Origin: a virus
Lineage: Duplodnaviria > Heunggongvirae > Uroviricota > Caudoviricetes
DNA length: 50,504 nt
Virus record (IMG/VR): IMGVR_UViG_3300050821_008494
Strand: one strand, 5' to 3'
In this document: piece by piece, positions 1 through 50,504 of the stretch
Layout of the letters: each line of letters opens with the position of its first letter
Numbering within the stretch: the stretch's first letter is position 1
The notes under the pieces: model-generated
Seen by the model: only the letters and a program-made list of their open reading frames with translations
Databases searched by the model: none
What the model was told of the DNA's origin: nothing
Translations under genes and position numbers: made by a program

Positions 1-1
1 C

Positions 2-3000
2 AACGCGCTCACTCAGGGAGCCCACACATTCACAGGGAGCATAGGACTCCTCAACGCAACCAACATAGGGTGGGACTTTAATTCAGGCACCAATACAATC
101 TCCGCTATACTCAGTGGGGTCGTTACCTCAATTACAGTTAGCGGCACCAACGTTCTATCCGGAGCACTTACATTCGTTTCATCAGGTCCTATTAGCGTTG
201 GCAACGTAGGAAATCAAGTCATCTTCGGCTGTCCTACCTGCATAACAACTTCGAACATAGCATCGGATGCAGTTACAGCACTTACTCAGGGAGGTCATAC
301 TTTCGTCGGAAGCATTGGCCTTACTAACTCTACGGGAATAGGATGGGACTTCAACAATGGAGCCAATTCGATAAAGGCCATCTTCCTTACTCCACTACAC
401 TTCTACCAGTATGGAACCCAAGCACTTACAAGCGGAACTGCTTCACTCGACGGACAGGTCTTTGTGTCAGCGAAGACACTGTCAATTGGTGGATTCGCCA
501 CTCCTGCCTCGTCAACAACAGTTCACGCCGGAACAGGATACACTCTTCTCCAATCAAGTCTTCCGGGATATGGAGCAGAGTATCTGACTTCCCCTGAGCC
601 TGTGCCTGATATCACTCCTGTGAATTACAATGCTACGCAAACAGTAGGAGGGCCTTGGGTCGAGGTAGGATTTACAGGGCAACCACACGGCGGGGCAGCA
701 GACTCATTTACCCAAAAGACATCAGGCTCTTGCACAAGTTGTAGTTCCCTTGCAGTCTCATATGTTTCTGGAGTCACAAGTGGTCACAGGTCTATGGTAG
801 TCATATCTTGGCAAGACAGCGCCCCTGCTTCTGCTCCTACTACAATCTCAAGCATAGTAGACACGCTTACCTTTTCCTATTCTCCTCTAGTTACAAACAG
901 TGGTCCTTCTGCAGGACCCGGAGCGGGTGGAGTCACAACACAAGAATACATTTCTTCTTCGATATGGTCCGCTCCTATCACTAGCAGCGGCTCCGATACA
1001 GTAACGGTCACCATGTCAGCAACGGAGGCAGATTTAGCAGTAGAAATTTTGGAGTGCAACGGTTGCGTAATCGGTGCAAGTCAAGAGACTTCTCAGGGAT
1101 ATGGAGGGAATGGGCTCATACTTTCAACATCTGCAATAAAGGAAACTGCCACATCTCCAATCACCGCTACATACAATCAACTTTCACAGAGTCTCACAAT
1201 TGCCTGTCCAACATGCGCAGTAACATCCTCCGTCGTATCAGCACTCACTCAGGGTTCCCATACTTTTACAGGGAGTATTGGTCTGACGAACTCGACAAAC
1301 GTCGGATGGGATTTCAACACAGGCTCAAACTCAATCGAGGCCATTTTGAGCGGCGTGGTAACCTCTGTTGGTGCATCTTCACCAATCGTCTCAAGTGGAG
1401 GAACAACCCCTTCGATTTCGTGCCCGACCTGCATCACTACCAGTAACATAGGCTCAAACGCCGTGACTTCTATTCAGCAAGGCTCTCACACATTCATCGG
1501 AAACGTCGCTCTTGTGAACTCGACGAGTGTCCTCTGGGACTTCAATACTGGCGCAAACTCAATCAAGGCCCTTGTGACAGGGGTCGTGACGTCAGTCGGT
1601 GGTTCAGGTCCCATAAGTTCTAGCGGAGGAACCACTCCAACAATATCCTGCTCGACTTGCATAACGACAGGCAACATAGCATCGAACGCAGTCACGGCAA
1701 TTACACAGGGCTCCCATACTTTCGTTGGCAGTGTGGCTCTAGTCAACTCTACTTCCGTGCTGTGGGACTTTAACACTGGTGCCAACTCAATCAAGGGTAT
1801 TGTTACAGGCTTCGTGACAACCGTCAACGGAGCATCCGGTGCGATAACTCTCGCTGCGACTTCCCCTATAACCGTTGGGACAGTAGGCAGCACGATAACT
1901 TACGCTTGCGGCACTTGCCTCACGTCTGCAGTCACGGCGTTGACTCAAGGCTCTCACACCTTCACAGGCAGCGTCGGTCTTCTCAATTCGACTGCCATAG
2001 GCTTCGACTTCAACACAGGGGCAAACACAGTCAAGGCAATAATCCTAAGTCAAGCGTGTCCTCAAGGTGCAGCCGTCTCTACGCAGGCACAGACTCCATT
2101 GTGCTCCTACTTCTACCAGTATGGCTCTCAAGCATTGACGAGCGGCTCAGCAGGCCTTACAGGAGATGTCTTCTTCCCGGCGAATTCGCTTCTGTTCGCT
2201 GCATACTCTTCATTCTCCGCAGCTACAGCAGGAACAGGTTACACAAACCTCCAAGGCTCGTTCTCCAACTACGGAGGCGAATATCAGCAAATTGCTTCAG
2301 CAGGTGCTACGAACTTCCCTCTCACGCAAACTACCAGCGGCCCCTATGTTGAAGTCGGCGTAGCCTCTAATCCAACCGGCGGCAACACGGCAACATACGA
2401 GGAAAGCGCAGCAGCTTCCTGCACCTCTTGTTCAAGTAAGGCAGTTGCCTTCGGAACCAACGTTGTAAGTGGAGACCAAGTCTTTGTGGCAGTCTCTTGG
2501 GCTACAGGAGCAGCAACACCCATCGCAATATCAACTGTCACCGACACACGCTCTGCAAGTTACTCCGGTCTAGTCACTCAGAACGGAATAGTATCAACCC
2601 AATCATCGCAATCTGCTTCTATGTGGGCAGCAACGCTCGGCTCTAGCGGAGCAGACACAGTCACAGTAACTATGGCCTCTTCTGTCAATACCATTTCCGT
2701 CTCAATACTCGAATGTCTCAACTGCCAGATTTCCGGAGCAGGGAACTACGAGACAAGTCAGGGCTATCAAGCTCAAGGTAACATCATGGGAACCACGGCA
2801 GTAGACATAGCAGCGACTTCTCCGATAACTGCAACATACAATCAGGGCCTCGACCTCCTGACACTAGCCTGCGGCACCTGCGAGACTTCGGCTTCTACCT
2901 TCGTCAACTCAATCGCCGTAGGAGCCAACACGTTGACCGGTGCCATAACAGATGCCGCAACTTCTCCAATAACAGTAGCCAACGTAGGCAACACCATAAC

Positions 3001-5296
3001 CTACGCCTGCGGGACTTGCGTCACGACGGCTACGAACATAGTCAATTCTTTGGCTCAAGGAAGTGACACGGCACTTCACGGAGTCCTCACTTTCACTAAT
3101 TCCACTTCAATAGGTATAGACCAAGCAGCATCTTCATTCTCCTTCAAACTTCTCAACCTCTCTTGTCCGACACATCAGTGGTTCTCCTCCGTTACCAGTA
3201 ACGCCCTAACTTGCACTCAGCCTGCCGTAGGAGACATCAGCGGCAACATAGTCAATGCAATCACTCAGGGCTCTCACACGTTTGTCGGAAGTGTCGGCCT
3301 TACGAACTCAACTAACATCGGATGGGACTTCAATACTGGAACGAATTCAATCAAGGGAATCATCTCAGGAGTAGTCACATCAGTGACAGGGACGTCGCCA
3401 ATCGTCTCCTCCGGAGGAACAACACCGGTAATCAGCTGCCCTGATTGCGCCACTCTTCCTTCCGCTTCTCCTGTCCTAGCTCAAAGCACTAGCACGAATA
3501 CCTGTAGCATATCCTCATCCTCAGCGAGCGCAGGTTTCACTACAGCCCTCACCTACACAACCAGCTCAACCACATCAGGTAATCTCTACGTTGCTCAGGC
3601 ATTCAACGTAGCATCACCGGCTACATCGGCACTTACAAGCACATGGCAGTTCATCTGGGGCTCAGGCTCCGCTCCGGCTTGCGCTGCCACTTCGGGTCTC
3701 GGGACAGCGGTGGGCCAGCCATACATCATACAGACTCAAGTCGGAGCAGCAGGCAGCTGGGGCCAATCAGAGGGAGTCGTAATCACGGGCCTAGCAGCAA
3801 GCACAACATACTGGTTCGACGTTCAAGTCACGGACTCTTCATCGGCTACATGGGTCTACTCCAATCAGGCCATAAGCGTAGACGAGCCGCAGGCTTCATT
3901 CAACACAGTCCCGACCGTCTCCCAGAATACAAACACGAATACTTGCACTCACACGGGAGCCGCTACTGACCTGATGGGAGGGCTGGCGGCAACCTACACC
4001 ACCCAGACTGCTGCCAACTTCGGCTCCGGTAACATACGCGCCACTCTCACCTTCATGACCAAGTCACCGGCAACTTCCGGCGACACCTACAAGTGGATTG
4101 TTGCCTACGGAACCGGAAGCGCACCTGCCTGTAATGCGGCAACTTCAGGGACGACTGTTGGGAAGCAGTTCACAGTAGAGAGTCAAGCGGCAGCAGTCAC
4201 AAGCCTAGCCCAGACCGAAACAGTTGTCATTGACGGCCTTCTTCACGGGACAGCCTACTGGTTTGACGTTCAGGCAACTGACGCATCGGTTAATCAATGG
4301 ATAACTTCTGCTCCTACTCTAGCTGTCAAGGAGGCTCCGAGCGAGCAGCAGAACAACGTCCCATCTAACGTCGTGTATCCTCTCTCCGCTCAGACTGCCG
4401 GATGCGTCACAACTACAGCAACAACGACCATGGCTGGCTTGAGAGAAGTCTACACATTGACCTCTAGCAGTTCCGGAACAATATGGGGCTCACTCACATT
4501 CAACGTCCTCGCCTCCGGAACAATAGCAGCAGGTTCAACTTCTGCTTGGACTGTGGCATACGGTGACATAACCGCCAACACTATGCCTGCCTGTGCTGCT
4601 GCCTCTGTAGGGACTTCTGTTGGAGGAACCTACACCCTCAAAACGCTCAACACGGTAGCCTTCTCCGAAGGTCAGCACGAGTCATTCGTAATCACAGGAC
4701 TGACAGCAGGCCACACCTACTGGTTCGACCTGAAGGTTACGAATACAGGCTCAACATTCACTTCAACATACAGCGTCCCAACTCTCACAATAACCGACGT
4801 TCCGCTTCAGGGAGACGTTCAGGGAGGCTCTATCGTCCACAGCAATCAGATACAGCTGACAGGAAACGCTCCGGCGTGCACAGTAGCAACAGCCAGTGTC
4901 ATAATGGGAGGTATGTCGGTAATACCGACGACTGCCAATCCTCCTATGGAATACCAGACGACGAGCTACGGAACAGGTGTAGTCACTGTTACCATGGCAG
5001 TCCAAGTTACTACTGCGGCGACTCTAAGCGCAACCTACGGATGGCAGTTCTCATACGGAACAGTTACAGACGGAACAGCGAACCCTGCTTGTAACTCTGC
5101 CGCAGCAGGAACAAAGATTGGGAACCTCTACACCATTACCGACCCTGCAGCGGTCGCAGACAAGTTTCAACAGACCATAACGGTTACTTTGAATCTGAGC
5201 CACGCTACCATGTATTGGTTCGACTTTCAGGACACCAACTCAGTAACGACAGCAGTCAACACGATTCCTCAGATAACCGTCACCGAGGCCGGTTAA
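2..5296 (+). CDS. Giant repeat-built adhesin / tail-fibre-like protein, 5'-truncated (>1,760 aa)
   Basis: Frame 2 is open from base 2 (NALTQGAHTF...), so the track's 464 start is internal. Ser/Thr/Gly/Ala-rich and nearly uncharged, with internal repeats, CxxC linkers and four C-terminal modules. Fibre/adhesin role is inferred. Confidence 0.7.
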   Translation, partial: NALTQGAHTFTGSIGLLNATNIGWDFNSGTNTISAILSGVVTSITVSGTNVLSGALTFVSSGPISVGNVGNQVIFGCPTCITTSNIASDAVTALTQGGHTFVGSIGLTNSTGIGWDFNNGANSIKAIFLTPLHFYQYGTQALTSGTASLDGQVFVSAKTLSIGGFATPASSTTVHAGTGYTLLQSSLPGYGAEYLTSPEPVPDITPVNYNATQTVGGPWVEVGFTGQPHGGAADSFTQKTSGSCTSCSSLAVSYVSGVTSGHRSMVVISWQDSAPASAPTTISSIVDTLTFSYSPLVTNSGPSAGPGAGGVTTQEYISSSIWSAPITSSGSDTVTVTMSATEADLAVEILECNGCVIGASQETSQGYGGNGLILSTSAIKETATSPITATYNQLSQSLTIACPTCAVTSSVVSALTQGSHTFTGSIGLTNSTNVGWDFNTGSNSIEAILSGVVTSVGASSPIVSSGGTTPSISCPTCITTSNIGSNAVTSIQQGSHTFIGNVALVNSTSVLWDFNTGANSIKALVTGVVTSVGGSGPISSSGGTTPTISCSTCITTGNIASNAVTAITQGSHTFVGSVALVNSTSVLWDFNTGANSIKGIVTGFVTTVNGASGAITLAATSPITVGTVGSTITYACGTCLTSAVTALTQGSHTFTGSVGLLNSTAIGFDFNTGANTVKAIILSQACPQGAAVSTQAQTPLCSYFYQYGSQALTSGSAGLTGDVFFPANSLLFAAYSSFSAATAGTGYTNLQGSFSNYGGEYQQIASAGATNFPLTQTTSGPYVEVGVASNPTGGNTATYEESAAASCTSCSSKAVAFGTNVVSGDQVFVAVSWATGAATPIAISTVTDTRSASYSGLVTQNGIVSTQSSQSASMWAATLGSSGADTVTVTMASSVNTISVSILECLNCQISGAGNYETSQGYQAQGNIMGTTAVDIAATSPITATYNQGLDLLTLACGTCETSASTFVNSIAVGANTLTGAITDAATSPITVANVGNTITYACGTCVTTATNIVNSLAQGSDTALHGVLTFTNSTSIGIDQAASSFSFKLLNLSCPTHQWFSSVTSNALTCTQPAVGDISGNIVNAITQGSHTFVGSVGLTNSTNIGWDFNTGTNSIKGIISGVVTSVTGTSPIVSSGGTTPVISCPDCATLPSASPVLAQSTSTNTCSISSSSASAGFTTALTYTTSSTTSGNLYVAQAFNVASPATSALTSTWQFIWGSGSAPACAATSGLGTAVGQPYIIQTQVGAAGSWGQSEGVVITGLAASTTYWFDVQVTDSSSATWVYSNQAISVDEPQASFNTVPTVSQNTNTNTCTHTGAATDLMGGLAATYTTQTAANFGSGNIRATLTFMTKSPATSGDTYKWIVAYGTGSAPACNAATSGTTVGKQFTVESQAAAVTSLAQTETVVIDGLLHGTAYWFDVQATDASVNQWITSAPTLAVKEAPSEQQNNVPSNVVYPLSAQTAGCVTTTATTTMAGLREVYTLTSSSSGTIWGSLTFNVLASGTIAAGSTSAWTVAYGDITANTMPACAAASVGTSVGGTYTLKTLNTVAFSEGQHESFVITGLTAGHTYWFDLKVTNTGSTFTSTYSVPTLTITDVPLQGDVQGGSIVHSNQIQLTGNAPACTVATASVIMGGMSVIPTTANPPMEYQTTSYGTGVVTVTMAVQVTTAATLSATYGWQFSYGTVTDGTANPACNSAAAGTKIGNLYTITDPAAVADKFQQTITVTLNLSHATMYWFDFQDTNSVTTAVNTIPQITVTEAG
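11..3340 (+). repeat. Dispersed ~30-aa coding repeat TQGSHTFxGS(I/V)xLxNSTx(I/V)xWDFNTGxNS(I/V)K
   Basis: Copies start near 11, 284, 1247, 1475, 1703, 1943 and 3263, with a degenerate copy (AQGSDT) near 3052. Confidence 0.9.
3500..5290 (+). repeat. Four tandem ~150-165-aa modules ending in YWFD
   Basis: YWFD at about 3809, 4256, 4718 and 5213, each preceded by a PAC(A/N)...GT.(V/I)G..(Y/F) motif. Confidence 0.85.
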
Positions 5297-5356
5297 GTCC
5301 TTACAGAACTCGTTCAACAAGACTCGCTTATTAGCTCTGCAAAGTCAACAACCGCT

Positions 5357-5608
5357 ATGGGACTTAGTGACGTCAAACTCAGCGACCTCTTAGGGGCACG
5401 AACCATAGTCGTTGCCATTCTTTTCGTTCTGTTCATCCTCGACCCAATCAGTTACCTCGTGTGGGCAATGATTGTGTCGTATCTCCTTCTGGCAATCTTC
5501 TTCCGGCTCGGCTCCGTCGCGAAGTCTAACAAAGAACTCGCAGCCGCAAACAGGGACCTCGCCCTCGCGATAAAGCAGCACCCCGAACTCGGAGGCAAGT
5601 CAGGCTGA
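5357..5608 (+). CDS. Small membrane protein (holin-like)
   Basis: 83 aa, two hydrophobic stretches and a charged C-terminus, directly after the fibre gene. Confidence 0.5.
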   Translation: MGLSDVKLSDLLGARTIVVAILFVLFILDPISYLVWAMIVSYLLLAIFFRLGSVAKSNKELAAANRDLALAIKQHPELGGKSG

Positions 5609-7017
5609 CATCTCTACTCCGGTCTATCGGCATCGCTGCTATCTTTGCCGCGATTCTGGGAGCCTCATTCATTCCTCTAACCTCTGCTCAGACCCCTTCC
5701 TGCACCAACAGCATAGGGAGTAACGTGACCTGCGCAATAACTAGCCATATGTCGAGCTTCACGTGTCAGAGCAATGACACAGTATACGTCGATGCCAAAG
5801 TAAACAATGCCAACTGCCAGACCAACGACGACTTCACAATTCAAGCCGGAGGCTCCATAGGCGTTCTCAGCTGCGTCTCCGGTTGCCTAGAGGGAGGAGC
5901 CACTTCTACTACTTTCACAAGCACAATCATCATGAGCACGTCTACGACGGCTACAGTAACCGACACCAGCACTAGCACAGTCACCAAGACTACGACTTCT
6001 ACGGTTACTCAGAATGTCACTTCGACTAACACAGCAACAGCGACAACTACAAGCACCGCCACAGCTACAGCCACAACCACAGTAACAGCAACGGCTACGG
6101 CGACGGCTACAACAACAAGCACATCAACAGCGACTATTACGAGCACCTCGACAAATACCGCTACGGTCACTTCGACTGATACTCAAACCTCTACCGAGAC
6201 CTCTACGCAGACATTGAACTCAACTACAACTCAGACAGTATCAGTTACGCAGACCGTCACGGTAACTCAAACTCAGACATCGACTTCTACTTCCACCTCT
6301 ACCTCCACTTCGACAGTCACAGTCACTACCACGACAACGTCAACTACTACAAAGGAGGTTTCCTGCGGAACCTGTCTCTACATTACGTTCCAAGTTTACC
6401 CGGTAAGTCAAGTCTCTGGGACTCAGAGGTGGGACGGCAATTACTTCCTCGACCTAGCAGAACTCAACAGCCAAAACCAAGCCGTGAAGACTGTCTGTTC
6501 TACTTCCTACGCTCCGAAAGGTAGCACTGCCCCGCTCACCTGCTCCGGATGGCTGGACGCAGGTGACGGAATCAGTCCTTACGAAACGTATGGTGGGGTG
6601 GACAGCTCTGGAGTCTGGACAGGAGGAACGGGCTGCATTCATGATAGCATCTGGAATGGAATCCCAACACAGAATGACTCGTTCTATTCTTGCAACTTCC
6701 ATCTCACCTACATCAACAGCTTCGTCTTCTCCGCGCAGAGCCCCACGTCATGGGACATCAATTCCCAAGTCATACTATGGGGAACAGTTGCTGGTGTCCC
6801 TCACTCATATCCCTGCGGAGCCTCTATCGTTGTAGGAGCTACCAACGTGCCATGCTCTCCGAGTGTAGGATATTATTCACAAGGCTTCATGCAGGTAGAC
6901 AACGGGACAACCATAGCAATCCCTACATCCATAGGTAGCTGGATTCTAAACGGCTCCTCTATCTACACAATCACCTCAGGTGCTAACATCTACAATCTCG
7001 AATACGACGAAGGCTGA
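5605..7017 (+). CDS. Secreted Thr-rich protein; probable CTG start adds a signal peptide
   Basis: Frame is open upstream of GTG 5725 to CTG 5605, which overlaps the upstream TGA and follows GGAGG (5591-5595). The extension reads MTSLLRSIGIAAIFAAILGASFIPLTSA-Q. Thr/Ser low-complexity linker at about 5900-6350 between Cys-containing domains. Confidence 0.7.
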   Translation: MTSLLRSIGIAAIFAAILGASFIPLTSAQTPSCTNSIGSNVTCAITSHMSSFTCQSNDTVYVDAKVNNANCQTNDDFTIQAGGSIGVLSCVSGCLEGGATSTTFTSTIIMSTSTTATVTDTSTSTVTKTTTSTVTQNVTSTNTATATTTSTATATATTTVTATATATATTTSTSTATITSTSTNTATVTSTDTQTSTETSTQTLNSTTTQTVSVTQTVTVTQTQTSTSTSTSTSTSTVTVTTTTTSTTTKEVSCGTCLYITFQVYPVSQVSGTQRWDGNYFLDLAELNSQNQAVKTVCSTSYAPKGSTAPLTCSGWLDAGDGISPYETYGGVDSSGVWTGGTGCIHDSIWNGIPTQNDSFYSCNFHLTYINSFVFSAQSPTSWDINSQVILWGTVAGVPHSYPCGASIVVGATNVPCSPSVGYYSQGFMQVDNGTTIAIPTSIGSWILNGSSIYTITSGANIYNLEYDEG

Positions 7018-7056
7018 CTTGGTAGAAATAAATAGCACACGAGGCCCCAATCCATA

Positions 7057-7428
7057 ATGCTAAGTCCTCTCGTCGGAGCAGGAATCCTCCACAGCGACTG
7101 GCTGATACTTCTCTTCCTTCTGGCAATCCCTTTCACTGCCATGGGAATCGTTCGCTTCTTCGTCTCATGGAAGGCCTCGGACCAATACGACATCATACTC
7201 TGCGCGGTCGGCTTCCTCATGATGGCAATCTGTGCAGTCACAGCACAGCAGCAGGACTTCGAGACCGCAACAGGAGCAATCCAGACCTACCAAGGAGAGT
7301 ATTGGTGGACATACATCCTCTACCCTTTCGCTCTCATCGACCTCGTCTTGACAATACTCTCGACTGTCATAACCCTCGGCACAGTCTTCAAACGCCGCAA
7401 GCAGAAGTTCGTCCCAGACTACTACTAA
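7057..7428 (+). CDS. Three-TM membrane protein
   Basis: Three hydrophobic segments, basic C-tail KRRKQK, AT-rich AAATAAATA upstream. Confidence 0.65.
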   Translation: MLSPLVGAGILHSDWLILLFLLAIPFTAMGIVRFFVSWKASDQYDIILCAVGFLMMAICAVTAQQQDFETATGAIQTYQGEYWWTYILYPFALIDLVLTILSTVITLGTVFKRRKQKFVPDYY

Positions 7429-7457
7429 TCCCAAACCCAACACGACACCAAAATGCA

Positions 7458-7502
7458 AACAGGAAATCTGCGATGACAATATATGACCTTAAGATAAGGT
7501 CA
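7458..7502 (+). promoter_or_regulatory. Promoter with palindromic operator (copy 1)
   Basis: ACAGGAAA, then ATATAT, then perfect inverted repeat TGACCTTA-AGA-TAAGGTCA (7484-7502), 5 nt before ATG 7508. Confidence 0.75.
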
Positions 7503-7507
7503 ATCCC

Positions 7508-7966
7508 ATGTGTGCAAACTGGACGACTGGAAAAATGGCGAGCGGCCTAGACGAAGTCTTTGGTAGTTTTGTAGCCGAAGCTCGAAGGCTGAACTCGCTC
7601 CCTGAAATCGACGCAATCGAGTTCGACTACTCTGCCCGTCACCTAGCCTCCGAAATCAAAATCTCCGGAGTCAAGGTGATGATGGTTCAAGGCCACGTCT
7701 ACGTCGGAGAGAAGGCGTGCCTTGGGAGCTTCGACTCCAAGGGAGAGTTCGGCTTCAAGAACCTCATCAAGATAAGCAACACCCAAGACAAGGTCGAGAA
7801 TATCGACACCTTCCTCCACGAGATGTTCCACAAGTGGCAGCATAGCGACATCTCAGCCTTCCAGCGTGCTATCGCCGCAGGCAGCTTCGAGAAGGAGACC
7901 GTTGCCTTCACCAAGAAGGTTATGGCAGAGGCCGGAATCAAGTCCAAGTCCAAGGAGGAGGAATAG
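7508..7966 (+). CDS. Zincin-like metalloprotein (HExxH)
   Basis: TFLHEMFHKWQH with downstream Glu (FEKET). Confidence 0.6.
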   Translation: MCANWTTGKMASGLDEVFGSFVAEARRLNSLPEIDAIEFDYSARHLASEIKISGVKVMMVQGHVYVGEKACLGSFDSKGEFGFKNLIKISNTQDKVENIDTFLHEMFHKWQHSDISAFQRAIAAGSFEKETVAFTKKVMAEAGIKSKSKEEE

Positions 7967-7969
7967 ACC

Positions 7970-10882
7970 TTGCCAACCTCCTTCGTAGTCTCAAAGGAAG
8001 TCTGGGACAGTATCCAGAAGAGCACATACCAATACGACAGGGTCAACACAGACGGCTTCGAGGTCACAGCGAAGGGAGACATCGTCACCATAACGACGAC
8101 CCCCAAGCTGCTCTTCGAGAACGGCATCATCGCAGTAGAGGACATCTCCAAGAAGGTCTTCAAGCTTGGCGGAGTCCTCCTTGCGAAGGAAGCAATCAGC
8201 GACATCGAGATTCACCAAGGCGACATCGCAGACCTAGCAGCAGAGGTCAAGAAGCTCGACATCCTTGCCCGCACAATCAAGGTCCGCTCCGACCTCAGCA
8301 TCTCCTGTAACCACCCGGAGTTCAACCGCATCACCTACGAGTTCCTCGGGTGGGGGCAGTATGAGGAGGCAGGAACACGAGTCCACAAGCTCGTTCATCC
8401 GTTCAACTGGAGGCGCGACTTAGCGCTTTTCGAGCGCCACAACTTCACCATGCCCCTCACGAAGGAGCAGAAGGAGAAGATTGAGGAGCTAGAGGCCAAG
8501 GAGGGAGAGATGGCTCGCAAGGCCTACTTCTTCAAGTCCCAGAACGGCTACCGTGTCCTCATCTACGAGCTGCACAGCGACATCATCAAGATGCTGACGA
8601 ACAAGTGCCGCTTCAACTACAACAAGGTAGTCAAGGGCAAGATGGAGACTATCGAACTCGTCTTCGTGAAGGCAGAGATGCTCTCAGAAATCGAGAAGGA
8701 GACCGGCAACGAAGACATCGACCGCATCAGCCAGCTAGTGAAGACCGGCTACCGCAGCTTCACCTGCTATATGTTCACGCTCCCAAGCGTGAAGCTGACC
8801 TTCCGGAAGAACGGCATCAAGTTCGAGGGAGACGACAAATTGGTGGCTCACTTCCCCAAGTTCTCCTTCAAGATGCCCAAGCCCAAGCTCTGGGACATCC
8901 AAGAGCTTGCCATCCAGAAGTGGAAGGAAAACGAATACCTCGGGACAGTAGCCCTCCCAACGGGCTCCGGCAAGACCTACATCGGAGCGGCAGCAATCCA
9001 AGAGATTGGCCTCAACAGGACAGTCATCGTGACTCCTACCGTCTCCCTCGTCTTCCAATGGAAGCGCAAACTCATAGAGCTAGGAGTCCCAGAGGACAAA
9101 ATCGGCGTCTACTACGGTGGCGAGAAGGAACTCGAAGGCAAGGAGGTCGTCATCATAACCTTCCAGTCAGGTCACCGCAAAATCTCCGAGGAGGTCGATG
9201 ACTTAGACACAAGCCAATCGCTCGACGAAGAGGAGAGCGAGCTTGTGGACAAAATCGTCAGCCTCTCCGAGACCGCAGCCCTCCTCGTCCTCGACGAGGG
9301 TCACCATGCTCCTGCGCCGGTCTTCCAGCGCATCATGGTCGGAGTGAAGTCTCCCTACCGCATCAGCCTCACAGCAACCCCATACCGCGAAGACAAGAAC
9401 GACGTTCTGGCCTTCATGGCGATGGGCGACGTCATCTACACCGAGACCTACGACGTTCTCGCAGCGAAGGGCTACGTCGCACCAATCGACGAGAAGCGCA
9501 TCATGTGCCAGCTAGACTCCGCAGAGGAGGACGTCATCGCCCTAACCGCAGAGATGCGAGTCATGAGGTCGGAGCAATACTACAGCGGCTCTACCGCCAT
9601 GACGGAGAAGAAGCAAGAGCTGGCCTCGCTCTCTTCATCTCTGAAGGTGAACGAGCTGGCTCAAGAGCTTCTCGGAGACTACATGACAGGTCAAGAGGAA
9701 GGCTCGGAGGAGGAGGGAGAGAAGGTCAAGCTCCCAAGTCCCTCGGTCGTTATGAACTTCTCCGCAGCGAAGTTCGACAACCTCCTTGACATCGTAAAGG
9801 CCGGAGGCAAGACCATAGTCTTCCAGCAGCGTGTCCTCGGAGCAGAACTCATCTTCGAGTTCCTGAAGAAGCACGGCTACACCCAAGTCGTCCTTGTCAC
9901 AGGTCAGACGAGCGAGTCCGAGACCAAGATTGCCCTCGACATCTTCGCAAAGGCCTCTCACGGAATCCTCGTGACGACAACCAAGCTCGACGAGGGCATC
10001 GACGTCCCCGACTGCAACAAGGTCGTCATCTTCAACGGCTCGAAGTCGAAGCTCCAGATGATTCAGCGCGTTGGCCGTGGATGCCGCGCAAGGCCCGGCA
10101 AGGTGGAGGAAGTCTACGAACTCGTTAGCACCCCGAGCGCCCAAGTCATCAAGGCGAGTGGATATCACGCTCGCCAGATGAACGTCGAAGGGAAGACCCT
10201 CGACCAAGTCATCATAGAGAAGTCGTTCGCCGAACTCAAGAAGGCCCCATGGAGCAGGGAGGTCAACATCGGAGATGCCGCTCTCATGACCATGTTCCAA
10301 GTAGACGACAAGGCCCTCGCAATCCGCGAAGCTCTCCTCGGGGAGCGCATCAAGTCGGCCTACAGAAACATCGACGACACAATCAACCCAGAGGCTATGA
10401 AGACACTCCTCTCGAAGTTCAAGAGGACAGAAGTCCCGGTCCTTGAGCACAAGGAGAATTGGGACGAGGTCCTTGCGAAGCTCGGAGCAAAGTCGAGGGC
10501 ACAGCGCCTCTCCCGGAGCGCCGAGCCTTCCAAGGAGGGCATCGCATCGCTGACGTGGAACTACGCCATCAAGATTCCGAAGGCGATGATAACGAACCTC
10601 CCATTCGGCTACCGCACCAAGGAGGACAAGGACAAGGTCCTCGTCGAAGTCACTGCGGACCCCAGCATCATAACTATGTCCAAGACTACCCTCACCAAGC
10701 TCTCGGCGAAGCAGAGGAAGACAATGGCAATCGGCTCAATCAGCTGGAACGGCGAAGTCATAGTCCCAAGGACCCTCCGCGAAGTAATGACCATCAAATA
10801 CAAGGACGAGGTCAACGTCAAAATCGACGGGGAGAAAGTCGTGATAACACGTCTCTCTCCTCCGGCTAGCAGAGGTGCCTAG
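7970..10882 (+). CDS. XPB/Rad25-like SF2 helicase with long N-terminal extension and C-terminal AbrB-like domains
   Basis: LPTGSGKT, LVLDEGHH, LTATP, DEGIDVPD and QRVGRG motifs. C-terminus SISWNGEVIVPRTLREVMTIKYKDEVNVKIDGEKVVIT resembles an AbrB/MazE swapped hairpin. Confidence 0.85.
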   Translation: MPTSFVVSKEVWDSIQKSTYQYDRVNTDGFEVTAKGDIVTITTTPKLLFENGIIAVEDISKKVFKLGGVLLAKEAISDIEIHQGDIADLAAEVKKLDILARTIKVRSDLSISCNHPEFNRITYEFLGWGQYEEAGTRVHKLVHPFNWRRDLALFERHNFTMPLTKEQKEKIEELEAKEGEMARKAYFFKSQNGYRVLIYELHSDIIKMLTNKCRFNYNKVVKGKMETIELVFVKAEMLSEIEKETGNEDIDRISQLVKTGYRSFTCYMFTLPSVKLTFRKNGIKFEGDDKLVAHFPKFSFKMPKPKLWDIQELAIQKWKENEYLGTVALPTGSGKTYIGAAAIQEIGLNRTVIVTPTVSLVFQWKRKLIELGVPEDKIGVYYGGEKELEGKEVVIITFQSGHRKISEEVDDLDTSQSLDEEESELVDKIVSLSETAALLVLDEGHHAPAPVFQRIMVGVKSPYRISLTATPYREDKNDVLAFMAMGDVIYTETYDVLAAKGYVAPIDEKRIMCQLDSAEEDVIALTAEMRVMRSEQYYSGSTAMTEKKQELASLSSSLKVNELAQELLGDYMTGQEEGSEEEGEKVKLPSPSVVMNFSAAKFDNLLDIVKAGGKTIVFQQRVLGAELIFEFLKKHGYTQVVLVTGQTSESETKIALDIFAKASHGILVTTTKLDEGIDVPDCNKVVIFNGSKSKLQMIQRVGRGCRARPGKVEEVYELVSTPSAQVIKASGYHARQMNVEGKTLDQVIIEKSFAELKKAPWSREVNIGDAALMTMFQVDDKALAIREALLGERIKSAYRNIDDTINPEAMKTLLSKFKRTEVPVLEHKENWDEVLAKLGAKSRAQRLSRSAEPSKEGIASLTWNYAIKIPKAMITNLPFGYRTKEDKDKVLVEVTADPSIITMSKTTLTKLSAKQRKTMAIGSISWNGEVIVPRTLREVMTIKYKDEVNVKIDGEKVVITRLSPPASRGA

Positions 10883-10884
10883 AC

Positions 10885-11307
10885 ATGACGCTCGTCTGGA
10901 CTCAATCGACGGGCTGGCTCCAAGACGGAGTCCCCGTCACTAATTCACCGGAGCCTCAACGACCTCCAACTCTCGTGAAGCGCTTCGTCGTCGAGGAGCA
11001 CGAAGGCTACACAGGCAAGGTAGTTGGGCGCGACTACTTCCTCTCCATGGACGACGCCCTCCTGTATCAGACCAAGAGGAAGAACATGAACAAGGTCGCA
11101 GGCATCGGAGGCAAGTGGACACACTACTGGTCATACCCTCGCGAAGTAGAAGTCCCTTCAGACCTACGCATCAGAGCGGAATACGAGGAGTGCGGCTCCA
11201 TCTGCCCGACGGGGCAGCATACCTGTAACGACGGAGTGCGAGTCGAGAAGCCCCACAAGACGCATTTCTTCTACTGCGACTGCACCGAAATCGGGGAGGG
11301 CTCCTGA
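10885..11307 (+). CDS. Hypothetical protein with C-terminal Cys/His cluster
   Basis: TAG-AC-ATG coupling to the helicase; typical codon usage. Confidence 0.6.
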   Translation: MTLVWTQSTGWLQDGVPVTNSPEPQRPPTLVKRFVVEEHEGYTGKVVGRDYFLSMDDALLYQTKRKNMNKVAGIGGKWTHYWSYPREVEVPSDLRIRAEYEECGSICPTGQHTCNDGVRVEKPHKTHFFYCDCTEIGEGS

Positions 11308-11441
11308 TGTCAGGAGAAGACGACGACAGCATCTCCTGTAAGTGCTGCGGTCACAGGGACACCTACGAATGCACGCGGGAGAGATGCACCTGCTGTGGTG
11401 AGATGCGTTACCTTCACGGAAGGGAGCGATACACGATATGA
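11307..11441 (+). CDS. 44-aa Cys-rich micro-protein (not in ORF track)
   Basis: MSGEDDDSISCKCCGHRDTYECTRERCTCCGE...; coupled by TGATG and ATGA overlaps on both sides. Confidence 0.55.
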   Translation: MSGEDDDSISCKCCGHRDTYECTRERCTCCGEMRYLHGRERYTI

Positions 11442-11662
11442 ACTTCCTCCTGAACCTCAAGCTCGTCTTCGGATGGGCAGCCCTCATCGGAATCATCGCC
11501 GCAACCTACACTGGCCTTGGTCTGGTAGCTTGGTTCCTCGGGACTCATGGAGAACTCTACGGAGCCCTCATAGTCCTCGTTGTTACCAGCTTCGAGTCTC
11601 CCAAACTTCTAAGTCCTGCCTACCGTCTCGTCCACAAGCCCAAGGAGGATTGGGACTACTGA
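11438..11662 (+). CDS. Small two-TM membrane protein
   Basis: Hydrophobic 74-aa ORF with ATGA overlap. Confidence 0.6.
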   Translation: MNFLLNLKLVFGWAALIGIIAATYTGLGLVAWFLGTHGELYGALIVLVVTSFESPKLLSPAYRLVHKPKEDWDY

Positions 11663-11931
11663 ATATTGAGATGCTCGACGGTCGCATCATAGACGTCAAG
11701 GCCCTAGCCGAAGGTCACACCAAGGGAGGAGTCAGGTGGCTCCTCGCGTGGGACGGCTACCGCTACACAATCCTTTACGAGGACACAAGCACATCACGTC
11801 CATTCTGGAACGTTGAAGGCAAGTCAGTAGCAACTCCCAAGAACCGCGATACTCTCTACTACCGCATGAGGCAGCTCTGTAAGGACTTCAAGCGTGTCGA
11901 GGAGCCCGAGGAGGAGAAGTCATCAGAATGA
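11659..11931 (+). CDS. Hypothetical protein (probable CTG start; ATG 11671 alternative)
   Basis: CTGA overlap with GGAGGA upstream; reads MNIEMLDGRIIDVK... Confidence 0.6.
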   Translation: MNIEMLDGRIIDVKALAEGHTKGGVRWLLAWDGYRYTILYEDTSTSRPFWNVEGKSVATPKNRDTLYYRMRQLCKDFKRVEEPEEEKSSE

Positions 11932-12149
11932 TTCTATGGCTCTTCGGTATTCTACTGGCGGTTGTCCTAGTAAACGTCTCTTCAATCATCAATCTAGCCA
12001 TAAGGAAAGAAGATGACAAATTCGTAGACGTTGCCATGTTCCTGCTCTCTTTCCCTTCCATGCTATTCGTCATAGCAATCATAGCATTCGACGACTGGAG
12101 GCAGGACAGGCACTTCGACGCCGAGATGAAGCGGAGGAACCTCTCTTGA
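11928..12149 (+). CDS. Small two-TM membrane protein
   Basis: Hydrophobic 73-aa ORF with ATGA overlap. Confidence 0.6.
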   Translation: MILWLFGILLAVVLVNVSSIINLAIRKEDDKFVDVAMFLLSFPSMLFVIAIIAFDDWRQDRHFDAEMKRRNLS

Positions 12150-12157
12150 TGTCTCAA

Positions 12158-12202
12158 ACAGGAAACTCTGACAACACCATATATGACCTTAAGGTAAGGT
12201 CA
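12158..12202 (+). promoter_or_regulatory. Promoter with palindromic operator (copy 2)
   Basis: ACAGGAAA, then ATATAT, then TGACCTTA-AGG-TAAGGTCA (12184-12202); near-identical to copy 1. Confidence 0.75.
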
Positions 12203-12208
12203 GTCGCA

Positions 12209-12382
12209 ATGATGTGTGCAAAAACGGCAAACCGGAAGCCTACGCGAAGCGTTAAGGCTTCACAGCAGCGCATCGACATCTGCGGTCGCTGCGGTTCGCG
12301 GAAGACCAAGATTGAAGGCGTCTATTATTGCCTCAGTTGCGGCGCTGACGCGCACCACATACCTATGAGGGTGACCTACTAG
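12209..12382 (+). CDS. Zn-ribbon micro-protein with MMCAKT leader
   Basis: CGRCG...YCLSCG; starts 6 nt after the operator. Confidence 0.55.
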   Translation: MMCAKTANRKPTRSVKASQQRIDICGRCGSRKTKIEGVYYCLSCGADAHHIPMRVTY

Positions 12383-12383
12383 A

Positions 12384-12551
12384 ATGCCGAACCTCAAAAC
12401 TACGCATGAGGTTCGGGAGGCAGCCAAGAAGCTCCGCATTTTCATAGCGGACGCTCAGAGAGGATTCTCTGAGGACTCCTTCGAATACAAGCAGCTCAAT
12501 GACTACTACGAGTCAGTATCAGCATTCGAGTCAGAGGAGGTCGAGCTGTGA
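12384..12551 (+). CDS. Hypothetical protein (55 aa, not in track)
   Basis: TAG-A-ATG start and GTGA overlap at the end; typical codons. Confidence 0.55.
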   Translation: MPNLKTTHEVREAAKKLRIFIADAQRGFSEDSFEYKQLNDYYESVSAFESEEVEL

Positions 12552-12859
12552 TGGCTGTCTTCCACGACAGCGCAGGAGGAGTGACTTCGGAGTCTCTCAA
12601 GTTTTGGAGAGCAACGAAGCCAAAGCTCGGAACAATCCTCTCCATAGCCTGCGGCTCTCACAGCGACGTAGAATACAACACTATGGTGACTGGCACCGAT
12701 GGAGTAGCCCTTCTCTCGGGCTTCGGCTGCGGCTACTCCGGGACAGGGCCTATGGGCTTGGTCGAGCTTCTTTTCGACCTCGGCTTCAAGGACGTTGCGA
12801 GGAACGTCATCGTGAACAAGTGCGTCTTCTACGTCACCCCGGAGGCACGAGCCCGATGA
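12548..12859 (+). CDS. Hypothetical protein
   Basis: GFGCGYSGTGP Gly-rich motif; coupled on both sides. Confidence 0.6.
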   Translation: MMAVFHDSAGGVTSESLKFWRATKPKLGTILSIACGSHSDVEYNTMVTGTDGVALLSGFGCGYSGTGPMGLVELLFDLGFKDVARNVIVNKCVFYVTPEARAR

Positions 12860-13011
12860 CATACTACGTCTGCGGGAAGACTGGTGACGGGTGGTATTCC
12901 ATGAAGACTGACGACTTCGCGAAGGCCCAGAGGGAAGCCGACGTTATGATGAAGACTGACGTAATAGTCATCTTCTCTACCGTCCCAATAGCTCCGGAGA
13001 GGTTGGCCTAG
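12856..13011 (+). CDS. Hypothetical protein (51 aa)
   Basis: ATGA overlap; MTYYVCGKTGDGWYSMK...; stop abuts the next ATG. Confidence 0.55.
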   Translation: MTYYVCGKTGDGWYSMKTDDFAKAQREADVMMKTDVIVIFSTVPIAPERLA

Positions 13012-14223
13012 ATGTCTCAAGCAACTCACGGCCAGCTGCACTTCTCCGTCGAGGGAGCCCTCATCATGGACCTCGCTCGCGACGGCTACTGGTTTGAGGG
13101 CCGCAAGGAATGGGCACTCGACCTCCTATCATGCCTCGAAGGAATCACGACCGAGCAGAGCATGAAGATTCTACGGGGAGAGGCAATCCTCAAGGGCATC
13201 AGCTCAACCGACACTACAGTTGGCTACTACGACATGCCAGACAAGGAGTTCCAGAAGCGCCTCTCTGACTACGACAAGTGGATAGCAGAGCAGGTTGAGA
13301 AGAAGCGCAAGGAAGCGGAGGAGGAGATGAACTTCCACGAAGCACAATGGGACGAGATATCCAAGATGGGGCAGAGAGCAGACCTAATGCGGAAGGCAAG
13401 TCTGCTCCGAGACGAACTCATGGAGGGCCGGCCAGAGAAGCCCAAGGAGATTGTGCCTCCGAAGAATCCTGTCAAGCTCGGCAAGTTCGTCGTCGAGAAG
13501 GAACTCCTCGACAACTACCTCAAGGTCGCCTCAGACCACGACCTCATGGACCCATGGAGTGCAGGGACAGCTCTCCTCCTCTCCGGTCGCATGATGCGAA
13601 TCCACTTGATGCTCCGCGAGTCCGTAGGTCTCCACGGCTTCTGGGGAAGGAGCGACAAGAGACCCGGAGAGCCGGACGCCTTCGACAAGGCCCTCCAAGC
13701 AGCCGTCCATTCAAACAACCGCAAGGACGACCGCTACATAGAACTCCAGAAGCGCCGGAGGCAAGGCTCAGGTTCAGAGTTCGCAGCAATGGAGTTGGCC
13801 GAGGCTTCTCTTCCTCAAGTGGAGAAATCTCCAACTACTCCAGATGAGGTCTACAAGCGGCTTCATCCGAAGGGCGAGGACGGCAAACTCATCAAGCCTC
13901 TAGTGACAGGCATACCAGCATCCAGAGGCAGAGCCTCGGGACCCGTCAAGCTAGTCCTCGACGAGAAGGACTTCGCCAGCGTCAAGAAGGGCGACGTCCT
14001 AGTCACGACAATGATAGTCCCCGACACCATCTTCGCAATCGACAAGATTGCAGCTCTCGTGACAGACGTCGGAGGGCTCACAAGCCATGCAGCCATAGTC
14101 AGCCGCGAGTTCCACGTCCCATGTATCGTCGGAGCCATCAAGGCTACCAAGTCACTCAAGGACGGCCAGAGAGTTACCGTCGATGGAACTACAGGCAAGG
14201 TCTTCCCGGAGGGTGATGTCTGA
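13012..14223 (+). CDS. Protein with C-terminal PEP-utiliser mobile (swivelling phospho-His) domain
   Basis: GRASGPVKLV...GDVLVTTMIVPD...ALVTDVGGLTSHAAIVSREFHVPCIVG...GQRVTVDGTTGKV with the catalytic His in TSH. N-terminal ~290 aa not recognised. Confidence 0.85.
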   Translation: MSQATHGQLHFSVEGALIMDLARDGYWFEGRKEWALDLLSCLEGITTEQSMKILRGEAILKGISSTDTTVGYYDMPDKEFQKRLSDYDKWIAEQVEKKRKEAEEEMNFHEAQWDEISKMGQRADLMRKASLLRDELMEGRPEKPKEIVPPKNPVKLGKFVVEKELLDNYLKVASDHDLMDPWSAGTALLLSGRMMRIHLMLRESVGLHGFWGRSDKRPGEPDAFDKALQAAVHSNNRKDDRYIELQKRRRQGSGSEFAAMELAEASLPQVEKSPTTPDEVYKRLHPKGEDGKLIKPLVTGIPASRGRASGPVKLVLDEKDFASVKKGDVLVTTMIVPDTIFAIDKIAALVTDVGGLTSHAAIVSREFHVPCIVGAIKATKSLKDGQRVTVDGTTGKVFPEGDV

Positions 14224-14472
14224 ATGCCAGAGTGTCACGGCTGCGGCAAGATTATCCCTCCCAACAGGACCGGATATTGCACGACTTGCACTATGAACGG
14301 CAACGCTGCACGCAAGTCTATGGCAGGTCACAACGACATGTGGGAAGAACTCAAGGTCATGGGAATGGTCAACGAGAAGACCGGCCTCGTTGACTTCGGA
14401 GCTTCAAAGAAGAAGGCTCCAACGGACGCCCAAATCGACAGAGCTGAAAGGAATTGGAAGGGATGCGACTGA
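14224..14472 (+). CDS. Zn-finger micro-protein
   Basis: CHGCG...YCTTC. Confidence 0.6.
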   Translation: MPECHGCGKIIPPNRTGYCTTCTMNGNAARKSMAGHNDMWEELKVMGMVNEKTGLVDFGASKKKAPTDAQIDRAERNWKGCD

Positions 14473-14500
14473 TGCCTCACAAAACTTCGGAGGTCAAGGC

Positions 14501-14728
14501 ATGATGGCTCTCAAGAAGCTCATACCAATCCCAGAGGAATACCGCGATGAGCTGGACAAACTTCTAGGCCTCATAGGCAAGGAGTCCAAGCAGCTCAAGT
14601 CATCCCTGCGCACGGTAGCCATCACTCCGGGATTCTACGAGAGCGAAATCAAAGCCAGCATGGCAAAGATAACGGCGTGGACTAACAGGGTCAGAGAGAT
14701 TGAGCTTCTCTCGGAGGCGAGCGCCTGA
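14501..14728 (+). CDS. Hypothetical helical protein
   Basis: GGAGG upstream, MMALKKLIPIPEEY..., TGATG coupling. Confidence 0.55.
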   Translation: MMALKKLIPIPEEYRDELDKLLGLIGKESKQLKSSLRTVAITPGFYESEIKASMAKITAWTNRVREIELLSEASA

Positions 14729-14979
14729 TGACGGTTCTCAAAGTAGTTCCTTTCGAAGTCCCATTCGACGGGACTCTGCCAGACGGAGTTAGAGTCGGCT
14801 CCATAACTCTGCGAGTAAAGTTCGAAGGAAAGTTCATGGACGACGTCAGCATACTAGCAAGCTCTTCTGGAAAGCTGACAGTCATAATTCCCGGAGCCCG
14901 ATTGAGGAAATTTAAGAGTGGTAGCATCGGCCTTCGTTCCGACAACGACACAAGAAAAGAAAGGAGGAGAAGACTTTGA
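14728..14979 (+). CDS. Hypothetical protein
   Basis: Coupled overlaps on both ends. Confidence 0.5.
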   Translation: MTVLKVVPFEVPFDGTLPDGVRVGSITLRVKFEGKFMDDVSILASSSGKLTVIIPGARLRKFKSGSIGLRSDNDTRKERRRRL

Positions 14980-15236
14980 GCCAACGTCTCCTCGAAGACT
15001 GGGAGCAATCTGGAATTCCCATCCAAGAGAAGTCCTGCAAGTTCTGCGGAGGCGACGTAGCCGCAACCCCATGGCGAGGATGGACAGCCCACTGTCTTCT
15101 TTGCGGTCGCTCTCTTCCTCTTCGTGACTTCTACGCTACAACTCGCAGAGTCATTCTAGGATTCGACCAAGGCTGGCTCAAGGGAGAGCCCTTCACTTCT
15201 CTTGGGAGCGAGAACCACGGAGGTCATGACAGATGA
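14976..15236 (+). CDS. Zn-ribbon protein
   Basis: CKFCG...HCLLCG; TTGA overlap. Confidence 0.55.
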   Translation: MSQRLLEDWEQSGIPIQEKSCKFCGGDVAATPWRGWTAHCLLCGRSLPLRDFYATTRRVILGFDQGWLKGEPFTSLGSENHGGHDR

Positions 15237-15514
15237 ACACTAAGTCAGAACTCTCAAGGCTCAGGAGAGCAATCGTAGCCGAACGCCTCCGGAAGAGAAG
15301 ACAGCTCGGAAATCTCCGCAGCAGGTTCAGGTTCCAGACTAACAAGGCAATCTACGGAGACCGCTTTTCCCTCGACCTCGACTACACAGACGCTCGTTTC
15401 CTCATGGAGAGAGCAGACGCCATAGAGAAGCTCCTAAAGCTCGACAAGCACGACTACAATTGGAATGTCAAAGCAGAGTCTATCATAAACAAACTTCGGG
15501 AGGCGCAGTCCTAG
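15233..15514 (+). CDS. Basic hypothetical protein
   Basis: ATGA overlap, GGAGG upstream. Confidence 0.55.
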   Translation: MNTKSELSRLRRAIVAERLRKRRQLGNLRSRFRFQTNKAIYGDRFSLDLDYTDARFLMERADAIEKLLKLDKHDYNWNVKAESIINKLREAQS

Positions 15515-15515
15515 C

Positions 15516-15704
15516 TTGGAGACCCAGAAGGAGTTTGTCGTCTCCCTCATAACAAGTGCTTTGGCAGTCTCAGCAGCATACACCCTCCTTGGCATATTGG
15601 TGCCTCTTTTAACACACATCCCGTCAATCATGTCTACCCAAGGTTGGGTCGGCATCTGGCTCGGCTTCGCTGTCGTCAGGGCAATCAAGAGGATGAAGTC
15701 CTGA
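15516..15704 (+). CDS. Small two-TM membrane protein
   Basis: Hydrophobic 62 aa; TAG-C-TTG coupling. Confidence 0.55.
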   Translation: METQKEFVVSLITSALAVSAAYTLLGILVPLLTHIPSIMSTQGWVGIWLGFAVVRAIKRMKS

Positions 15705-15844
15705 TGGATTCTAAATTCGTCGTGGAGGTCTGGGACTCTTTCTACAAGCAAGTCAAAGAAGAAAACTGGCCAGAAGAGAAGACCGAAAAAGTGAGGCAGG
15801 AAATCATGAATGGCATCATAGCCGAGATGGAGGGCAAATCATGA
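15704..15844 (+). CDS. Hypothetical protein (46 aa)
   Basis: TGATG start and ATGA end. Confidence 0.5.
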   Translation: MDSKFVVEVWDSFYKQVKEENWPEEKTEKVRQEIMNGIIAEMEGKS

Positions 15845-16086
15845 CCTCCCGAGTAGAGCGTGGCTTCAAGAACAGCCCAGACAACTCTCCAATAGAAGAC
15901 GAGTGCGGATGCCATCACTCCGACTTCGTGTTCGACTACTTCACGTCAAAGAAGGTAAAGCTCTCCAACACAATACTCCAAGGCGTCTGCACAATCTCTC
16001 ATTGTGGCTGCAAGTTCGACGTCCTGACTCCCAAGAGCGAGAGGAAAGCTCCAAGTCGGAAGACGGAGGAGATACGTCCGATTTGA
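15841..16086 (+). CDS. Cys/His-rich hypothetical protein
   Basis: CGCHH...CTISHCGC. Confidence 0.55.
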   Translation: MTSRVERGFKNSPDNSPIEDECGCHHSDFVFDYFTSKKVKLSNTILQGVCTISHCGCKFDVLTPKSERKAPSRKTEEIRPI

Positions 16087-16361
16087 CCCTCAAGCCCGGA
16101 GCATACTGTGCGGTCATCTGCGGATTCTGTAGCACCATATACAACCTCTGTGGAGTCAAGACCCTAGTCCGCTACGAGGACTGCACAGAGTTCGAGACTC
16201 CCTGCTGCCACAGGAAGACAGACACAAGGCTCGACCTAACCCACGCATACGTCGAAGTCGGATTCTTCGCAAACGAGAAGGATTACGAAAACTTCAGGAG
16301 GGATGCACGGCGCTTCGGAGTCCCAATAGGAAACACCGGCACAGTGAGGCTTGTAAGATGA
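16083..16361 (+). CDS. Cys-rich hypothetical protein
   Basis: TTGA overlap start; CAVICGFC...PCCH. Confidence 0.55.
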   Translation: MTLKPGAYCAVICGFCSTIYNLCGVKTLVRYEDCTEFETPCCHRKTDTRLDLTHAYVEVGFFANEKDYENFRRDARRFGVPIGNTGTVRLVR

Positions 16362-16621
16362 AAGTCAACCGCAACAGCTGGCACTACCGCTACCTGTCTT
16401 GGTTGATGATTCAAGACGACCTAGAGAAAGTCTATCATCATTCGTGGCAGTCCGGGGGTTATGATAAGACAGACAGGTCTTCAATCAATTACCTGTTCTG
16501 GCTCACAGTAGCATGCATCATCTCTCCCGTGTTAGGCTTCTGCTACGTTCTATACTGGGCAGCTATGAAAATCAAGAAGGCCTACACATCGCGAGCGGGT
16601 AAGCTGGAGGTAGTCGATTGA
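16358..16621 (+). CDS. Single-TM membrane protein
   Basis: MKVNRNSWHYRY... followed by a hydrophobic segment. Confidence 0.6.
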   Translation: MKVNRNSWHYRYLSWLMIQDDLEKVYHHSWQSGGYDKTDRSSINYLFWLTVACIISPVLGFCYVLYWAAMKIKKAYTSRAGKLEVVD

Positions 16622-16833
16622 CCTCCAGCCTCTCCCAAGTCCAGCGCGACTTAGACGTCATAAAGGAACTCAGCCCATCAATCTACTATGAGTTCCTGCG
16701 ATACTGGGACTCCATGAGCCCGGAGGATATTTCGAAATACCGGAAACACCTCCAAGAAATCGAGGCAAGCGAAGTCACAACTCAAAGCTCCGGCTTCAAA
16801 CCAATATCCCTCGGAGAGGAGCTTACAAAATGA
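16618..16833 (+). CDS. Hypothetical protein
   Basis: TTGA and ATGA coupling. Confidence 0.55.
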   Translation: MTSSLSQVQRDLDVIKELSPSIYYEFLRYWDSMSPEDISKYRKHLQEIEASEVTTQSSGFKPISLGEELTK

Positions 16834-17078
16834 TTCGCAAGATATTCGAAGCCATGGGGCTCGTCGAAGAGAAGCACGTCTCCGCTTTCAGAAAGAGGTT
16901 CGAGGAAGAGCTGGCGGCATATCTCATAATCTCAGAGCTTCAGAGCCTCGTGAAAGTGCAGGGAGTCGAACTCCATATCGCCTCCCGTCAAGCCAAGCTC
17001 AGGATTCTTGGGACGGAGCACGTCAGAATCTTCAAGACCAAGTCAGGAGACTACTGCGCGAGGATTGTCAAGCCATGA
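16830..17078 (+). CDS. Hypothetical protein
   Basis: ATGA coupling. Confidence 0.55.
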   Translation: MIRKIFEAMGLVEEKHVSAFRKRFEEELAAYLIISELQSLVKVQGVELHIASRQAKLRILGTEHVRIFKTKSGDYCARIVKP

Positions 17079-17272
17079 ATCGAATCTTCCCCTTCATAGC
17101 TACTATGGTAATGTGTTGTGGTATCGTAGTGTTCTGTGCAGCCTTATTCTTCGCTGTTCTGTATGGCCAGTCAATTACAGTCTTCGAAGTTTTTGACGCA
17201 GGGCTAATCTTATTCAGCTCTGGTATTGTCGCATGGATATGCTTTCTGGGTTCGGGAGCAGTCAAGTCATGA
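17075..17272 (+). CDS. Small two-TM membrane protein
   Basis: Highly hydrophobic 65 aa. Confidence 0.6.
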   Translation: MNRIFPFIATMVMCCGIVVFCAALFFAVLYGQSITVFEVFDAGLILFSSGIVAWICFLGSGAVKS

Positions 17273-17508
17273 CAGACCTAGACGAGCCTTCTCTTTCGCA
17301 GGCCCTCCGAAGGCACGGCATGACACTAGAGAACCACAACGACATACTCATAGTCCGCGACCCCAAGACCCGCGAAGTCATGTTCATCGGCTCCCTCTCC
17401 AAAGTCAACGTATTCCTGACAACCCTTTCCAAGACCAATACCCCTACCCCTCCGAATCCAAAACCGCAATCCTCCTCCAGCATATTCGATGAGGTGTGGG
17501 CACAATGA
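17269..17508 (+). CDS. Hypothetical protein
   Basis: ATGA start inside the track ORF 17233. Confidence 0.55.
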   Translation: MTDLDEPSLSQALRRHGMTLENHNDILIVRDPKTREVMFIGSLSKVNVFLTTLSKTNTPTPPNPKPQSSSSIFDEVWAQ

Positions 17509-17720
17509 CTACCATAGTCAGCAAACGATGGTTCTACGAGTCTCACTACGGTCCTACTGTTTCCGCTAATTGCGGTCACAGTATCAAGAGGGCTCAGAAA
17601 TGGCTTGACGACGCGAGAGCCTCTCACATGAGCTTCCCCAAAGCGAAGCCTATGGAAGAACGTCTTGTCAAAGTAACAATCATCGAAGTCTACACGGAGG
17701 AAGACCTACGTCAAAGCTAA
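17505..17720 (+). CDS. Hypothetical protein
   Basis: ATGA start inside the track ORF 17496. Confidence 0.55.
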   Translation: MTTIVSKRWFYESHYGPTVSANCGHSIKRAQKWLDDARASHMSFPKAKPMEERLVKVTIIEVYTEEDLRQS

Positions 17721-17992
17721 TCGAGGTCTGCTGTGCGGAATGTGGGGACGGCCTTGGCCTCTGGTATCCAGACCCATACCCTCGCAACGTCTACTGCGAA
17801 GACTGCTACGAAGCTCAAGACAGCAGCCCTTGCGAGCAAGAGAAGGAGGACCTAGAGCAGCAGGTAGAAGAACTCGAATCCGAGAAGCAGAACCTTGAGA
17901 CCGAGTTGGAAAGAGCCGAAGCAGAGTTGCAAGAGGCCGAGATAAGAGAGGCTGACTTGGAACAACAGTTGGAGGACCCGGTCGAGGCATGA
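17708..17992 (+). CDS. Zn-finger + coiled-coil protein missed by the track (non-canonical start, ACG candidate)
   Basis: Reads SKLIEVCCAECGDGLGLWYPDPYPRNVYCEDCYEAQ...EKEDLEQQVEELESEKQNLETELERAEAELQEAE...DPVEA*; ends in an ATGA overlap. No ATG/GTG/TTG in frame after the stop at 17606; GGAGG lies 7 nt before ACG. Confidence 0.6.
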   Translation, partial: TSKLIEVCCAECGDGLGLWYPDPYPRNVYCEDCYEAQDSSPCEQEKEDLEQQVEELESEKQNLETELERAEAELQEAEIREADLEQQLEDPVEA

Positions 17993-18480
17993 CTCCTGTA
18001 AACATACTCTCCGGAGAGAACAGTGAGGCTTATGTAGACAGGCATAAGATAAGGGCAGGTATGTCGGCAACGACTCCTGTCCAACTCTCGGAGCGCCAAG
18101 CGTTAGCTGAGAGCAAATACCTCGGCCTCCGAGCAGGCTTCTGCCCGAAGTGCGAGTGCCCATACTGCTTCCACACAATCGTTGACTTAGACGGAAACTC
18201 GTTCATCCTAGAGCAGTGCTTCGGACCCGGCTGTGTAAGGTTCGGCACATTCAGCGACTACAGAAACACTCTACCCGGAACCTGCGACACGAAGGTCATC
18301 TTCAACGTCACATCAATCGAATACTACCCCAAGGAGAAAGTCGGAGCAGGAGGTCCTACCGCTCGGCGTTCGAGGAGCGGCCCCATTAAGACGTCAGGCC
18401 CGATGCCGGGCAAGTCGTCTAGACAGGGACAACCCCTCTCCAGCCCGACCTCCAAACTTCAAGGGAGAGCACCTGTATGA
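17989..18480 (+). CDS. Zn-binding hypothetical protein
   Basis: CPKCECPYC...QCFGPGC. Confidence 0.6.
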   Translation: MTPVNILSGENSEAYVDRHKIRAGMSATTPVQLSERQALAESKYLGLRAGFCPKCECPYCFHTIVDLDGNSFILEQCFGPGCVRFGTFSDYRNTLPGTCDTKVIFNVTSIEYYPKEKVGAGGPTARRSRSGPIKTSGPMPGKSSRQGQPLSSPTSKLQGRAPV

Positions 18481-18899
18481 ATTCCCGCGAATGCAAGAGA
18501 TGCGGTAAGAGCTTTCCCCTTCGACACCCTCAGAGGCACAGCCACGACATAAAGCAGGACTGCAGTCTAGTTGACGTCTTTCTAGGAGGAAAGCCCGTAA
18601 TGATATGCGTGACTTCGGTGAAACCATAATGATGAACAAAGGGAGTCCAGCGGCCAACCCTTCAAAGGAGCGGGCAGAATTACCCTGTAGAGCTGGTGCG
18701 CACATACGCCAATACTCTCCGTTGGCTCCCGTTCATTCATCTCAGGAGCAGAACTAGCAATGCCAAGTCTCAAGATACGTTTCAGGGAGAAGTCAACCCA
18801 ACCCGGCATAGTGAATCCTTGGATGAGAGCTAGGAGCCAGAAAGAAGTCGAAGCATACTCAAAGGCCCACAAGCTCGTTGTTCTGGAGGTCGAGGAAGA

Positions 18900-19226
18900 T
18901 TGACCGACATCCTAGCCGTCGCAGCGGCATTCGAGTTCGTATTGTTGCTATTGATACTCTTCGGGCTAGTAATCTATTATGCCCTAATCCCTCATCTGAG
19001 GAGAGTTACTTGGACATTCCAAGACCTCTGGTTTCTCAGCGCCATAATCGAGTTCTGGGTATTCATTGCCATTTCGTTTTCAATCTACGGCAACGGAGGA
19101 GCGTGGGGCAGTTTCTTCGCGTTCTACCTCTTCACCGCAATACTGCTGAATATTGGAGTCGCCTACTACGGCCACAAGTCTGGAAAATGGGAGCTTGTGG
19201 AAGACACTAGGAGCGTGACGGATTGA
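18900..19226 (+). CDS. Three-TM membrane protein
   Basis: Hydrophobic; TTGA coupling. Confidence 0.65.
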   Translation: MTDILAVAAAFEFVLLLLILFGLVIYYALIPHLRRVTWTFQDLWFLSAIIEFWVFIAISFSIYGNGGAWGSFFAFYLFTAILLNIGVAYYGHKSGKWELVEDTRSVTD

Positions 19227-20035
19227 TGGCTCAGGCCATATTCCCGATGAAGCGCGTAGACTCCTGCGAGCGCTTCAAGAAGCCTCACGTCCACATCATT
19301 ACCGACTTAGGCAAGGAGACCTGCGACACCCCTCTCTTCGTCCTCAAGAGAGAAGCAGCCCTCCTAAGTCCCGGTGTCTCGAAGAAGGCACCAGTTACGC
19401 TGATGGCAAAGAAATCGACGAAGGCGTCATCAGACCACGGAACGAAGAAAAAGCAAACTCCTGCCAAGGCAACCAAACCTCGCAGCGCACCTGCGAAACC
19501 CACACCAGCACCAAAGGCTCCGAAGGCACCAACCTTCTACCCTAGCGAACCCAACAAGGAGATTCGGAAGAAGGCCAGCGAACTGCACGGAGGCGAAGGG
19601 CAGTTCAGGGCCAACTCCTTCCTCACTTGGAACCACGCCGTCATCTTCTCGGCACGCTTGAGGGAAAACCTCCCCTTCAAGTATGTCGGAAAGAACAATC
19701 GCGTATCCATCCAAGTGGACGTATTCGAGGACCGCATCGTCCTCTCCAGATACGTCCCTCCATCCGCAGCCCAGAGGTTCAACACCAAGAACAAGGATGA
19801 TGCGGAAGCACTCAAGCTCAGTGGCATCGCGTCACTGACTTGGAACTACGCAATTATCATCCCAAGTCACTTGACCAAGAGCACGGGTGTCAAGTCCTAC
19901 CATCTAGAAGGCTTCGAGGCCTTCCACTACACGAGCAAGACCAGCAAGGCTCACGTCCAGCAGGAAGTTATCGGAGACACTGTGGTGTTGTCTGTCTACA
20001 CACCACCTACGGAATCCAAAGCCCGTCAGAAGTAG
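19223..20035 (+). CDS. Protein with two AbrB/MazE-like domains and a Lys/Pro/Ala linker (candidate regulator)
   Basis: SFLTWNHAVIFSARL...QVDVFEDRIVLS and ASLTWNYAIIIPSHL...QEVIGDTVVLS; the latter matches the helicase C-terminus ASLTWNYAIKIPK. Confidence 0.55.
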   Translation: MMAQAIFPMKRVDSCERFKKPHVHIITDLGKETCDTPLFVLKREAALLSPGVSKKAPVTLMAKKSTKASSDHGTKKKQTPAKATKPRSAPAKPTPAPKAPKAPTFYPSEPNKEIRKKASELHGGEGQFRANSFLTWNHAVIFSARLRENLPFKYVGKNNRVSIQVDVFEDRIVLSRYVPPSAAQRFNTKNKDDAEALKLSGIASLTWNYAIIIPSHLTKSTGVKSYHLEGFEAFHYTSKTSKAHVQQEVIGDTVVLSVYTPPTESKARQK

Positions 20036-20047
20036 TGTCTCCGACGC

Positions 20048-20060
20048 TCCCCTTTTTTAT
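20048..20060 (+). terminator. Archaeal-type oligo-T terminator
   Basis: CCCCTTTTTTAT just after the stop at 20035. Confidence 0.5.
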
Positions 20061-20128
20061 CGCGTGTCTGCAAAATAACCGTCTACAATTTCGCCTATAT
20101 ACTCGGGAAGACGAGCGCGGACTTCCCA

Positions 20129-21043
20129 ATGAGTTCATCGGAACAAACGCAGCTTGTCTACCCTCCGCTCGTGTTAGACAGGATTGGCGAAATCAGTCAG
20201 AAGACGAGCATCCCCGTAGACACTCTCAAGGTTGACTACGAGGCAATCTTTCTGGACCCATTCATCCAGAAGGACCCGCAGTTTCAGAACGACGACGAAC
20301 GTCACAAGTTCGCGGTCGCAACACTGTGGACGAGGTTTGTCGGTCGGGCTCCTCTGTTCGATGTCAGCGTCATCCCGGTCGGCGTAACACCGAAGCGCCT
20401 TTCGAAGGCAGGCAAGCTTTACGCCAGCCTCTTCGTCCTAGTCAAGGACAAGTCAGGGGTCCTCCAGCTCAAGAGGGTCTCCTTCAACGGAGACAACACA
20501 TCTCAGCTCTCCGAGATAACCAACTTCAACGGCTACGTTGCGAAGCTCGGAAAGTTCAAGGGCACAGAGGACTACATCGCAGACTCCCGGACGAAGTGGG
20601 AGAACCCACATCCTCTTCCTGCAGAACGAAAGCCAGCAGACCTTCTGAAGAACCTCCAAGCAATCAAGCGCATCCCTCTCGACAAGGTCTCCTCCTACCC
20701 GAGCGCACGAGACGCCCAAGGCTACGCGAACACCCTCGACTGGAGAGTTGTCCGCGCAATGGTCTGGCGCAAGCAGAGCGGAGTCGCCAAGAACGGGACA
20801 GAGTGGGCTCAATACGTGATAGGTGATGACACGACCGGACGAGAGGACAAGGTCGGCAAGGACGGCAAAGTCATACCCGCAGGCCTCACGGTCTGGTGTG
20901 ACAAATCAGTCAACACCTACAACGTAGAGGACGAGTGTGACTTCTACGGCACCATCGACATCAGCAAGAAGGACAGCAGCATCTCCATGAACGCCTACCT
21001 AGTCCTCCCGGTCCACGCGAGACCGGCAGAAGCAGGCGCATAG
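20129..21043 (+). CDS. RPA-like ssDNA-binding protein (two OB-fold-like regions)
   Basis: Beta-rich segments with aromatic/basic strands (GKLYASLFVLVKD; NGTEWAQYVIGDD...LTVW...FYGTI); heads the replication operon. Fold is inferred. Confidence 0.5.
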   Translation: MSSSEQTQLVYPPLVLDRIGEISQKTSIPVDTLKVDYEAIFLDPFIQKDPQFQNDDERHKFAVATLWTRFVGRAPLFDVSVIPVGVTPKRLSKAGKLYASLFVLVKDKSGVLQLKRVSFNGDNTSQLSEITNFNGYVAKLGKFKGTEDYIADSRTKWENPHPLPAERKPADLLKNLQAIKRIPLDKVSSYPSARDAQGYANTLDWRVVRAMVWRKQSGVAKNGTEWAQYVIGDDTTGREDKVGKDGKVIPAGLTVWCDKSVNTYNVEDECDFYGTIDISKKDSSISMNAYLVLPVHARPAEAGA

Positions 21044-21053
21044 GTGAACCGGC

Positions 21054-21962
21054 GTGGCAGACGACTTCGACTCCTTCTTCGGGAGCAATCAGGCTACAGA
21101 GCCTGCTCCCGCAGAAGAGAGGCCCGCCGACACACCTACATCTTCAGAGATGGCAGAACCTCAGCAAGGCCCTCCTCCAGAGGCTTCAGGGCACGGTAGA
21201 GCCAAGTCAGTAGAGATGCTGGCAAAGCCGAAGCCCGACGACCTCCCAGAACCTGCTCCAGAAGACACGGCAAAGGAGGTCTACCTGTTCTTCGGCGAGA
21301 AGAACGACGGCAAGACCTACGCTGCCCTGTCGATGCCCGGAAACATCCTAGCTCTCTCCTTCGACGGCAAGACATCCATAGTCAAGAAGCGCAGCTACAA
21401 CAACGACCCTCGCATCCAAGTCTTCGACGCACTCATACGCGAGGACTACTCCTCTCCGGAGGCCGAGCTTGTGTCCAGCAAGGTAGCCATGGCATACATC
21501 AACGAAATCCTCGACAAGGCGAAGGCCAACCCTCCGGACTGGGTCCTCATCGACGGCTCTGAAATCTTCCAGAAGCTCGCCGAGTCTCTGATGCGCCACA
21601 ACCAGAGCATCTCCCCATTCGGAGGAGTTCAATGGACTTCGTGGAAGGAAAGACGCTTCCACATCCGCTCTCTCCACGAGAAGGCCATACGCCTTGCCAA
21701 GCGCGGAGTCATCTACACGACCTACGTTGACAAGGACGAGATTGTAGTTGATGGCCAAATCAAGGCACGCACCGACGTTCCCAAGTGGCTCGATGCCGTC
21801 CTCTACTCCGTAGACGAAGTCATCAGGGTCAAGGCAGCTACAGTTGGCACAGAGCGCCGCTACATAGCTCGCATCGAGGGGAGCAAGCTGCGTCCGAAGA
21901 ACTCCGGTAAGGAGTTCGACATTACAGGCAAGGGCGTCAAGGAACTCATCCCGAGTTCCTGA
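21054..21962 (+). CDS. Sak4/AAA_24-like RecA-fold ATPase
   Basis: YLFFGEKNDGKT Walker A, LSFDG, VLIDG Walker B, acidic Pro-rich N-terminus; next to the SSB. Confidence 0.7.
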   Translation: MADDFDSFFGSNQATEPAPAEERPADTPTSSEMAEPQQGPPPEASGHGRAKSVEMLAKPKPDDLPEPAPEDTAKEVYLFFGEKNDGKTYAALSMPGNILALSFDGKTSIVKKRSYNNDPRIQVFDALIREDYSSPEAELVSSKVAMAYINEILDKAKANPPDWVLIDGSEIFQKLAESLMRHNQSISPFGGVQWTSWKERRFHIRSLHEKAIRLAKRGVIYTTYVDKDEIVVDGQIKARTDVPKWLDAVLYSVDEVIRVKAATVGTERRYIARIEGSKLRPKNSGKEFDITGKGVKELIPSS

Positions 21963-21963
21963 C

Positions 21964-21980
21964 CTCCTTCTTTTTCTCCA
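21964..21980 (+). terminator. Pyrimidine/oligo-T terminator-like tract
   Basis: CTCCTTCTTTTTCTCC after the stop at 21962. Confidence 0.4.
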
Positions 21981-21990
21981 AGTGACTTAG

Positions 21991-22767
21991 ATGAACCTGA
22001 CGACCGACTCCGGAAGGCTTCAATCTCTTCTTGCTCATGCCTTGATGGGAACAAAGCCTCTCCAGACCTCGGCAACAGTCATGTGGAGCGAGGAGAGCGT
22101 TCATTTGGGCTCCATGTTCCTCTCAGTCGTCTCCTGCTATGGCAACTTCAAGAAGGCCTACTTTGCAAACGGTAACGCCGGTATGTCTCGCTACTCAGCT
22201 CAAGGCAAGGAATACATGGTGCTGACAAACTCTCTTCTGAAACGTCTCGGCACTTCGTTCGGTCAGAGGACCGTCAACTTCTCTACTGACAAGGAGAAGA
22301 TGTATGTCTTGGCAGAAGGCAAGCCCAAGACCGACTACGAGGAACATCTCAAGAAGCCCGAGGAAGTCGTGACTCCAGAGAAGTTCCCAATCCCTATGGC
22401 AACTACAGAATGGGGCTTCCTCCCGAAGACCATCAAGGACCTTTCAATGAAGTTCTTCGTCAAGTCCTCCGACCTTCGCTTTCCTTCAGCTGATGAGATA
22501 ACCTTCGAGTATTCTGGCAAGGCTCTCAGATACAAAATAGAGGACGTTGGAAAACTCGGCCAAGAGATAGAACTCATAGCCCAGTCTGAGGAGTCAAAGG
22601 CTGCCGGTGCGGCAGCATTCACGAAGGTATCAGGAACCTACCTCCAGCCTGTCTTGAGCGCCCTCGAAGGCAACGTGTGGCTCATACTCTTCAAGGAAGC
22701 CCTCATCATCAGCGAGACCGACGACAACCACAGCATTACCTACTTGATGGGAGCGAAGAAGTCTTGA
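21991..22767 (+). CDS. Divergent PCNA-like sliding clamp
   Basis: 258 aa with two-domain alpha/beta periodicity; C-terminal VSGTYLQPVLSALEGNVWLIL...LIISETD...ITYLMG resembles the PCNA end; RFC and PolB are in the same window. Confidence 0.55.
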   Translation: MNLTTDSGRLQSLLAHALMGTKPLQTSATVMWSEESVHLGSMFLSVVSCYGNFKKAYFANGNAGMSRYSAQGKEYMVLTNSLLKRLGTSFGQRTVNFSTDKEKMYVLAEGKPKTDYEEHLKKPEEVVTPEKFPIPMATTEWGFLPKTIKDLSMKFFVKSSDLRFPSADEITFEYSGKALRYKIEDVGKLGQEIELIAQSEESKAAGAAAFTKVSGTYLQPVLSALEGNVWLILFKEALIISETDDNHSITYLMGAKKS

Positions 22768-22976
22768 GCATACCTCCTCTGAAAATCTTCAAGTGCAAAC
22801 GCTACAAGGAAGCCTCTGACAACTGGCGTGGGGCTCTCATCATAGTGGCTTCGACTGAGGAAGAGGCAAGGGCCTTCTTCATGGATTATGGTTGGGGTGA
22901 CCGCTCTCCTCCAGAATCAATAGAAGAGATTGGGATTGCAGGCAAAGGCGTAATCTACGACGACCACGAGAGATGA
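22764..22976 (+). CDS. Hypothetical protein (70 aa)
   Basis: TTGA start; MSIPPLKIFKCKRY...IIVASTEEEAR. Confidence 0.55.
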   Translation: MSIPPLKIFKCKRYKEASDNWRGALIIVASTEEEARAFFMDYGWGDRSPPESIEEIGIAGKGVIYDDHER

Positions 22977-23048
22977 GGCGTGTATGCAATCCAGCCAGCT
23001 ACAGGTCAGCTTAACTTCCGGGAGCCCTAACACGGGGACTTGGTGCGT

Positions 23049-23447
23049 ATGACTTCATTCGAAGAATACCAGAGCCTTGCTCACACTACAGCGAGGTATG
23101 ACACAGATTGCAAGATGAAGGTCGGCGTAGTCCGGCCAAACAACGGACCCTCCGCAGGGATTCCAAAAGTGGACTTCAAGGACGTCCCGGTCTATCCATT
23201 CCTCAAGTCAACAGCAGAGGCAGCAGAGACCCTCGACAAAGTCGTCAAGGTCCGCTTCCGTGGAGACGCTCCGGGCTACCTGATGAAGGACGACTTGGTG
23301 AAAGAGATTGGGGACGACCTCTGGTATATCGCCGAGCGCTGCACAGTCCTCGGGGTCAGCATGGAGGAGGTCGCACGCATCAACCTTGAGAAGCTCGCAT
23401 CACGGAACGCACGTGGCGTAATCCACGGCTCAGGAGACAACCGCTGA
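23049..23447 (+). CDS. mazG: MazG-like NTP pyrophosphohydrolase
   Basis: EAAET...KEIGDDLWYIA...MEEVARINLEKLASRNARGVIHGSGDNR, the phage MazG signature. Confidence 0.9.
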   Translation: MTSFEEYQSLAHTTARYDTDCKMKVGVVRPNNGPSAGIPKVDFKDVPVYPFLKSTAEAAETLDKVVKVRFRGDAPGYLMKDDLVKEIGDDLWYIAERCTVLGVSMEEVARINLEKLASRNARGVIHGSGDNR

Positions 23448-23731
23448 TGGCTCGCCTCACATTCTCCAAAGAGGAAGAGTTCAGGTCGTGGGTTCAAGAC
23501 CACGCAACCCCAGACCGCTACGAGATGTATACAACTTCGAGAGGCGACATCCTCGTAGCTCCTACCAAGTCAACCAGGACCCTTCACCAAGCTGTGATAA
23601 GATTCGAGCAGAAGGAGCAGGTCGCCAAGTTCATGGCTTTGGCAAAGGAGAAGGGCTTCAAGGTCTACACAATAGACTCCGTCATCTGGGACATAGAGAA
23701 GAGCCCGTCGCAAGAGAGACCAGAGGATTGA
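23447..23731 (+). CDS. Hypothetical protein
   Basis: TGATG coupling. Confidence 0.6.
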   Translation: MARLTFSKEEEFRSWVQDHATPDRYEMYTTSRGDILVAPTKSTRTLHQAVIRFEQKEQVAKFMALAKEKGFKVYTIDSVIWDIEKSPSQERPED

Positions 23732-23880
23732 TTTCTATGGCTCAAGCTCAGTCCTCAGAGCAGCATTGCCGGGAATGTTGCGACCTCCCATCATACAATC
23801 CTAGCAATCATTGCGGAGGTCAGTGCGACAAAGACTGTCCCTGCTTCGGAAAGCCTCCAAGACCAGAAGGAGGAAACTGA
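23728..23880 (+). CDS. Cys-rich micro-protein
   Basis: TTGA start; HCRECCD...HCGGQCDKDCPC. Confidence 0.5.
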   Translation: MISMAQAQSSEQHCRECCDLPSYNPSNHCGGQCDKDCPCFGKPPRPEGGN

Positions 23881-23881
23881 G

Positions 23882-24871
23882 ATGGAAGACCGCTTCATTC
23901 ATCAGTTGTTCGCGCCTTTCACCCGCGACGTTGGCAACCCTGCCCGCATCCGGATAAACTCCTACGAGGAGTTCAAGTCATTCGTTGCCCAGAACTCCGG
24001 CAAGGCCCACTGCTTCTGCGAAGTATACCCAGCACCATACTTGAAGTTGAGTTCCATCTTCTACGATTTCGATGGCCCCGCAGCCTACTCGGAGTCCGCA
24101 GCCTTCTACAAGTATCTCATGATGGACCGCCAAATCCCTACCATCCCTCTCGACAGCGGCAAGAAGGGAGTCCATCTCCACGTCTTCACCAAGCCTCATA
24201 CTTTCAAGGACATCCAAGAGGCGAAGAAATCTCTCGCAGCTACAGCGGTCATCCTTCTGACAGAGTTCTCGAAGAAGCCTCTGACATCAATCGACACCCA
24301 CGTGATAGGGGATGTCCGTCGTTTCTGCCGAATCCCCGGAACTCTCCGAGACGACGGCAACAACTGGTGCACTTACCTCCCTCCAGACTTCATACACATG
24401 AGTGAGGAAGAGCTTGCCCTTCACCGCAAGGCTCCACACTACTACGATTACAACCTGCCTATTCGCCGTCTTGAGTTCTCAGTAGTAACCGACAACTTTG
24501 ACTTCGTCTCTACCGTCTACTCAAACTCCACACCTACAGCGGACGGCCTCACCCAAACTCAGATGGCGGCAGCTACCCCTCCGGAGACCAAAATCATGAC
24601 ATACCTCCAGCGTGTCATGAGGCCTTGTTTGTTTGCGGCCTTCACAGCTTCGAATCCGAGACATCATACTAGGGTCGCCTCGGTAGTAGACCTCAAGGGA
24701 GCAGGGTTCACCCAGAGAGAAATAGAGACCTTCATTGCGCAGCTTCACTGGGTTGACTACGACCCGGCAGTAACCCATGTGCAAGTCAGTCACATATTCT
24801 CGAAGTCCTACCTCTCATACTCTTGCCGGACTCTTCAGCAACTAGGAATCTGCGATGGGAAGCACCTATGA
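23882..24871 (+). CDS. priS: Archaeo-eukaryotic primase: PriS catalytic domain fused to a PriL-CTD-like domain
   Basis: IFYDFDG, DSGKKGVHLH and GDVRRFCRIPGT motifs; C-terminal RPCL...HHTR...DYDPAVTHVQVSHI...YSC..LQQLGIC. Confidence 0.85.
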   Translation: MEDRFIHQLFAPFTRDVGNPARIRINSYEEFKSFVAQNSGKAHCFCEVYPAPYLKLSSIFYDFDGPAAYSESAAFYKYLMMDRQIPTIPLDSGKKGVHLHVFTKPHTFKDIQEAKKSLAATAVILLTEFSKKPLTSIDTHVIGDVRRFCRIPGTLRDDGNNWCTYLPPDFIHMSEEELALHRKAPHYYDYNLPIRRLEFSVVTDNFDFVSTVYSNSTPTADGLTQTQMAAATPPETKIMTYLQRVMRPCLFAAFTASNPRHHTRVASVVDLKGAGFTQREIETFIAQLHWVDYDPAVTHVQVSHIFSKSYLSYSCRTLQQLGICDGKHL

Positions 24872-25275
24872 GCGAACACACCAATGCCTTCTGGGAGCGC
24901 TACGTCAAAGCCCTCGACGAAGGCCGAGGAGTCTACGAGGAGTTGAAAGTCCTCGAACAGCTCCCTACTTGGAGCGAGAAGAAATCATTTCTCGGGAAAC
25001 ACCAATACAACTACTCCATGATGACACCAAGCTCCATGTCGAGCTACCTCAATGACCTAATCGACTACATGAGGACCCTTCAACTGATTGAGCTTCGTGC
25101 TCTTCGCAACGGAATGGAGCGAGACCTCAACGATGCCGAACTCTTCATGAAGAATGCGAAGTATGCAGACGTCCCGGCCTACCATGCGGCAGCTCTGAAG
25201 CGCATAGACAATCTCACTGAGGAACTCTTGGAGAAGACAGGGCAAACAGAATCGGAGGTTGTGGCACAATTATGA
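24868..25275 (+). CDS. Hypothetical helical protein
   Basis: ATGA start at 24868. Confidence 0.6.
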   Translation: MSEHTNAFWERYVKALDEGRGVYEELKVLEQLPTWSEKKSFLGKHQYNYSMMTPSSMSSYLNDLIDYMRTLQLIELRALRNGMERDLNDAELFMKNAKYADVPAYHAAALKRIDNLTEELLEKTGQTESEVVAQL

Positions 25276-25466
25276 TGAGGCTCTCTTGCCCGGAGGTCCG
25301 TTGCCGGACTCTCATGTTCCCGGAGAAGGAGAAAGTCATCGTCTACAATTCAGATGAAGACAGCAAGAAAGATTTCTCTACCGGGTTCACTACAGGCGAA
25401 GTCTACGTTTGCAAGAGGACCTATCAACATACTAGCGGCAAGGACATATCGGTCATCGTAATATGA
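25272..25466 (+). CDS. Small Zn-ribbon-like protein
   Basis: CPEVRC...YVC...H. Confidence 0.5.
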   Translation: MMRLSCPEVRCRTLMFPEKEKVIVYNSDEDSKKDFSTGFTTGEVYVCKRTYQHTSGKDISVIVI

Positions 25467-26074
25467 ATCGTCTCCTCCAAGCTCTCGCATTCGTAGACAT
25501 AGAGACTTCCGGCCTCAAGGTGGAACGCCATGGAATCCTAAGTCTCGGAGCCGTCAGTCTCGCCAATCCATCCAAGACCTACTATGCAGAATGTCAGCTC
25601 GAAGTCCGGAAGAAGCTCAACCCAGAAGCCCTCGTGTTCAACGGCTTCACTGAAGAGGACATCCGGAGTCCTACAAAGATTGGCGCGATAGACCTCATCA
25701 AAGGCTTCGAGGCATGGTCAACTGACTTAGGCATCTACGTCCTCGGAGGGCACAACACATGGTTCGACTCAGGATTCATAGAGGAAGCCTACGACCACTA
25801 TGGAATCCATTGGCGCTTCGGACATCGCATCGTAGACCTCCACTCCGTCTTCTACGCCGACCTCATGAGGCGCAACGTCCAAGTTCCTCCTGTTGGCTTC
25901 GTCCTCGATGTAATCCTCCAGTCTGTTGGCCTTCCTATACGCAAGGGACCTCACAACGCCCTCGATGACGCCAAGCTCGAAGCCGAGGCCTTCTCCAGAA
26001 TCGTTCACAAGGAGAGGGTCATCGAAGAGTTCAAGTCCTTCCCAATACCGGACGAAATAGTTGTAGCTCCATGA
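25463..26074 (+). CDS. DEDDh 3'-5' exonuclease (DnaQ-like)
   Basis: FVDIETSG, GHNTWFD, HNALDDA. Confidence 0.92.
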   Translation: MNRLLQALAFVDIETSGLKVERHGILSLGAVSLANPSKTYYAECQLEVRKKLNPEALVFNGFTEEDIRSPTKIGAIDLIKGFEAWSTDLGIYVLGGHNTWFDSGFIEEAYDHYGIHWRFGHRIVDLHSVFYADLMRRNVQVPPVGFVLDVILQSVGLPIRKGPHNALDDAKLEAEAFSRIVHKERVIEEFKSFPIPDEIVVAP

Positions 26075-26772
26075 GCAACGAATACGCCAACAGAATCCGT
26101 AGAGAGCAATACGAGCGCGGCTATGAAGGAGTCCAGATGCTCGCAAAGTTCCTAGAGTCTCACACGGGTGTTCTAACCGTGAGTGTCAACGAGGCGCAAT
26201 ACTCCCAAGGCAATATGTTCTTCCCGGACTTAGTCTTCCTCAACTATGGAGCCGAGGTCAAGCGAGCCGAGCTACTCACCAGTAACAGGTTCTCCAAAGG
26301 ACAGCAGTTCAGAGGTTCCTTGGGCTCCATTCATATCAACAACTGCGGCTGGCACAATCTCAAGGCCTACTGTCGGAAGACCTCGAAGGAGCTAGTGCTC
26401 ATAACAGTCCTGACGTTCGGAAAGCAAGACCCTCTCTTCATCGGCATAGAGCCAGAGCAGGTCGATGTCTACATATCAGAGTTCGAGAAGCGCAACCCGG
26501 ATGCCAAGCCGGTAGAGTATCAGGGCAAGCTCGTCTACAAAGAGCATCTTAGAAAGGGAGGAGCCTTCGTAGGCCATCACGAGCAGGGCAGCAGGGTCCC
26601 TGTGAACGTCTTCCGTCTTCTTCGCGACGGCAAAGTCCTAAACCACAACGACAACTTCAAGAGCTTCTTCCGGAGACTTCCTCCCGAGTATCTCCACGGC
26701 CTTCCTGCAACTTCCGAAATGTCATCTACGCTTAAAGGTGACAACTACGCCGGATGCGAAACTACCCGATGA
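26071..26772 (+). CDS. PD-(D/E)xK restriction-endonuclease-like protein
   Basis: N-terminal helix with E (RGYEG), then FFPDLVF...GAEVKR. Confidence 0.55.
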   Translation: MSNEYANRIRREQYERGYEGVQMLAKFLESHTGVLTVSVNEAQYSQGNMFFPDLVFLNYGAEVKRAELLTSNRFSKGQQFRGSLGSIHINNCGWHNLKAYCRKTSKELVLITVLTFGKQDPLFIGIEPEQVDVYISEFEKRNPDAKPVEYQGKLVYKEHLRKGGAFVGHHEQGSRVPVNVFRLLRDGKVLNHNDNFKSFFRRLPPEYLHGLPATSEMSSTLKGDNYAGCETTR

Positions 26773-27725
26773 GCGACAAGAAGCCTGAGAAGCAAGACAC
26801 AGTAGTCCTCGGAGGAGGTCTTGTTGGTCAATACGCCGCATACAAGCTAGGAGCGAAGCTCATAACACTCAAGCCGGAGAAGACAATCCCCTACATCTTC
26901 CTCCACGACGCTCCTATGAACCGCAAGATGCTTGACGACTTAGGCGTCACATACGGAACAGATGTCTGGAAAGTCGGCTTCATGTTCAAAGGTCAGCTCT
27001 ACGAAGTCGCATCTCAGGACATGGTAAACGAGTATCACACCAAGTGCTACGGCCATCCTCCGAACAAGCCTCAGTTCAAGAAGCCATACTACGATATGCT
27101 TACACCGAACTACTACGAAGTCCGCAAGAAGCTCGAAGACCTCAACAAGACCGTTCTCTATGCTCGCATCTATCACATTGACCTCATAGGGCACATCGTA
27201 GGATACGAGCTTCCTGACAAGACTCTCGGCCTTATCAAATACAAGCACCTCATCAACACTCTACCACTACCAGACCTTCTGCACATGGCGGGTGTGATAG
27301 AGTCCGAATCATACGAGTCTCGTCCAATCTTCTACTACAAGTTGCCGGAATGGCCGAAGGCCTACGAAGGCCTCGGTCTTGACACTGTCCATGTCATGGA
27401 CTTGAAGGATGAGAGGACCCGCTTCGTGAAGGGCACAGCAGAGCCAAACACCTTCTTCCTTGAGACCCTTGAGAAGGATTCCAAGTATGGTGAGCTTTCC
27501 CAAGTTGTCAAGTATGGGAAGATATTCAACCGGGGCTGGCACCTTGAGATGCGCAACAATGCGATAGAGAGGCTAGAGAAGCACGGCGTCCTTTCTGTAG
27601 GTCGCTTCGCCCGTTGGCAACAGCACTATGACACTCAAGACGCCCTTGTCCATCTTTCCGTCTTCTCATCTTCTATTAGGCCAACCAAATTCAGAACAGT
27701 GATGACGGAGATGCTTCATCTCTGA
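26769..27725 (+). CDS. FAD/NAD(P)-binding oxidoreductase (UDP-galactopyranose mutase / amine-oxidase-like architecture)
   Basis: VVLGGGLVGQYAAYKL Rossmann motif, LINTLPL, C-terminal LSVGRFARWQQHYDTQDAL; ATGA start at 26769. Confidence 0.75.
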   Translation: MSDKKPEKQDTVVLGGGLVGQYAAYKLGAKLITLKPEKTIPYIFLHDAPMNRKMLDDLGVTYGTDVWKVGFMFKGQLYEVASQDMVNEYHTKCYGHPPNKPQFKKPYYDMLTPNYYEVRKKLEDLNKTVLYARIYHIDLIGHIVGYELPDKTLGLIKYKHLINTLPLPDLLHMAGVIESESYESRPIFYYKLPEWPKAYEGLGLDTVHVMDLKDERTRFVKGTAEPNTFFLETLEKDSKYGELSQVVKYGKIFNRGWHLEMRNNAIERLEKHGVLSVGRFARWQQHYDTQDALVHLSVFSSSIRPTKFRTVMTEMLHL

Positions 27726-28771
27726 GCGAGCTTCCGTGTCGCAACTGTGGGAACATAGAGACGACTCATCCATCTTCGGTTTGTGAGGTCTACGAGCCTA
27801 TGAGGCAACTTGACCTCTCTATCATCAGAGACCATCTTGCCAAGTCGAAGGCCTTCTCAAGCCTCTTCTTCGACTTCGCGACGGAAGACCTTTCCCTCAA
27901 AGAGAAGGCGACGAAGGATTTGGCTTTGGGCGTCATCACAGAAGCTATGAGCGTCCTCGACGCCGTGAACTGGAAAGTTCACCACGGCGAGAAGTTTCCG
28001 GTTAGTCGCAGCAACCTTCTCGAACAGCTCATCGACGTCTACAAGTATCTCATGAGCATAGCCTCCCTCTGGAACTTCACTCCGCAAGAATGGCAGGAGG
28101 AGTTCGAGCGGAAGGACTTAGTCAACTGGCAGCGATACAGGCAGGACACAACTATCAAGACCCTGACTGCGGCGTCAAAAGTAGCGGCAATCGACATTGA
28201 CGGAGTCCTTTGTGCCTACCCAGAGAACATCATAGCCTTCATGAACAGGCGCTTCGCGAAGGTAGTTACCCTGAAGGACATCAAATCCCTTCACGGGGTC
28301 GAGGACGCATACCTAGAGCAAGGCGTCAAGGCGTCAGACTATCGACTGGCTCGCCTCGACTTCTTGGAGGAGGGTTGGTATTCGAAGTATTCACCTGTGA
28401 TGAATGGAGCCTCAGAGTTCACACACAAGCTCAAAGACCTCGGCTACACCATAGTCCTTCTAAGCTCTCGTCCCTACGAGAAGCACCACAGGATATTCGG
28501 CGACACCGTCGAGTGGTGTCAGGCCAACAAGATTGCCTTCGACATCATCTACTGGGACAAGGACAAGGACATGAGAATCATCAAGACCTTCCCCAACCTC
28601 CGGTTCCTTCTCGACGACGACGTTGACAACGTCCGCGAAGTCGCGAAGGCCGGTTATCTTTCGATACTTTTCGAGAGACCATACAACCGTCGCTCTCTGA
28701 CTACAAACTTCTTGATAGCTTCAACCTACGACGAAGTCATAGGCCATCTGACAGAGCCACAAGTGGCTTGA
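27722..28771 (+). CDS. Fusion: Zn-knuckle + all-alpha dUTPase/dCTPase-like domain + HAD 5'-nucleotidase-like domain
   Basis: CTGA start adds CRNCG...H...C. Then ITEAMSV...NWKVHH...LEQLIDV. HAD motifs AIDIDGV, LSSR and LLDD. Confidence 0.75.
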   Translation: MSELPCRNCGNIETTHPSSVCEVYEPMRQLDLSIIRDHLAKSKAFSSLFFDFATEDLSLKEKATKDLALGVITEAMSVLDAVNWKVHHGEKFPVSRSNLLEQLIDVYKYLMSIASLWNFTPQEWQEEFERKDLVNWQRYRQDTTIKTLTAASKVAAIDIDGVLCAYPENIIAFMNRRFAKVVTLKDIKSLHGVEDAYLEQGVKASDYRLARLDFLEEGWYSKYSPVMNGASEFTHKLKDLGYTIVLLSSRPYEKHHRIFGDTVEWCQANKIAFDIIYWDKDKDMRIIKTFPNLRFLLDDDVDNVREVAKAGYLSILFERPYNRRSLTTNFLIASTYDEVIGHLTEPQVA

Positions 28772-28807
28772 ACAGAACCTCAGATATGTTACGGCTTAAG
28801 ATAAGCC
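28772..28807 (+). promoter_or_regulatory. Promoter with palindromic operator (copy 3)
   Basis: ACAGAA, then ATATGTTA, then perfect GGCTTA-AGA-TAAGCC (28793-28807); ATG at 28813. Confidence 0.65.
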
Positions 28808-28990
28808 CAACTATGGAGTCCATAGGAGTTCTAGACAGCCTACAGTGGCCGAACAAATCTGCTCCCCAATTCAGGACGAGCGCCACGCTCGGACTGCGAG
28901 CGGTTTCAGTAGGCTTCGGCTCTACTCGCGCAAGCGTCCTGAGCCTAAGTGCGTGCAAGTCGCCCAGACTCCACTTCTGGTGATTATGCC

Positions 28991-29248
28991 TTGAACTCTT
29001 CCGACACCGTTCTCTACAACTGGTTCATAGCAGAAGGAGAAGGCATCTCTTCGATTAGCCCCGGTCTCGGAATCCATCTCGTCAATCTCCTCGGCCAAGT
29101 CCGCGAAGTCATCCCGAAGGTAACAGACCCATACGTCAAGAAGCAACTTGAGACCTACAGGGACTCTCTTGAGTTCATAACGAGCTTTGCTGCCATTCAT
29201 CAACGTGCTGTCATCGACAAGCTCTCATACCTCGTGGAGAAGGCATGA
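28991..29248 (+). CDS. Hypothetical protein
   Basis: TTGA start; ATGA coupling at the end. Confidence 0.5.
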   Translation: MNSSDTVLYNWFIAEGEGISSISPGLGIHLVNLLGQVREVIPKVTDPYVKKQLETYRDSLEFITSFAAIHQRAVIDKLSYLVEKA

Positions 29249-29886
29249 CCCGCTCCAAAGACACTCAGCGCCTAGTTGCGGCAATCGAAGCCATAAGCCG
29301 GAAGAAGTCCCTCTCCAGCAACGAGTTCGCTTACAACCTCTTCTTCGCCCTGCGCCGAGTAATTGAGGGCAGAGAGTCTTACATCAGGGAATACGGCACA
29401 CGAGAGTTCAAAGAATATCCTCCCGGCACATTTCTCTCCGAGTATGATGCGAAGATAAAAAGCAACCTCCTCGACGCCAAAACGTGGCTCTCTCGCAAAT
29501 GTGGAGACCGTCAGGGCTACCATGCCCCAGACGATTGGCAAGTAGGTGCAGCCCTTCTAAGTCTACAAAACGGAGAGATTGCCGATATTCTTGAGAACAC
29601 TTTGAAGCACGGCGTTGCTCTTCCCAAGGAGTCATCAGACCGTCTCAAGAAATACGGACGCAAGCGTGGTTGGTATCTCCAAAGGTCATACAACGACTTG
29701 CCAGATGTTACATCTCACCCCGACCCTACCATGGACGACACATGGCACTACTTCTACGGAGGGCAGAGTCTCTGCGGCAAATACACCGGCATGAAATGGA
29801 ATTGTGTCGGCGACATACCCGACAACACAAAGTTCTCAGTTTGTGAAGTCTGCCTCGGGAAGGCACCAGCAAAGGTCGTGCGATGA
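29245..29886 (+). CDS. Hypothetical protein with C-terminal Zn-finger-like region
   Basis: WHYF...SLCGKY...VCEVC. Confidence 0.65.
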   Translation: MTRSKDTQRLVAAIEAISRKKSLSSNEFAYNLFFALRRVIEGRESYIREYGTREFKEYPPGTFLSEYDAKIKSNLLDAKTWLSRKCGDRQGYHAPDDWQVGAALLSLQNGEIADILENTLKHGVALPKESSDRLKKYGRKRGWYLQRSYNDLPDVTSHPDPTMDDTWHYFYGGQSLCGKYTGMKWNCVGDIPDNTKFSVCEVCLGKAPAKVVR

Positions 29887-30088
29887 TGGGCAAGGTCTCG
29901 ATAATGGAACTTCGGACCCCTACCTTCCCGGAGAAGAAACCCTAGCATGGCACTCATACCTCCATCGCCTCCGGGCTGCCGCAAGTGCGGTCACAAGCCA
30001 CACCCCGGAGTGTTCTGCCCTGAGAGAGAATGCGAATGCGTAGGCTTCTAATCCGGCTATATGCTCGGACCCAAGGAGGGCTTCGAGT

Positions 30089-30709
30089 TTGATACTCCAA
30101 CTCCTCGTCGGACTTAGCCTCGTTCTCGCAGGCTACCAAGATGTCAAGGAGCGCAAGGTCAGGGACTTCTTCTGGCTACCCGGAGCTGTCGGTCTAGCAA
30201 TCGCAATCCTCATCCTCCGCTCTCCATCTCTAGTCTTTGCCGTCGTCCTAGTCGGCATCATAGCATTCTTCGTCGCCAAGGCAGGTATGTTCGGTCAAGC
30301 AGACGGCATAGCGTTCCTCTTCATCATAGCAGACCCTGCCCCATACGCTCCGGCACCAGCTCTAATCGTTCTGGCCTTCGTAGTCGTGGCGCACTCAGTA
30401 TTCCTCTACAGAAAGGGCTTCATCAGGAAGCTCACCATAAGCCTCGACCGCTTCAACTCAGAAGCCCAGTGGATTCCACGGAGTCTAATCGTGAACGGAG
30501 TCAAGACCATGAACCTCATGAACGTCAACAACTCCCGCGAGCGAATCGAGAAGGCGAGCAAGGCAAGGGAGAACGACGAAGTCAAGCAGGACGTTCAAGT
30601 TGAGGTAGTCTACGGCGTGCCAACAGTAGCCTACATTGCCGTGGCTTACGTTGGCTACGTCGTCTTCCTCGCTTTTGCCGCACCGCACTTTCTCTTCTCA
30701 GTCCCGTGA
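30089..30709 (+). CDS. Class III signal (prepilin/prearchaellin) peptidase, A24 / FlaK-PibD-like
   Basis: Multi-TM. Catalytic Asp motifs YQDVKERKV and GMFGQADG, cytoplasmic insert W(I)P, terminal YGVPTVAYIAVAY TM; RBS AAGGAGG. Confidence 0.85.
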   Translation: MILQLLVGLSLVLAGYQDVKERKVRDFFWLPGAVGLAIAILILRSPSLVFAVVLVGIIAFFVAKAGMFGQADGIAFLFIIADPAPYAPAPALIVLAFVVVAHSVFLYRKGFIRKLTISLDRFNSEAQWIPRSLIVNGVKTMNLMNVNNSRERIEKASKARENDEVKQDVQVEVVYGVPTVAYIAVAYVGYVVFLAFAAPHFLFSVP

Positions 30710-30726
30710 TTGTTATGGCATCAGAA

Positions 30727-30761
30727 GCAGAACTCCTTTTAACGTCTCCCATAAGATAAGG
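30727..30761 (+). promoter_or_regulatory. Promoter with operator variant (copy 4)
   Basis: CAGAA, then TTTTAA (30737-30742), then CCATA-AGA-TAAGG (30749-30761); TTG at 30771. Confidence 0.55.
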
Positions 30762-30770
30762 CCTATCAAA

Positions 30771-30986
30771 TTGACTCCCGAGAAAGAACCGCCAATCGAC
30801 CTCTCCAAGCTAACCCAAGGTCAGCTTTGGGCGAGCCTACGGAAGTGCTGGAAGGCCTACCGCATCGCCAAGGTTCAGGCCGACAAAGAAGTCATGAAGA
30901 AATACGCCTTGCGAATCGTAGCGATTCAGGACGCCCTGAAGGTCCCGCATTCCATCTTCGAAGTCTTGCAGTTGGATGCGTCCTAG
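30771..30986 (+). CDS. Hypothetical basic protein
   Basis: TTG 9 nt after the operator; ...LWASLRKCWKAYRIAK... Confidence 0.5.
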   Translation: MTPEKEPPIDLSKLTQGQLWASLRKCWKAYRIAKVQADKEVMKKYALRIVAIQDALKVPHSIFEVLQLDAS

Positions 30987-30987
30987 A

Positions 30988-31287
30988 ATGGCCGACCAAG
31001 AACTCCGCGACAAACAGTTTGCGAACGTCCTCAAAGTCCTACAGGCAACGTTCCATCAGAAGAACCTAGACCATGCCGACTCCTACTTGGAGAATCCGAA
31101 GACCGAGCAAGAAGCCTTCTTTCCAATCAGGCACAAGTATGAGCGCATCGTAGCGATACTCAAGATTCCTGAGAGCCAGAGGACCGACGGTCAGAAGATG
31201 ACTATGCTTGAAGACCTTCGGGACCTCTGCGTCTACTCTGTGATGTTTGACATCTGGCAACTTCAAGGAAGTCGTGGAGTCGAGTAG
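30988..31287 (+). CDS. DUF1599 / nucleotide-modification-associated domain 1-like protein (copy A)
   Basis: FHQKNLDHA...IRHKYERI...EDLRDLCVYS matches the K..DY / DK..R / D...Y pattern. Confidence 0.55.
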   Translation: MADQELRDKQFANVLKVLQATFHQKNLDHADSYLENPKTEQEAFFPIRHKYERIVAILKIPESQRTDGQKMTMLEDLRDLCVYSVMFDIWQLQGSRGVE

Positions 31288-31289
31288 AC

Positions 31290-32081
31290 CTGCCAGTATC
31301 GAACGACCAGATTAGGCATGACGCTTCCGAATGGTATCGCCCCAATCTTCACGTTGGCGAGGCTCCCTTCAACTCATTCTCCTTCCTCTCCGACGAACTA
31401 GCGATACTCATCAGCCCGAAGGAAGAGCGCTACGAGGAAATCATCAACACAATGTATCAAGTCCAACTAGCAACTTGGACAGACAAGGTGATACTGGATG
31501 TAACCTTCGAGGAGAAGGAGGCCAAGGTCAAGCAGGCTCTCACGAGGCGTGTCGGGACTCCCCTTCTGGAAAGTCTCTGCCTCACATTCGCCCTCCAGAA
31601 CGTTCCTCGGAGCCTGACACACCAAATCGTCCGTGCTCGCAAACTCGGCTTCGGTCAGCAGGCGATGAGGGTCAACGATGTTCGGCATCAGCCTGTCCGT
31701 CTACCAACCACGATAGAAGGAAGCGAGTTCGAAGAGCCCTACAAGGAACTCGTTGGAGCAATCAAGAGGTTCTACGCTCGCATGATAGACCACGGCATCC
31801 CCGTCGAGGACGCTCGCAACATCATGCCAATGGGAACCATGACCTACATCACAGTGACTGGTCAACTCCGGTTCTGGCTCGAACTCTGGCAAGGTCGAGC
31901 ACAGAAGGCCGCTCAGAATGAGTATCGTGTTCTAGTTCACAAGATGCTCGACGAGTTCAGTGTCAGGATGCCAAGACTCTTCTCTCTCCTTGTAACTTCC
32001 AACTCCATACCTACAAAGGTCTGGCTCGATGACCTTTCACAGGCCGACCGAGTCCGCATGGGACTCGGGACACCGGAGTAG
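31290..32081 (+). CDS. thyX: ThyX (flavin-dependent thymidylate synthase) homolog with altered signature
   Basis: LTFALQNVPRSLTHQIVRARKLGFGQQAMR, HGIPVEDARNIMPMGTMTYITVTG.LR...GRAQKAAQNEYR. Frame is open upstream of ATG 31452 to CTG 31290 (TAG-AC-CTG). Confidence 0.85.
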   Translation: MPVSNDQIRHDASEWYRPNLHVGEAPFNSFSFLSDELAILISPKEERYEEIINTMYQVQLATWTDKVILDVTFEEKEAKVKQALTRRVGTPLLESLCLTFALQNVPRSLTHQIVRARKLGFGQQAMRVNDVRHQPVRLPTTIEGSEFEEPYKELVGAIKRFYARMIDHGIPVEDARNIMPMGTMTYITVTGQLRFWLELWQGRAQKAAQNEYRVLVHKMLDEFSVRMPRLFSLLVTSNSIPTKVWLDDLSQADRVRMGLGTPE

Positions 32082-32230
32082 AGTCACTTGAGGAAAACCG
32101 GTAACAACACTTGGGTTACCAACAAGCAATATCGCAAGCAGAAGAAGGGAAGTGGAAGAGGGAATCATAACCACTGGCAGTTCGGCGAATGCAGACCCGG
32201 ATGTCCTCGATACATAGGTCCAGAAAAGAG

Positions 32231-32467
32231 CTGACTCTATTGATAGAAGAGTTCACTCAGGAACAGAAGGACGCAATCGTTATGATGATAGGCACCAAAG
32301 GCCTAGACAGTATCGTTGCCATGGCAAATCTAATGCCACCTGACCACAGGCTGAGGAATCCCTACCTTCTCGCCTGTCATCTTATCCTGAATAACATAGA
32401 GAGAGTTGAATCAATAATTCGAGAGGGTCTTCAAAGCGGCTTTTCTGCCGAGGGCTTGGATTCATGA
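32231..32467 (+). CDS. Hypothetical protein (probable CTG start)
   Basis: CTGA overlap with an upstream micro-ORF ending at 32234. Confidence 0.5.
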   Translation: MTLLIEEFTQEQKDAIVMMIGTKGLDSIVAMANLMPPDHRLRNPYLLACHLILNNIERVESIIREGLQSGFSAEGLDS

Positions 32468-32907
32468 CAATAGAAAACGAAGACATCACATCAGTTCTCA
32501 TGCTCTGGGCAGAAGTTCAAGAGGGCTCCCCTTCTCCGAGCTTCTGGCCTCACTGGCGCAGCCTTCGCAGGATGCTCTCTGGCGAACTCAGCAGGCACGA
32601 CTATGTCCAGAACATAATCAACACGCAGACAGACAGGCTCAAGGAGACAGGCGAAGAGATTCGTAAATTCGAAGCCAACCTCGACATCAAGTTGAAGGAA
32701 TTGCGTTCCGCACAGGCTGCCAAGGCCTCGTGGAAAGGAGGCGACCCGTATGATGTCAATTACGAGGTCGAGAAATCCGAGAGGGATGTTCGCAGTATTG
32801 AGCAGTCTATCAAGTCAAAGCACGAGCGGTTTCAAGAGCTGACTTCCTATGTCGAATACCTCGGCAAGATTCTATCGAAGGTAACTCCTACCAACGCCGT
32901 GACTTAG
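32464..32907 (+). CDS. Coiled-coil protein
   Basis: Heptad-rich C-terminal half. Confidence 0.6.
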   Translation: MTIENEDITSVLMLWAEVQEGSPSPSFWPHWRSLRRMLSGELSRHDYVQNIINTQTDRLKETGEEIRKFEANLDIKLKELRSAQAAKASWKGGDPYDVNYEVEKSERDVRSIEQSIKSKHERFQELTSYVEYLGKILSKVTPTNAVT

Positions 32908-32909
32908 AC

Positions 32910-33533
32910 ATGGCACGCCAGCGTTATGTTCAACAGATACTCCCTTCGACAGTCCAAGAGAAGCGCGGCTACAAAAGCGAGACACAGCAGAAGAACCTCA
33001 TGTGGCTTCTCCCTCGCCCGAAGAGAGACCACTACAAAGGAGGTATGCCGCTCTACGCCGAAGAATGGCTCCTCCAGCTCGCCAATGAAATCTTCGGCAT
33101 CAACTACGACTGGGGCAAGAAGACCCTTCTCCAAGTCTTCGCCGGGATGAACAAGTATGGGCTCCGTGTTGACCTGAACAAAGAAGTCAAACCGGACTAC
33201 GTCGGCGACATCCACAGGCTCTCTAAGATTCTACCCAAGAAGATGCTCAAGAAGTTCCCAGTCATCGTAGCCGACCCCGCATACTCCGACGATGAGAATG
33301 AGAAGCTCTACGGTCTAAAGATGCATCTCAGCTACAAGCTCTGGTCTTCGGAATGCATCAAGTTCCTCCGACCCGGAGGCCTCTTCATAGTCTACCACAA
33401 GAACCTGATGCGCAACCCTGACCCAGAGAGGTTCACCGTCGTGAAGCGCGTAGCAATCGCAAACCGTGTCGGCCACGTTGGGAGGTTTGCCGTCTTCTTT
33501 CAAATGAAGGGAGGCAGGAGGCAGCTCAATTGA
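32910..33533 (+). CDS. Compact amino-(N6A/N4C) methyltransferase-like protein
   Basis: Motif I LQVFAG, then VDL...PDYVGD, motif IV VIVADPAY, LRPGG. Confidence 0.7.
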   Translation: MARQRYVQQILPSTVQEKRGYKSETQQKNLMWLLPRPKRDHYKGGMPLYAEEWLLQLANEIFGINYDWGKKTLLQVFAGMNKYGLRVDLNKEVKPDYVGDIHRLSKILPKKMLKKFPVIVADPAYSDDENEKLYGLKMHLSYKLWSSECIKFLRPGGLFIVYHKNLMRNPDPERFTVVKRVAIANRVGHVGRFAVFFQMKGGRRQLN

Positions 33534-33736
33534 ATCTTAAAGTCCGGACAGTCACAATCTACCGCGATGACAGCACAACCCAAGTCGTCTACGAGAACGT
33601 CAAGCACATATTCTGGACAGCAGGTAACACCGTTCTAGTTCTCGCAATCTACAAGCACGCCGAAGAAGACGACTCTCATTTCTACGTCCATTGGCTCCGG
33701 GAGCGCATCTGCTGGTTCAAGGACGTGCCACAATGA
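33530..33736 (+). CDS. Hypothetical protein
   Basis: TTGA and ATGA coupling. Confidence 0.55.
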   Translation: MNLKVRTVTIYRDDSTTQVVYENVKHIFWTAGNTVLVLAIYKHAEEDDSHFYVHWLRERICWFKDVPQ

Positions 33737-34089
33737 TTACCGTCGAAGCTCTCCTCGCTTGGCGCAAGAAGCACATCTGGGACTTCCTCGACAACATGGC
33801 AAAGGAGAAGGGCTCCGACTACTCCGGAGAAGGCGAGGTTGACACTTTCAGGAATCTTCGCCTAGTCGAATACACCATGGAGATTCCAACAGAGGTCGGA
33901 ATCCAAATCCGTCTTCACGACAAGTTCATGCGCACCAACATCCTCCTCAAGCGCGAGTGGGAATCAGGCAGAGGGCCTTCCGTCAAAGACGAGTCTCTCT
34001 CAGTTACAATCCTAGACCACATCAACTACCTCACCTACATCCAAGCTCTCCGAGCCGAACGGTTCAACAAAGGGGTCCTCCCAGAATGA
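33733..34089 (+). CDS. DUF1599 / nucleotide-modification-associated domain 1-like protein (copy B)
   Basis: KEKGSDYS...DTFRN...IRLHDKFMR...ESLSVTILDHINY. Confidence 0.7.
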   Translation: MITVEALLAWRKKHIWDFLDNMAKEKGSDYSGEGEVDTFRNLRLVEYTMEIPTEVGIQIRLHDKFMRTNILLKREWESGRGPSVKDESLSVTILDHINYLTYIQALRAERFNKGVLPE

Positions 34090-34622
34090 GCACAGAGACT
34101 GTTCCTCATGAATCCAAGTTGAGAAGAATATGCTGGCTTGAGCGAGTCCCTCTTTCCGACACGACTCCTCTTCATACCTCGTTCTATCTTATGGAGTGCG
34201 AGTCGTGCAAAGAGCTTACAGGATTCCCAGAGGGGAACTTCAAGGCAGCAATCGAGGCCGGAGTCTGGAAGCCTCCCCGCAAAATCAAAGGTCTCCGTTC
34301 TGTTATGATTCGAGTCGCAGGACCTCATGGGGAGGACGAATATCAGAAGTCTCGTCCGACTGAAGTAGACCTCTTCTACACAATAGAGCTTCAGACAGAT
34401 GGCATCATGAAAGGACGGAAGCTCTTTACTCTCTACGGAGGGACCACAGGCTATGAAGGCTTCTACCTCGACTACACGAAAGAATGCACCATAGACAAGG
34501 CAAAGCTCCTCTCCATTGCAGAGCGAGGCTGGCACGCCTGTATGGGAGACAGTCGCTACCCAGACCTAGTCATAGAAGGCTCTGAAATGAAGAAAGCGTT
34601 CGAGGAGGCAGGTCTCCTATGA
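34086..34622 (+). CDS. Hypothetical protein
   Basis: ATGA start; CESC motif. Confidence 0.6.
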   Translation: MSTETVPHESKLRRICWLERVPLSDTTPLHTSFYLMECESCKELTGFPEGNFKAAIEAGVWKPPRKIKGLRSVMIRVAGPHGEDEYQKSRPTEVDLFYTIELQTDGIMKGRKLFTLYGGTTGYEGFYLDYTKECTIDKAKLLSIAERGWHACMGDSRYPDLVIEGSEMKKAFEEAGLL

Positions 34623-34858
34623 ATCGCCTAGTCCTCGGGCTCTTGGTGGCTTCTTTCCTTGTAGCAGGTGCAGTCGGCTTCAGCTTCTACTTCTCAGGTC
34701 CTGCACCAACATACCCATCGACAACCGTCTCCGCTCCGGGCTCTGCTCCCGGTCAAGCTACAGGCTACACTCAGACGCTCGAATGCGGTCCCGGTTTCAA
34801 TCATCTCTCCCTAAACATAATCAACGCAACATACGGAGTCATGGCGTGTAACCCATGA
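34619..34858 (+). CDS. Small membrane-anchored/secreted protein
   Basis: N-terminal hydrophobic helix, Ser/Thr/Pro linker, two Cys, NAT sequon. Confidence 0.6.
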   Translation: MNRLVLGLLVASFLVAGAVGFSFYFSGPAPTYPSTTVSAPGSAPGQATGYTQTLECGPGFNHLSLNIINATYGVMACNP

Positions 34859-35114
34859 AAGTCCACGTCTATCGTAGGAAGTTCTTCCAAGGAGGACTTG
34901 TCTTTCTGTTGACGCGCGTTTTACGCTCAACGACTATATCTCAAAGCTCTACGGATTCTGGCCTCAATCTGAAATCGACGACTATATCAGAGAACACATC
35001 GAAGACCTCGGGGAGTTCGAGCTTCCAGATGAGTTCCTAGCCAAGCTCAAGCCGATATCAGTCTTGTCTGAGCCCGACCTCAAAATGGGATGGGATGAGT
35101 ATTACTCCGAATGA
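34855..35114 (+). pseudogene. ORF apparently split by a -1 frameshift near 34900
   Basis: MKVHVYRRKFFQGGLVF (ATG 34855) continues sensibly only in the -1 frame: SVDARFTLNDYISKLYGFWPQSEIDDYIREH...YYSE* (TGA 35112-35114). That frame has no start of its own. Confidence 0.45.
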
Positions 35115-35169
35115 TGCAGGCAGAAGCGGTTTTAAGAAGAACAATCTTCTAGATGGAGCTTAGTCACCT

Positions 35170-37920
35170 TTGCCTTACCTGTGCCTCGATACAAACTGTA
35201 ACACCATGTTCGGTGACGCCTCCGGTTATCGTTCTGGCAAGCCTCATTGCCCCAAGTGTGGAGGCGACAAGGTCCTCGCTCCCGGTCGAAAGTCCATACG
35301 TTCCATAGACCCTTCTCTGATGCCATACCGGACCTACGACAAACCCCTCGACCCACGGACCCTCCCCGTGTTCTACAAGCTCTCGACCTTCACCGACGAA
35401 GACACCCAAACTGATTGGATGGCAATTCACAAGCCGAAGGACAACGGCGATGGCAACGAGATACTCTTCGCACGTCCTCCCTTCAAGCCCTACTACTTCA
35501 TCGACGAGCTAGGCTACAGCCAGAACCAGAGTTCAATTGACGGACTCCTCCAGCAATTCCACGGCTCCATAGACCGGAAGTTCAAAGGCTTCCAAGCCGG
35601 AGGAGACCATCGCCCTGTCATCAAGGTAGAGTTCCGCAGCGACCCGGAGCGCAAACGTTCATCCTACCAGATTGACAAATTCGTCCGCTGCTATCAATCC
35701 AACACACCTCACACGGCAAGTATCCTTCGTGACTTAGACATCCAAATCAAAGGCTACCCAACACGTATGGTCTGGGACTCGGAGGTTGACCCGCGCAACG
35801 TTCCAAACCTCCAGCGCAACGACGGTCGCATCATACTCATCTGCGGAGTCGGATACAAGGTCGGGAGCGGCACAAGTAGGCTTGCAGGCCTCAACGACAA
35901 TCTGATGACAGGATACATCAACCCTAGCGGAGATGTAGTCCCGCATCCTGTCGAAGGTGGGGTCAGGCAATACGTCTTCCGTCTGACAGAAGACACAGAC
36001 GTCTCAGTAGCACGCGATGTCCTTCGACCATTCCTCAAGGAAGCCTTCAACTACAGCGCACTGATGGGATTCTATTCCGCGAAGTTCGACGTCCCATACA
36101 CTCAGATTTGGATAGCCCGTCTCAAGCTTGGGTTTGACTTCGACTTCATTACAGTATTCGACTTCCATAACATCTACACTGTCCTCAACACTAACAACTG
36201 GGACGACCGCAAGTTCAACCTCGACTCTATCGCAACGCGAGAATTCGGAGAGGGAGAGGGCAAAGAGAAAATCAAGGACTACCAAGTCCTCTGGGACTGG
36301 TGGGTCTCCAAGGACCCCCGTCTTGTCTCCTACTGTCTCCAAGATGCTGACCTAGTCCGCAGGCTCGATGAGAAGTGGAGTGGCATTGACAGTCGCCTTG
36401 TCGCAACGAACCTCACAAACGTCCGTCCTGACGCTTACATCTCGTATATGCCGGGCATAGAGTCAATCACAGTCAAGAAGCTCAACAAGCGTAATCCTTC
36501 CGAAGTTCTCTACACTCCTTCTGGCAAGCGCCAGTCCAGCACATACGAGGGTGCAATGGTCTTCGACCCCGTCAAAGGAGTCCACGACAACGTAGTGTTC
36601 CTAGACGCAAAGGCCATGTATCCCCACATCATCAGAACATTCAACATAGGACTCGACACCCTCGACCCGAACGGAGAAATCCATACACCCAAGGCCAACT
36701 TCAAGAACAAGCCCGACAGCGTCTCCAAGGAAGTGCTTGACGAGCTAGAAAAGTGGCGCGAGTTCTACAAGGCAGAGCGCGACAAATACGAAGTCGATTC
36801 CGAGAAGTGGTCAGAGTTCGAGAAGAAGCAGTGGGTCGTCAAATACTACATGGTGTCATACTACGGAGTCCTCGGCTCAACTTGGTCGTTCATGTATGAG
36901 CCCTCCGTCGCAGAGGCCATAACTCTCCTCGGTCAGCAAATCCTCGGATGCGCTCGTCACATCCTCCAATACATGGGCTACCCGGTCCTCTACGGAGACA
37001 CGGACTCCCTCTGTCTGAAACTAACAGACGAGGAAATCTTCGGCTACCGACCGACAGAGGCACAATACAAGAAGTTCAAAGCACGCACCTGCCCGAAGGA
37101 CACCTGCCGGACTCCTCTGGATTGGAATTGGAAGGGCGACCCCGTAACAGGAGGACCCGAGGGCTACTGTCCCAACTGCAAGAAAGTCATGATGACAGTC
37201 AAGCTCTTGAAGACTCTCTGCCTAAGTCGCGTCCTTGCTGACGTCGTCGAGCGAGCTGTGAACTACTTCGCGGAGACTCGCTTCCATGTTCTAGCTCCGC
37301 AGATGGAGTTCGAGGTTGACAAGGTCTACCAATGGGTCTACTTTACGAAGGTCAAGAAGCGCTACGCAGGGCCTATGCTCTGGAAGGGAGTCCCTCTTCC
37401 GGAGCCAAAGCTCAAGATTACCGGCTTCGAGTCCAAGAGAACAGATTGGCCTAAGTTCATCCAGAGTATCCAACTGAGATGCTTCGACCTTCTCGGCTCC
37501 CATGCTCCAGAGAAGACGGTCCTCGACTACGTCGAGAGCGAACTTGACTCCCTCTACAGAGGAGAACGAGACCAAGACATCATACAGAAGAAGGTCATCC
37601 GTCGCAAGGTCGAAGACTATGGCAAGAAGATGGTAGACGGTATAGTCGTCTCAAACCGTGGCGCAATCCCTCCATACGTCCGGGCTGCCAAGATTATGCG
37701 GGACGAGCGCCACATGGACATCAGGGTAGCCCAGCAAATCCTCTACTACATGAGCATGGACAAGCAGGTCATCCCGGTCTACGAAGACGAGCCTCTTCCC
37801 AAGCTCTCAAAGGACTTCTATGACTATACACGCAAGCAGGTTTATGCTGTCCTAGAACGAATGGAGCTTCCTGTTGGAGTAATTGGCAACCACAGTCCAG
37901 AGGAGGTCTTCGCATCTTGA
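35170..37920 (+). CDS. polB: Family B DNA polymerase with N-terminal Zn finger and palm Zn-ribbon insertion
   Basis: ExoI WDSE, ExoII FDVPY, ExoIII YCLQD; Pol A DAKAMYP, Pol B KYYMVSYYG, Pol C YGDTDS; KKRY; ITGFESKRTD. Confidence 0.95.
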   Translation: MPYLCLDTNCNTMFGDASGYRSGKPHCPKCGGDKVLAPGRKSIRSIDPSLMPYRTYDKPLDPRTLPVFYKLSTFTDEDTQTDWMAIHKPKDNGDGNEILFARPPFKPYYFIDELGYSQNQSSIDGLLQQFHGSIDRKFKGFQAGGDHRPVIKVEFRSDPERKRSSYQIDKFVRCYQSNTPHTASILRDLDIQIKGYPTRMVWDSEVDPRNVPNLQRNDGRIILICGVGYKVGSGTSRLAGLNDNLMTGYINPSGDVVPHPVEGGVRQYVFRLTEDTDVSVARDVLRPFLKEAFNYSALMGFYSAKFDVPYTQIWIARLKLGFDFDFITVFDFHNIYTVLNTNNWDDRKFNLDSIATREFGEGEGKEKIKDYQVLWDWWVSKDPRLVSYCLQDADLVRRLDEKWSGIDSRLVATNLTNVRPDAYISYMPGIESITVKKLNKRNPSEVLYTPSGKRQSSTYEGAMVFDPVKGVHDNVVFLDAKAMYPHIIRTFNIGLDTLDPNGEIHTPKANFKNKPDSVSKEVLDELEKWREFYKAERDKYEVDSEKWSEFEKKQWVVKYYMVSYYGVLGSTWSFMYEPSVAEAITLLGQQILGCARHILQYMGYPVLYGDTDSLCLKLTDEEIFGYRPTEAQYKKFKARTCPKDTCRTPLDWNWKGDPVTGGPEGYCPNCKKVMMTVKLLKTLCLSRVLADVVERAVNYFAETRFHVLAPQMEFEVDKVYQWVYFTKVKKRYAGPMLWKGVPLPEPKLKITGFESKRTDWPKFIQSIQLRCFDLLGSHAPEKTVLDYVESELDSLYRGERDQDIIQKKVIRRKVEDYGKKMVDGIVVSNRGAIPPYVRAAKIMRDERHMDIRVAQQILYYMSMDKQVIPVYEDEPLPKLSKDFYDYTRKQVYAVLERMELPVGVIGNHSPEEVFAS

Positions 37921-38342
37921 CACTCAACGTCTTCACAGACGGCTCCGGCAACGGGGTATACGGCTTCCTCGTGAAGCGTGGCACAGACATCATCAAAGAA
38001 GAGAACGGTCCCATACACGCCGAAGTCGTTAGCAACAACGTCTCCGAATACTACGCCCTCATCAAGGCACTCGAATGGCTCAAGGCCTCTGGCTTCGAGA
38101 GTTTGGAAGTTTCAGTTCATTCTGACTCAATGCTAGTCGTCGAGCAGATGAGAGGCAACTGGAGAATCAAAGACGGAGCCTATGTTGACTTCTACGCCAA
38201 AGCCAGAGAAGTAGCCAACGGGTTCAGTAGCATAACCTTCACTTGGATTCCCCGCCAGAAGAACAAAAGCGCCGACAGCCTCACTCGTGGTCGCCGAGCG
38301 AGACACGAGCTTCCAATCTACAGCAGGAGTTCCATACGATGA
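37917..38342 (+). CDS. rnhA: Ribonuclease HI
   Basis: VFTDGS, SNNVSEYYALI, HSDSMLVVEQ, WIPRQKNKSAD. Confidence 0.93.
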   Translation: MTLNVFTDGSGNGVYGFLVKRGTDIIKEENGPIHAEVVSNNVSEYYALIKALEWLKASGFESLEVSVHSDSMLVVEQMRGNWRIKDGAYVDFYAKAREVANGFSSITFTWIPRQKNKSADSLTRGRRARHELPIYSRSSIR

Positions 38343-38590
38343 CAAAATGGTCAGAGAGAGCCAAGTCTCTCCAAACCCCTCGGCGTGAAGTTACACCTCC
38401 GAAGTATTCCGTTGGAGACCGAATCAGCGGATGCGTGATGTGCGTTGATTACGAGAAGAAGCACAATGGTGTCTTAGAGGTAGACCAAGTCCATAGAAAG
38501 GACGACTTCTTCTCTCTCTGTCAGAAAGCTACACATCAGGGCAGAGTTGTTGAAATATGGATTGTCAAGAACCTTGTAACAGGAGCCTGA
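38339..38590 (+). CDS. Hypothetical protein
   Basis: ATGA start at 38339. Confidence 0.5.
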   Translation: MTKWSERAKSLQTPRREVTPPKYSVGDRISGCVMCVDYEKKHNGVLEVDQVHRKDDFFSLCQKATHQGRVVEIWIVKNLVTGA

Positions 38591-38596
38591 TACAGA

Positions 38597-38911
38597 ATAC
38601 CGCGAGGAGTTCCGGGATTCTTCAAAGGCAAACATCACAGTCTGAAGACTAGGCTTCAGATGTCAGCATCTCATGCAGCTCGTTGGGAGGACGAAGAATA
38701 CAGAGCATCTGCGATTTCCAAAATGATGGGAAATCAAAATGCGGCAGGATACAAGTTCACGGAAGAACAGAGAGCGAAGATTAGCGGCAAAAGAACTCTC
38801 GCTCAATTGGCTCAGTTGAATCGCCTCATTTTCACCGCTCTTCCCAAGAGTCCGAAGTTTGTTCAATACTCAGAAAATTCTACGACAATGGCCTTCTTCA
38901 TTCCAATGTGA
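38597..38911 (+). CDS. NUMOD3-repeat protein without a visible nuclease domain (start uncertain)
   Basis: FFKGKHHSLKTRLQMS (upstream of ATG 38660) and GYKFTEEQRAKISG. Confidence 0.55.
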   Translation: MPRGVPGFFKGKHHSLKTRLQMSASHAARWEDEEYRASAISKMMGNQNAAGYKFTEEQRAKISGKRTLAQLAQLNRLIFTALPKSPKFVQYSENSTTMAFFIPM

Positions 38912-39114
38912 AATATGGAGGCATAGAGATTGACTGGGTATTCGGAGAGAATCCAAGAGACCCATCAACTTGGATGGAAGTTATAGAGTATCATGTTCCG
39001 AAGGTATGGCTCGGAGAGACAATGAGACAATACAAATCCATTAGAACTCGGAAGCTCCATTCCATAGGAGTGACTTGCAAGATAACATACTACAGGAGTC
39101 TTCGAGAGATTTGA
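38908..39114 (+). CDS. Hypothetical protein
   Basis: GTGA and TTGA coupling; AT-richer codons. Confidence 0.5.
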   Translation: MKYGGIEIDWVFGENPRDPSTWMEVIEYHVPKVWLGETMRQYKSIRTRKLHSIGVTCKITYYRSLREI

Positions 39115-40349
39115 TTTTTGCTGACCTCCATATTCATGGTAGGCACGCAGGTGCTACCAGTCCAAACTCGACAATCTCAGCAATCGAGAAGGCAGCAGTT
39201 ACCAAAGGCCTTGACGTCATCGGAACAGGCGACATCCTTCACAAGGCATGGTTCGACGAGGTGATGACCTACGCCAAAGAGGACGAGTCCACAGGGACCC
39301 TCAAAGGGGCATTGGGGCTTCGTTTCATCTTGTCAACCGAGGTCGAGTGTTACTTCAAAGTCGCAGGCTATGATGAGATGCGTCAGGTTCACAACCTCAT
39401 CTACGTCCGCTCAGTCCGTGACGCGAAGACCCTTCGCACAATGCTGTTACGCTACGGGACCCTCGACCTCGATGGACGCCCAGTAATCCGACTTAGTTGC
39501 GAGCAGCTCGTGAACTATGTCAAGCAGGTGATACCGGACTCCAACATTATACCTGCTCATGTCTGGACTCCTCACACCTCCGCTCTCGGAGACGGACACG
39601 GCTTCGACTCTCTGAAGGACTGCTACCAATCTTCCCTTCGCCACATCTTCGCGATAGAGACAGGGCTAAGCAGCGACCCTGCCATGTGCTCAGAGTTTCC
39701 GGACACCGCCAATCTAACCCAAGTCAGCAACTCCGACAACCACAGCGCTAACACGGCGCGAGTTGGAAGGGAGGCCACGATGCTTGCCCTCAAGGAGATA
39801 ACCTACGACCAAATCTTCGGAGCCATAAAGACAAGAGACAGCCGGTTTGTCGGAACTCTCGAAGTCCCTCCAGCATACGGCAAGTATCATCTTAGCGGTC
39901 ATCGCAACTGTAACGATACTAGCCTCGACCTCAAGCAGTATGCCGACATGAAGGGTTACTGCCCAGAGTGCGGAAAGAAGGCAACGGTCGGAGTCCTCCA
40001 AAGAATCCACGACCTCTCAAGAGGCTACAGGAAGGCCACAATCCAAAAGTTCTGGACTGTCATACCACTATCAGAGCTTCTCGACAAGATGTATTCTCGG
40101 GAGGTCGGCTACAACTACTCCCAGAGGCTCTACAAATCATTTGGCTCAGAATACAACATCCTTCTCAACGTTGGAGAGTTTGACCTGACTCAGGCCTCAA
40201 ATGAGCGCATAGCGAAAGTAATCCTCCAGAACCGCAATGGAGAAATCAAGCTCATCCCCGGATTCGATAATCAATACGGAAAGATTGTCCTCGAAAGCCA
40301 GCAGGAGGAACTTAAATCCCGAACACTCGCGGAGATATTCAACGAGTAG
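39111..40349 (+). CDS. endoQ: Endonuclease Q family (PHP domain + Zn finger)
   Basis: ADLHIHG...ATS, GTGDILH, STEVE, HNL, IPAHVWTPH, IETGLSSDP, SNSDNHS, GREAT, YGKYH..GHRNC, CPECG...GV..RI, PGFDNQYGKI; TTGA start at 39111. Confidence 0.92.
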   Translation: MIFADLHIHGRHAGATSPNSTISAIEKAAVTKGLDVIGTGDILHKAWFDEVMTYAKEDESTGTLKGALGLRFILSTEVECYFKVAGYDEMRQVHNLIYVRSVRDAKTLRTMLLRYGTLDLDGRPVIRLSCEQLVNYVKQVIPDSNIIPAHVWTPHTSALGDGHGFDSLKDCYQSSLRHIFAIETGLSSDPAMCSEFPDTANLTQVSNSDNHSANTARVGREATMLALKEITYDQIFGAIKTRDSRFVGTLEVPPAYGKYHLSGHRNCNDTSLDLKQYADMKGYCPECGKKATVGVLQRIHDLSRGYRKATIQKFWTVIPLSELLDKMYSREVGYNYSQRLYKSFGSEYNILLNVGEFDLTQASNERIAKVILQNRNGEIKLIPGFDNQYGKIVLESQQEELKSRTLAEIFNE

Positions 40350-40355
40350 GTCCCA

Positions 40356-40511
40356 ATGATGCAACCAATACCTCTCCCTCCTACGTTCGGCTGGCGCTGT
40401 ATGAAGTCAGGCTGCAAATTCCGAAATCCACTAGAAGGCGCAGCAGTCAATCATTCCAATACGACTGGGCATCCCGTTACTGACGCTCCGGAGTTCGAAG
40501 AGAATGATTGA
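40356..40511 (+). CDS. C2H2-like micro-protein (not in track)
   Basis: WRCMKSGC...NHSNTTGH. Confidence 0.5.
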   Translation: MMQPIPLPPTFGWRCMKSGCKFRNPLEGAAVNHSNTTGHPVTDAPEFEEND

Positions 40512-40638
40512 GCACGAGGCAGTTAGCATGATAGTGAAGCCCGACACTATTGACGTCATAGTTCTCTGCCGGTGCGGCTACGTTGCCATCGACAAGGACA
40601 TGCCGGAACACATCGCTCGAAAGAACAAGTGACCTATC

Positions 40639-40803
40639 ATGAGCGAAGAATCTATCTCAGTAGAGCCTCTCACTCCGGACGAGATGGCCCTGTTGGTAAA
40701 GGGCGAGCGTCCCAAATACGTTCCCACGGAGAAAGTCTCCAAGCCCTCCGAGAAGTCTGAGTCTTCTATGCCAGAGGACCTGCTCAGTATCTTCGGGAGC
40801 TAG
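40639..40803 (+). CDS. Acidic micro-protein (not in track)
   Basis: MSEESISVEPLTPDEMALLVKGER...DLLSIFGS; typical codons. Confidence 0.45.
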   Translation: MSEESISVEPLTPDEMALLVKGERPKYVPTEKVSKPSEKSESSMPEDLLSIFGS

Positions 40804-40808
40804 AGACC

Positions 40809-41480
40809 GTGACTGTGGTCTGCGACACAAGGGAGATTCCATCAGGCATTCCGGATATGCTGAAGCGCTTCAACATACCAGTAACAATGGGTCAGTTGAC
40901 TCACGGCGACTACTGGATTGGGGATATGCCAATCTCCCGCAAGGCCGACGACTATGTCTCAAGCCTCATATCGAATCACCTCAACAACGAACTCTACGAG
41001 CTAAGTCACTTCTACGAAGTCTCCACGCTAATCGTCGAAGGCAGCGTCAACGCAGCCCTCATGGCAGGAGGCTTCACCAGAGACTCCTACCTCGCCTCTC
41101 TCGCCAGCGACTTCGTCAAGAGAGCACCGGACGGCAAGCAAGGTGTCATCAACCTAATCTGCGTTGATACGAAGTGGGACACAGCCCTCCTTCTCAAGCA
41201 CATTCACACTCAGGTGATGTCTGGCGAGCCTCGTCTTCCTCGCGTTGAGAAGCACGCATACGCTGCCAACATAGACCCTCTCGTCTACGTTATAGCCGGA
41301 GCACCGGGCATCGGAGAGAAGCGTGCTCTAGATTTGCTCAACAAGTTCGGAGGCCTCGACGCAATTCAATTTGCTTCAGTTGAAGAACTCGCCGAAGTCC
41401 TCGGGCCTAAGACAGCGGAGAACTACTACAAGAAGACACTTCACAGGAAAGTAATCCCTATGCCGGAGGCGTCTCAATGA
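40809..41480 (+). CDS. XPF/ERCC4-family nuclease domain + HhH pair (short XPF type)
   Basis: VCDTRE, GDY..., SRKADD, LIVEG; PGIGEKRA and LGPKTA hairpins. Confidence 0.85.
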   Translation: MTVVCDTREIPSGIPDMLKRFNIPVTMGQLTHGDYWIGDMPISRKADDYVSSLISNHLNNELYELSHFYEVSTLIVEGSVNAALMAGGFTRDSYLASLASDFVKRAPDGKQGVINLICVDTKWDTALLLKHIHTQVMSGEPRLPRVEKHAYAANIDPLVYVIAGAPGIGEKRALDLLNKFGGLDAIQFASVEELAEVLGPKTAENYYKKTLHRKVIPMPEASQ

Positions 41481-41734
41481 AGAATCTTCTCTGTTTAGTC
41501 ATTTGGAAGAACATCAACAACATCAGAGACCCTCACAAGTGCAGCAGAGACGAGGGTCATGCCGGAAAATGCACTTGCAAGTGCGGGGCCGTCAGAGGAA
41601 TGAAAGAACGTCTTCAGGAGGAGCCCGGACTTGGAATCCTCGAAAGGAGAGATTCTCGCAAAGGCCTTCCAAAGAGAGACGGCTCTTGGAGCGACAAATA
41701 TCTAGTTCCCGCTAGGGTGATACGTTCACAATGA
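41477..41734 (+). CDS. Cys/His micro-protein
   Basis: HKCSRDEGHAGKCTCKCG. Confidence 0.5.
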   Translation: MKNLLCLVIWKNINNIRDPHKCSRDEGHAGKCTCKCGAVRGMKERLQEEPGLGILERRDSRKGLPKRDGSWSDKYLVPARVIRSQ

Positions 41735-42732
41735 CTACAGTAACAACTCAGGAACTAAAACTTGCTGACAAGTATCGTCCTCAATCCCTCGACGAAATCA
41801 AAGGACAGGACGAAGTCGTAACCCGTCTCAAGAGCATTGTGAAGCGCAAGACAGTCCCTCATCTTCTCTTCGTAGGCCCTCCCGGAGGAGGGAAGACTAC
41901 CGCAGCAGAATGCGTTGCCAAGGCAATATTCGGAGACACTTGGCGTAGCTACTTCACAGTCATAGACGCGAGCAACGACCGAGGCATAGACACAATCCGT
42001 AATCGTGTCAAGACCCTCTCAGAGCTAGTCGGACGACGCATAATCTTCCTCGATGAGTGCGACCAACTCAGTTCAGACGCTCAATGGGCACTTCGAGGAA
42101 TAATGTATCCTCAAGTCCCAACAGACGCCATCTTCATCCTAGCCGCCAATCGCGAGTCCAAAATCTTCGATGCGATAAAGTCCCGCTGTGCAATCTTCCG
42201 GTTCCAGAAGCTCCCAATCGAAGTCGTAAGGAATGCACTTGCCTCCATACTCAAGTCAGAGGGAATCCAACTCGACGTAGCCAACGAAGTAGAGCGGAAG
42301 CAAATCATAGCCGGGTTCAACTTCCTCGCCGAGTCCTGCGATGGGGACCTTCGAAGCGCAATCAATACGATAGAGAGCCTCATCACATCTAACAAGAAGC
42401 TCACAGTCAAGGACATAGCCTTCCTCCAGAAGTCCAAGGTAGCCACAGAGGCCATGAGGACCGCTCTCAAAGGTGACTTCTCTACCGCCAAGGAACTCTT
42501 CGAGACCTCATTTGCTAATAGCGGAGACGCAGCAGCAGTCTGCGAGGAACTATACGACAGCATCCTCCTGCTTCCGAAGGAAATCAAAGACCACGTCAAG
42601 GTCCGTCTCTACGCCAAACTCGCCGAGCATGAGGCCAGAGTCCGTGCTGGCTCCGACCCGAAGATTCAACTTGTGGGCTTCTTCGCGTTTTGTTATCTCG
42701 CTCCTCATCTCAAGGACGGCTTCCCTCAATGA
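41731..42732 (+). CDS. rfcS: Replication factor C small subunit
   Basis: LADKYRP, HLLFVGPPGGGKTT, DASNDRGIDTIR, FLDECDQL, AQWALR, IKSRC, GDLRSAIN. Confidence 0.95.
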   Translation: MTTVTTQELKLADKYRPQSLDEIKGQDEVVTRLKSIVKRKTVPHLLFVGPPGGGKTTAAECVAKAIFGDTWRSYFTVIDASNDRGIDTIRNRVKTLSELVGRRIIFLDECDQLSSDAQWALRGIMYPQVPTDAIFILAANRESKIFDAIKSRCAIFRFQKLPIEVVRNALASILKSEGIQLDVANEVERKQIIAGFNFLAESCDGDLRSAINTIESLITSNKKLTVKDIAFLQKSKVATEAMRTALKGDFSTAKELFETSFANSGDAAAVCEELYDSILLLPKEIKDHVKVRLYAKLAEHEARVRAGSDPKIQLVGFFAFCYLAPHLKDGFPQ

Positions 42733-43481
42733 GCCAAGTAGCGCTACAGGATTATCCGAAGGTCGAAGCCAAGAAGTCTGTCTCTCCTTCTGCAATGAAC
42801 CGATACTTCGGTTGTGGGGCACAATGGCGCTACGACCGGCTCTTCGACAAGAACCTCATACCTCAAGTCTTCATGGAGATGAAGGAAGCTCATCTCGGGA
42901 CAAACTTCCACAACGCGATAATCCCTTCCTACTTCGAAGGCGTCACAGAGAAGCCGACACCAAAGGAGATAGAGGACACTGCCAGAGCGAGCTTTGACGA
43001 CAACTTTGACAAGAGCCTCTGGTCTCAGGAGAAGACCGCTCGCCAAATCTTAGAGAACTTCATAGCCTTCGAGAAGGCACGAGCCAAATCTCAGTCCAAG
43101 TATCTTCCGGAGTTCGTTGAGAGGAAGTTTGAGTTTGAAGACTTCAGCGGCATCATTGACTTCTACTCCGACGGCACTATCATAGACTGGAAAACCGGGG
43201 CATCCGTAGAGATGACTCAGGACCTCATGAGACAAGGCCGGGTCTACCAACTCTTCGCGGAACGAGAGAAGCTCCCTCTCAAGAAGGTCATATTCCCTGC
43301 TCTCCAAATCGGAAAGGTCCTCGCACTTCCTTCTCTGTCAAGTGGCTGGATTGAGTCTGAGCGCAGAAGATACTTGGCAGGAGTAGAGCTAGGCAACTTC
43401 CACGTCAACAGAACCGGAAAGTGCCGCTACTGCCCATACATCCTCCGTTGCTTCAATGAGCACAGGAGCCTTTGGGAATGA
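42729..43481 (+). CDS. RecB/Cas4-like PD-(D/E)xK exonuclease
   Basis: SPSAMNRYFGC, GTNFH, GIID...IIDWKTG, QGRVY, CRYCPY...C; ATGA start at 42729. Confidence 0.85.
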   Translation: MSQVALQDYPKVEAKKSVSPSAMNRYFGCGAQWRYDRLFDKNLIPQVFMEMKEAHLGTNFHNAIIPSYFEGVTEKPTPKEIEDTARASFDDNFDKSLWSQEKTARQILENFIAFEKARAKSQSKYLPEFVERKFEFEDFSGIIDFYSDGTIIDWKTGASVEMTQDLMRQGRVYQLFAEREKLPLKKVIFPALQIGKVLALPSLSSGWIESERRRYLAGVELGNFHVNRTGKCRYCPYILRCFNEHRSLWE

Positions 43482-43876
43482 TGAAACCCGGAACGGTAAC
43501 TCAGTCAATACCGAGGATGCTAGTAACCTGCGGAGTATGCGGGAAGCAGGACGTTTGCGACCTTCCTCATACCGAGCATCCGTGTCTCAACTGTCGCAAC
43601 ATGATTACTGTGGCTCGTCCTCGTCCTCGCACGGACCCTCCAAACTCTAAGTCCTGTATGCGCTGCGGCAAACCATTTACAGGGAAGGGCCTCAAGTTTT
43701 GCGGTGACTGCAGGCCAGAAGCTCGGAATGAGTATAAGAGAAGATATCAGGAGCAGTGGGTCAGAGACAAGAGGGCTCGCCTAGCTTCTACCACACCGTC
43801 TTCAGAAACTTCGTCTGGGACCCCTACCTTCCTTGACCCCAAACTATTGGCTCGCGAAGAGGGCACACAGCAATGA
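43478..43876 (+). CDS. Multi-Zn-ribbon protein
   Basis: CGVCG, CLNC, CMRCG...CGDC. Confidence 0.6.
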   Translation: MMKPGTVTQSIPRMLVTCGVCGKQDVCDLPHTEHPCLNCRNMITVARPRPRTDPPNSKSCMRCGKPFTGKGLKFCGDCRPEARNEYKRRYQEQWVRDKRARLASTTPSSETSSGTPTFLDPKLLAREEGTQQ

Positions 43877-43992
43877 CCGAAGACGAGGTAACATTCTACA
43901 CTCATGACTTCATATTGAACCGAAGTCCGTGGCACGAACACCTCGGAAACATTCCAGTGACAATCACACTCGACGGAGTCTTGAGATACTGA
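43873..43992 (+). CDS. 39-aa micro-protein (not in track)
   Basis: ATGA start; its TGA forms a CTGA overlap with the next gene. Confidence 0.45.
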   Translation: MTEDEVTFYTHDFILNRSPWHEHLGNIPVTITLDGVLRY

Positions 43993-44741
43993 CTCTTCTT
44001 GACGAAGCAAAGTCTCGCATAACGGAAGACATCAAGGCAGGCAAGCACGCAATAGTCTACGGTCCTCACGGCATCGGTAAGAACTACACAATCTCCTTCG
44101 CAGCAAAGAGCCTCGGCTTCTCCATAGTCCGCATCACAAGTGCCGACAATCTCCAAGAGATGAGGGCGACCTACCTCGCAGTATCTCAGGCCGAGTCCCT
44201 AGTCCCTACCATGATAGTCGTCCAAGACGCCGAGAACATTGACGACGTCTACTTCCTCGAAGAGCTTGCCACGAAGAGCATCCATCCGGTCTTCCTAGTC
44301 TGCTCTATGGTCTCCCGCAAAATCTCCCCGAAGCTGAAGGCGAAGTTTGATGTCATTCGTTTCCCAGAGCCTCGCCTTGCCGAGGTCGTCGCAATAATCA
44401 AGATGAAGCTCCCGCAGGACGAGCAGATTGACTTTCAGAACGTTACAACCGACATACGCCAGAGCCTCCTCAATGTCAGCACAGGCTCCTCGTCCTACAA
44501 GACAGAGAGCACCATAGAGGAACTCGAAGACCTCTTCATCCGTGGAATCCTAAGTCCGAACCTAGAGAAGCATCAGTGGCTCTGGATGCTTGTGTATGGC
44601 AACATACTCAACTTTTATTCTCCTCCGGACGTTGTAGCCTCGTTCGAGATTTTGCAGGAGGCAGAGCTTTACAACAAACCTCAGATGCTCACGCTCCTAC
44701 CGCGAGGAAGAGGCAAGGCTACATTCCCAAGGGGTCGGTGA
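43989..44741 (+). CDS. Truncated RFC large-subunit-like AAA+ protein (probable CTG start)
   Basis: AIVYGPHGIGKN..SFAAKSLG..IV.I.S, degenerate Walker B (VQDAE), PVFLVC, IRFPEP, TDIRQSL. Confidence 0.6.
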   Translation: MTLLDEAKSRITEDIKAGKHAIVYGPHGIGKNYTISFAAKSLGFSIVRITSADNLQEMRATYLAVSQAESLVPTMIVVQDAENIDDVYFLEELATKSIHPVFLVCSMVSRKISPKLKAKFDVIRFPEPRLAEVVAIIKMKLPQDEQIDFQNVTTDIRQSLLNVSTGSSSYKTESTIEELEDLFIRGILSPNLEKHQWLWMLVYGNILNFYSPPDVVASFEILQEAELYNKPQMLTLLPRGRGKATFPRGR

Positions 44742-44745
44742 CTTA

Positions 44746-44907
44746 GTGTCAAGGTGCGACATCTGCCTCAAGGAGGACTCAATCATGAAAGTCGGTTCTC
44801 TTGTTGAAACCGGCCAAGAGTGTTGGAACAAGATTTCGAAGCGCAAGGTAAAGATAACTCCGACAACGAAGGCCGAGACTCTAAGGAGGGTCATTGGCTT
44901 TGGGTGA
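44746..44907 (+). CDS. Small hypothetical protein (53 aa)
   Basis: CDIC...EC; overlaps the next start. Confidence 0.4.
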   Translation: MSRCDICLKEDSIMKVGSLVETGQECWNKISKRKVKITPTTKAETLRRVIGFG

Positions 44908-46258
44908 TTTCATTACAGACCTCTCAGCGCACATTCAAGCCCACTGCGAGACTAATCCTCTCTGGGCGGACACAGTCTCAATGGCTACTCTCGCTTCTGT
45001 TCTCGAAGGCCTACACTTCACGACCATAGTCGGCCCTCTGAACCTGAACATCTACGCCCTCTGTATCGGACCCAGCGGACTCGCCAACAAGACAGTTCCC
45101 ATGAAGAACTTCGTGATGCCAATCCTAGAGAAGGCAGGAGAGGTCGCGAGTTCTGACTTCGTCCTCCCTTCGAGGTTCTCTCTCGAAGGTCTGATAGCAC
45201 GGCTCAATGAAGGGAGCAAGAAGTCCTCCGGTCTAATCTGGACAGACGAGTTCACCCACGTTCTCAAGGAGGCATACGGCGCAGGCTACCTCTCCGAGAT
45301 TCTAGAATTCCTAAGTGAACTCTACGATGGCACAGCCCAGAAGCGCTACACCAAGAAGGCAAAGCTCGAAGAGTCCAAGAACGTCTTCGTGAACTTCCTG
45401 AGTGCGACAACTCCATACATCTACGAAGTCATGAAGCCTGAGATGTTCCTTCAAGGGACAGCCAACAGATTCCTCTTCGTGGTCTTCAAGGACGCAGTCG
45501 AGAGGAAATACACACCAGACCAATACTTCGCCAGAGACGATGCTGTCCAAAACTCGAAGGAGACTAACGACCTTTTTGGAGCAACCCTCGGAGAGCTTCG
45601 CAGACAGCTAGACCATGGCTACAGGGTAGACATAGACCGGGAGAGCAACGCAGGCAAAATACTCCTCGACTTCCGGGAGCGCTGTATCAAACAGACCAGA
45701 GAACAATACTCTGAGGCTCGCCCTCGGGACTTCGGCTACAGCTACCTAGTCCGCCAGCCCGAAATCTGTTTCAAGGTCGCAGCAATCAAAGCAGTTAGCG
45801 ACTACTGCGGAAGCGACTATACCAAGAGTTCCTTCTTCCGCTCGAAGGTCCTGAGAGAGATTCTGATTAAGGAAGCCCACGCCAAATGGGCAGTTGACAT
45901 GATGGCTCTTTATCAAGCCAACTTCCTGAGACTTCAAGAAGAGTGGGGCAGGCACACGACGGAGAAGAAGCCCGTCCTAACTCTCGACAAGCACCAAGAC
46001 CTGATACGGGGTTACATCAAGGACGCCGGTGGAGCAATTCTCCTGAAGGTTCTGAAGAACCAGATGAGCATCAAAGGTTCCGAAGTTACCGACACCCTTG
46101 AGACCATGACATCTACCGTAGAGCTTTTCCCTAATCACGAGAACCCTGTTGACAGTCCTCGTTACAATCAGCTCTGCATCCAGTTGAAGGTCGTTAGAAG
46201 CTCTAAGGGAGGAGCACCTCCGCAGATAGTAGCCTTCAAACCAAAACAGAAGAAGTGA
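44894..46258 (+). CDS. DUF3987/YfjI-like AAA+ helicase with C-terminal wHTH-like region
   Basis: NIYALCIGPSGLANKT, FSLEGLI, LIWTDEF, SELYDG, LSATTP, GTANRFL; RBS AAGGAGG. Confidence 0.75.
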   Translation: MALGDFITDLSAHIQAHCETNPLWADTVSMATLASVLEGLHFTTIVGPLNLNIYALCIGPSGLANKTVPMKNFVMPILEKAGEVASSDFVLPSRFSLEGLIARLNEGSKKSSGLIWTDEFTHVLKEAYGAGYLSEILEFLSELYDGTAQKRYTKKAKLEESKNVFVNFLSATTPYIYEVMKPEMFLQGTANRFLFVVFKDAVERKYTPDQYFARDDAVQNSKETNDLFGATLGELRRQLDHGYRVDIDRESNAGKILLDFRERCIKQTREQYSEARPRDFGYSYLVRQPEICFKVAAIKAVSDYCGSDYTKSSFFRSKVLREILIKEAHAKWAVDMMALYQANFLRLQEEWGRHTTEKKPVLTLDKHQDLIRGYIKDAGGAILLKVLKNQMSIKGSEVTDTLETMTSTVELFPNHENPVDSPRYNQLCIQLKVVRSSKGGAPPQIVAFKPKQKK

Positions 46259-46281
46259 CAACAAAAACTCCTAAATGCGAT

Positions 46282-46298
46282 GGGCTTTACTTAAGCCC
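46282..46298 (+). promoter_or_regulatory. Operator variant (copy 5, weaker)
   Basis: GGGCTTT-ACT-TAAGCCC followed by AACAATG; same spacing to ATG as copy 3. Confidence 0.4.
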
Positions 46299-46302
46299 AA
46301 CA

Positions 46303-46548
46303 ATGAAAGCATGGAAGTTCTACGCCTACCTCGGAGGCTCATTCATCTCCATAGCAGGAGTGCTTGCTCTCTACACGCTCCTCGCTCCCAACACCTACAT
46401 CTTCTACGCAGCCCTAGTCTTCGTGGTGATGACAATCCACGCAAGTATCTACGCCGAGTGGAAGTATCTCAAACACCCCACCGAAGAGGCCAACCTGAAA
46501 AGTTCGAAGTCTCCACGCGAGCCGAAACCAATCTCGGGTTCAACCTGA
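46303..46548 (+). CDS. Small two-TM membrane protein
   Basis: MKAWKFYAYLGG... (GTG 46255 is an alternative start). Confidence 0.6.
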   Translation: MKAWKFYAYLGGSFISIAGVLALYTLLAPNTYIFYAALVFVVMTIHASIYAEWKYLKHPTEEANLKSSKSPREPKPISGST

Positions 46549-46557
46549 GTCTTGGCT

Positions 46558-46586
46558 CGGCTTCCTCCTTTTTGTTATCCGAAGCC
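46558..46586 (+). terminator. Oligo-T tract inside a GGCTTC/GAAGCC inverted repeat
   Basis: CGGCTTCCTCCTTTTTGTTATCCGAAGCC after the stop at 46548. Confidence 0.4.
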
Positions 46587-46628
46587 CTAGCATGGAGTTT
46601 ATCTGAGCACACATTCCTCCTTCGCTCT

Positions 46629-46850
46629 ATGCCACGAGGAAGATTCAGAGAGCCGCTCCCGCTTCTCTCGGAAGAGTGGAAGTGTCGAGCACCCGGATGC
46701 GGTGTCACTATGGAGGCCGGAGAAGACACAACCAATCGCCATATGCAGATTCCTATGGCCAAGGACAAGAGGCAGGCCAAGAAGGAAGGAAGGGACGCTG
46801 TTCAGACTCACGGGCTCTACGGCTTCATCGGAATGGGCGAAGTCATCTAA
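46629..46850 (+). CDS. C2H2-like Zn-finger protein
   Basis: WKCRAPGCG...RH...TH. Confidence 0.5.
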   Translation: MPRGRFREPLPLLSEEWKCRAPGCGVTMEAGEDTTNRHMQIPMAKDKRQAKKEGRDAVQTHGLYGFIGMGEVI

Positions 46851-46861
46851 GTCCCATTCAC

Positions 46862-46908
46862 ACAGGAAATCCTGCCAACAGTATAAATAACCTGCCCTTA
46901 TCTTATGC
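46862..46908 (+). promoter_or_regulatory. Promoter with inverted operator (copy 6)
   Basis: ACAGGAAA, then TATAAATA (46882-46889), then CCTTA-TCT-TATGC (46896-46908; reverse complement GCATA-AGA-TAAGG); ATG at 46912. Confidence 0.7.
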
Positions 46909-46911
46909 CCA

Positions 46912-47088
46912 ATGATGTGTGCAAAAACGGAAGGCGCGACGGCTACGCGAAGCGTTAGGTCTTCTTGGGAGGTTATTTTCCCAGTAGAAGCGCGACACGT
47001 AGACAACAGCAGGCAGAAGGACAGTAACACCCGACACGGCAGGTGGGTGCACGTCCCGAAGATTTACTCGATGGAGGTGTCTGCATGA
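46912..47088 (+). CDS. 58-aa micro-protein with MMCAKT leader (not in track)
   Basis: MMCAKTEGATATRSVRSS...; ends in an ATGA overlap with the next gene. Confidence 0.5.
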   Translation: MMCAKTEGATATRSVRSSWEVIFPVEARHVDNSRQKDSNTRHGRWVHVPKIYSMEVSA

Positions 47089-48488
47089 TGGCGGGCACCG
47101 TAGTCTCGACGGCCTCTGACGACGAAGTCGAGGCAGTGGAGACGGTGATACAGGGGTCCCAGAAGGCGCAATATCTAGCTCGCCAGAAGGACTCATTCAT
47201 GGAGCTAGGAGGAGGCCCTCAAGGATGGAGACCAGCTCCTCTGGAAGGCATCGAGCACCGCTACTCTCCCGGCGACACGCTGCGAATGGGCAAGCCTCAA
47301 ATCATCTACCACTTCGCCATTCCAGCAGACTACAACGAAGTCTACCCATACAGCGCAATCATAGTGCGCAAGCACAACGCTGACCCGGATAACGCCGACA
47401 ACCAGATGAACATCCAGCAGCTCAATCATGACGTCTACTGCCAGCTCTGCGGTTGGGCTCCTCTTGTCAACCACTGGCCAATTCTCAACGACAAGCGCAG
47501 GCTTGTAGTTCAAGTCGGCTCCGAGTGCGTCGAGAACTTCATGGGTGCAGGCTACTTGACCAAGGAGGTCAAGAAGTTCCGAGCCACGAAGTTCCGCGAG
47601 GCCTTCGACTCTTGGATTGAGGGAGCCCAAGAGGAATGCGAAAGTCACCGAGGTCCGAGCTACAAGAACAAGTGGGGCAGCATGCAGGCAGGATGGCTCC
47701 CAGAGGAATACTTCTTCTTCGAGAAGAAGCTCGGCAAGCTCGAAGCGAAGACCCTCACGACCCGGAAGATTGTCAACATCTTCAAGGCCGCATACGAGCT
47801 GAAGCTGACAATCCCCGGAGTCGCAGCCCAGATGATAGGACTCCCCGACGCAATCACAGTCAGGAAGGTCGTGGAAGCTCCTAAGTCACCTACCCCAGTA
47901 GAGCAGAAGCCCTCTGCTCCTCCGGCACCCGTAGTCCCTACGGGTCCGAAGCAATTCCAGAGGACTAGGTCCCACGGCAGCATCGTGGAGCTTGAGGTCG
48001 CTCAAGGATGGGTCGAGGCGAACTTCAACAAGGAGTCTCGCCTGTGGGTCCCGAAGGAAGGCGCTACTCCCAAGTCAGCGCAGCCGGTAGCTCCGGTTGC
48101 ACCTGCGGCTCCTTCATCTAGGACCGACATCTCAACAATCACGACCGGAGTCTACGAGACTCCAGACCACACCATCTACGTCGTGCGTCCTAACCGCGAT
48201 GGCACGCGGCACTACGCCAAGAAGCTCAAGCAGGCTCCTAGCGAGCGCACGACAGAATCAGGTCAGCACGTCAACTTCGACTTCGAGTATGACAAGGGAG
48301 CCATCTTCAAGCTCAAGCCGGAATACCGGATGAGCGAGGAGCGAGCGAAGGAGTTGACCGTCCTCTATGGCCACTGTATTGTTTGTGGTCGCACTCTGAA
48401 GGAAGCGAAGTCCGTGGAGCGAGGAATCGGCCCCATATGCATCAAGCTGGTGCGTGGCAAGGCCGCATCCGAGGAGACCACGGCATGA
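47085..48488 (+). CDS. Multidomain protein with a Zn-binding middle and C-terminal DUF6011-like Zn finger
   Basis: CQLCG...HW...GSEC; Pro/Ala linker; HCIVCGRTL...SVERGIGPIC; RBS GGAGGTG before ATG 47085. Confidence 0.7.
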   Translation: MMAGTVVSTASDDEVEAVETVIQGSQKAQYLARQKDSFMELGGGPQGWRPAPLEGIEHRYSPGDTLRMGKPQIIYHFAIPADYNEVYPYSAIIVRKHNADPDNADNQMNIQQLNHDVYCQLCGWAPLVNHWPILNDKRRLVVQVGSECVENFMGAGYLTKEVKKFRATKFREAFDSWIEGAQEECESHRGPSYKNKWGSMQAGWLPEEYFFFEKKLGKLEAKTLTTRKIVNIFKAAYELKLTIPGVAAQMIGLPDAITVRKVVEAPKSPTPVEQKPSAPPAPVVPTGPKQFQRTRSHGSIVELEVAQGWVEANFNKESRLWVPKEGATPKSAQPVAPVAPAAPSSRTDISTITTGVYETPDHTIYVVRPNRDGTRHYAKKLKQAPSERTTESGQHVNFDFEYDKGAIFKLKPEYRMSEERAKELTVLYGHCIVCGRTLKEAKSVERGIGPICIKLVRGKAASEETTA

Positions 48489-48928
48489 CGTCTCTCAAGC
48501 CGGGAGACTACATCGTCAGCGACTTCGTCTCTTTCGGCAGGAAGGAAATCCGAGTCCACAAGCTCGCCGAGAAAGGCTGGACTGCCTACGACACCCACAA
48601 GGTCTCCGGGACTTCGTATGGCTCCTTCGAAGACCTCATGAAGAACGGGCTCAAGGCAGGCAGGCCCTACACAGAGACCAAGAAGGCCGGGATGTTCTCA
48701 CCGGGACTCGACCTTCCGATGAACTGCTGGCGCATACCCGACAGCGCAGCTCAGAGGTTCTTCGACGCAATGGATACTCGCATCAAGAAGCTGGAGAGCG
48801 AGATATCAGACCTGCGGACGAAGAAGTATGAGTATGCCAAGGAGCATCGCCTCGAATGGGATATGCCAACTCTGAAGGACCTCAAGGCCTTCCTCTCAGA
48901 GAACAAGCACAGGGAGGTGACTTCGTAG
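48485..48928 (+). CDS. Hypothetical protein
   Basis: ATGA start; C-terminal coiled coil. Confidence 0.6.
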   Translation: MTSLKPGDYIVSDFVSFGRKEIRVHKLAEKGWTAYDTHKVSGTSYGSFEDLMKNGLKAGRPYTETKKAGMFSPGLDLPMNCWRIPDSAAQRFFDAMDTRIKKLESEISDLRTKKYEYAKEHRLEWDMPTLKDLKAFLSENKHREVTS

Positions 48929-49300
48929 ATGGCAACCAAGCTCTTCGGAAGGTCCGTCTTCTACCAGTCTATTGGAGGAGGACTCCAGACTCTGACTAGG
49001 TTCAACGAGGAGGAAGTGAGAACAGCTTCCCTCTACGAGGAAGAGGTCCATATGTTCACTAACATCCTCCGTGAGGGCACAATGATGTATGACCCTCACA
49101 AGTTCGCCCGGACAGACGCAATCATCCTTCGATTCGTCAATGGCGATGCGGTCTTCTTCCGCATCGACGGGACTCCATGCCTCCTCCAAATCATGGGACC
49201 TCCAAACACGGTCCCGGGTTGCACCAACTACGAACTCTGCGACACCGATAACCCAGAAGGGCTCGAAGTCAGACAGAAGGCCTCGGAGGTGCCGACTTAG
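48929..49300 (+). CDS. Hypothetical protein
   Basis: TAG-ATG abutting; GGAGGTG upstream. Confidence 0.6.
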   Translation: MATKLFGRSVFYQSIGGGLQTLTRFNEEEVRTASLYEEEVHMFTNILREGTMMYDPHKFARTDAIILRFVNGDAVFFRIDGTPCLLQIMGPPNTVPGCTNYELCDTDNPEGLEVRQKASEVPT

Positions 49301-49301
49301 A

Positions 49302-49742
49302 ATGGCAACCAAGGCCAAGGTGCAACTGGTAATACTCCCAGACGCAGAACCCAACCTCGACTCCATCTCTGACTTGCTCGGGCTTCATCAATACGAGAAG
49401 GACTCAGAGAAGATGACAGTCGCATTCAACCTCGCCAAGTCGAGCGACTTCGAATCTTTCAAGGCCATGATATTCGGTTATGCCGAGAAGCGTGGCCTTG
49501 AGCTTCTGATTCGAGGGCAATACGGAGCAGGCGTCAAGGACCCCAAGGCTCTCGACGAAGTCCTCAAGAGGTGGCACACCTTCTTCGTGAAGTGGGCTCA
49601 TCTCTTCGAGGCCGACGTTCACTTCACTCGCTACATAGTAGGGCAGCACGAGGGCTATGTTCTTCAAACGAGCTTCGAAAGATTCCAGAACTTCGGCTTC
49701 GAGGAGGCCGTAGACATCAGTCCTGTCGAGGAGGCGATTTAG
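49302..49742 (+). CDS. Hypothetical protein
   Basis: TAG-A-ATG; GGAGGTG upstream. Confidence 0.6.
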   Translation: MATKAKVQLVILPDAEPNLDSISDLLGLHQYEKDSEKMTVAFNLAKSSDFESFKAMIFGYAEKRGLELLIRGQYGAGVKDPKALDEVLKRWHTFFVKWAHLFEADVHFTRYIVGQHEGYVLQTSFERFQNFGFEEAVDISPVEEAI

Positions 49743-49743
49743 G

Positions 49744-50238
49744 ATGGCCAACTCTCTGAGCATCCTAGAGAAGCACACAGACGACTCCGACGATGGTCAT
49801 GTCTACTGGGAAGTCTGCGCGGCTTTCTTAAGACACAAGGGCTTCGTCGTAGAATGGAGCGAGCATCTCTACATCAGCGATGTGCCTTGGGACTTCGGGC
49901 ACTTTGCGACGGACGAAGGAGAGGGGAACAAGGCAGGACGGCAGCAGGAGAAGTATCGCCTCGGAGCGAAGATACGGACTCTCCTTACTAGCAAGGAGTT
50001 CGAGGACTACAAGAGGACGTGGCTCGACCGACTCAAGAAGGACGTCCTCGCCATAGATTTCGAGAAAATGAAATCACAGCACGACGACTTCCCTCCAACT
50101 CCAAAGGAAGTAGCAGAGGCAAAGGCAAAGGAGAAGCCCAAGGCAAGGTTCTGTCGCTACTGTGGAGTCGAGTTAGGCTCCGGGAAGCCTCATGCTACTG
50201 ATTGCCCTGTCTCAAAGAAAGGAGGACCGAGACCTTGA
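49744..50238 (+). CDS. Hypothetical protein with C-terminal Zn finger
   Basis: FCRYCG...HATDCP. Confidence 0.6.
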   Translation: MANSLSILEKHTDDSDDGHVYWEVCAAFLRHKGFVVEWSEHLYISDVPWDFGHFATDEGEGNKAGRQQEKYRLGAKIRTLLTSKEFEDYKRTWLDRLKKDVLAIDFEKMKSQHDDFPPTPKEVAEAKAKEKPKARFCRYCGVELGSGKPHATDCPVSKKGGPRP

Positions 50239-50504
50239 GCGACTACTACGACATCGAAGTCCTCAAGGAAGGCAGGAAGGTAGGGACTTCGACCTACGGA
50301 AAGTTCGTAATAGCTCCAGCAGGCACAGTGATAGTCGTGAAGCTCATTCACGGCTCCGGAGGCTCTCTTGAGAAGCAGCGCTTCACGAAGGCAGGAGGAA
50401 TCAGATGGATACGCCATTCCATAAAGTATCAGGCGAGGTCAGAAGTCGTCGCCGTGTCAGAATCTCTAGTCCGGGAGTTCTTGACGTATGCCTCGTTCTG
50501 GGGA
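50235..50504 (+). CDS. Hypothetical protein, 3'-truncated
   Basis: TTGA start; frame open to the window end. Confidence 0.5.
   Translation, partial: MSDYYDIEVLKEGRKVGTSTYGKFVIAPAGTVIVVKLIHGSGGSLEKQRFTKAGGIRWIRHSIKYQARSEVVAVSESLVREFLTYASFWG

What the first reader, a model, noticed from the sequence alone, without database searches (positions are those of the whole stretch)
23049..37920. Candidate new viral nucleotide/DNA-modification pathway (MazG + FAD oxidoreductase + dUTPase-like/HAD + 2x DUF1599 + rewritten ThyX + MTase + atypical PolB)
Seen: seven nucleotide-handling genes lie between the primase and the polymerase, and three of them (ThyX, the dUTPase-like domain and PolB) carry active-site substitutions. 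Established: all-alpha NTP pyrophosphatases, HAD nucleotidases, thymidylate-synthase-family enzymes and Nmad1 (DUF1599) co-occur in phage base-modification loci, which remove a canonical dNTP and supply a substituted one. Inference: the set may make and install a non-canonical pyrimidine in an archaeal virus by chemistry unlike known ThyA/hmU routes. I saw no hmU kinase, glycosyltransferase or deazaguanine genes here.
Basis: partly seen in the sequence, partly recalled or inferred. Interest (0 to 1): 0.8.

Follow-up and report, generated by a model that had tools for sequence, protein, structure and literature searches.

The report
Viral altered-ThyX, flavoprotein and nucleotidase cassette
Next to its DNA polymerase, this archaeal virus-like element carries a widespread but unstudied virus-only enzyme set (an altered thymidylate synthase ThyX, a small sugar-mutase-like flavoprotein and a dUTPase-like/nucleotidase fusion) that either makes thymidylate in an unusual way or makes a changed DNA pyrimidine.

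Summary
Only part of the set is a conserved unit. The core is a UGM-like flavoprotein (26769-27725), a dimeric-dUTPase-like + NT5C/HAD fusion (27800-28771), a ThyX lacking both signature histidines (31452-32081), and probably a DUF1599-like ORF (30988-31287).

In 29 IMG/VR loci that hold the flavoprotein, all 27 that can be judged also hold such a ThyX. The dUTPase-like domain is fused to the HAD, fused to the flavoprotein, or free. Actinophages, Pbunavirus, coliphages and a related archaeal-virus contig carry the same set beside their DNA polymerase.

MazG, the methyltransferase and the PolB motif changes are lineage-specific, not part of the unit.

Three phage records, two of them complete genomes, also carry a canonical ThyX. 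That argues the variant does something else. Against a blanket base replacement, GATC and GTAC are completely purged here (0 seen, 156 and 140 expected).

No chemistry is shown. I put about 45% on an unusual thymidylate supply and about 38% on a non-canonical pyrimidine.

This scan found the same cassette before, in this genome (second copy in the assembly) and in many phages. I found no publication that characterises it.

The parts
23049..23447 (+). MazG-like all-alpha NTP pyrophosphatase. It accompanies the cassette in this virus only and is not part of the conserved core.
   Evidence: phrog_229 E 6e-23, Pfam MazG 23.8 bits. No homolog in 34 comparison loci. Weak hhalign link to the dUTPase-like domain, P 4e-4.
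23882..24871 (+). Probable archaeo-eukaryotic primase (PriS-like plus PriL C-terminal-like). It belongs to the replication backbone and marks the upstream edge of the cassette.
   Evidence: Weak hits only: NCBIfam PriL E 2e-4 and PriS 0.015, Pfam DNA_primase_S 0.02, phrog primase 0.006. 47% identical ortholog directly upstream of the flavoprotein in L009.
25463..26074 (+). DEDDh 3'-5' exonuclease (replication or repair gene). Not part of the cassette.
   Evidence: Pfam RNase_T E 1e-8, phrog_192 E 6e-17. Not recurrent.
26769..27725 (+). Core gene 1: small (318 aa) FAD-type flavoprotein with a UDP-galactopyranose-mutase / amine-oxidase-like fold. It has an N-terminal GxGxxG and a conserved GRFAxWxxHYD near the C-terminus.
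   Evidence: AF2 pLDDT 92. Foldseek top hit UGM 3ukh E 8e-15. 40 relatives of 125-315 aa (all but one 259-315) among 1.84 billion representatives. ESM-Atlas nearest clusters about 95-100% viral. Invariant G15, G17, T164, R218, E232, G278, R279.
27800..28771 (+). Core gene 2: fusion of a dimeric-dUTPase-like four-helix domain (residues 1-125) and an NT5C-type HAD 5'(3')-deoxyribonucleotidase (residues 126-323). In this copy two acidic ligands are replaced (ExxS, EQxxD).
   Evidence: NT5C 36.1 bits. dUTPase_2 in 11 of 16 family members, best E 1.3e-11. AF2 pLDDT 91. Foldseek top hit deoxyribonucleotidase-like 3bwv, then cdN and mdN. Domain shuffling among loci. Motif alignment.
30988..31287 (+). 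Probable accessory gene: small DUF1599/Nmad1-like protein (KNxxY..Y motif) directly upstream of ThyX.
   Evidence: phrog_1485 E 2e-3. Homologs sit directly after the flavoprotein in L008 and directly after the fusion in L023. A similar ORF after the flavoprotein in L012 was added by hand and shares the motif in the alignment. No Pfam hit.
31452..32081 (+). Core gene 3: ThyX homolog lacking both signature histidines (LES for LEH, RAR for RHR), also with Ser to Ala and Tyr to Val. The nucleotide-binding arginines are kept. Homology to relatives continues about 10-20 codons upstream of the ATG, where the frame is open from 31254 but holds no ATG, GTG or TTG.
   Evidence: Pfam Thy1 E 5e-28. TIGR02170 78.3 bits, below the 87.9 cut-off. 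Alignment to M. tuberculosis ThyX. Motif tables. Upstream homology.
32910..33533 (+). Small putative methyltransferase. Found in this lineage only and not part of the conserved core.
   Evidence: phrog_3816 'DNA methyltransferase' E 4e-11. No Pfam, NCBIfam or PDB sequence match. Not recurrent.
33733..34089 (+). Second DUF1599/Nmad1-like ORF.
   Evidence: phrog_1485 E 2.8e-6. ESM-Atlas features 0.94-0.95 and structure TM 0.69/0.76 to DUF1599 clusters. No Pfam hit. No homolog found in comparison loci, but the ORF set used lacked this ORF itself, so that test was weak.
35170..37920 (+). Family B DNA polymerase with deviant motif A (DAKAMYP) and motif B (KYYMVSYYG). It marks the downstream edge of the cassette.
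   Evidence: Pfam DNA_pol_B E 1e-25, phrog_262 E 2e-58. PDB alignment. The Asn to Val change is shared only with L009.

Best explanation
The stretch is the replication module of a ~114-kb archaeal virus-like element. Embedded in it is one copy of a widespread, virus-only pyrimidine-nucleotide cassette.

The conserved core is:
- a UGM-like flavoprotein;
- a dimeric-dUTPase-like domain, here fused to an NT5C-type nucleotidase;
- a ThyX whose folate/NADPH pocket has lost both signature histidines while its nucleotide-binding arginines remain;
- usually a small DUF1599-like protein.

Proposed working:
1. The dUTPase-like domain binds or hydrolyses dUTP to dUMP. This is inferred from family membership, and this copy has lost two metal ligands.
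2. The variant ThyX, with its flavin, puts a carbon unit on C5 of dUMP. It depends on the partner flavoprotein for the half-reaction that the lost histidines served in canonical ThyX, either reduction or donor loading. This is inferred from obligate linkage and domain fusions.
3. The HAD nucleotidase trims a competing or surplus dNMP. This is inferred from the fold.

I lean, narrowly, to ordinary thymidylate (or something that behaves like it) as the end product in this virus. On that reading the cassette is a partner-dependent variant of flavin-dependent thymidylate synthesis, not a genome-wide restriction-blocking base replacement. MazG, the methyltransferase and the PolB motif changes are lineage-specific extras.
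For: Gene identities.

Linkage:
- Of 29 IMG/VR loci found with the flavoprotein, 26 have a ThyX homolog on the same strand within 10 kb. One more has it 12 kb away. The last two are cut at contig ends.
- These ThyX lack the histidines, apart from three that keep the LEH histidine but not the RHR one and the truncated L046 copy, which cannot be scored.

Domain fusions:
- The dUTPase-like domain is fused to HAD in 17 IMG/VR loci, plus the window and L009.
- It is fused to the flavoprotein in 7 loci, with ThyX next (directly in six).
- It stands alone in 6 loci.

Same set beside the polymerase in other viruses:
- Related archaeal-virus contig L009/L010: primase, flavoprotein, fusion, PolB; ThyX reads RAR.
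- Actinophages Hawkeye and Yara.
- Cronobacter phage Ss1.
- 362 cultured-phage records.

For a thymidylate-type product:
- Frequent neighbours are dCMP deaminase (9 loci) and a thymidylate-kinase-like kinase (19 loci).
- Complete or near-complete genomes G010 and G006 have the variant as their only thymidylate-synthase-family gene.
- GATC is seen 0 times against 156 expected and GTAC 0 against 140, and both are also absent in L009/L010. The DNA is therefore under restriction pressure at T-containing sites.
Against: - Three phage records carry an intact canonical ThyX as well as the variant: L032 (same cluster), G008 and G011 (both 100% complete). That is hard to square with the variant simply making dTMP.
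- Across the variants the folate-stacking His position is usually replaced, and by many different residues, so ordinary methylene-folate use is doubtful.
- A 5'-deoxynucleotidase is counter-productive for plain dTMP supply.
- An SDR sugar-nucleotide-type epimerase/dehydratase (12 loci) and a radical SAM enzyme (5 loci) recur nearby.
- Cultured carriers of the cassette (Pbunavirus F8 and 14-1) have sugar-alcohol thymidine derivatives whose genes are unknown (PMC12191111).
- No enzyme activity has been measured for any member.
Confidence: 0.45

Rival explanations
1. The cassette makes a non-canonical C5-substituted deoxyuridylate at the nucleotide level, which the viral polymerase installs in place of part or all of thymine. 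The dUTPase-like/HAD fusion removes the competing canonical nucleotide. One chemically coherent version: a flavin N5-iminium adduct of the kind UGM forms with a sugar takes the place of the methylene-flavin adduct of ThyX, giving a 5-(polyhydroxyalkyl)uracil.
For: - Canonical and variant ThyX coexist in L032, G008 and G011.
- The folate/NADPH histidines are lost while the nucleotide-binding arginines are kept.
- Linkage to a UGM-fold flavoprotein is obligate.
- An NTP-pyrophosphatase fused to a nucleotidase makes sense as a two-step nucleotide remover.
- DUF1599/Nmad1-like, SDR, radical SAM and a dedicated kinase recur nearby.
- Pbunavirus F8 and 14-1 carry the flavoprotein family and replace about a quarter of T with 362- and 390-Da sugar-alcohol derivatives of unknown genetic origin.
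- By my own arithmetic, 362 Da equals deoxyuridine bearing a C5H11O4 chain.
- Precedents: a ThyA homolog that switched cofactor to make 5-hydroxy-dCMP (PMC13326640), and the proposed Thy1-family hmU synthase of phage SP-15 (PMC5977210).
Against: - No modified base is shown for this virus or for any archaeal relative.
- GATC and GTAC are totally purged here and in L009/L010, which is unexpected if T were replaced by a restriction-blocking base.
- In Pbunavirus the mark is confined to TG, which a nucleotide-pool enzyme does not explain.
- No kinase, dCMP deaminase, SDR or glycosyltransferase is found in this window.
- This copy's dUTPase-like domain has lost two metal ligands, and its ThyX lacks a canonical start for its N-terminal strand.
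Confidence: 0.38
2. In this particular virus the cassette is decaying. The dUTPase-like domain is catalytically dead and the ThyX is N-terminally truncated, so the genes are relics with little or no function.
For: - Two acidic ligands kept by the L009 ortholog and most family members are replaced here.
- ThyX has extra losses (His to Ala, Ser to Ala). Its homology continues upstream of the only ATG, with no ATG, GTG or TTG in frame.
Against: - All three ORFs are intact.
- The flavoprotein and the fusion are 44-45% identical to their L009 orthologs over their full length.
- The HAD motifs (DIDGV and others) and the invariant flavoprotein residues are kept.
- RAR also occurs in relatives L009 and P0006.
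Confidence: 0.08
3. The core enzymes act on something other than DNA precursors, for example an NDP-sugar, a ribonucleotide or tRNA uridine, for host takeover or glycan synthesis.
For: - UGM-like fold.
- An SDR of the NDP-sugar epimerase/dehydratase type sits next to the flavoprotein in 12 clustered loci, and separately in L011.
- A ThyX-like UMP methylase is known from polyoxin biosynthesis (from my own memory, not checked here).
Against: - The cassette is constantly placed beside DNA polymerase and primase.
- dCMP deaminase and a thymidylate-kinase-like neighbour recur.
- The HAD domain is closest to deoxyribonucleotidases.
Confidence: 0.06
4. There is no joint pathway. The genes are an accidental gathering of common viral nucleotide-metabolism genes in a replication module.
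For: MazG, the methyltransferase, the exonuclease and the PolB peculiarities are indeed not conserved together.
Against: For the core this is excluded: 27 of 27 evaluable loci show co-occurrence, and the domains are fused in alternative combinations.
Confidence: 0.03

Closest known systems
Canonical flavin-dependent thymidylate synthase ThyX (Pfam PF02511, TIGR02170; T. maritima TM0449, M. tuberculosis ThyX PDB 2af6, PBCV-1 A674R PDB 2cfa)
   Same: Same fold family (Pfam E 5e-28). Arginines aligned with the conserved nucleotide-binding arginines are kept (RxR, QxxxR, ARxxxP, GRxQ), so a uridylate-type substrate and flavin chemistry at C5 are likely.
   Different: - Below the TIGR02170 cut-off.
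- LEH reads LES, RHR reads RAR, Ser is Ala and Tyr is Val.
- Belongs to a set of viral ThyX that almost all lack these histidines and are always linked to a partner flavoprotein.
- In three phage records such a variant coexists with a canonical ThyX.
Thymine-replacement pathways of Bacillus phage SPO1/SP8 and Delftia phage PhiW-14 (ThyA-family dUMP hydroxymethylase, dTTPase/dUTPase, dCMP deaminase, dNMP kinase)
   Same: The logic could be the same: a thymidylate-synthase-type enzyme makes a C5-substituted dUMP, a pyrophosphatase or nucleotidase removes the canonical nucleotide, and the genes sit with the replication genes.
   Different: - The enzyme here is ThyX-family, not ThyA-family.
- There is an obligate UGM-like flavoprotein with no counterpart in those pathways.
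- No hmU DNA kinase, and no deaminase or kinase in this window.
- No modified base is shown.
Pbunavirus F8 / 14-1 hypermodified thymidine (Yee et al. 2025, PMC12191111) and the two Thy1 genes of Bacillus phage SP-15 (Kropinski et al. 2018, PMC5977210)
   Same: Pbunaviruses carry homologs of the flavoprotein (292 Pseudomonas phage records). Their DNA holds sugar-alcohol thymidine derivatives whose genes are unknown. SP-15 was proposed to use a second Thy1 protein as an hmU synthase.
   Different: - The link between cassette and mark is circumstantial.
- The Pbunavirus mark is TG-specific.
- An earlier check in this scan judged that the link partly fell.
- Nothing is known about the DNA of this archaeal virus.
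UDP-galactopyranose mutase (Glf/UGM; PDB 3ukh, 4dsg)
   Same: Best structural match (Foldseek E 8e-15, TM by query 0.70). It has the N-terminal GxGxxG FAD site and a C-terminal GR-aromatic motif.
   Different: - About 10% sequence identity and no Pfam GLF hit.
- 318 aa against 465-517, so large parts of UGM have no counterpart.
- NicA2, PPO and renalase score nearly as well, so only the fold class is established.
5-hydroxy-dCMP synthases of RB69, DLP3 and RL38J1 (Lee et al., NAR 2026, PMC13326640)
   Same: A precedent that a viral thymidylate-synthase-superfamily enzyme can change cofactor (folate to flavin) and make a new pyrimidine mononucleotide.
   Different: Those are ThyA homologs, with no ThyX and no UGM-like partner. 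They have demonstrated chemistry.

Membership tests
Canonical ThyX / FDTS | Thy1 domain (Pfam PF02511) above the gathering score | tested here: met
   98.6 bits against a 24.8 cut-off.
Canonical ThyX / FDTS | NCBIfam equivalog TIGR02170 above its cut-off | tested here: not met
   78.3 bits against an 87.9 cut-off.
Canonical ThyX / FDTS | ThyX signature RHRxxSxxQxSxRY | tested here: not met
   Reads RARKLGFGQQAMRV when aligned to M. tuberculosis RHRHFSYSQLSQRY.
   LES in the window. The canonical controls G008, G011, L032 and ARV1 have LEH or IEH.
Canonical ThyX / FDTS | dTMP synthesis from dUMP, methylene-tetrahydrofolate and NADPH | not testable with these tools
   Needs an enzyme assay or thyA complementation.
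Virus-only variant ThyX / flavoprotein cassette (informal class defined in this scan) | ThyX lacking both signature histidines | tested here: met
Virus-only variant ThyX / flavoprotein cassette (informal class defined in this scan) | UGM-like small flavoprotein on the same strand within about 10 kb | tested here: met
   26769-27725 lies 3.7 kb upstream of ThyX. Homologous to the flavoproteins of L008, L009 and L011 (BLASTP E 5e-36 to 2e-82) and of the IMG/VR loci.
Virus-only variant ThyX / flavoprotein cassette (informal class defined in this scan) | Dimeric-dUTPase-like domain fused to HAD or to the flavoprotein | tested here: met
Virus-only variant ThyX / flavoprotein cassette (informal class defined in this scan) | Position beside the replicative DNA polymerase | tested here: met
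   PolB at 35170. Same arrangement in L009, Hawkeye, Yara and Cronobacter Ss1.
Dimeric (all-alpha) dUTPase, Pfam PF08761 | Domain match above the cut-off | tested here: inconclusive
   The window copy scores 16.6 bits against a 22.9 cut-off. 11 of 16 aligned family members match, best E 1.3e-11.
Dimeric (all-alpha) dUTPase, Pfam PF08761 | Acidic metal-binding motifs ExxE and EExxD | tested here: not met
   The window has ExxS and EQxxD. L009 and most relatives keep both motifs.
NT5C 5'(3')-deoxyribonucleotidase (HAD) | Pfam PF06941 above the cut-off, DxDGV nucleophile motif and deoxyribonucleotidase-like fold | tested here: met
   36.1 bits against 24.8. DIDGV with D132 and D134 invariant. Foldseek top hit 3bwv, then cdN and mdN.
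UDP-galactopyranose mutase | UGM sequence family and full domain set | tested here: not met
   No Pfam hit. 318 aa, with TM normalised by the target only 0.44-0.47. Only the fold class is shared.
DUF1599 / Nmad1 (PF07659) | Pfam domain match | tested here: not met
   No hit at E up to 5 for either ORF. Both match phrog_1485, and the second has an ESM-Atlas lead. The resemblance is likely but membership is unproven.
hmU-type thymine replacement (SPO1 / PhiW-14 type) | ThyA-family hydroxymethylase, hmU DNA kinase, dCMP deaminase | tested here: not met
   None among the window ORFs scanned with Pfam and PHROGs. Only 50 kb of the ~114-kb element is in hand.
Family B DNA polymerase | Pfam DNA_pol_B; motifs A (DxxSLYP), B (KxxxNSxYG) and C (YGDTDS) | tested here: met
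   Domain and motif C are present. Motif A has Ser to Ala and motif B has Asn to Val.

The most novel reading that the evidence does not exclude
The variant ThyX and its UGM-like partner form a new flavin-dependent C5-alkylating system. It attaches a carbon unit larger than methyl, for example a sugar-derived polyhydroxyalkyl chain carried as a flavin N5-iminium, to dUMP. The dUTPase-like/HAD enzyme clears the canonical competitor. This would be the missing biosynthetic route to the sugar-alcohol thymidine derivatives of Pbunaviruses, and it would be present in archaeal viruses too.
Probability: 0.3. Interest if true: 0.9.

Novelty: new variant of a known kind. Interest (0 to 1): 0.6.

Why it matters
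ThyX is textbook enzymology and a drug target. A large virus-only branch that has discarded its "invariant" histidines and always travels with a UGM-fold flavoprotein and a dUTPase-like domain means one of two things. Either there is a new partner-dependent way to make thymidylate, or there is a new route to modified DNA pyrimidines.

The second option would supply candidate genes for the unexplained thymidine hypermodification of therapeutic Pseudomonas phages, and would extend such chemistry to archaeal viruses.

The cassette occurs in easily grown phages (Cronobacter Ss1, Wifcevirus, PB1-like phages, mycobacteriophage cluster D), so the question can be tested directly.

For this window alone the gain is smaller. 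The same cassette was already reported by this scan, and this copy shows some degenerate features.

Tried and rejected
- Complex prediction of flavoprotein with ThyX: no support (score 0.00). This is not evidence either way.
- tblastn of the window flavoprotein and of relative P0049 against cultured phages: no match. Relatives were reached only through a profile and through L002's flavoprotein.
- The search for related loci with the window flavoprotein, and with alignments A2 and A3: nothing usable.
- Pairwise BLASTP of the window flavoprotein against the Hawkeye and Yara oxidoreductases: not significant. Homology shows only by HMM.
- hhalign of the DUF1599-like ORFs against the dUTPase-like domain and against each other: no relation detected.
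- No whole genome is held for the window, so I could not look for a second thymidylate synthase, kinase or deaminase elsewhere in the element.
- The look-up of sequencing runs: only one soil-metagenome DNA run, probably the source, and no RNA holder listed.
- Four look-ups of flavoprotein relatives landed on contigs under 3 kb.
- I rejected the idea that PolB co-evolved with the cassette. Motif A is canonical in the other module-linked PolBs apart from L040's KSHYP. The motif B Asn is replaced only in the window and L009 (Val) and in L041 (Leu).
- I rejected MazG and the methyltransferase as core members.

Full report
**What is there.**
All genes in 19-43 kb lie on the + strand. The source contigs are 114,287 and 185,236 bases long, and no whole genome is held. 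By arithmetic that is the window position plus 114 kb, so it is a second copy in a concatemeric assembly.

Using the source's own gene calls and family searches, the order is:
- a Sak4/AAA_24-type ATPase (21054-21962);
- MazG (23049-23447);
- a probable PriS/PriL-type primase (23882-24871, weak hits only);
- a DEDDh exonuclease (25463-26074);
- an unknown ORF (26071-26772);
- the flavoprotein (26769-27725);
- the dUTPase-like/HAD fusion (27800-28771);
- unknown ORFs;
- a prepilin-type peptidase (30089-30709);
- a DUF1599-like ORF (30988-31287);
- ThyX (31452-32081);
- unknown ORFs;
- a putative methyltransferase (32910-33533);
- a second DUF1599-like ORF (33733-34089);
- PolB (35170-37920);
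- RNase H, an EndoQ-like protein, an ERCC4 nuclease and an RFC-like clamp loader.

MazG lies before the primase, and several unrelated genes are interspersed.

**The individual proteins.**
- *Flavoprotein.* It has no Pfam family. It folds confidently (pLDDT 92) into the UGM / amine-oxidase / PPO / renalase fold class, with UGM as the best match (E 8e-15, about 10% identity). An exhaustive search of 1.84 billion representatives found only 40 relatives, all but one of them 259-315 aa. The ESM-Atlas neighbours are almost all viral.
- *Fusion, C-terminal half.* It is an NT5C-type HAD (36.1 bits). The DxDGV aspartates are invariant, and the closest folds are deoxyribonucleotidases.
- *Fusion, N-terminal half.* It is a four-helix domain. 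The window copy scores below the dUTPase_2 cut-off, but 11 of 16 aligned relatives match dUTPase_2, down to E 1.3e-11. The family consensus has the all-alpha pyrophosphatase motifs ExxE and EExxD. The window has ExxS and EQxxD, while its ortholog in L009 keeps both.
- *ThyX.* It passes Pfam but not the NCBIfam equivalog cut-off. Against M. tuberculosis ThyX it reads LES for LEH and RARKLGFGQQAMRV for RHRHFSYSQLSQRY.
- *PolB.* It has DAKAMYP and KYYMVSYYG.

- *Closest relatives (L009/L010, 44-50% identity).* The order is Sak4-like ATPase, unknown ORF, primase, flavoprotein, fusion, PolB, methyltransferase (a different family), EndoQ-like, ERCC4, RFC. A 298-aa ThyX reading RAR lies about 4 kb upstream on the other strand. 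Nothing else lies between primase and PolB there.
- *IMG/VR scan.* A scan with a flavoprotein sub-alignment returned 29 viral loci. 26 of them hold a ThyX homolog on the same strand within 10 kb. One more has it 12 kb away. The remaining two are cut at the contig end.
- *State of these ThyX.* Almost all have lost the LEH histidine, which is replaced by many different residues, and those that can be scored have lost the RHR histidine (R-N/T/S/Q/A/M/V/K-R, often with a one-residue insertion). Three keep the LEH histidine only, and the truncated L046 copy cannot be scored.
- *Reverse search.* Starting from the window's ThyX, the IMG/VR loci L002 and L003 also have the flavoprotein immediately upstream.
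- *Domain shuffling.* The dUTPase-like domain is fused to HAD in 17 IMG/VR loci, plus the window and L009. It is fused to the C-terminus of the flavoprotein in 7 loci, with ThyX next (directly in six). It stands alone in 6 loci. These alternative fusions tie the three activities together.
- *DUF1599-like ORF.* Homologs of the first one sit directly after the flavoprotein in L008 and directly after the fusion in L023. A similar ORF follows the flavoprotein in L012; I added it by hand and it shares the motif in the alignment.
- *Cultured phages.* Mycobacterium phage Hawkeye and Streptomyces phage Yara have an overlapping oxidoreductase-nucleotidase pair before DnaE and a histidine-less ThyX just after it. 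Their oxidoreductases match the flavoprotein profile. Cronobacter phage Ss1 has flavoprotein-ThyX before DnaE. In all, 362 phage records hold the flavoprotein, mostly Pbunavirus, then coliphages, Serratia and Rhizobium phages. A genome announcement lists oxidoreductase, phosphatase, methyltransferase, FabG-like reductase, DnaE, MazG and ThyX-like genes in this order in Gordonia phage Xenia2 (PMC11385102).
- *Genes that are not conserved.* The window's MazG, methyltransferase, exonuclease and other ORFs have no counterpart in the comparison loci. The PolB Asn to Val change is shared only with L009.

**What the cassette does.**
Two readings remain close.

*For an ordinary end product (thymidylate):*
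- The frequent neighbours are dCMP deaminase (9 loci) and a thymidylate-kinase-like P-loop kinase (19 loci). Together with a dUTPase-like domain these form the classic dTTP supply line.
- The complete or nearly complete genomes G010 and G006 have the variant as their only thymidylate-synthase-family gene.
- In this virus GATC (0 seen, 156 expected) and GTAC (0 seen, 140 expected) are completely purged. The same holds in L009/L010. Such selection is not expected if thymine were replaced by a restriction-blocking base.

*For a different product:*
- L032 (same cluster), G008 and G011 (both 100% complete) carry an intact canonical ThyX in addition to the variant.
- The folate/NADPH-pocket histidines are no longer constrained, while the arginines aligned with the conserved nucleotide-binding ones are kept.
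- A deoxynucleotidase is counter-productive for plain dTMP supply.
- An SDR of the NDP-sugar type (12 loci) and a radical SAM enzyme (5 loci) recur nearby.
- Pbunaviruses F8 and 14-1, whose relatives carry the flavoprotein, replace about a quarter of thymidine with 362- and 390-Da sugar-alcohol derivatives whose genes are unknown (PMC12191111).
- By my own arithmetic, 362 Da is deoxyuridine carrying a C5H11O4 chain. That is what a ThyX-type reductive alkylation would give if an aldopentose took the place of formaldehyde. From memory, both ThyX and UGM work through flavin N5-iminium adducts. This is inference only.

*Against the link to Pbunavirus:* the mark there is confined to TG, which a nucleotide-pool enzyme does not explain. 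A later check recorded in this scan judged that the link partly fell.

A FastTree of 43 ThyX sequences (no support test, midpoint root) places the window's ThyX with other flavoprotein-linked variants (P0002-8, L008, Yara). It lies apart from the canonical G008, G011, L032 and ARV1 sequences.

**Verdict.**
The conserved unit is smaller than proposed: flavoprotein, dUTPase-like domain with or without HAD, variant ThyX, and probably a DUF1599-like protein.

It is not a ThyA/hmU-type pathway, and I found no paper that characterises it.

My odds for this virus:
- about 45% that it is a partner-dependent variant of flavin-dependent thymidylate synthesis;
- about 38% that it makes a non-canonical pyrimidine;
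- the rest on decay, another substrate, or an accidental gathering of genes.

This scan has reported the cassette before, in this genome and in many phages. New here are:
- the 27-of-27 linkage count;
- the alternative domain fusions;
- the coexistence with canonical ThyX in two complete genomes and one further phage contig;
- the family-level identification of the N-terminal domain as dUTPase_2;
- the site-purge argument;
- the finding that the window's ThyX homology runs upstream of its only canonical start.

Noticed in passing
window 1-50504; L009, L010: GATC (0 seen, 156 expected) and GTAC (0 seen, 140 expected) are completely absent from the window, and also from the related contigs L009 and L010. 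CTCGAG and GAGCTC are also absent (28 and 31 expected). L008, L029 and L039 avoid GATC too.
   Followed up: partly
window 31254-31451: The ThyX reading frame is open for 66 codons upstream of its ATG, and the last 10-20 of these align with the N-terminal region of relatives. There is no ATG, GTG or TTG in frame (CTG at 31290, ATT at 31311). This means either a non-canonical start or a recently lost N-terminus.
   Followed up: partly
L032:6723-7397 and 8619-9683; G008:C1:11264-11875 and 16567-17205; G011:C1:70874-71488 and 44712-45173: Three phage records carry both a canonical ThyX and a histidine-less variant ThyX. In L032 they lie 1.2 kb apart in one cluster with the flavoprotein.
   Followed up: partly
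G004:C1:20094-20384; G012:C1:4246-5943; G009:C1:79435-79836: Weak ThyA-family (PF00303) matches (25-42 bits) lie about 1 kb upstream of (G004) and about 0.6 kb downstream of (G009) the variant ThyX in two flavoprotein-bearing viral records, and elsewhere in a third (G012). Two of the four matches contain stop codons. They may be divergent thymidylate-synthase-superfamily genes or remnants.
   Followed up: no
window 30089-30709: A prepilin/preflagellin-type aspartic peptidase gene (Peptidase_A24, 22.7 bits, below the cut-off) sits inside the nucleotide and replication region. It has no counterpart in L009.
   Followed up: no
window 35170-37920; L009:9869-12283; L041:13441-16410: The near-invariant Asn of PolB motif B is Val in the window and in L009, and Leu in L041. 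Motif A Ser is Ala in the window only. Relative to L009 (804 aa) the window PolB (916 aa) carries about 110 extra residues.
   Followed up: partly
window 13012-14223: A 403-aa protein has only a C-terminal PEP-utilising-enzyme mobile domain (E 2e-24) and an unrecognised N-terminal 320 residues.
   Followed up: no
window 39111-40349, 40809-41480, 41731-42732: An EndoQ-like protein (TIGR00375, E 2e-42, below the cut-off), an ERCC4/XPF-type nuclease and an RFC-like clamp loader follow PolB. The order is the same in L009/L010, which supports an archaeal host.
   Followed up: partly
L011:493-1395: An NAD-dependent epimerase/dehydratase-type SDR gene overlaps the start of the flavoprotein gene. A similar SDR family recurs in 12 of the 34 clustered flavoprotein loci.
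   Followed up: partly

Follow-up and report, generated by a model that had tools for sequence, protein, structure and literature searches.

The window analysed here, a 50,504-nt stretch of an archaeal-virus-like element (IMG/VR record IMGVR_UViG_3300050821_008494), carries a replication and nucleotide-metabolism module on its plus strand. The module comprises a MazG-like nucleoside triphosphate pyrophosphohydrolase (23040..23447), a 323-aa flavoprotein with a UDP-galactopyranose-mutase (UGM)-like fold and GxGxxG, YxxK and GRFARW motifs (26754..27725), and a 323-aa fusion protein (27800..28771) in which an all-alpha N-terminal domain, weakly matching dUTPase_2/MazG, precedes a C-terminal NT5C pyrimidine 5'-deoxynucleotidase. 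A 103-aa Nmad1/DUF1599-like gene (30976..31287) ends 2 nt before the CTG at which a ThyX-like (Thy1-fold) gene of 263 codons plus TAG apparently starts (31290..32081). A second Nmad1-like paralogue (33691..34089) follows, and a family B DNA polymerase (PolB; 35170..37920) lies downstream of the module. The order of module and then PolB is shared with two relatives (L002 and L004), and the same pyrophosphatase-NT5C fusion is found in relative L015 and as two separate genes in L001. In relatives, too, the Nmad1-like gene immediately precedes the ThyX-like gene, and the module of the closest ones includes an HD 5'-nucleotidase and a dTMP-kinase-like gene. A direct Pfam scan of both window Nmad1-like genes gave no match to PF07659, which was matched by 4/10 profile-linked homologues of the Nmad1-like gene (best E 3.9e-13).

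The ThyX-like frame encodes a 263-aa product (31290-32078) ending in TAG (32079-32081). The first-pass annotation, made from the DNA alone, rightly described this plus-strand ORF as intact; a correction is needed at its 5′ end, where the gene has no canonical start codon. Between the preceding stop (31248-31250) and the first in-frame ATG at 31452, from which gene callers predict a 209-aa product, there is no ATG, GTG or TTG in frame; the codon at 31290 is CTG, with GGAG 10 nt 5′ of it. The 54 residues encoded upstream of ATG 31452 align with the N-termini of relatives and form part of the domain in the AlphaFold model (pLDDT 90-95). The long form, beginning near CTG 31290, is the real gene, because its N-terminus is homologous and folded and GGAG precedes the CTG. 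We therefore rejected the ATG-started gene model, which would remove this conserved, well-folded part. A frameshift joining the gene to the Nmad1 gene before it was also rejected, since the homologues are separate genes with an equivalent start position.

Judged by its sequence and modelled structure, the gene at 31290-32081 encodes a true, albeit rebuilt, member of the Thy1/ThyX fold. The protein matches Pfam Thy1 (PF02511) with 99.1 bits (E 3.6e-28, cut-off 24.8), and its AlphaFold model (pLDDT 85.8) resembles Thermotoga maritima (Tm) ThyX in Foldseek (probability 1.00, E about 1e-9, TM by target 0.70-0.73), which bears out the ThyX homology proposed at first pass. Its score against the NCBI thyX equivalog TIGR02170 is 77.4 bits, under the cut-off of 87.9; relatives lacking His53 score 72.9-92.2, and one canonical representative 182.9. 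Moreover, the N-terminal ~80 residues, including the folate-loop region, lie outside the family profile matches, which begin at profile position 34-42.

Residues were mapped through a 156-sequence alignment, with Tm numbering checked against PDB chains (tag offset 12). The equivalent of the Tm R78-Y91 signature reads RARKLGFGQQAMRV (31632..31673, plus strand) and lies within HQIVRARKLGFGQQAMRV, encoded at 31620-31673, whose R-A-R begins at 31632. The motif is R-A-R-x7-A-M-R-V instead of R-H-R-x7-S followed by R90-Y91, with the changes H79A, S83G, N85G, S88A and Y91V and with R78, R80 and R90 kept. In place of Tm H53-E-T-P-F-E58-H59 stands VGTPLLES (31551..31574, plus strand; RRVGTPLLES is encoded at about 31545-31574), in which E58 is kept and both histidines are lost; His53 itself is replaced by G or V, given a one-residue ambiguity in the alignment. 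Arg203, within WQGRAQK, aligns with Tm Arg174 (31896..31898, plus strand), a residue of dUMP activation (PMC8316439). Over the whole protein Q75, R78, R80, R90, R147, R165, R174, E58, Q180 and E182 are kept, and H59S, H79A, S83G, N85G, S88A, Y91V, N163Q, L173G and H178A are changed. The alignment thus agrees with the first-pass annotation on the missing folate-stacking histidine, on H79A, S83G, S88A and Y91V, and on the retention of Arg78, Arg80, Arg90 and the R174 equivalent, but not on E86Q, as Q occupies position 86 in almost all canonical ThyX representatives.

In T. maritima ThyX, His53 stacks on folate and reduced flavin and is latched by Tyr91 and Asn85 (PMC11940539). Tyr91 mutants are ~1000-fold slower, and Tyr91 and Ser88 are critical to the canonical reaction (PMC11940539, PMC8316439). 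It had been suggested from the DNA that nucleotide binding is retained and that folate use may be lost. The first part is consistent with the conserved arginines that hold and activate dUMP. For the second, the loss of His53, Tyr91 and Asn85 and the score below the TIGR02170 cut-off point the same way, but loss of His53 does not by itself mean loss of folate use, because a crystal structure of the T. maritima H53A mutant contains bound folate (PDB 4gtf).

Alignment to the Thy1 family, as suggested at first pass, recovers the substitutions but shows that loss of His53 and Tyr91 is clade-wide in many viral homologues and not peculiar to this gene. In alignment and tree, loss of His53, His59 and Tyr91 defines large virus-borne clades: 65/155 representatives have both His53 and an aromatic residue 91, and 74/155 have neither. 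The window copy belongs to an archaeal-virus-like subclade, and D130, R132 and R137, in the active-site loop after R90, are conserved in a clade-specific manner. Archaeal viruses of the STSV2 type were considered as close relatives and rejected; their ThyX is near-canonical and they have no flavoprotein. We likewise rejected the idea that His53 was lost in adapting to an archaeal C1 carrier (methanopterin, for example), since Pseudomonas, E. coli and Rhizobium phages show the same losses. Our search of the literature on ThyX, phage hypermodification, UGM and Nmad1 found no account of the His53-less subfamily or its flavoprotein partner, and the database label 'FAD-dependent thymidylate synthase' on His53-less genes is putative.

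The most informative fact, missed at first pass, is the strict partnership with the flavoprotein, which in the window lies 3.5 kb upstream of the ThyX-like gene. A flavoprotein shares the locus with His53-less ThyX in 20/23 cases against 0/33 canonical loci (Fisher p 2e-12), or 17/18 against 0/21 with duplicates collapsed (p 4e-10), and each His53-less locus with enough flank has a UGM-like flavoprotein of ~300 aa. The pair also occurs in 5/5 GTDB matches and in the cultured phages 14-1 (Pbunavirus), FEC19 (Wifcevirus) and RHph_Y65 (a rhizobiophage). It is virtually absent among 185,579 cellular genomes, and a profile search of cellular genome contigs for the archaeal-type flavoprotein subset gave no confirmed match. 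The flavoprotein is an obligate genomic partner of the His53-less ThyX genes. In the PDB its fold is closest to UGMs (TMq about 0.62, E 1e-10), followed by PHBH-type monooxygenases; it has no Pfam or NCBIfam match and is 50-190 residues shorter than solved UGMs. Its nearest Atlas clusters are 95-100% viral, with amine-oxidase/PPOX-like neighbours. In tblastn against cultured phages the window flavoprotein found no match, but clade-B and clade-A phage copies did when used as queries. A complex prediction for the two window proteins scored 0.00 and was counted neither way.

Compared with canonical ThyX/FDTS (T. maritima TM0449, PDB 1O26; PF02511; TIGR02170), the window protein shares the fold and the dUMP-side residues Q75, R78, R80, R90, R147, R165 and R174. 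It differs in having replaced His53, His59, Tyr91, Ser88, His79 and Ser83, in its off-profile N-terminus, in falling below the TIGR02170 cut-off and in its partner, which canonical loci lack. The phage pairs (14-1 ORF59 and ORF65, FEC19 gp35 and gp33, RHph_Y65 gp196 and gp191; functions putative) show this paired architecture upstream of a DNA polymerase too, and have likewise lost His53, His59 and Tyr91. However, they belong to another clade, with an RTR motif, Trp or Phe in the His53 segment and ~25-30% identity to the window copy, and their flavoprotein is adjacent, whereas the window adds the Nmad1 genes and the pyrophosphatase-NT5C fusion to a more distant partner.

These features suggest that the product of the window protein may be a DNA precursor different from ordinary thymidylate. 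The reading we favour, with a likelihood a little short of even, is a two-component flavin system making a 5-substituted dUMP for modified viral DNA. The ThyX-like protein would be the nucleotide-binding half of this virus-specific, ThyX-derived system. C5 of dUMP would still receive a carbon unit carried as an adduct on flavin N5, and the part of the cycle concerned with donor and reduction would have been rebuilt and be served by the partner flavoprotein. The product could be 5-hydroxymethyl-dUMP, a dUMP with a larger 5-alkyl group, or another 5-substituted dUMP other than dTMP, which, once phosphorylated, would be incorporated into viral DNA by the PolB that the element encodes. MazG and the pyrophosphatase-NT5C fusion would meanwhile purge dTTP and dTMP (or dUTP), as in classical thymine-replacing phages.

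UGM chemistry, like that of ThyX, proceeds via a flavin N5-carbon adduct (title of PDB 5hhf). We favour the modified-dUMP reading because the best fold of the partner is that of UGM, sharing this chemistry, and because the Thy1 fold and dUMP-side residues are kept and the folate- and flavin-latch residues are lost as a coupled set. It is favoured too by the flavoprotein pairing, the near-absence of the pair from cells and the low TIGR02170 score, as well as by the MazG, pyrophosphatase-NT5C and Nmad1 genes of the module and the HD 5'-nucleotidase and dTMP-kinase-like gene of relatives. Moreover, Pbunaviruses, which carry the pair, have hypermodified thymidine with no genes assigned to it and no known hypermodification genes (PMC12191111). 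Against this reading, Pbunavirus DNA retains ~75% ordinary T, with the modification located in TG (PMC12191111), a pattern that requires a post-replicative step and that a pool enzyme would not account for by itself.

The same logic, an altered thymidylate synthase homologue yielding a modified pyrimidine dNMP alongside dNTPases, nucleotidases and a dNMP kinase, is found in ThyA-derived phage enzymes, namely the T4 dCMP hydroxymethylase, the SPO1/PhiW-14 dUMP hydroxymethylase and the flavin-using 5-hydroxy-dCMP synthase of RB69/DLP3 (PMC13326640). These differ in having known products and the ThyA fold, which is unrelated to ThyX. Within the Thy1 family, gp130 of Bacillus phage SP-15 is a second Thy1 protein hypothesised to be a hydroxymethyluridylate synthase (PMC5977210). 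It is like the window protein in being a Thy1 homologue for which a 5-substituted, non-thymine dUMP product has been proposed. The DNA of SP-15 has 5-(dihydroxypentyl)uracil, and the phage, differently from the window, also has a more ordinary Thy1 gene. Should the His53-less pair prove to make a modified pyrimidine, the ThyX family would have its own equivalent of the hydroxymethylases and hydroxylases that T-even and SPO1-type phages derived from ThyA, and the pair would be a prime candidate for the thymidine hypermodification, with no genes yet assigned, of therapeutic PB1-like phages.

A less probable but serious possibility is that the pair is an ordinary dTMP supplier by an altered route. 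ThyX would still convert dUMP to dTMP, the UGM-like flavoprotein would replace the lost half-reaction (NAD(P)H flavin reduction or one-carbon delivery, possibly without folate), and the module would boost dTTP for replication. MazG, nucleotidases and ThyX co-occur in viruses with ordinary DNA too, which counts against the modified-dUMP reading. So does the presence of the His53-less ThyX as the sole thymidylate-synthase-family gene in complete pair-bearing genomes (14-1, FEC19 and two complete IMG/VR phages), as expected of a plain supplier, and so do the folate binding of the H53A mutant and the finding of no glycosyltransferase, 5-hmU kinase or other known hypermodification gene within the window. 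Simple dTMP supply is further consistent with the retention of every dUMP-activating residue, with the position of the gene in a module next to the polymerase, with the ability of ThyX to use formaldehyde directly instead of CH2-THF (PMC8316439), with the crystallisation of an S88A mutant (PDB 3g4a) and with the binding of NADPH by some UGMs (PDB 5vwt). The dUTPase-ThyX-Nmad1 (DUF1599) block of Asgard wyrdviruses has also been published as plain thymidylate supply (bioRxiv 10.1101/2021.07.29.453957), and these viruses are like the window element in their archaeal, spindle-virus-related context and in having ThyX beside an Nmad1 gene and a dUTPase-type pyrophosphatase. However, ordinary supply does not account for the persistence of a two-gene form of a one-gene enzyme in very diverse viruses and its near-absence from cells. 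Moreover, the canonical reaction is reported to depend critically on Tyr91 and Ser88, and the pyrophosphatase-NT5C fusion would break down dUMP or dTMP, not provide it.

ThyX is a textbook enzyme and drug target. Our results point to a large branch of its family that is restricted to viruses, lacks the folate/flavin latch and is locked to a second flavoprotein, with members in phages of Pseudomonas and E. coli as well as in archaeal virus-like elements; this branch would provide a new route to thymidylate if dTMP is made with a different donor or reductant.

We consider it very unlikely that the window copy is inactive or decaying, as a relic or a non-catalytic nucleotide-binding subunit. H79A and S88A are combined in no other of the 155 representatives, and the homologous N-terminus lacks ATG, GTG or TTG. 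However, the open frame spans 276 codons, the first 54 residues are conserved and fold well in the model, other lineages share each of the substitutions (position 79, Ala or Thr; position 88, Ala, Gly or Thr), and the branch is no longer than its neighbours. Furthermore, the partner flavoprotein keeps every family-invariant residue, and an identical ThyX-like protein is found on two or three contigs.

To our knowledge, PolB of polyoxin biosynthesis, not to be confused with the DNA polymerase, is the only neofunctionalised ThyX shown by experiment. Least likely of all is a different substrate, be it UMP as in this enzyme, dCMP or CMP, or uracil in a polynucleotide: a ThyX paralogue with a widened range does exist in this UMP/dUMP C5-methylase (PDB 4p5b; PMC5954106), and D130, R132 and R137 are clade-specific, but the phosphate-binding and uracil-polarising arginines are all conserved and the surrounding genes serve deoxynucleotide metabolism and DNA replication rather than antibiotic synthesis or RNA modification. 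The polyoxin enzyme (PDB 4P5A/4P5B; rank 8 among the Foldseek matches) shares the fold of the window protein, but is cellular (Streptomyces), lies in an antibiotic cluster, keeps canonical motifs and has no flavoprotein partner.

Lastly, we considered a more specific and doubtful form of the modified-dUMP reading, in which the His53-less ThyX and its partner act as a folate-independent reductive C5-alkylase. A flavin N5 carbinolamine or iminium adduct would form with a non-folate aldehyde, for example an open-chain aldose, as in UGM with galactose, and attack by C5 of dUMP would give a 5-(polyhydroxyalkyl)- or otherwise 5-alkylated dUMP for viral DNA. By our own arithmetic a pentose-derived 5-(tetrahydroxypentyl)-dU has a mass of 362 Da, equal to that reported for the phage F8 nucleoside, a mass that fits an ether-linked tetritol on 5-hmdU equally well.

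The ThyX-like gene (31290-32081, + strand) lies in a frame open from 31251 and translates to 263 amino acids. Its product was aligned to the Thy1 family, as the first-pass annotation had proposed, and was modelled. It matches Pfam Thy1 (PF02511) with 99.1 bits (E 3.6e-28) and also PHROG thymidylate-synthase families, whilst among solved structures those closest in sequence are the ThyX proteins of M. tuberculosis and C. glutamicum, at an E of only 1e-6. T. maritima ThyX structures superpose on an AlphaFold2 model built from an 11-sequence alignment (mean pLDDT 85.8) with a Foldseek probability of 1.00 and a TM by target of ~0.72. The Thy1 match and the superposition establish that this is a real ThyX-fold protein. 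Public calls truncate it to 209 aa (P0001), because no in-frame ATG, GTG or TTG occurs between the stop at 31248-31250 and the ATG at 31452. We favour the longer form, since the alignment of the closest relatives starts at residue 5-13 of the 263-aa translation, conserved N-terminal motifs are found upstream of Met55, the model of that segment has a pLDDT of 90-95 and a GGAG is positioned 10 nt upstream of CTG 31290. This CTG follows the stop of an upstream Nmad1-like (DUF1599/PF07659-like) gene by 2 nt, and translation probably starts there, or by reinitiation at the junction with that gene.

The first-pass annotation described a ThyX homologue lacking the folate-stacking His and the RHRx7S signature. 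To number residues after T. maritima, two ThyX segments were matched letter for letter to PDB chains (12-residue tag) and used to number a 156-sequence alignment. In this alignment the window protein retains Q75, R78, R80, R90, R147, R165, R174, E58, Q180 and E182, and is substituted at His53, His59, His79, Ser83, Asn85, Ser88, Tyr91, Asn163, Leu173 and His178. The arginines annotated as kept (78, 80, 90 and the R174 equivalent) are all conserved, and the annotated substitutions hold with the exception of E86Q, Q being the norm at 86 in canonical ThyX. His53 forms stacking contacts with the pterin of folate and with the reduced isoalloxazine, and Tyr91 and Asn85 hydrogen-bond to it and keep it in place; Tyr91 and Ser88 are the proposed general acids for carbon transfer, and mutation of Tyr91 slows flavin oxidation ~1000-fold (PMC11940539, PMC8316439). 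The alignment shows that the dUMP side is intact and that the folate/flavin-latch side has been removed. The window protein scores 77.4 bits against the NCBI TIGR thyX equivalog (cut-off 87.9 bits), compared with 72.9-92.2 bits for His53-less relatives and 182.9 for canonical ThyX. Moreover, its Pfam and TIGR matches start only at profile position 34-42, so the N-terminal ~80 residues, the canonical folate loop region, are rebuilt as well. The annotated possibility that methylene-THF use is lost agrees with the missing latch residues, but folate is bound in a crystal structure of the H53A mutant (PDB 4gtf) and a crystal structure exists for S88A too (PDB 3g4a), and therefore the residue losses alone are no proof of lost folate use.

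A scan of 1.84 billion representatives returned 2373 relatives at E <= 0.001, and the best 155 fall into one canonical clade (His53, His59, RHR..S.SQ.SQRY) and three non-canonical clades: A, which includes the window protein (RHR.M.FGQ[QE]S.R[VI]), B (IPSSWEF and RTR..S.AQQ.MR[VI]) and C (RTRIG..FGQQGGRD). In all three, His53, His59 and an aromatic side chain at position 91 are missing. Judged from these alignments, the core of the first-pass observation is therefore a clade character and no private oddity. Among the same 155, His53 and aromatic 91 are both present in 65, both absent in 74 and mixed in 16, which fits the published His53-Tyr91 latch. The combination of H79A and S88A is private to the window copy, with Ala/Thr at 79 and Ala/Gly/Thr at 88 occurring singly elsewhere. 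The window copy belongs to a separate, archaeal-virus-like subclade and has two further active-site losses.

Contigs encoding the closest relatives also conserve the ~100-aa gene directly upstream (30976-31287, +) and a ~300-aa flavoprotein (26754-27725, +). The latter has no Pfam match, carries an N-terminal GxGxxG, an invariant YxxK and an invariant C-terminal GRFAxW, and has viral 'hypothetical proteins' and amine-oxidase/PPOX-like flavoproteins as its nearest Atlas clusters. Its model (pLDDT 75.7) best matches UDP-galactopyranose mutases (TMq ~0.62), followed by PHBH-type monooxygenases. Databases label this family inconsistently: gp191 of Rhizobium phage RHph_Y65 (L070 2425-3387) is a 'polysaccharide deacetylase' in RefSeq, and Pbunavirus records read 'hypothetical protein' or 'UDP-galactopyranose mutase'.

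Profiles from the window and its relatives were used to search 54 fetched IMG/VR loci with Thy1 homologues. The flavoprotein is present in 20/23 His53-less loci versus 0/33 canonical loci (Fisher p 2e-12); it is missing only from cut contigs and from L001, a comparison locus whose contig ends 117 bp past the ThyX gene. Collapsing near-identical loci left 17/18 versus 0/21 (p 4e-10), counts that reflect lineage-wide linkage and no set of independent events, the loci being related. The linkage covers all three non-canonical clades, and the pair is carried by the cultured phages Pseudomonas phage 14-1 (ORF65 and ORF59), Escherichia phage FEC19 (gp33 and gp35) and RHph_Y65 (gp191 and gp196), with 362 phage records in all matching a clade-B flavoprotein. 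In the archaeal virus STSV2, ThyX is near-canonical and the flavoprotein is lacking. In 185,579 prokaryote species (one genome each), the archaeal-type flavoprotein had no confirmed match and the clade-B type only five, each of which lies on a MAG contig (9-59 kb) with a His53-less ThyX directly after it, so that the pair is essentially restricted to viruses. These data show an obligate, virus-restricted genomic partnership of the ThyX-like protein and the UGM-like flavoprotein.

All window genes are on the + strand, and the ThyX-like gene sits among nucleotide pyrophosphatases and nucleotidases next to the viral polymerase. In the stretch from 23.0 to 34.1 kb, a MazG-like pyrophosphohydrolase (23040-23447, +) is accompanied by the flavoprotein and by a 323-aa fusion (27800-28771, +) of a weak dUTPase_2/all-alpha pyrophosphatase-like domain to an NT5C pyrimidine 5'-deoxynucleotidase, which recurs in comparison locus L015 and is two separate genes in L001. 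The closest relatives carry an HD-type (YfbR-like) 5'-nucleotidase instead of NT5C, and in them the ThyX-like gene is directly followed by a gene of dTMP-kinase-like type. The ~100-aa upstream gene has a paralogue (33691-34089, +); neither copy itself matches PF07659 ('Nucleotide modification associated domain 1'), which is matched by 4/10 of their profile-linked homologues. A DNA-methyltransferase-like gene (32910-33533, +) lies two genes further downstream than the ThyX-like gene; its 207-aa product matches PHROG DNA methyltransferases, has an ADPAY (DPPY-like) motif and has no Pfam match. Replication genes of the element are archaeal-type (family B polymerase, RFC-like clamp loader, ERCC4/XPF nuclease, RNase H), with a weak match to a primase small subunit.

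We tentatively hypothesise that the pair makes a modified 5-substituted dUMP bound for viral DNA, a reading that we favour without holding it as probable. The two proteins would act together, the flavoprotein serving a rebuilt donor or reduction side of the ThyX-like reaction, and the presumed product would be a 5-substituted dUMP. This is favoured because the pair is retained by widely differing viruses and not by cells, because canonical catalysis leans heavily on Tyr91 and Ser88, and because the pyrophosphatase-deoxynucleotidase fusion is consistent with clearance of dTTP and dTMP, as known from thymine-replacing phages; in PhiW-14, dTTP is absent from pools and thymine is present in DNA (PMC5977210). 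Moreover, a thymidine derivative of unassigned genetic origin replaces ~1/4 of T in Pbunaviruses, phages that possess the pair but no known hypermodification gene (PMC12191111). That mark is TG-specific and therefore needs more than a pool enzyme, which speaks for the main rival, namely that ordinary dTMP is made through a changed two-component route. This rival is possible, though less favoured. Neither the window nor the complete genomes of 14-1, of FEC19 and of two clade-A IMG/VR phages yielded a ThyA or a further Thy1 gene, leaving the His53-less ThyX as sole TS homologue in complete genomes with the pair. ThyX can use formaldehyde directly (PMC8316439), folate binding survives in H53A (PDB 4gtf), and a comparable dUTPase-ThyX-Nmad1 block of Asgard wyrdviruses was interpreted in print as thymidylate supply (bioRxiv 10.1101/2021.07.29.453957). 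That the window copy is inactive is improbable, as is its use of another nucleotide.

A 331-aa orphan, a second Nmad1-like gene and a radical SAM/SPASM protein come after the ThyX-like gene in comparison locus L005, an archaeal-type relative (2934-5146; ENA contig k141_651717), where the module may be linked to extra tailoring chemistry. Downstream of the nucleotidase fusion and ahead of the Nmad1/ThyX genes, a 206-aa membrane protein (30089-30709) weakly matches type IV leader peptidase (A24). A 403-aa protein (13012-14223), odd cargo in a virus-like element, has a C-terminal PEP-utilising-enzyme mobile (phosphohistidine swivel) domain (85 bits) and 320 N-terminal residues with no family match. 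A very large frame of at least 1764 aa (2-5296), cut by the window start, has only weak fibronectin-type-III-like matches. Lastly, the replication module reaches the window's end with a 454-aa DUF3987 (primase/helicase-associated) protein (44894-46258) and a 481-aa DUF6011 protein (47043-48488).
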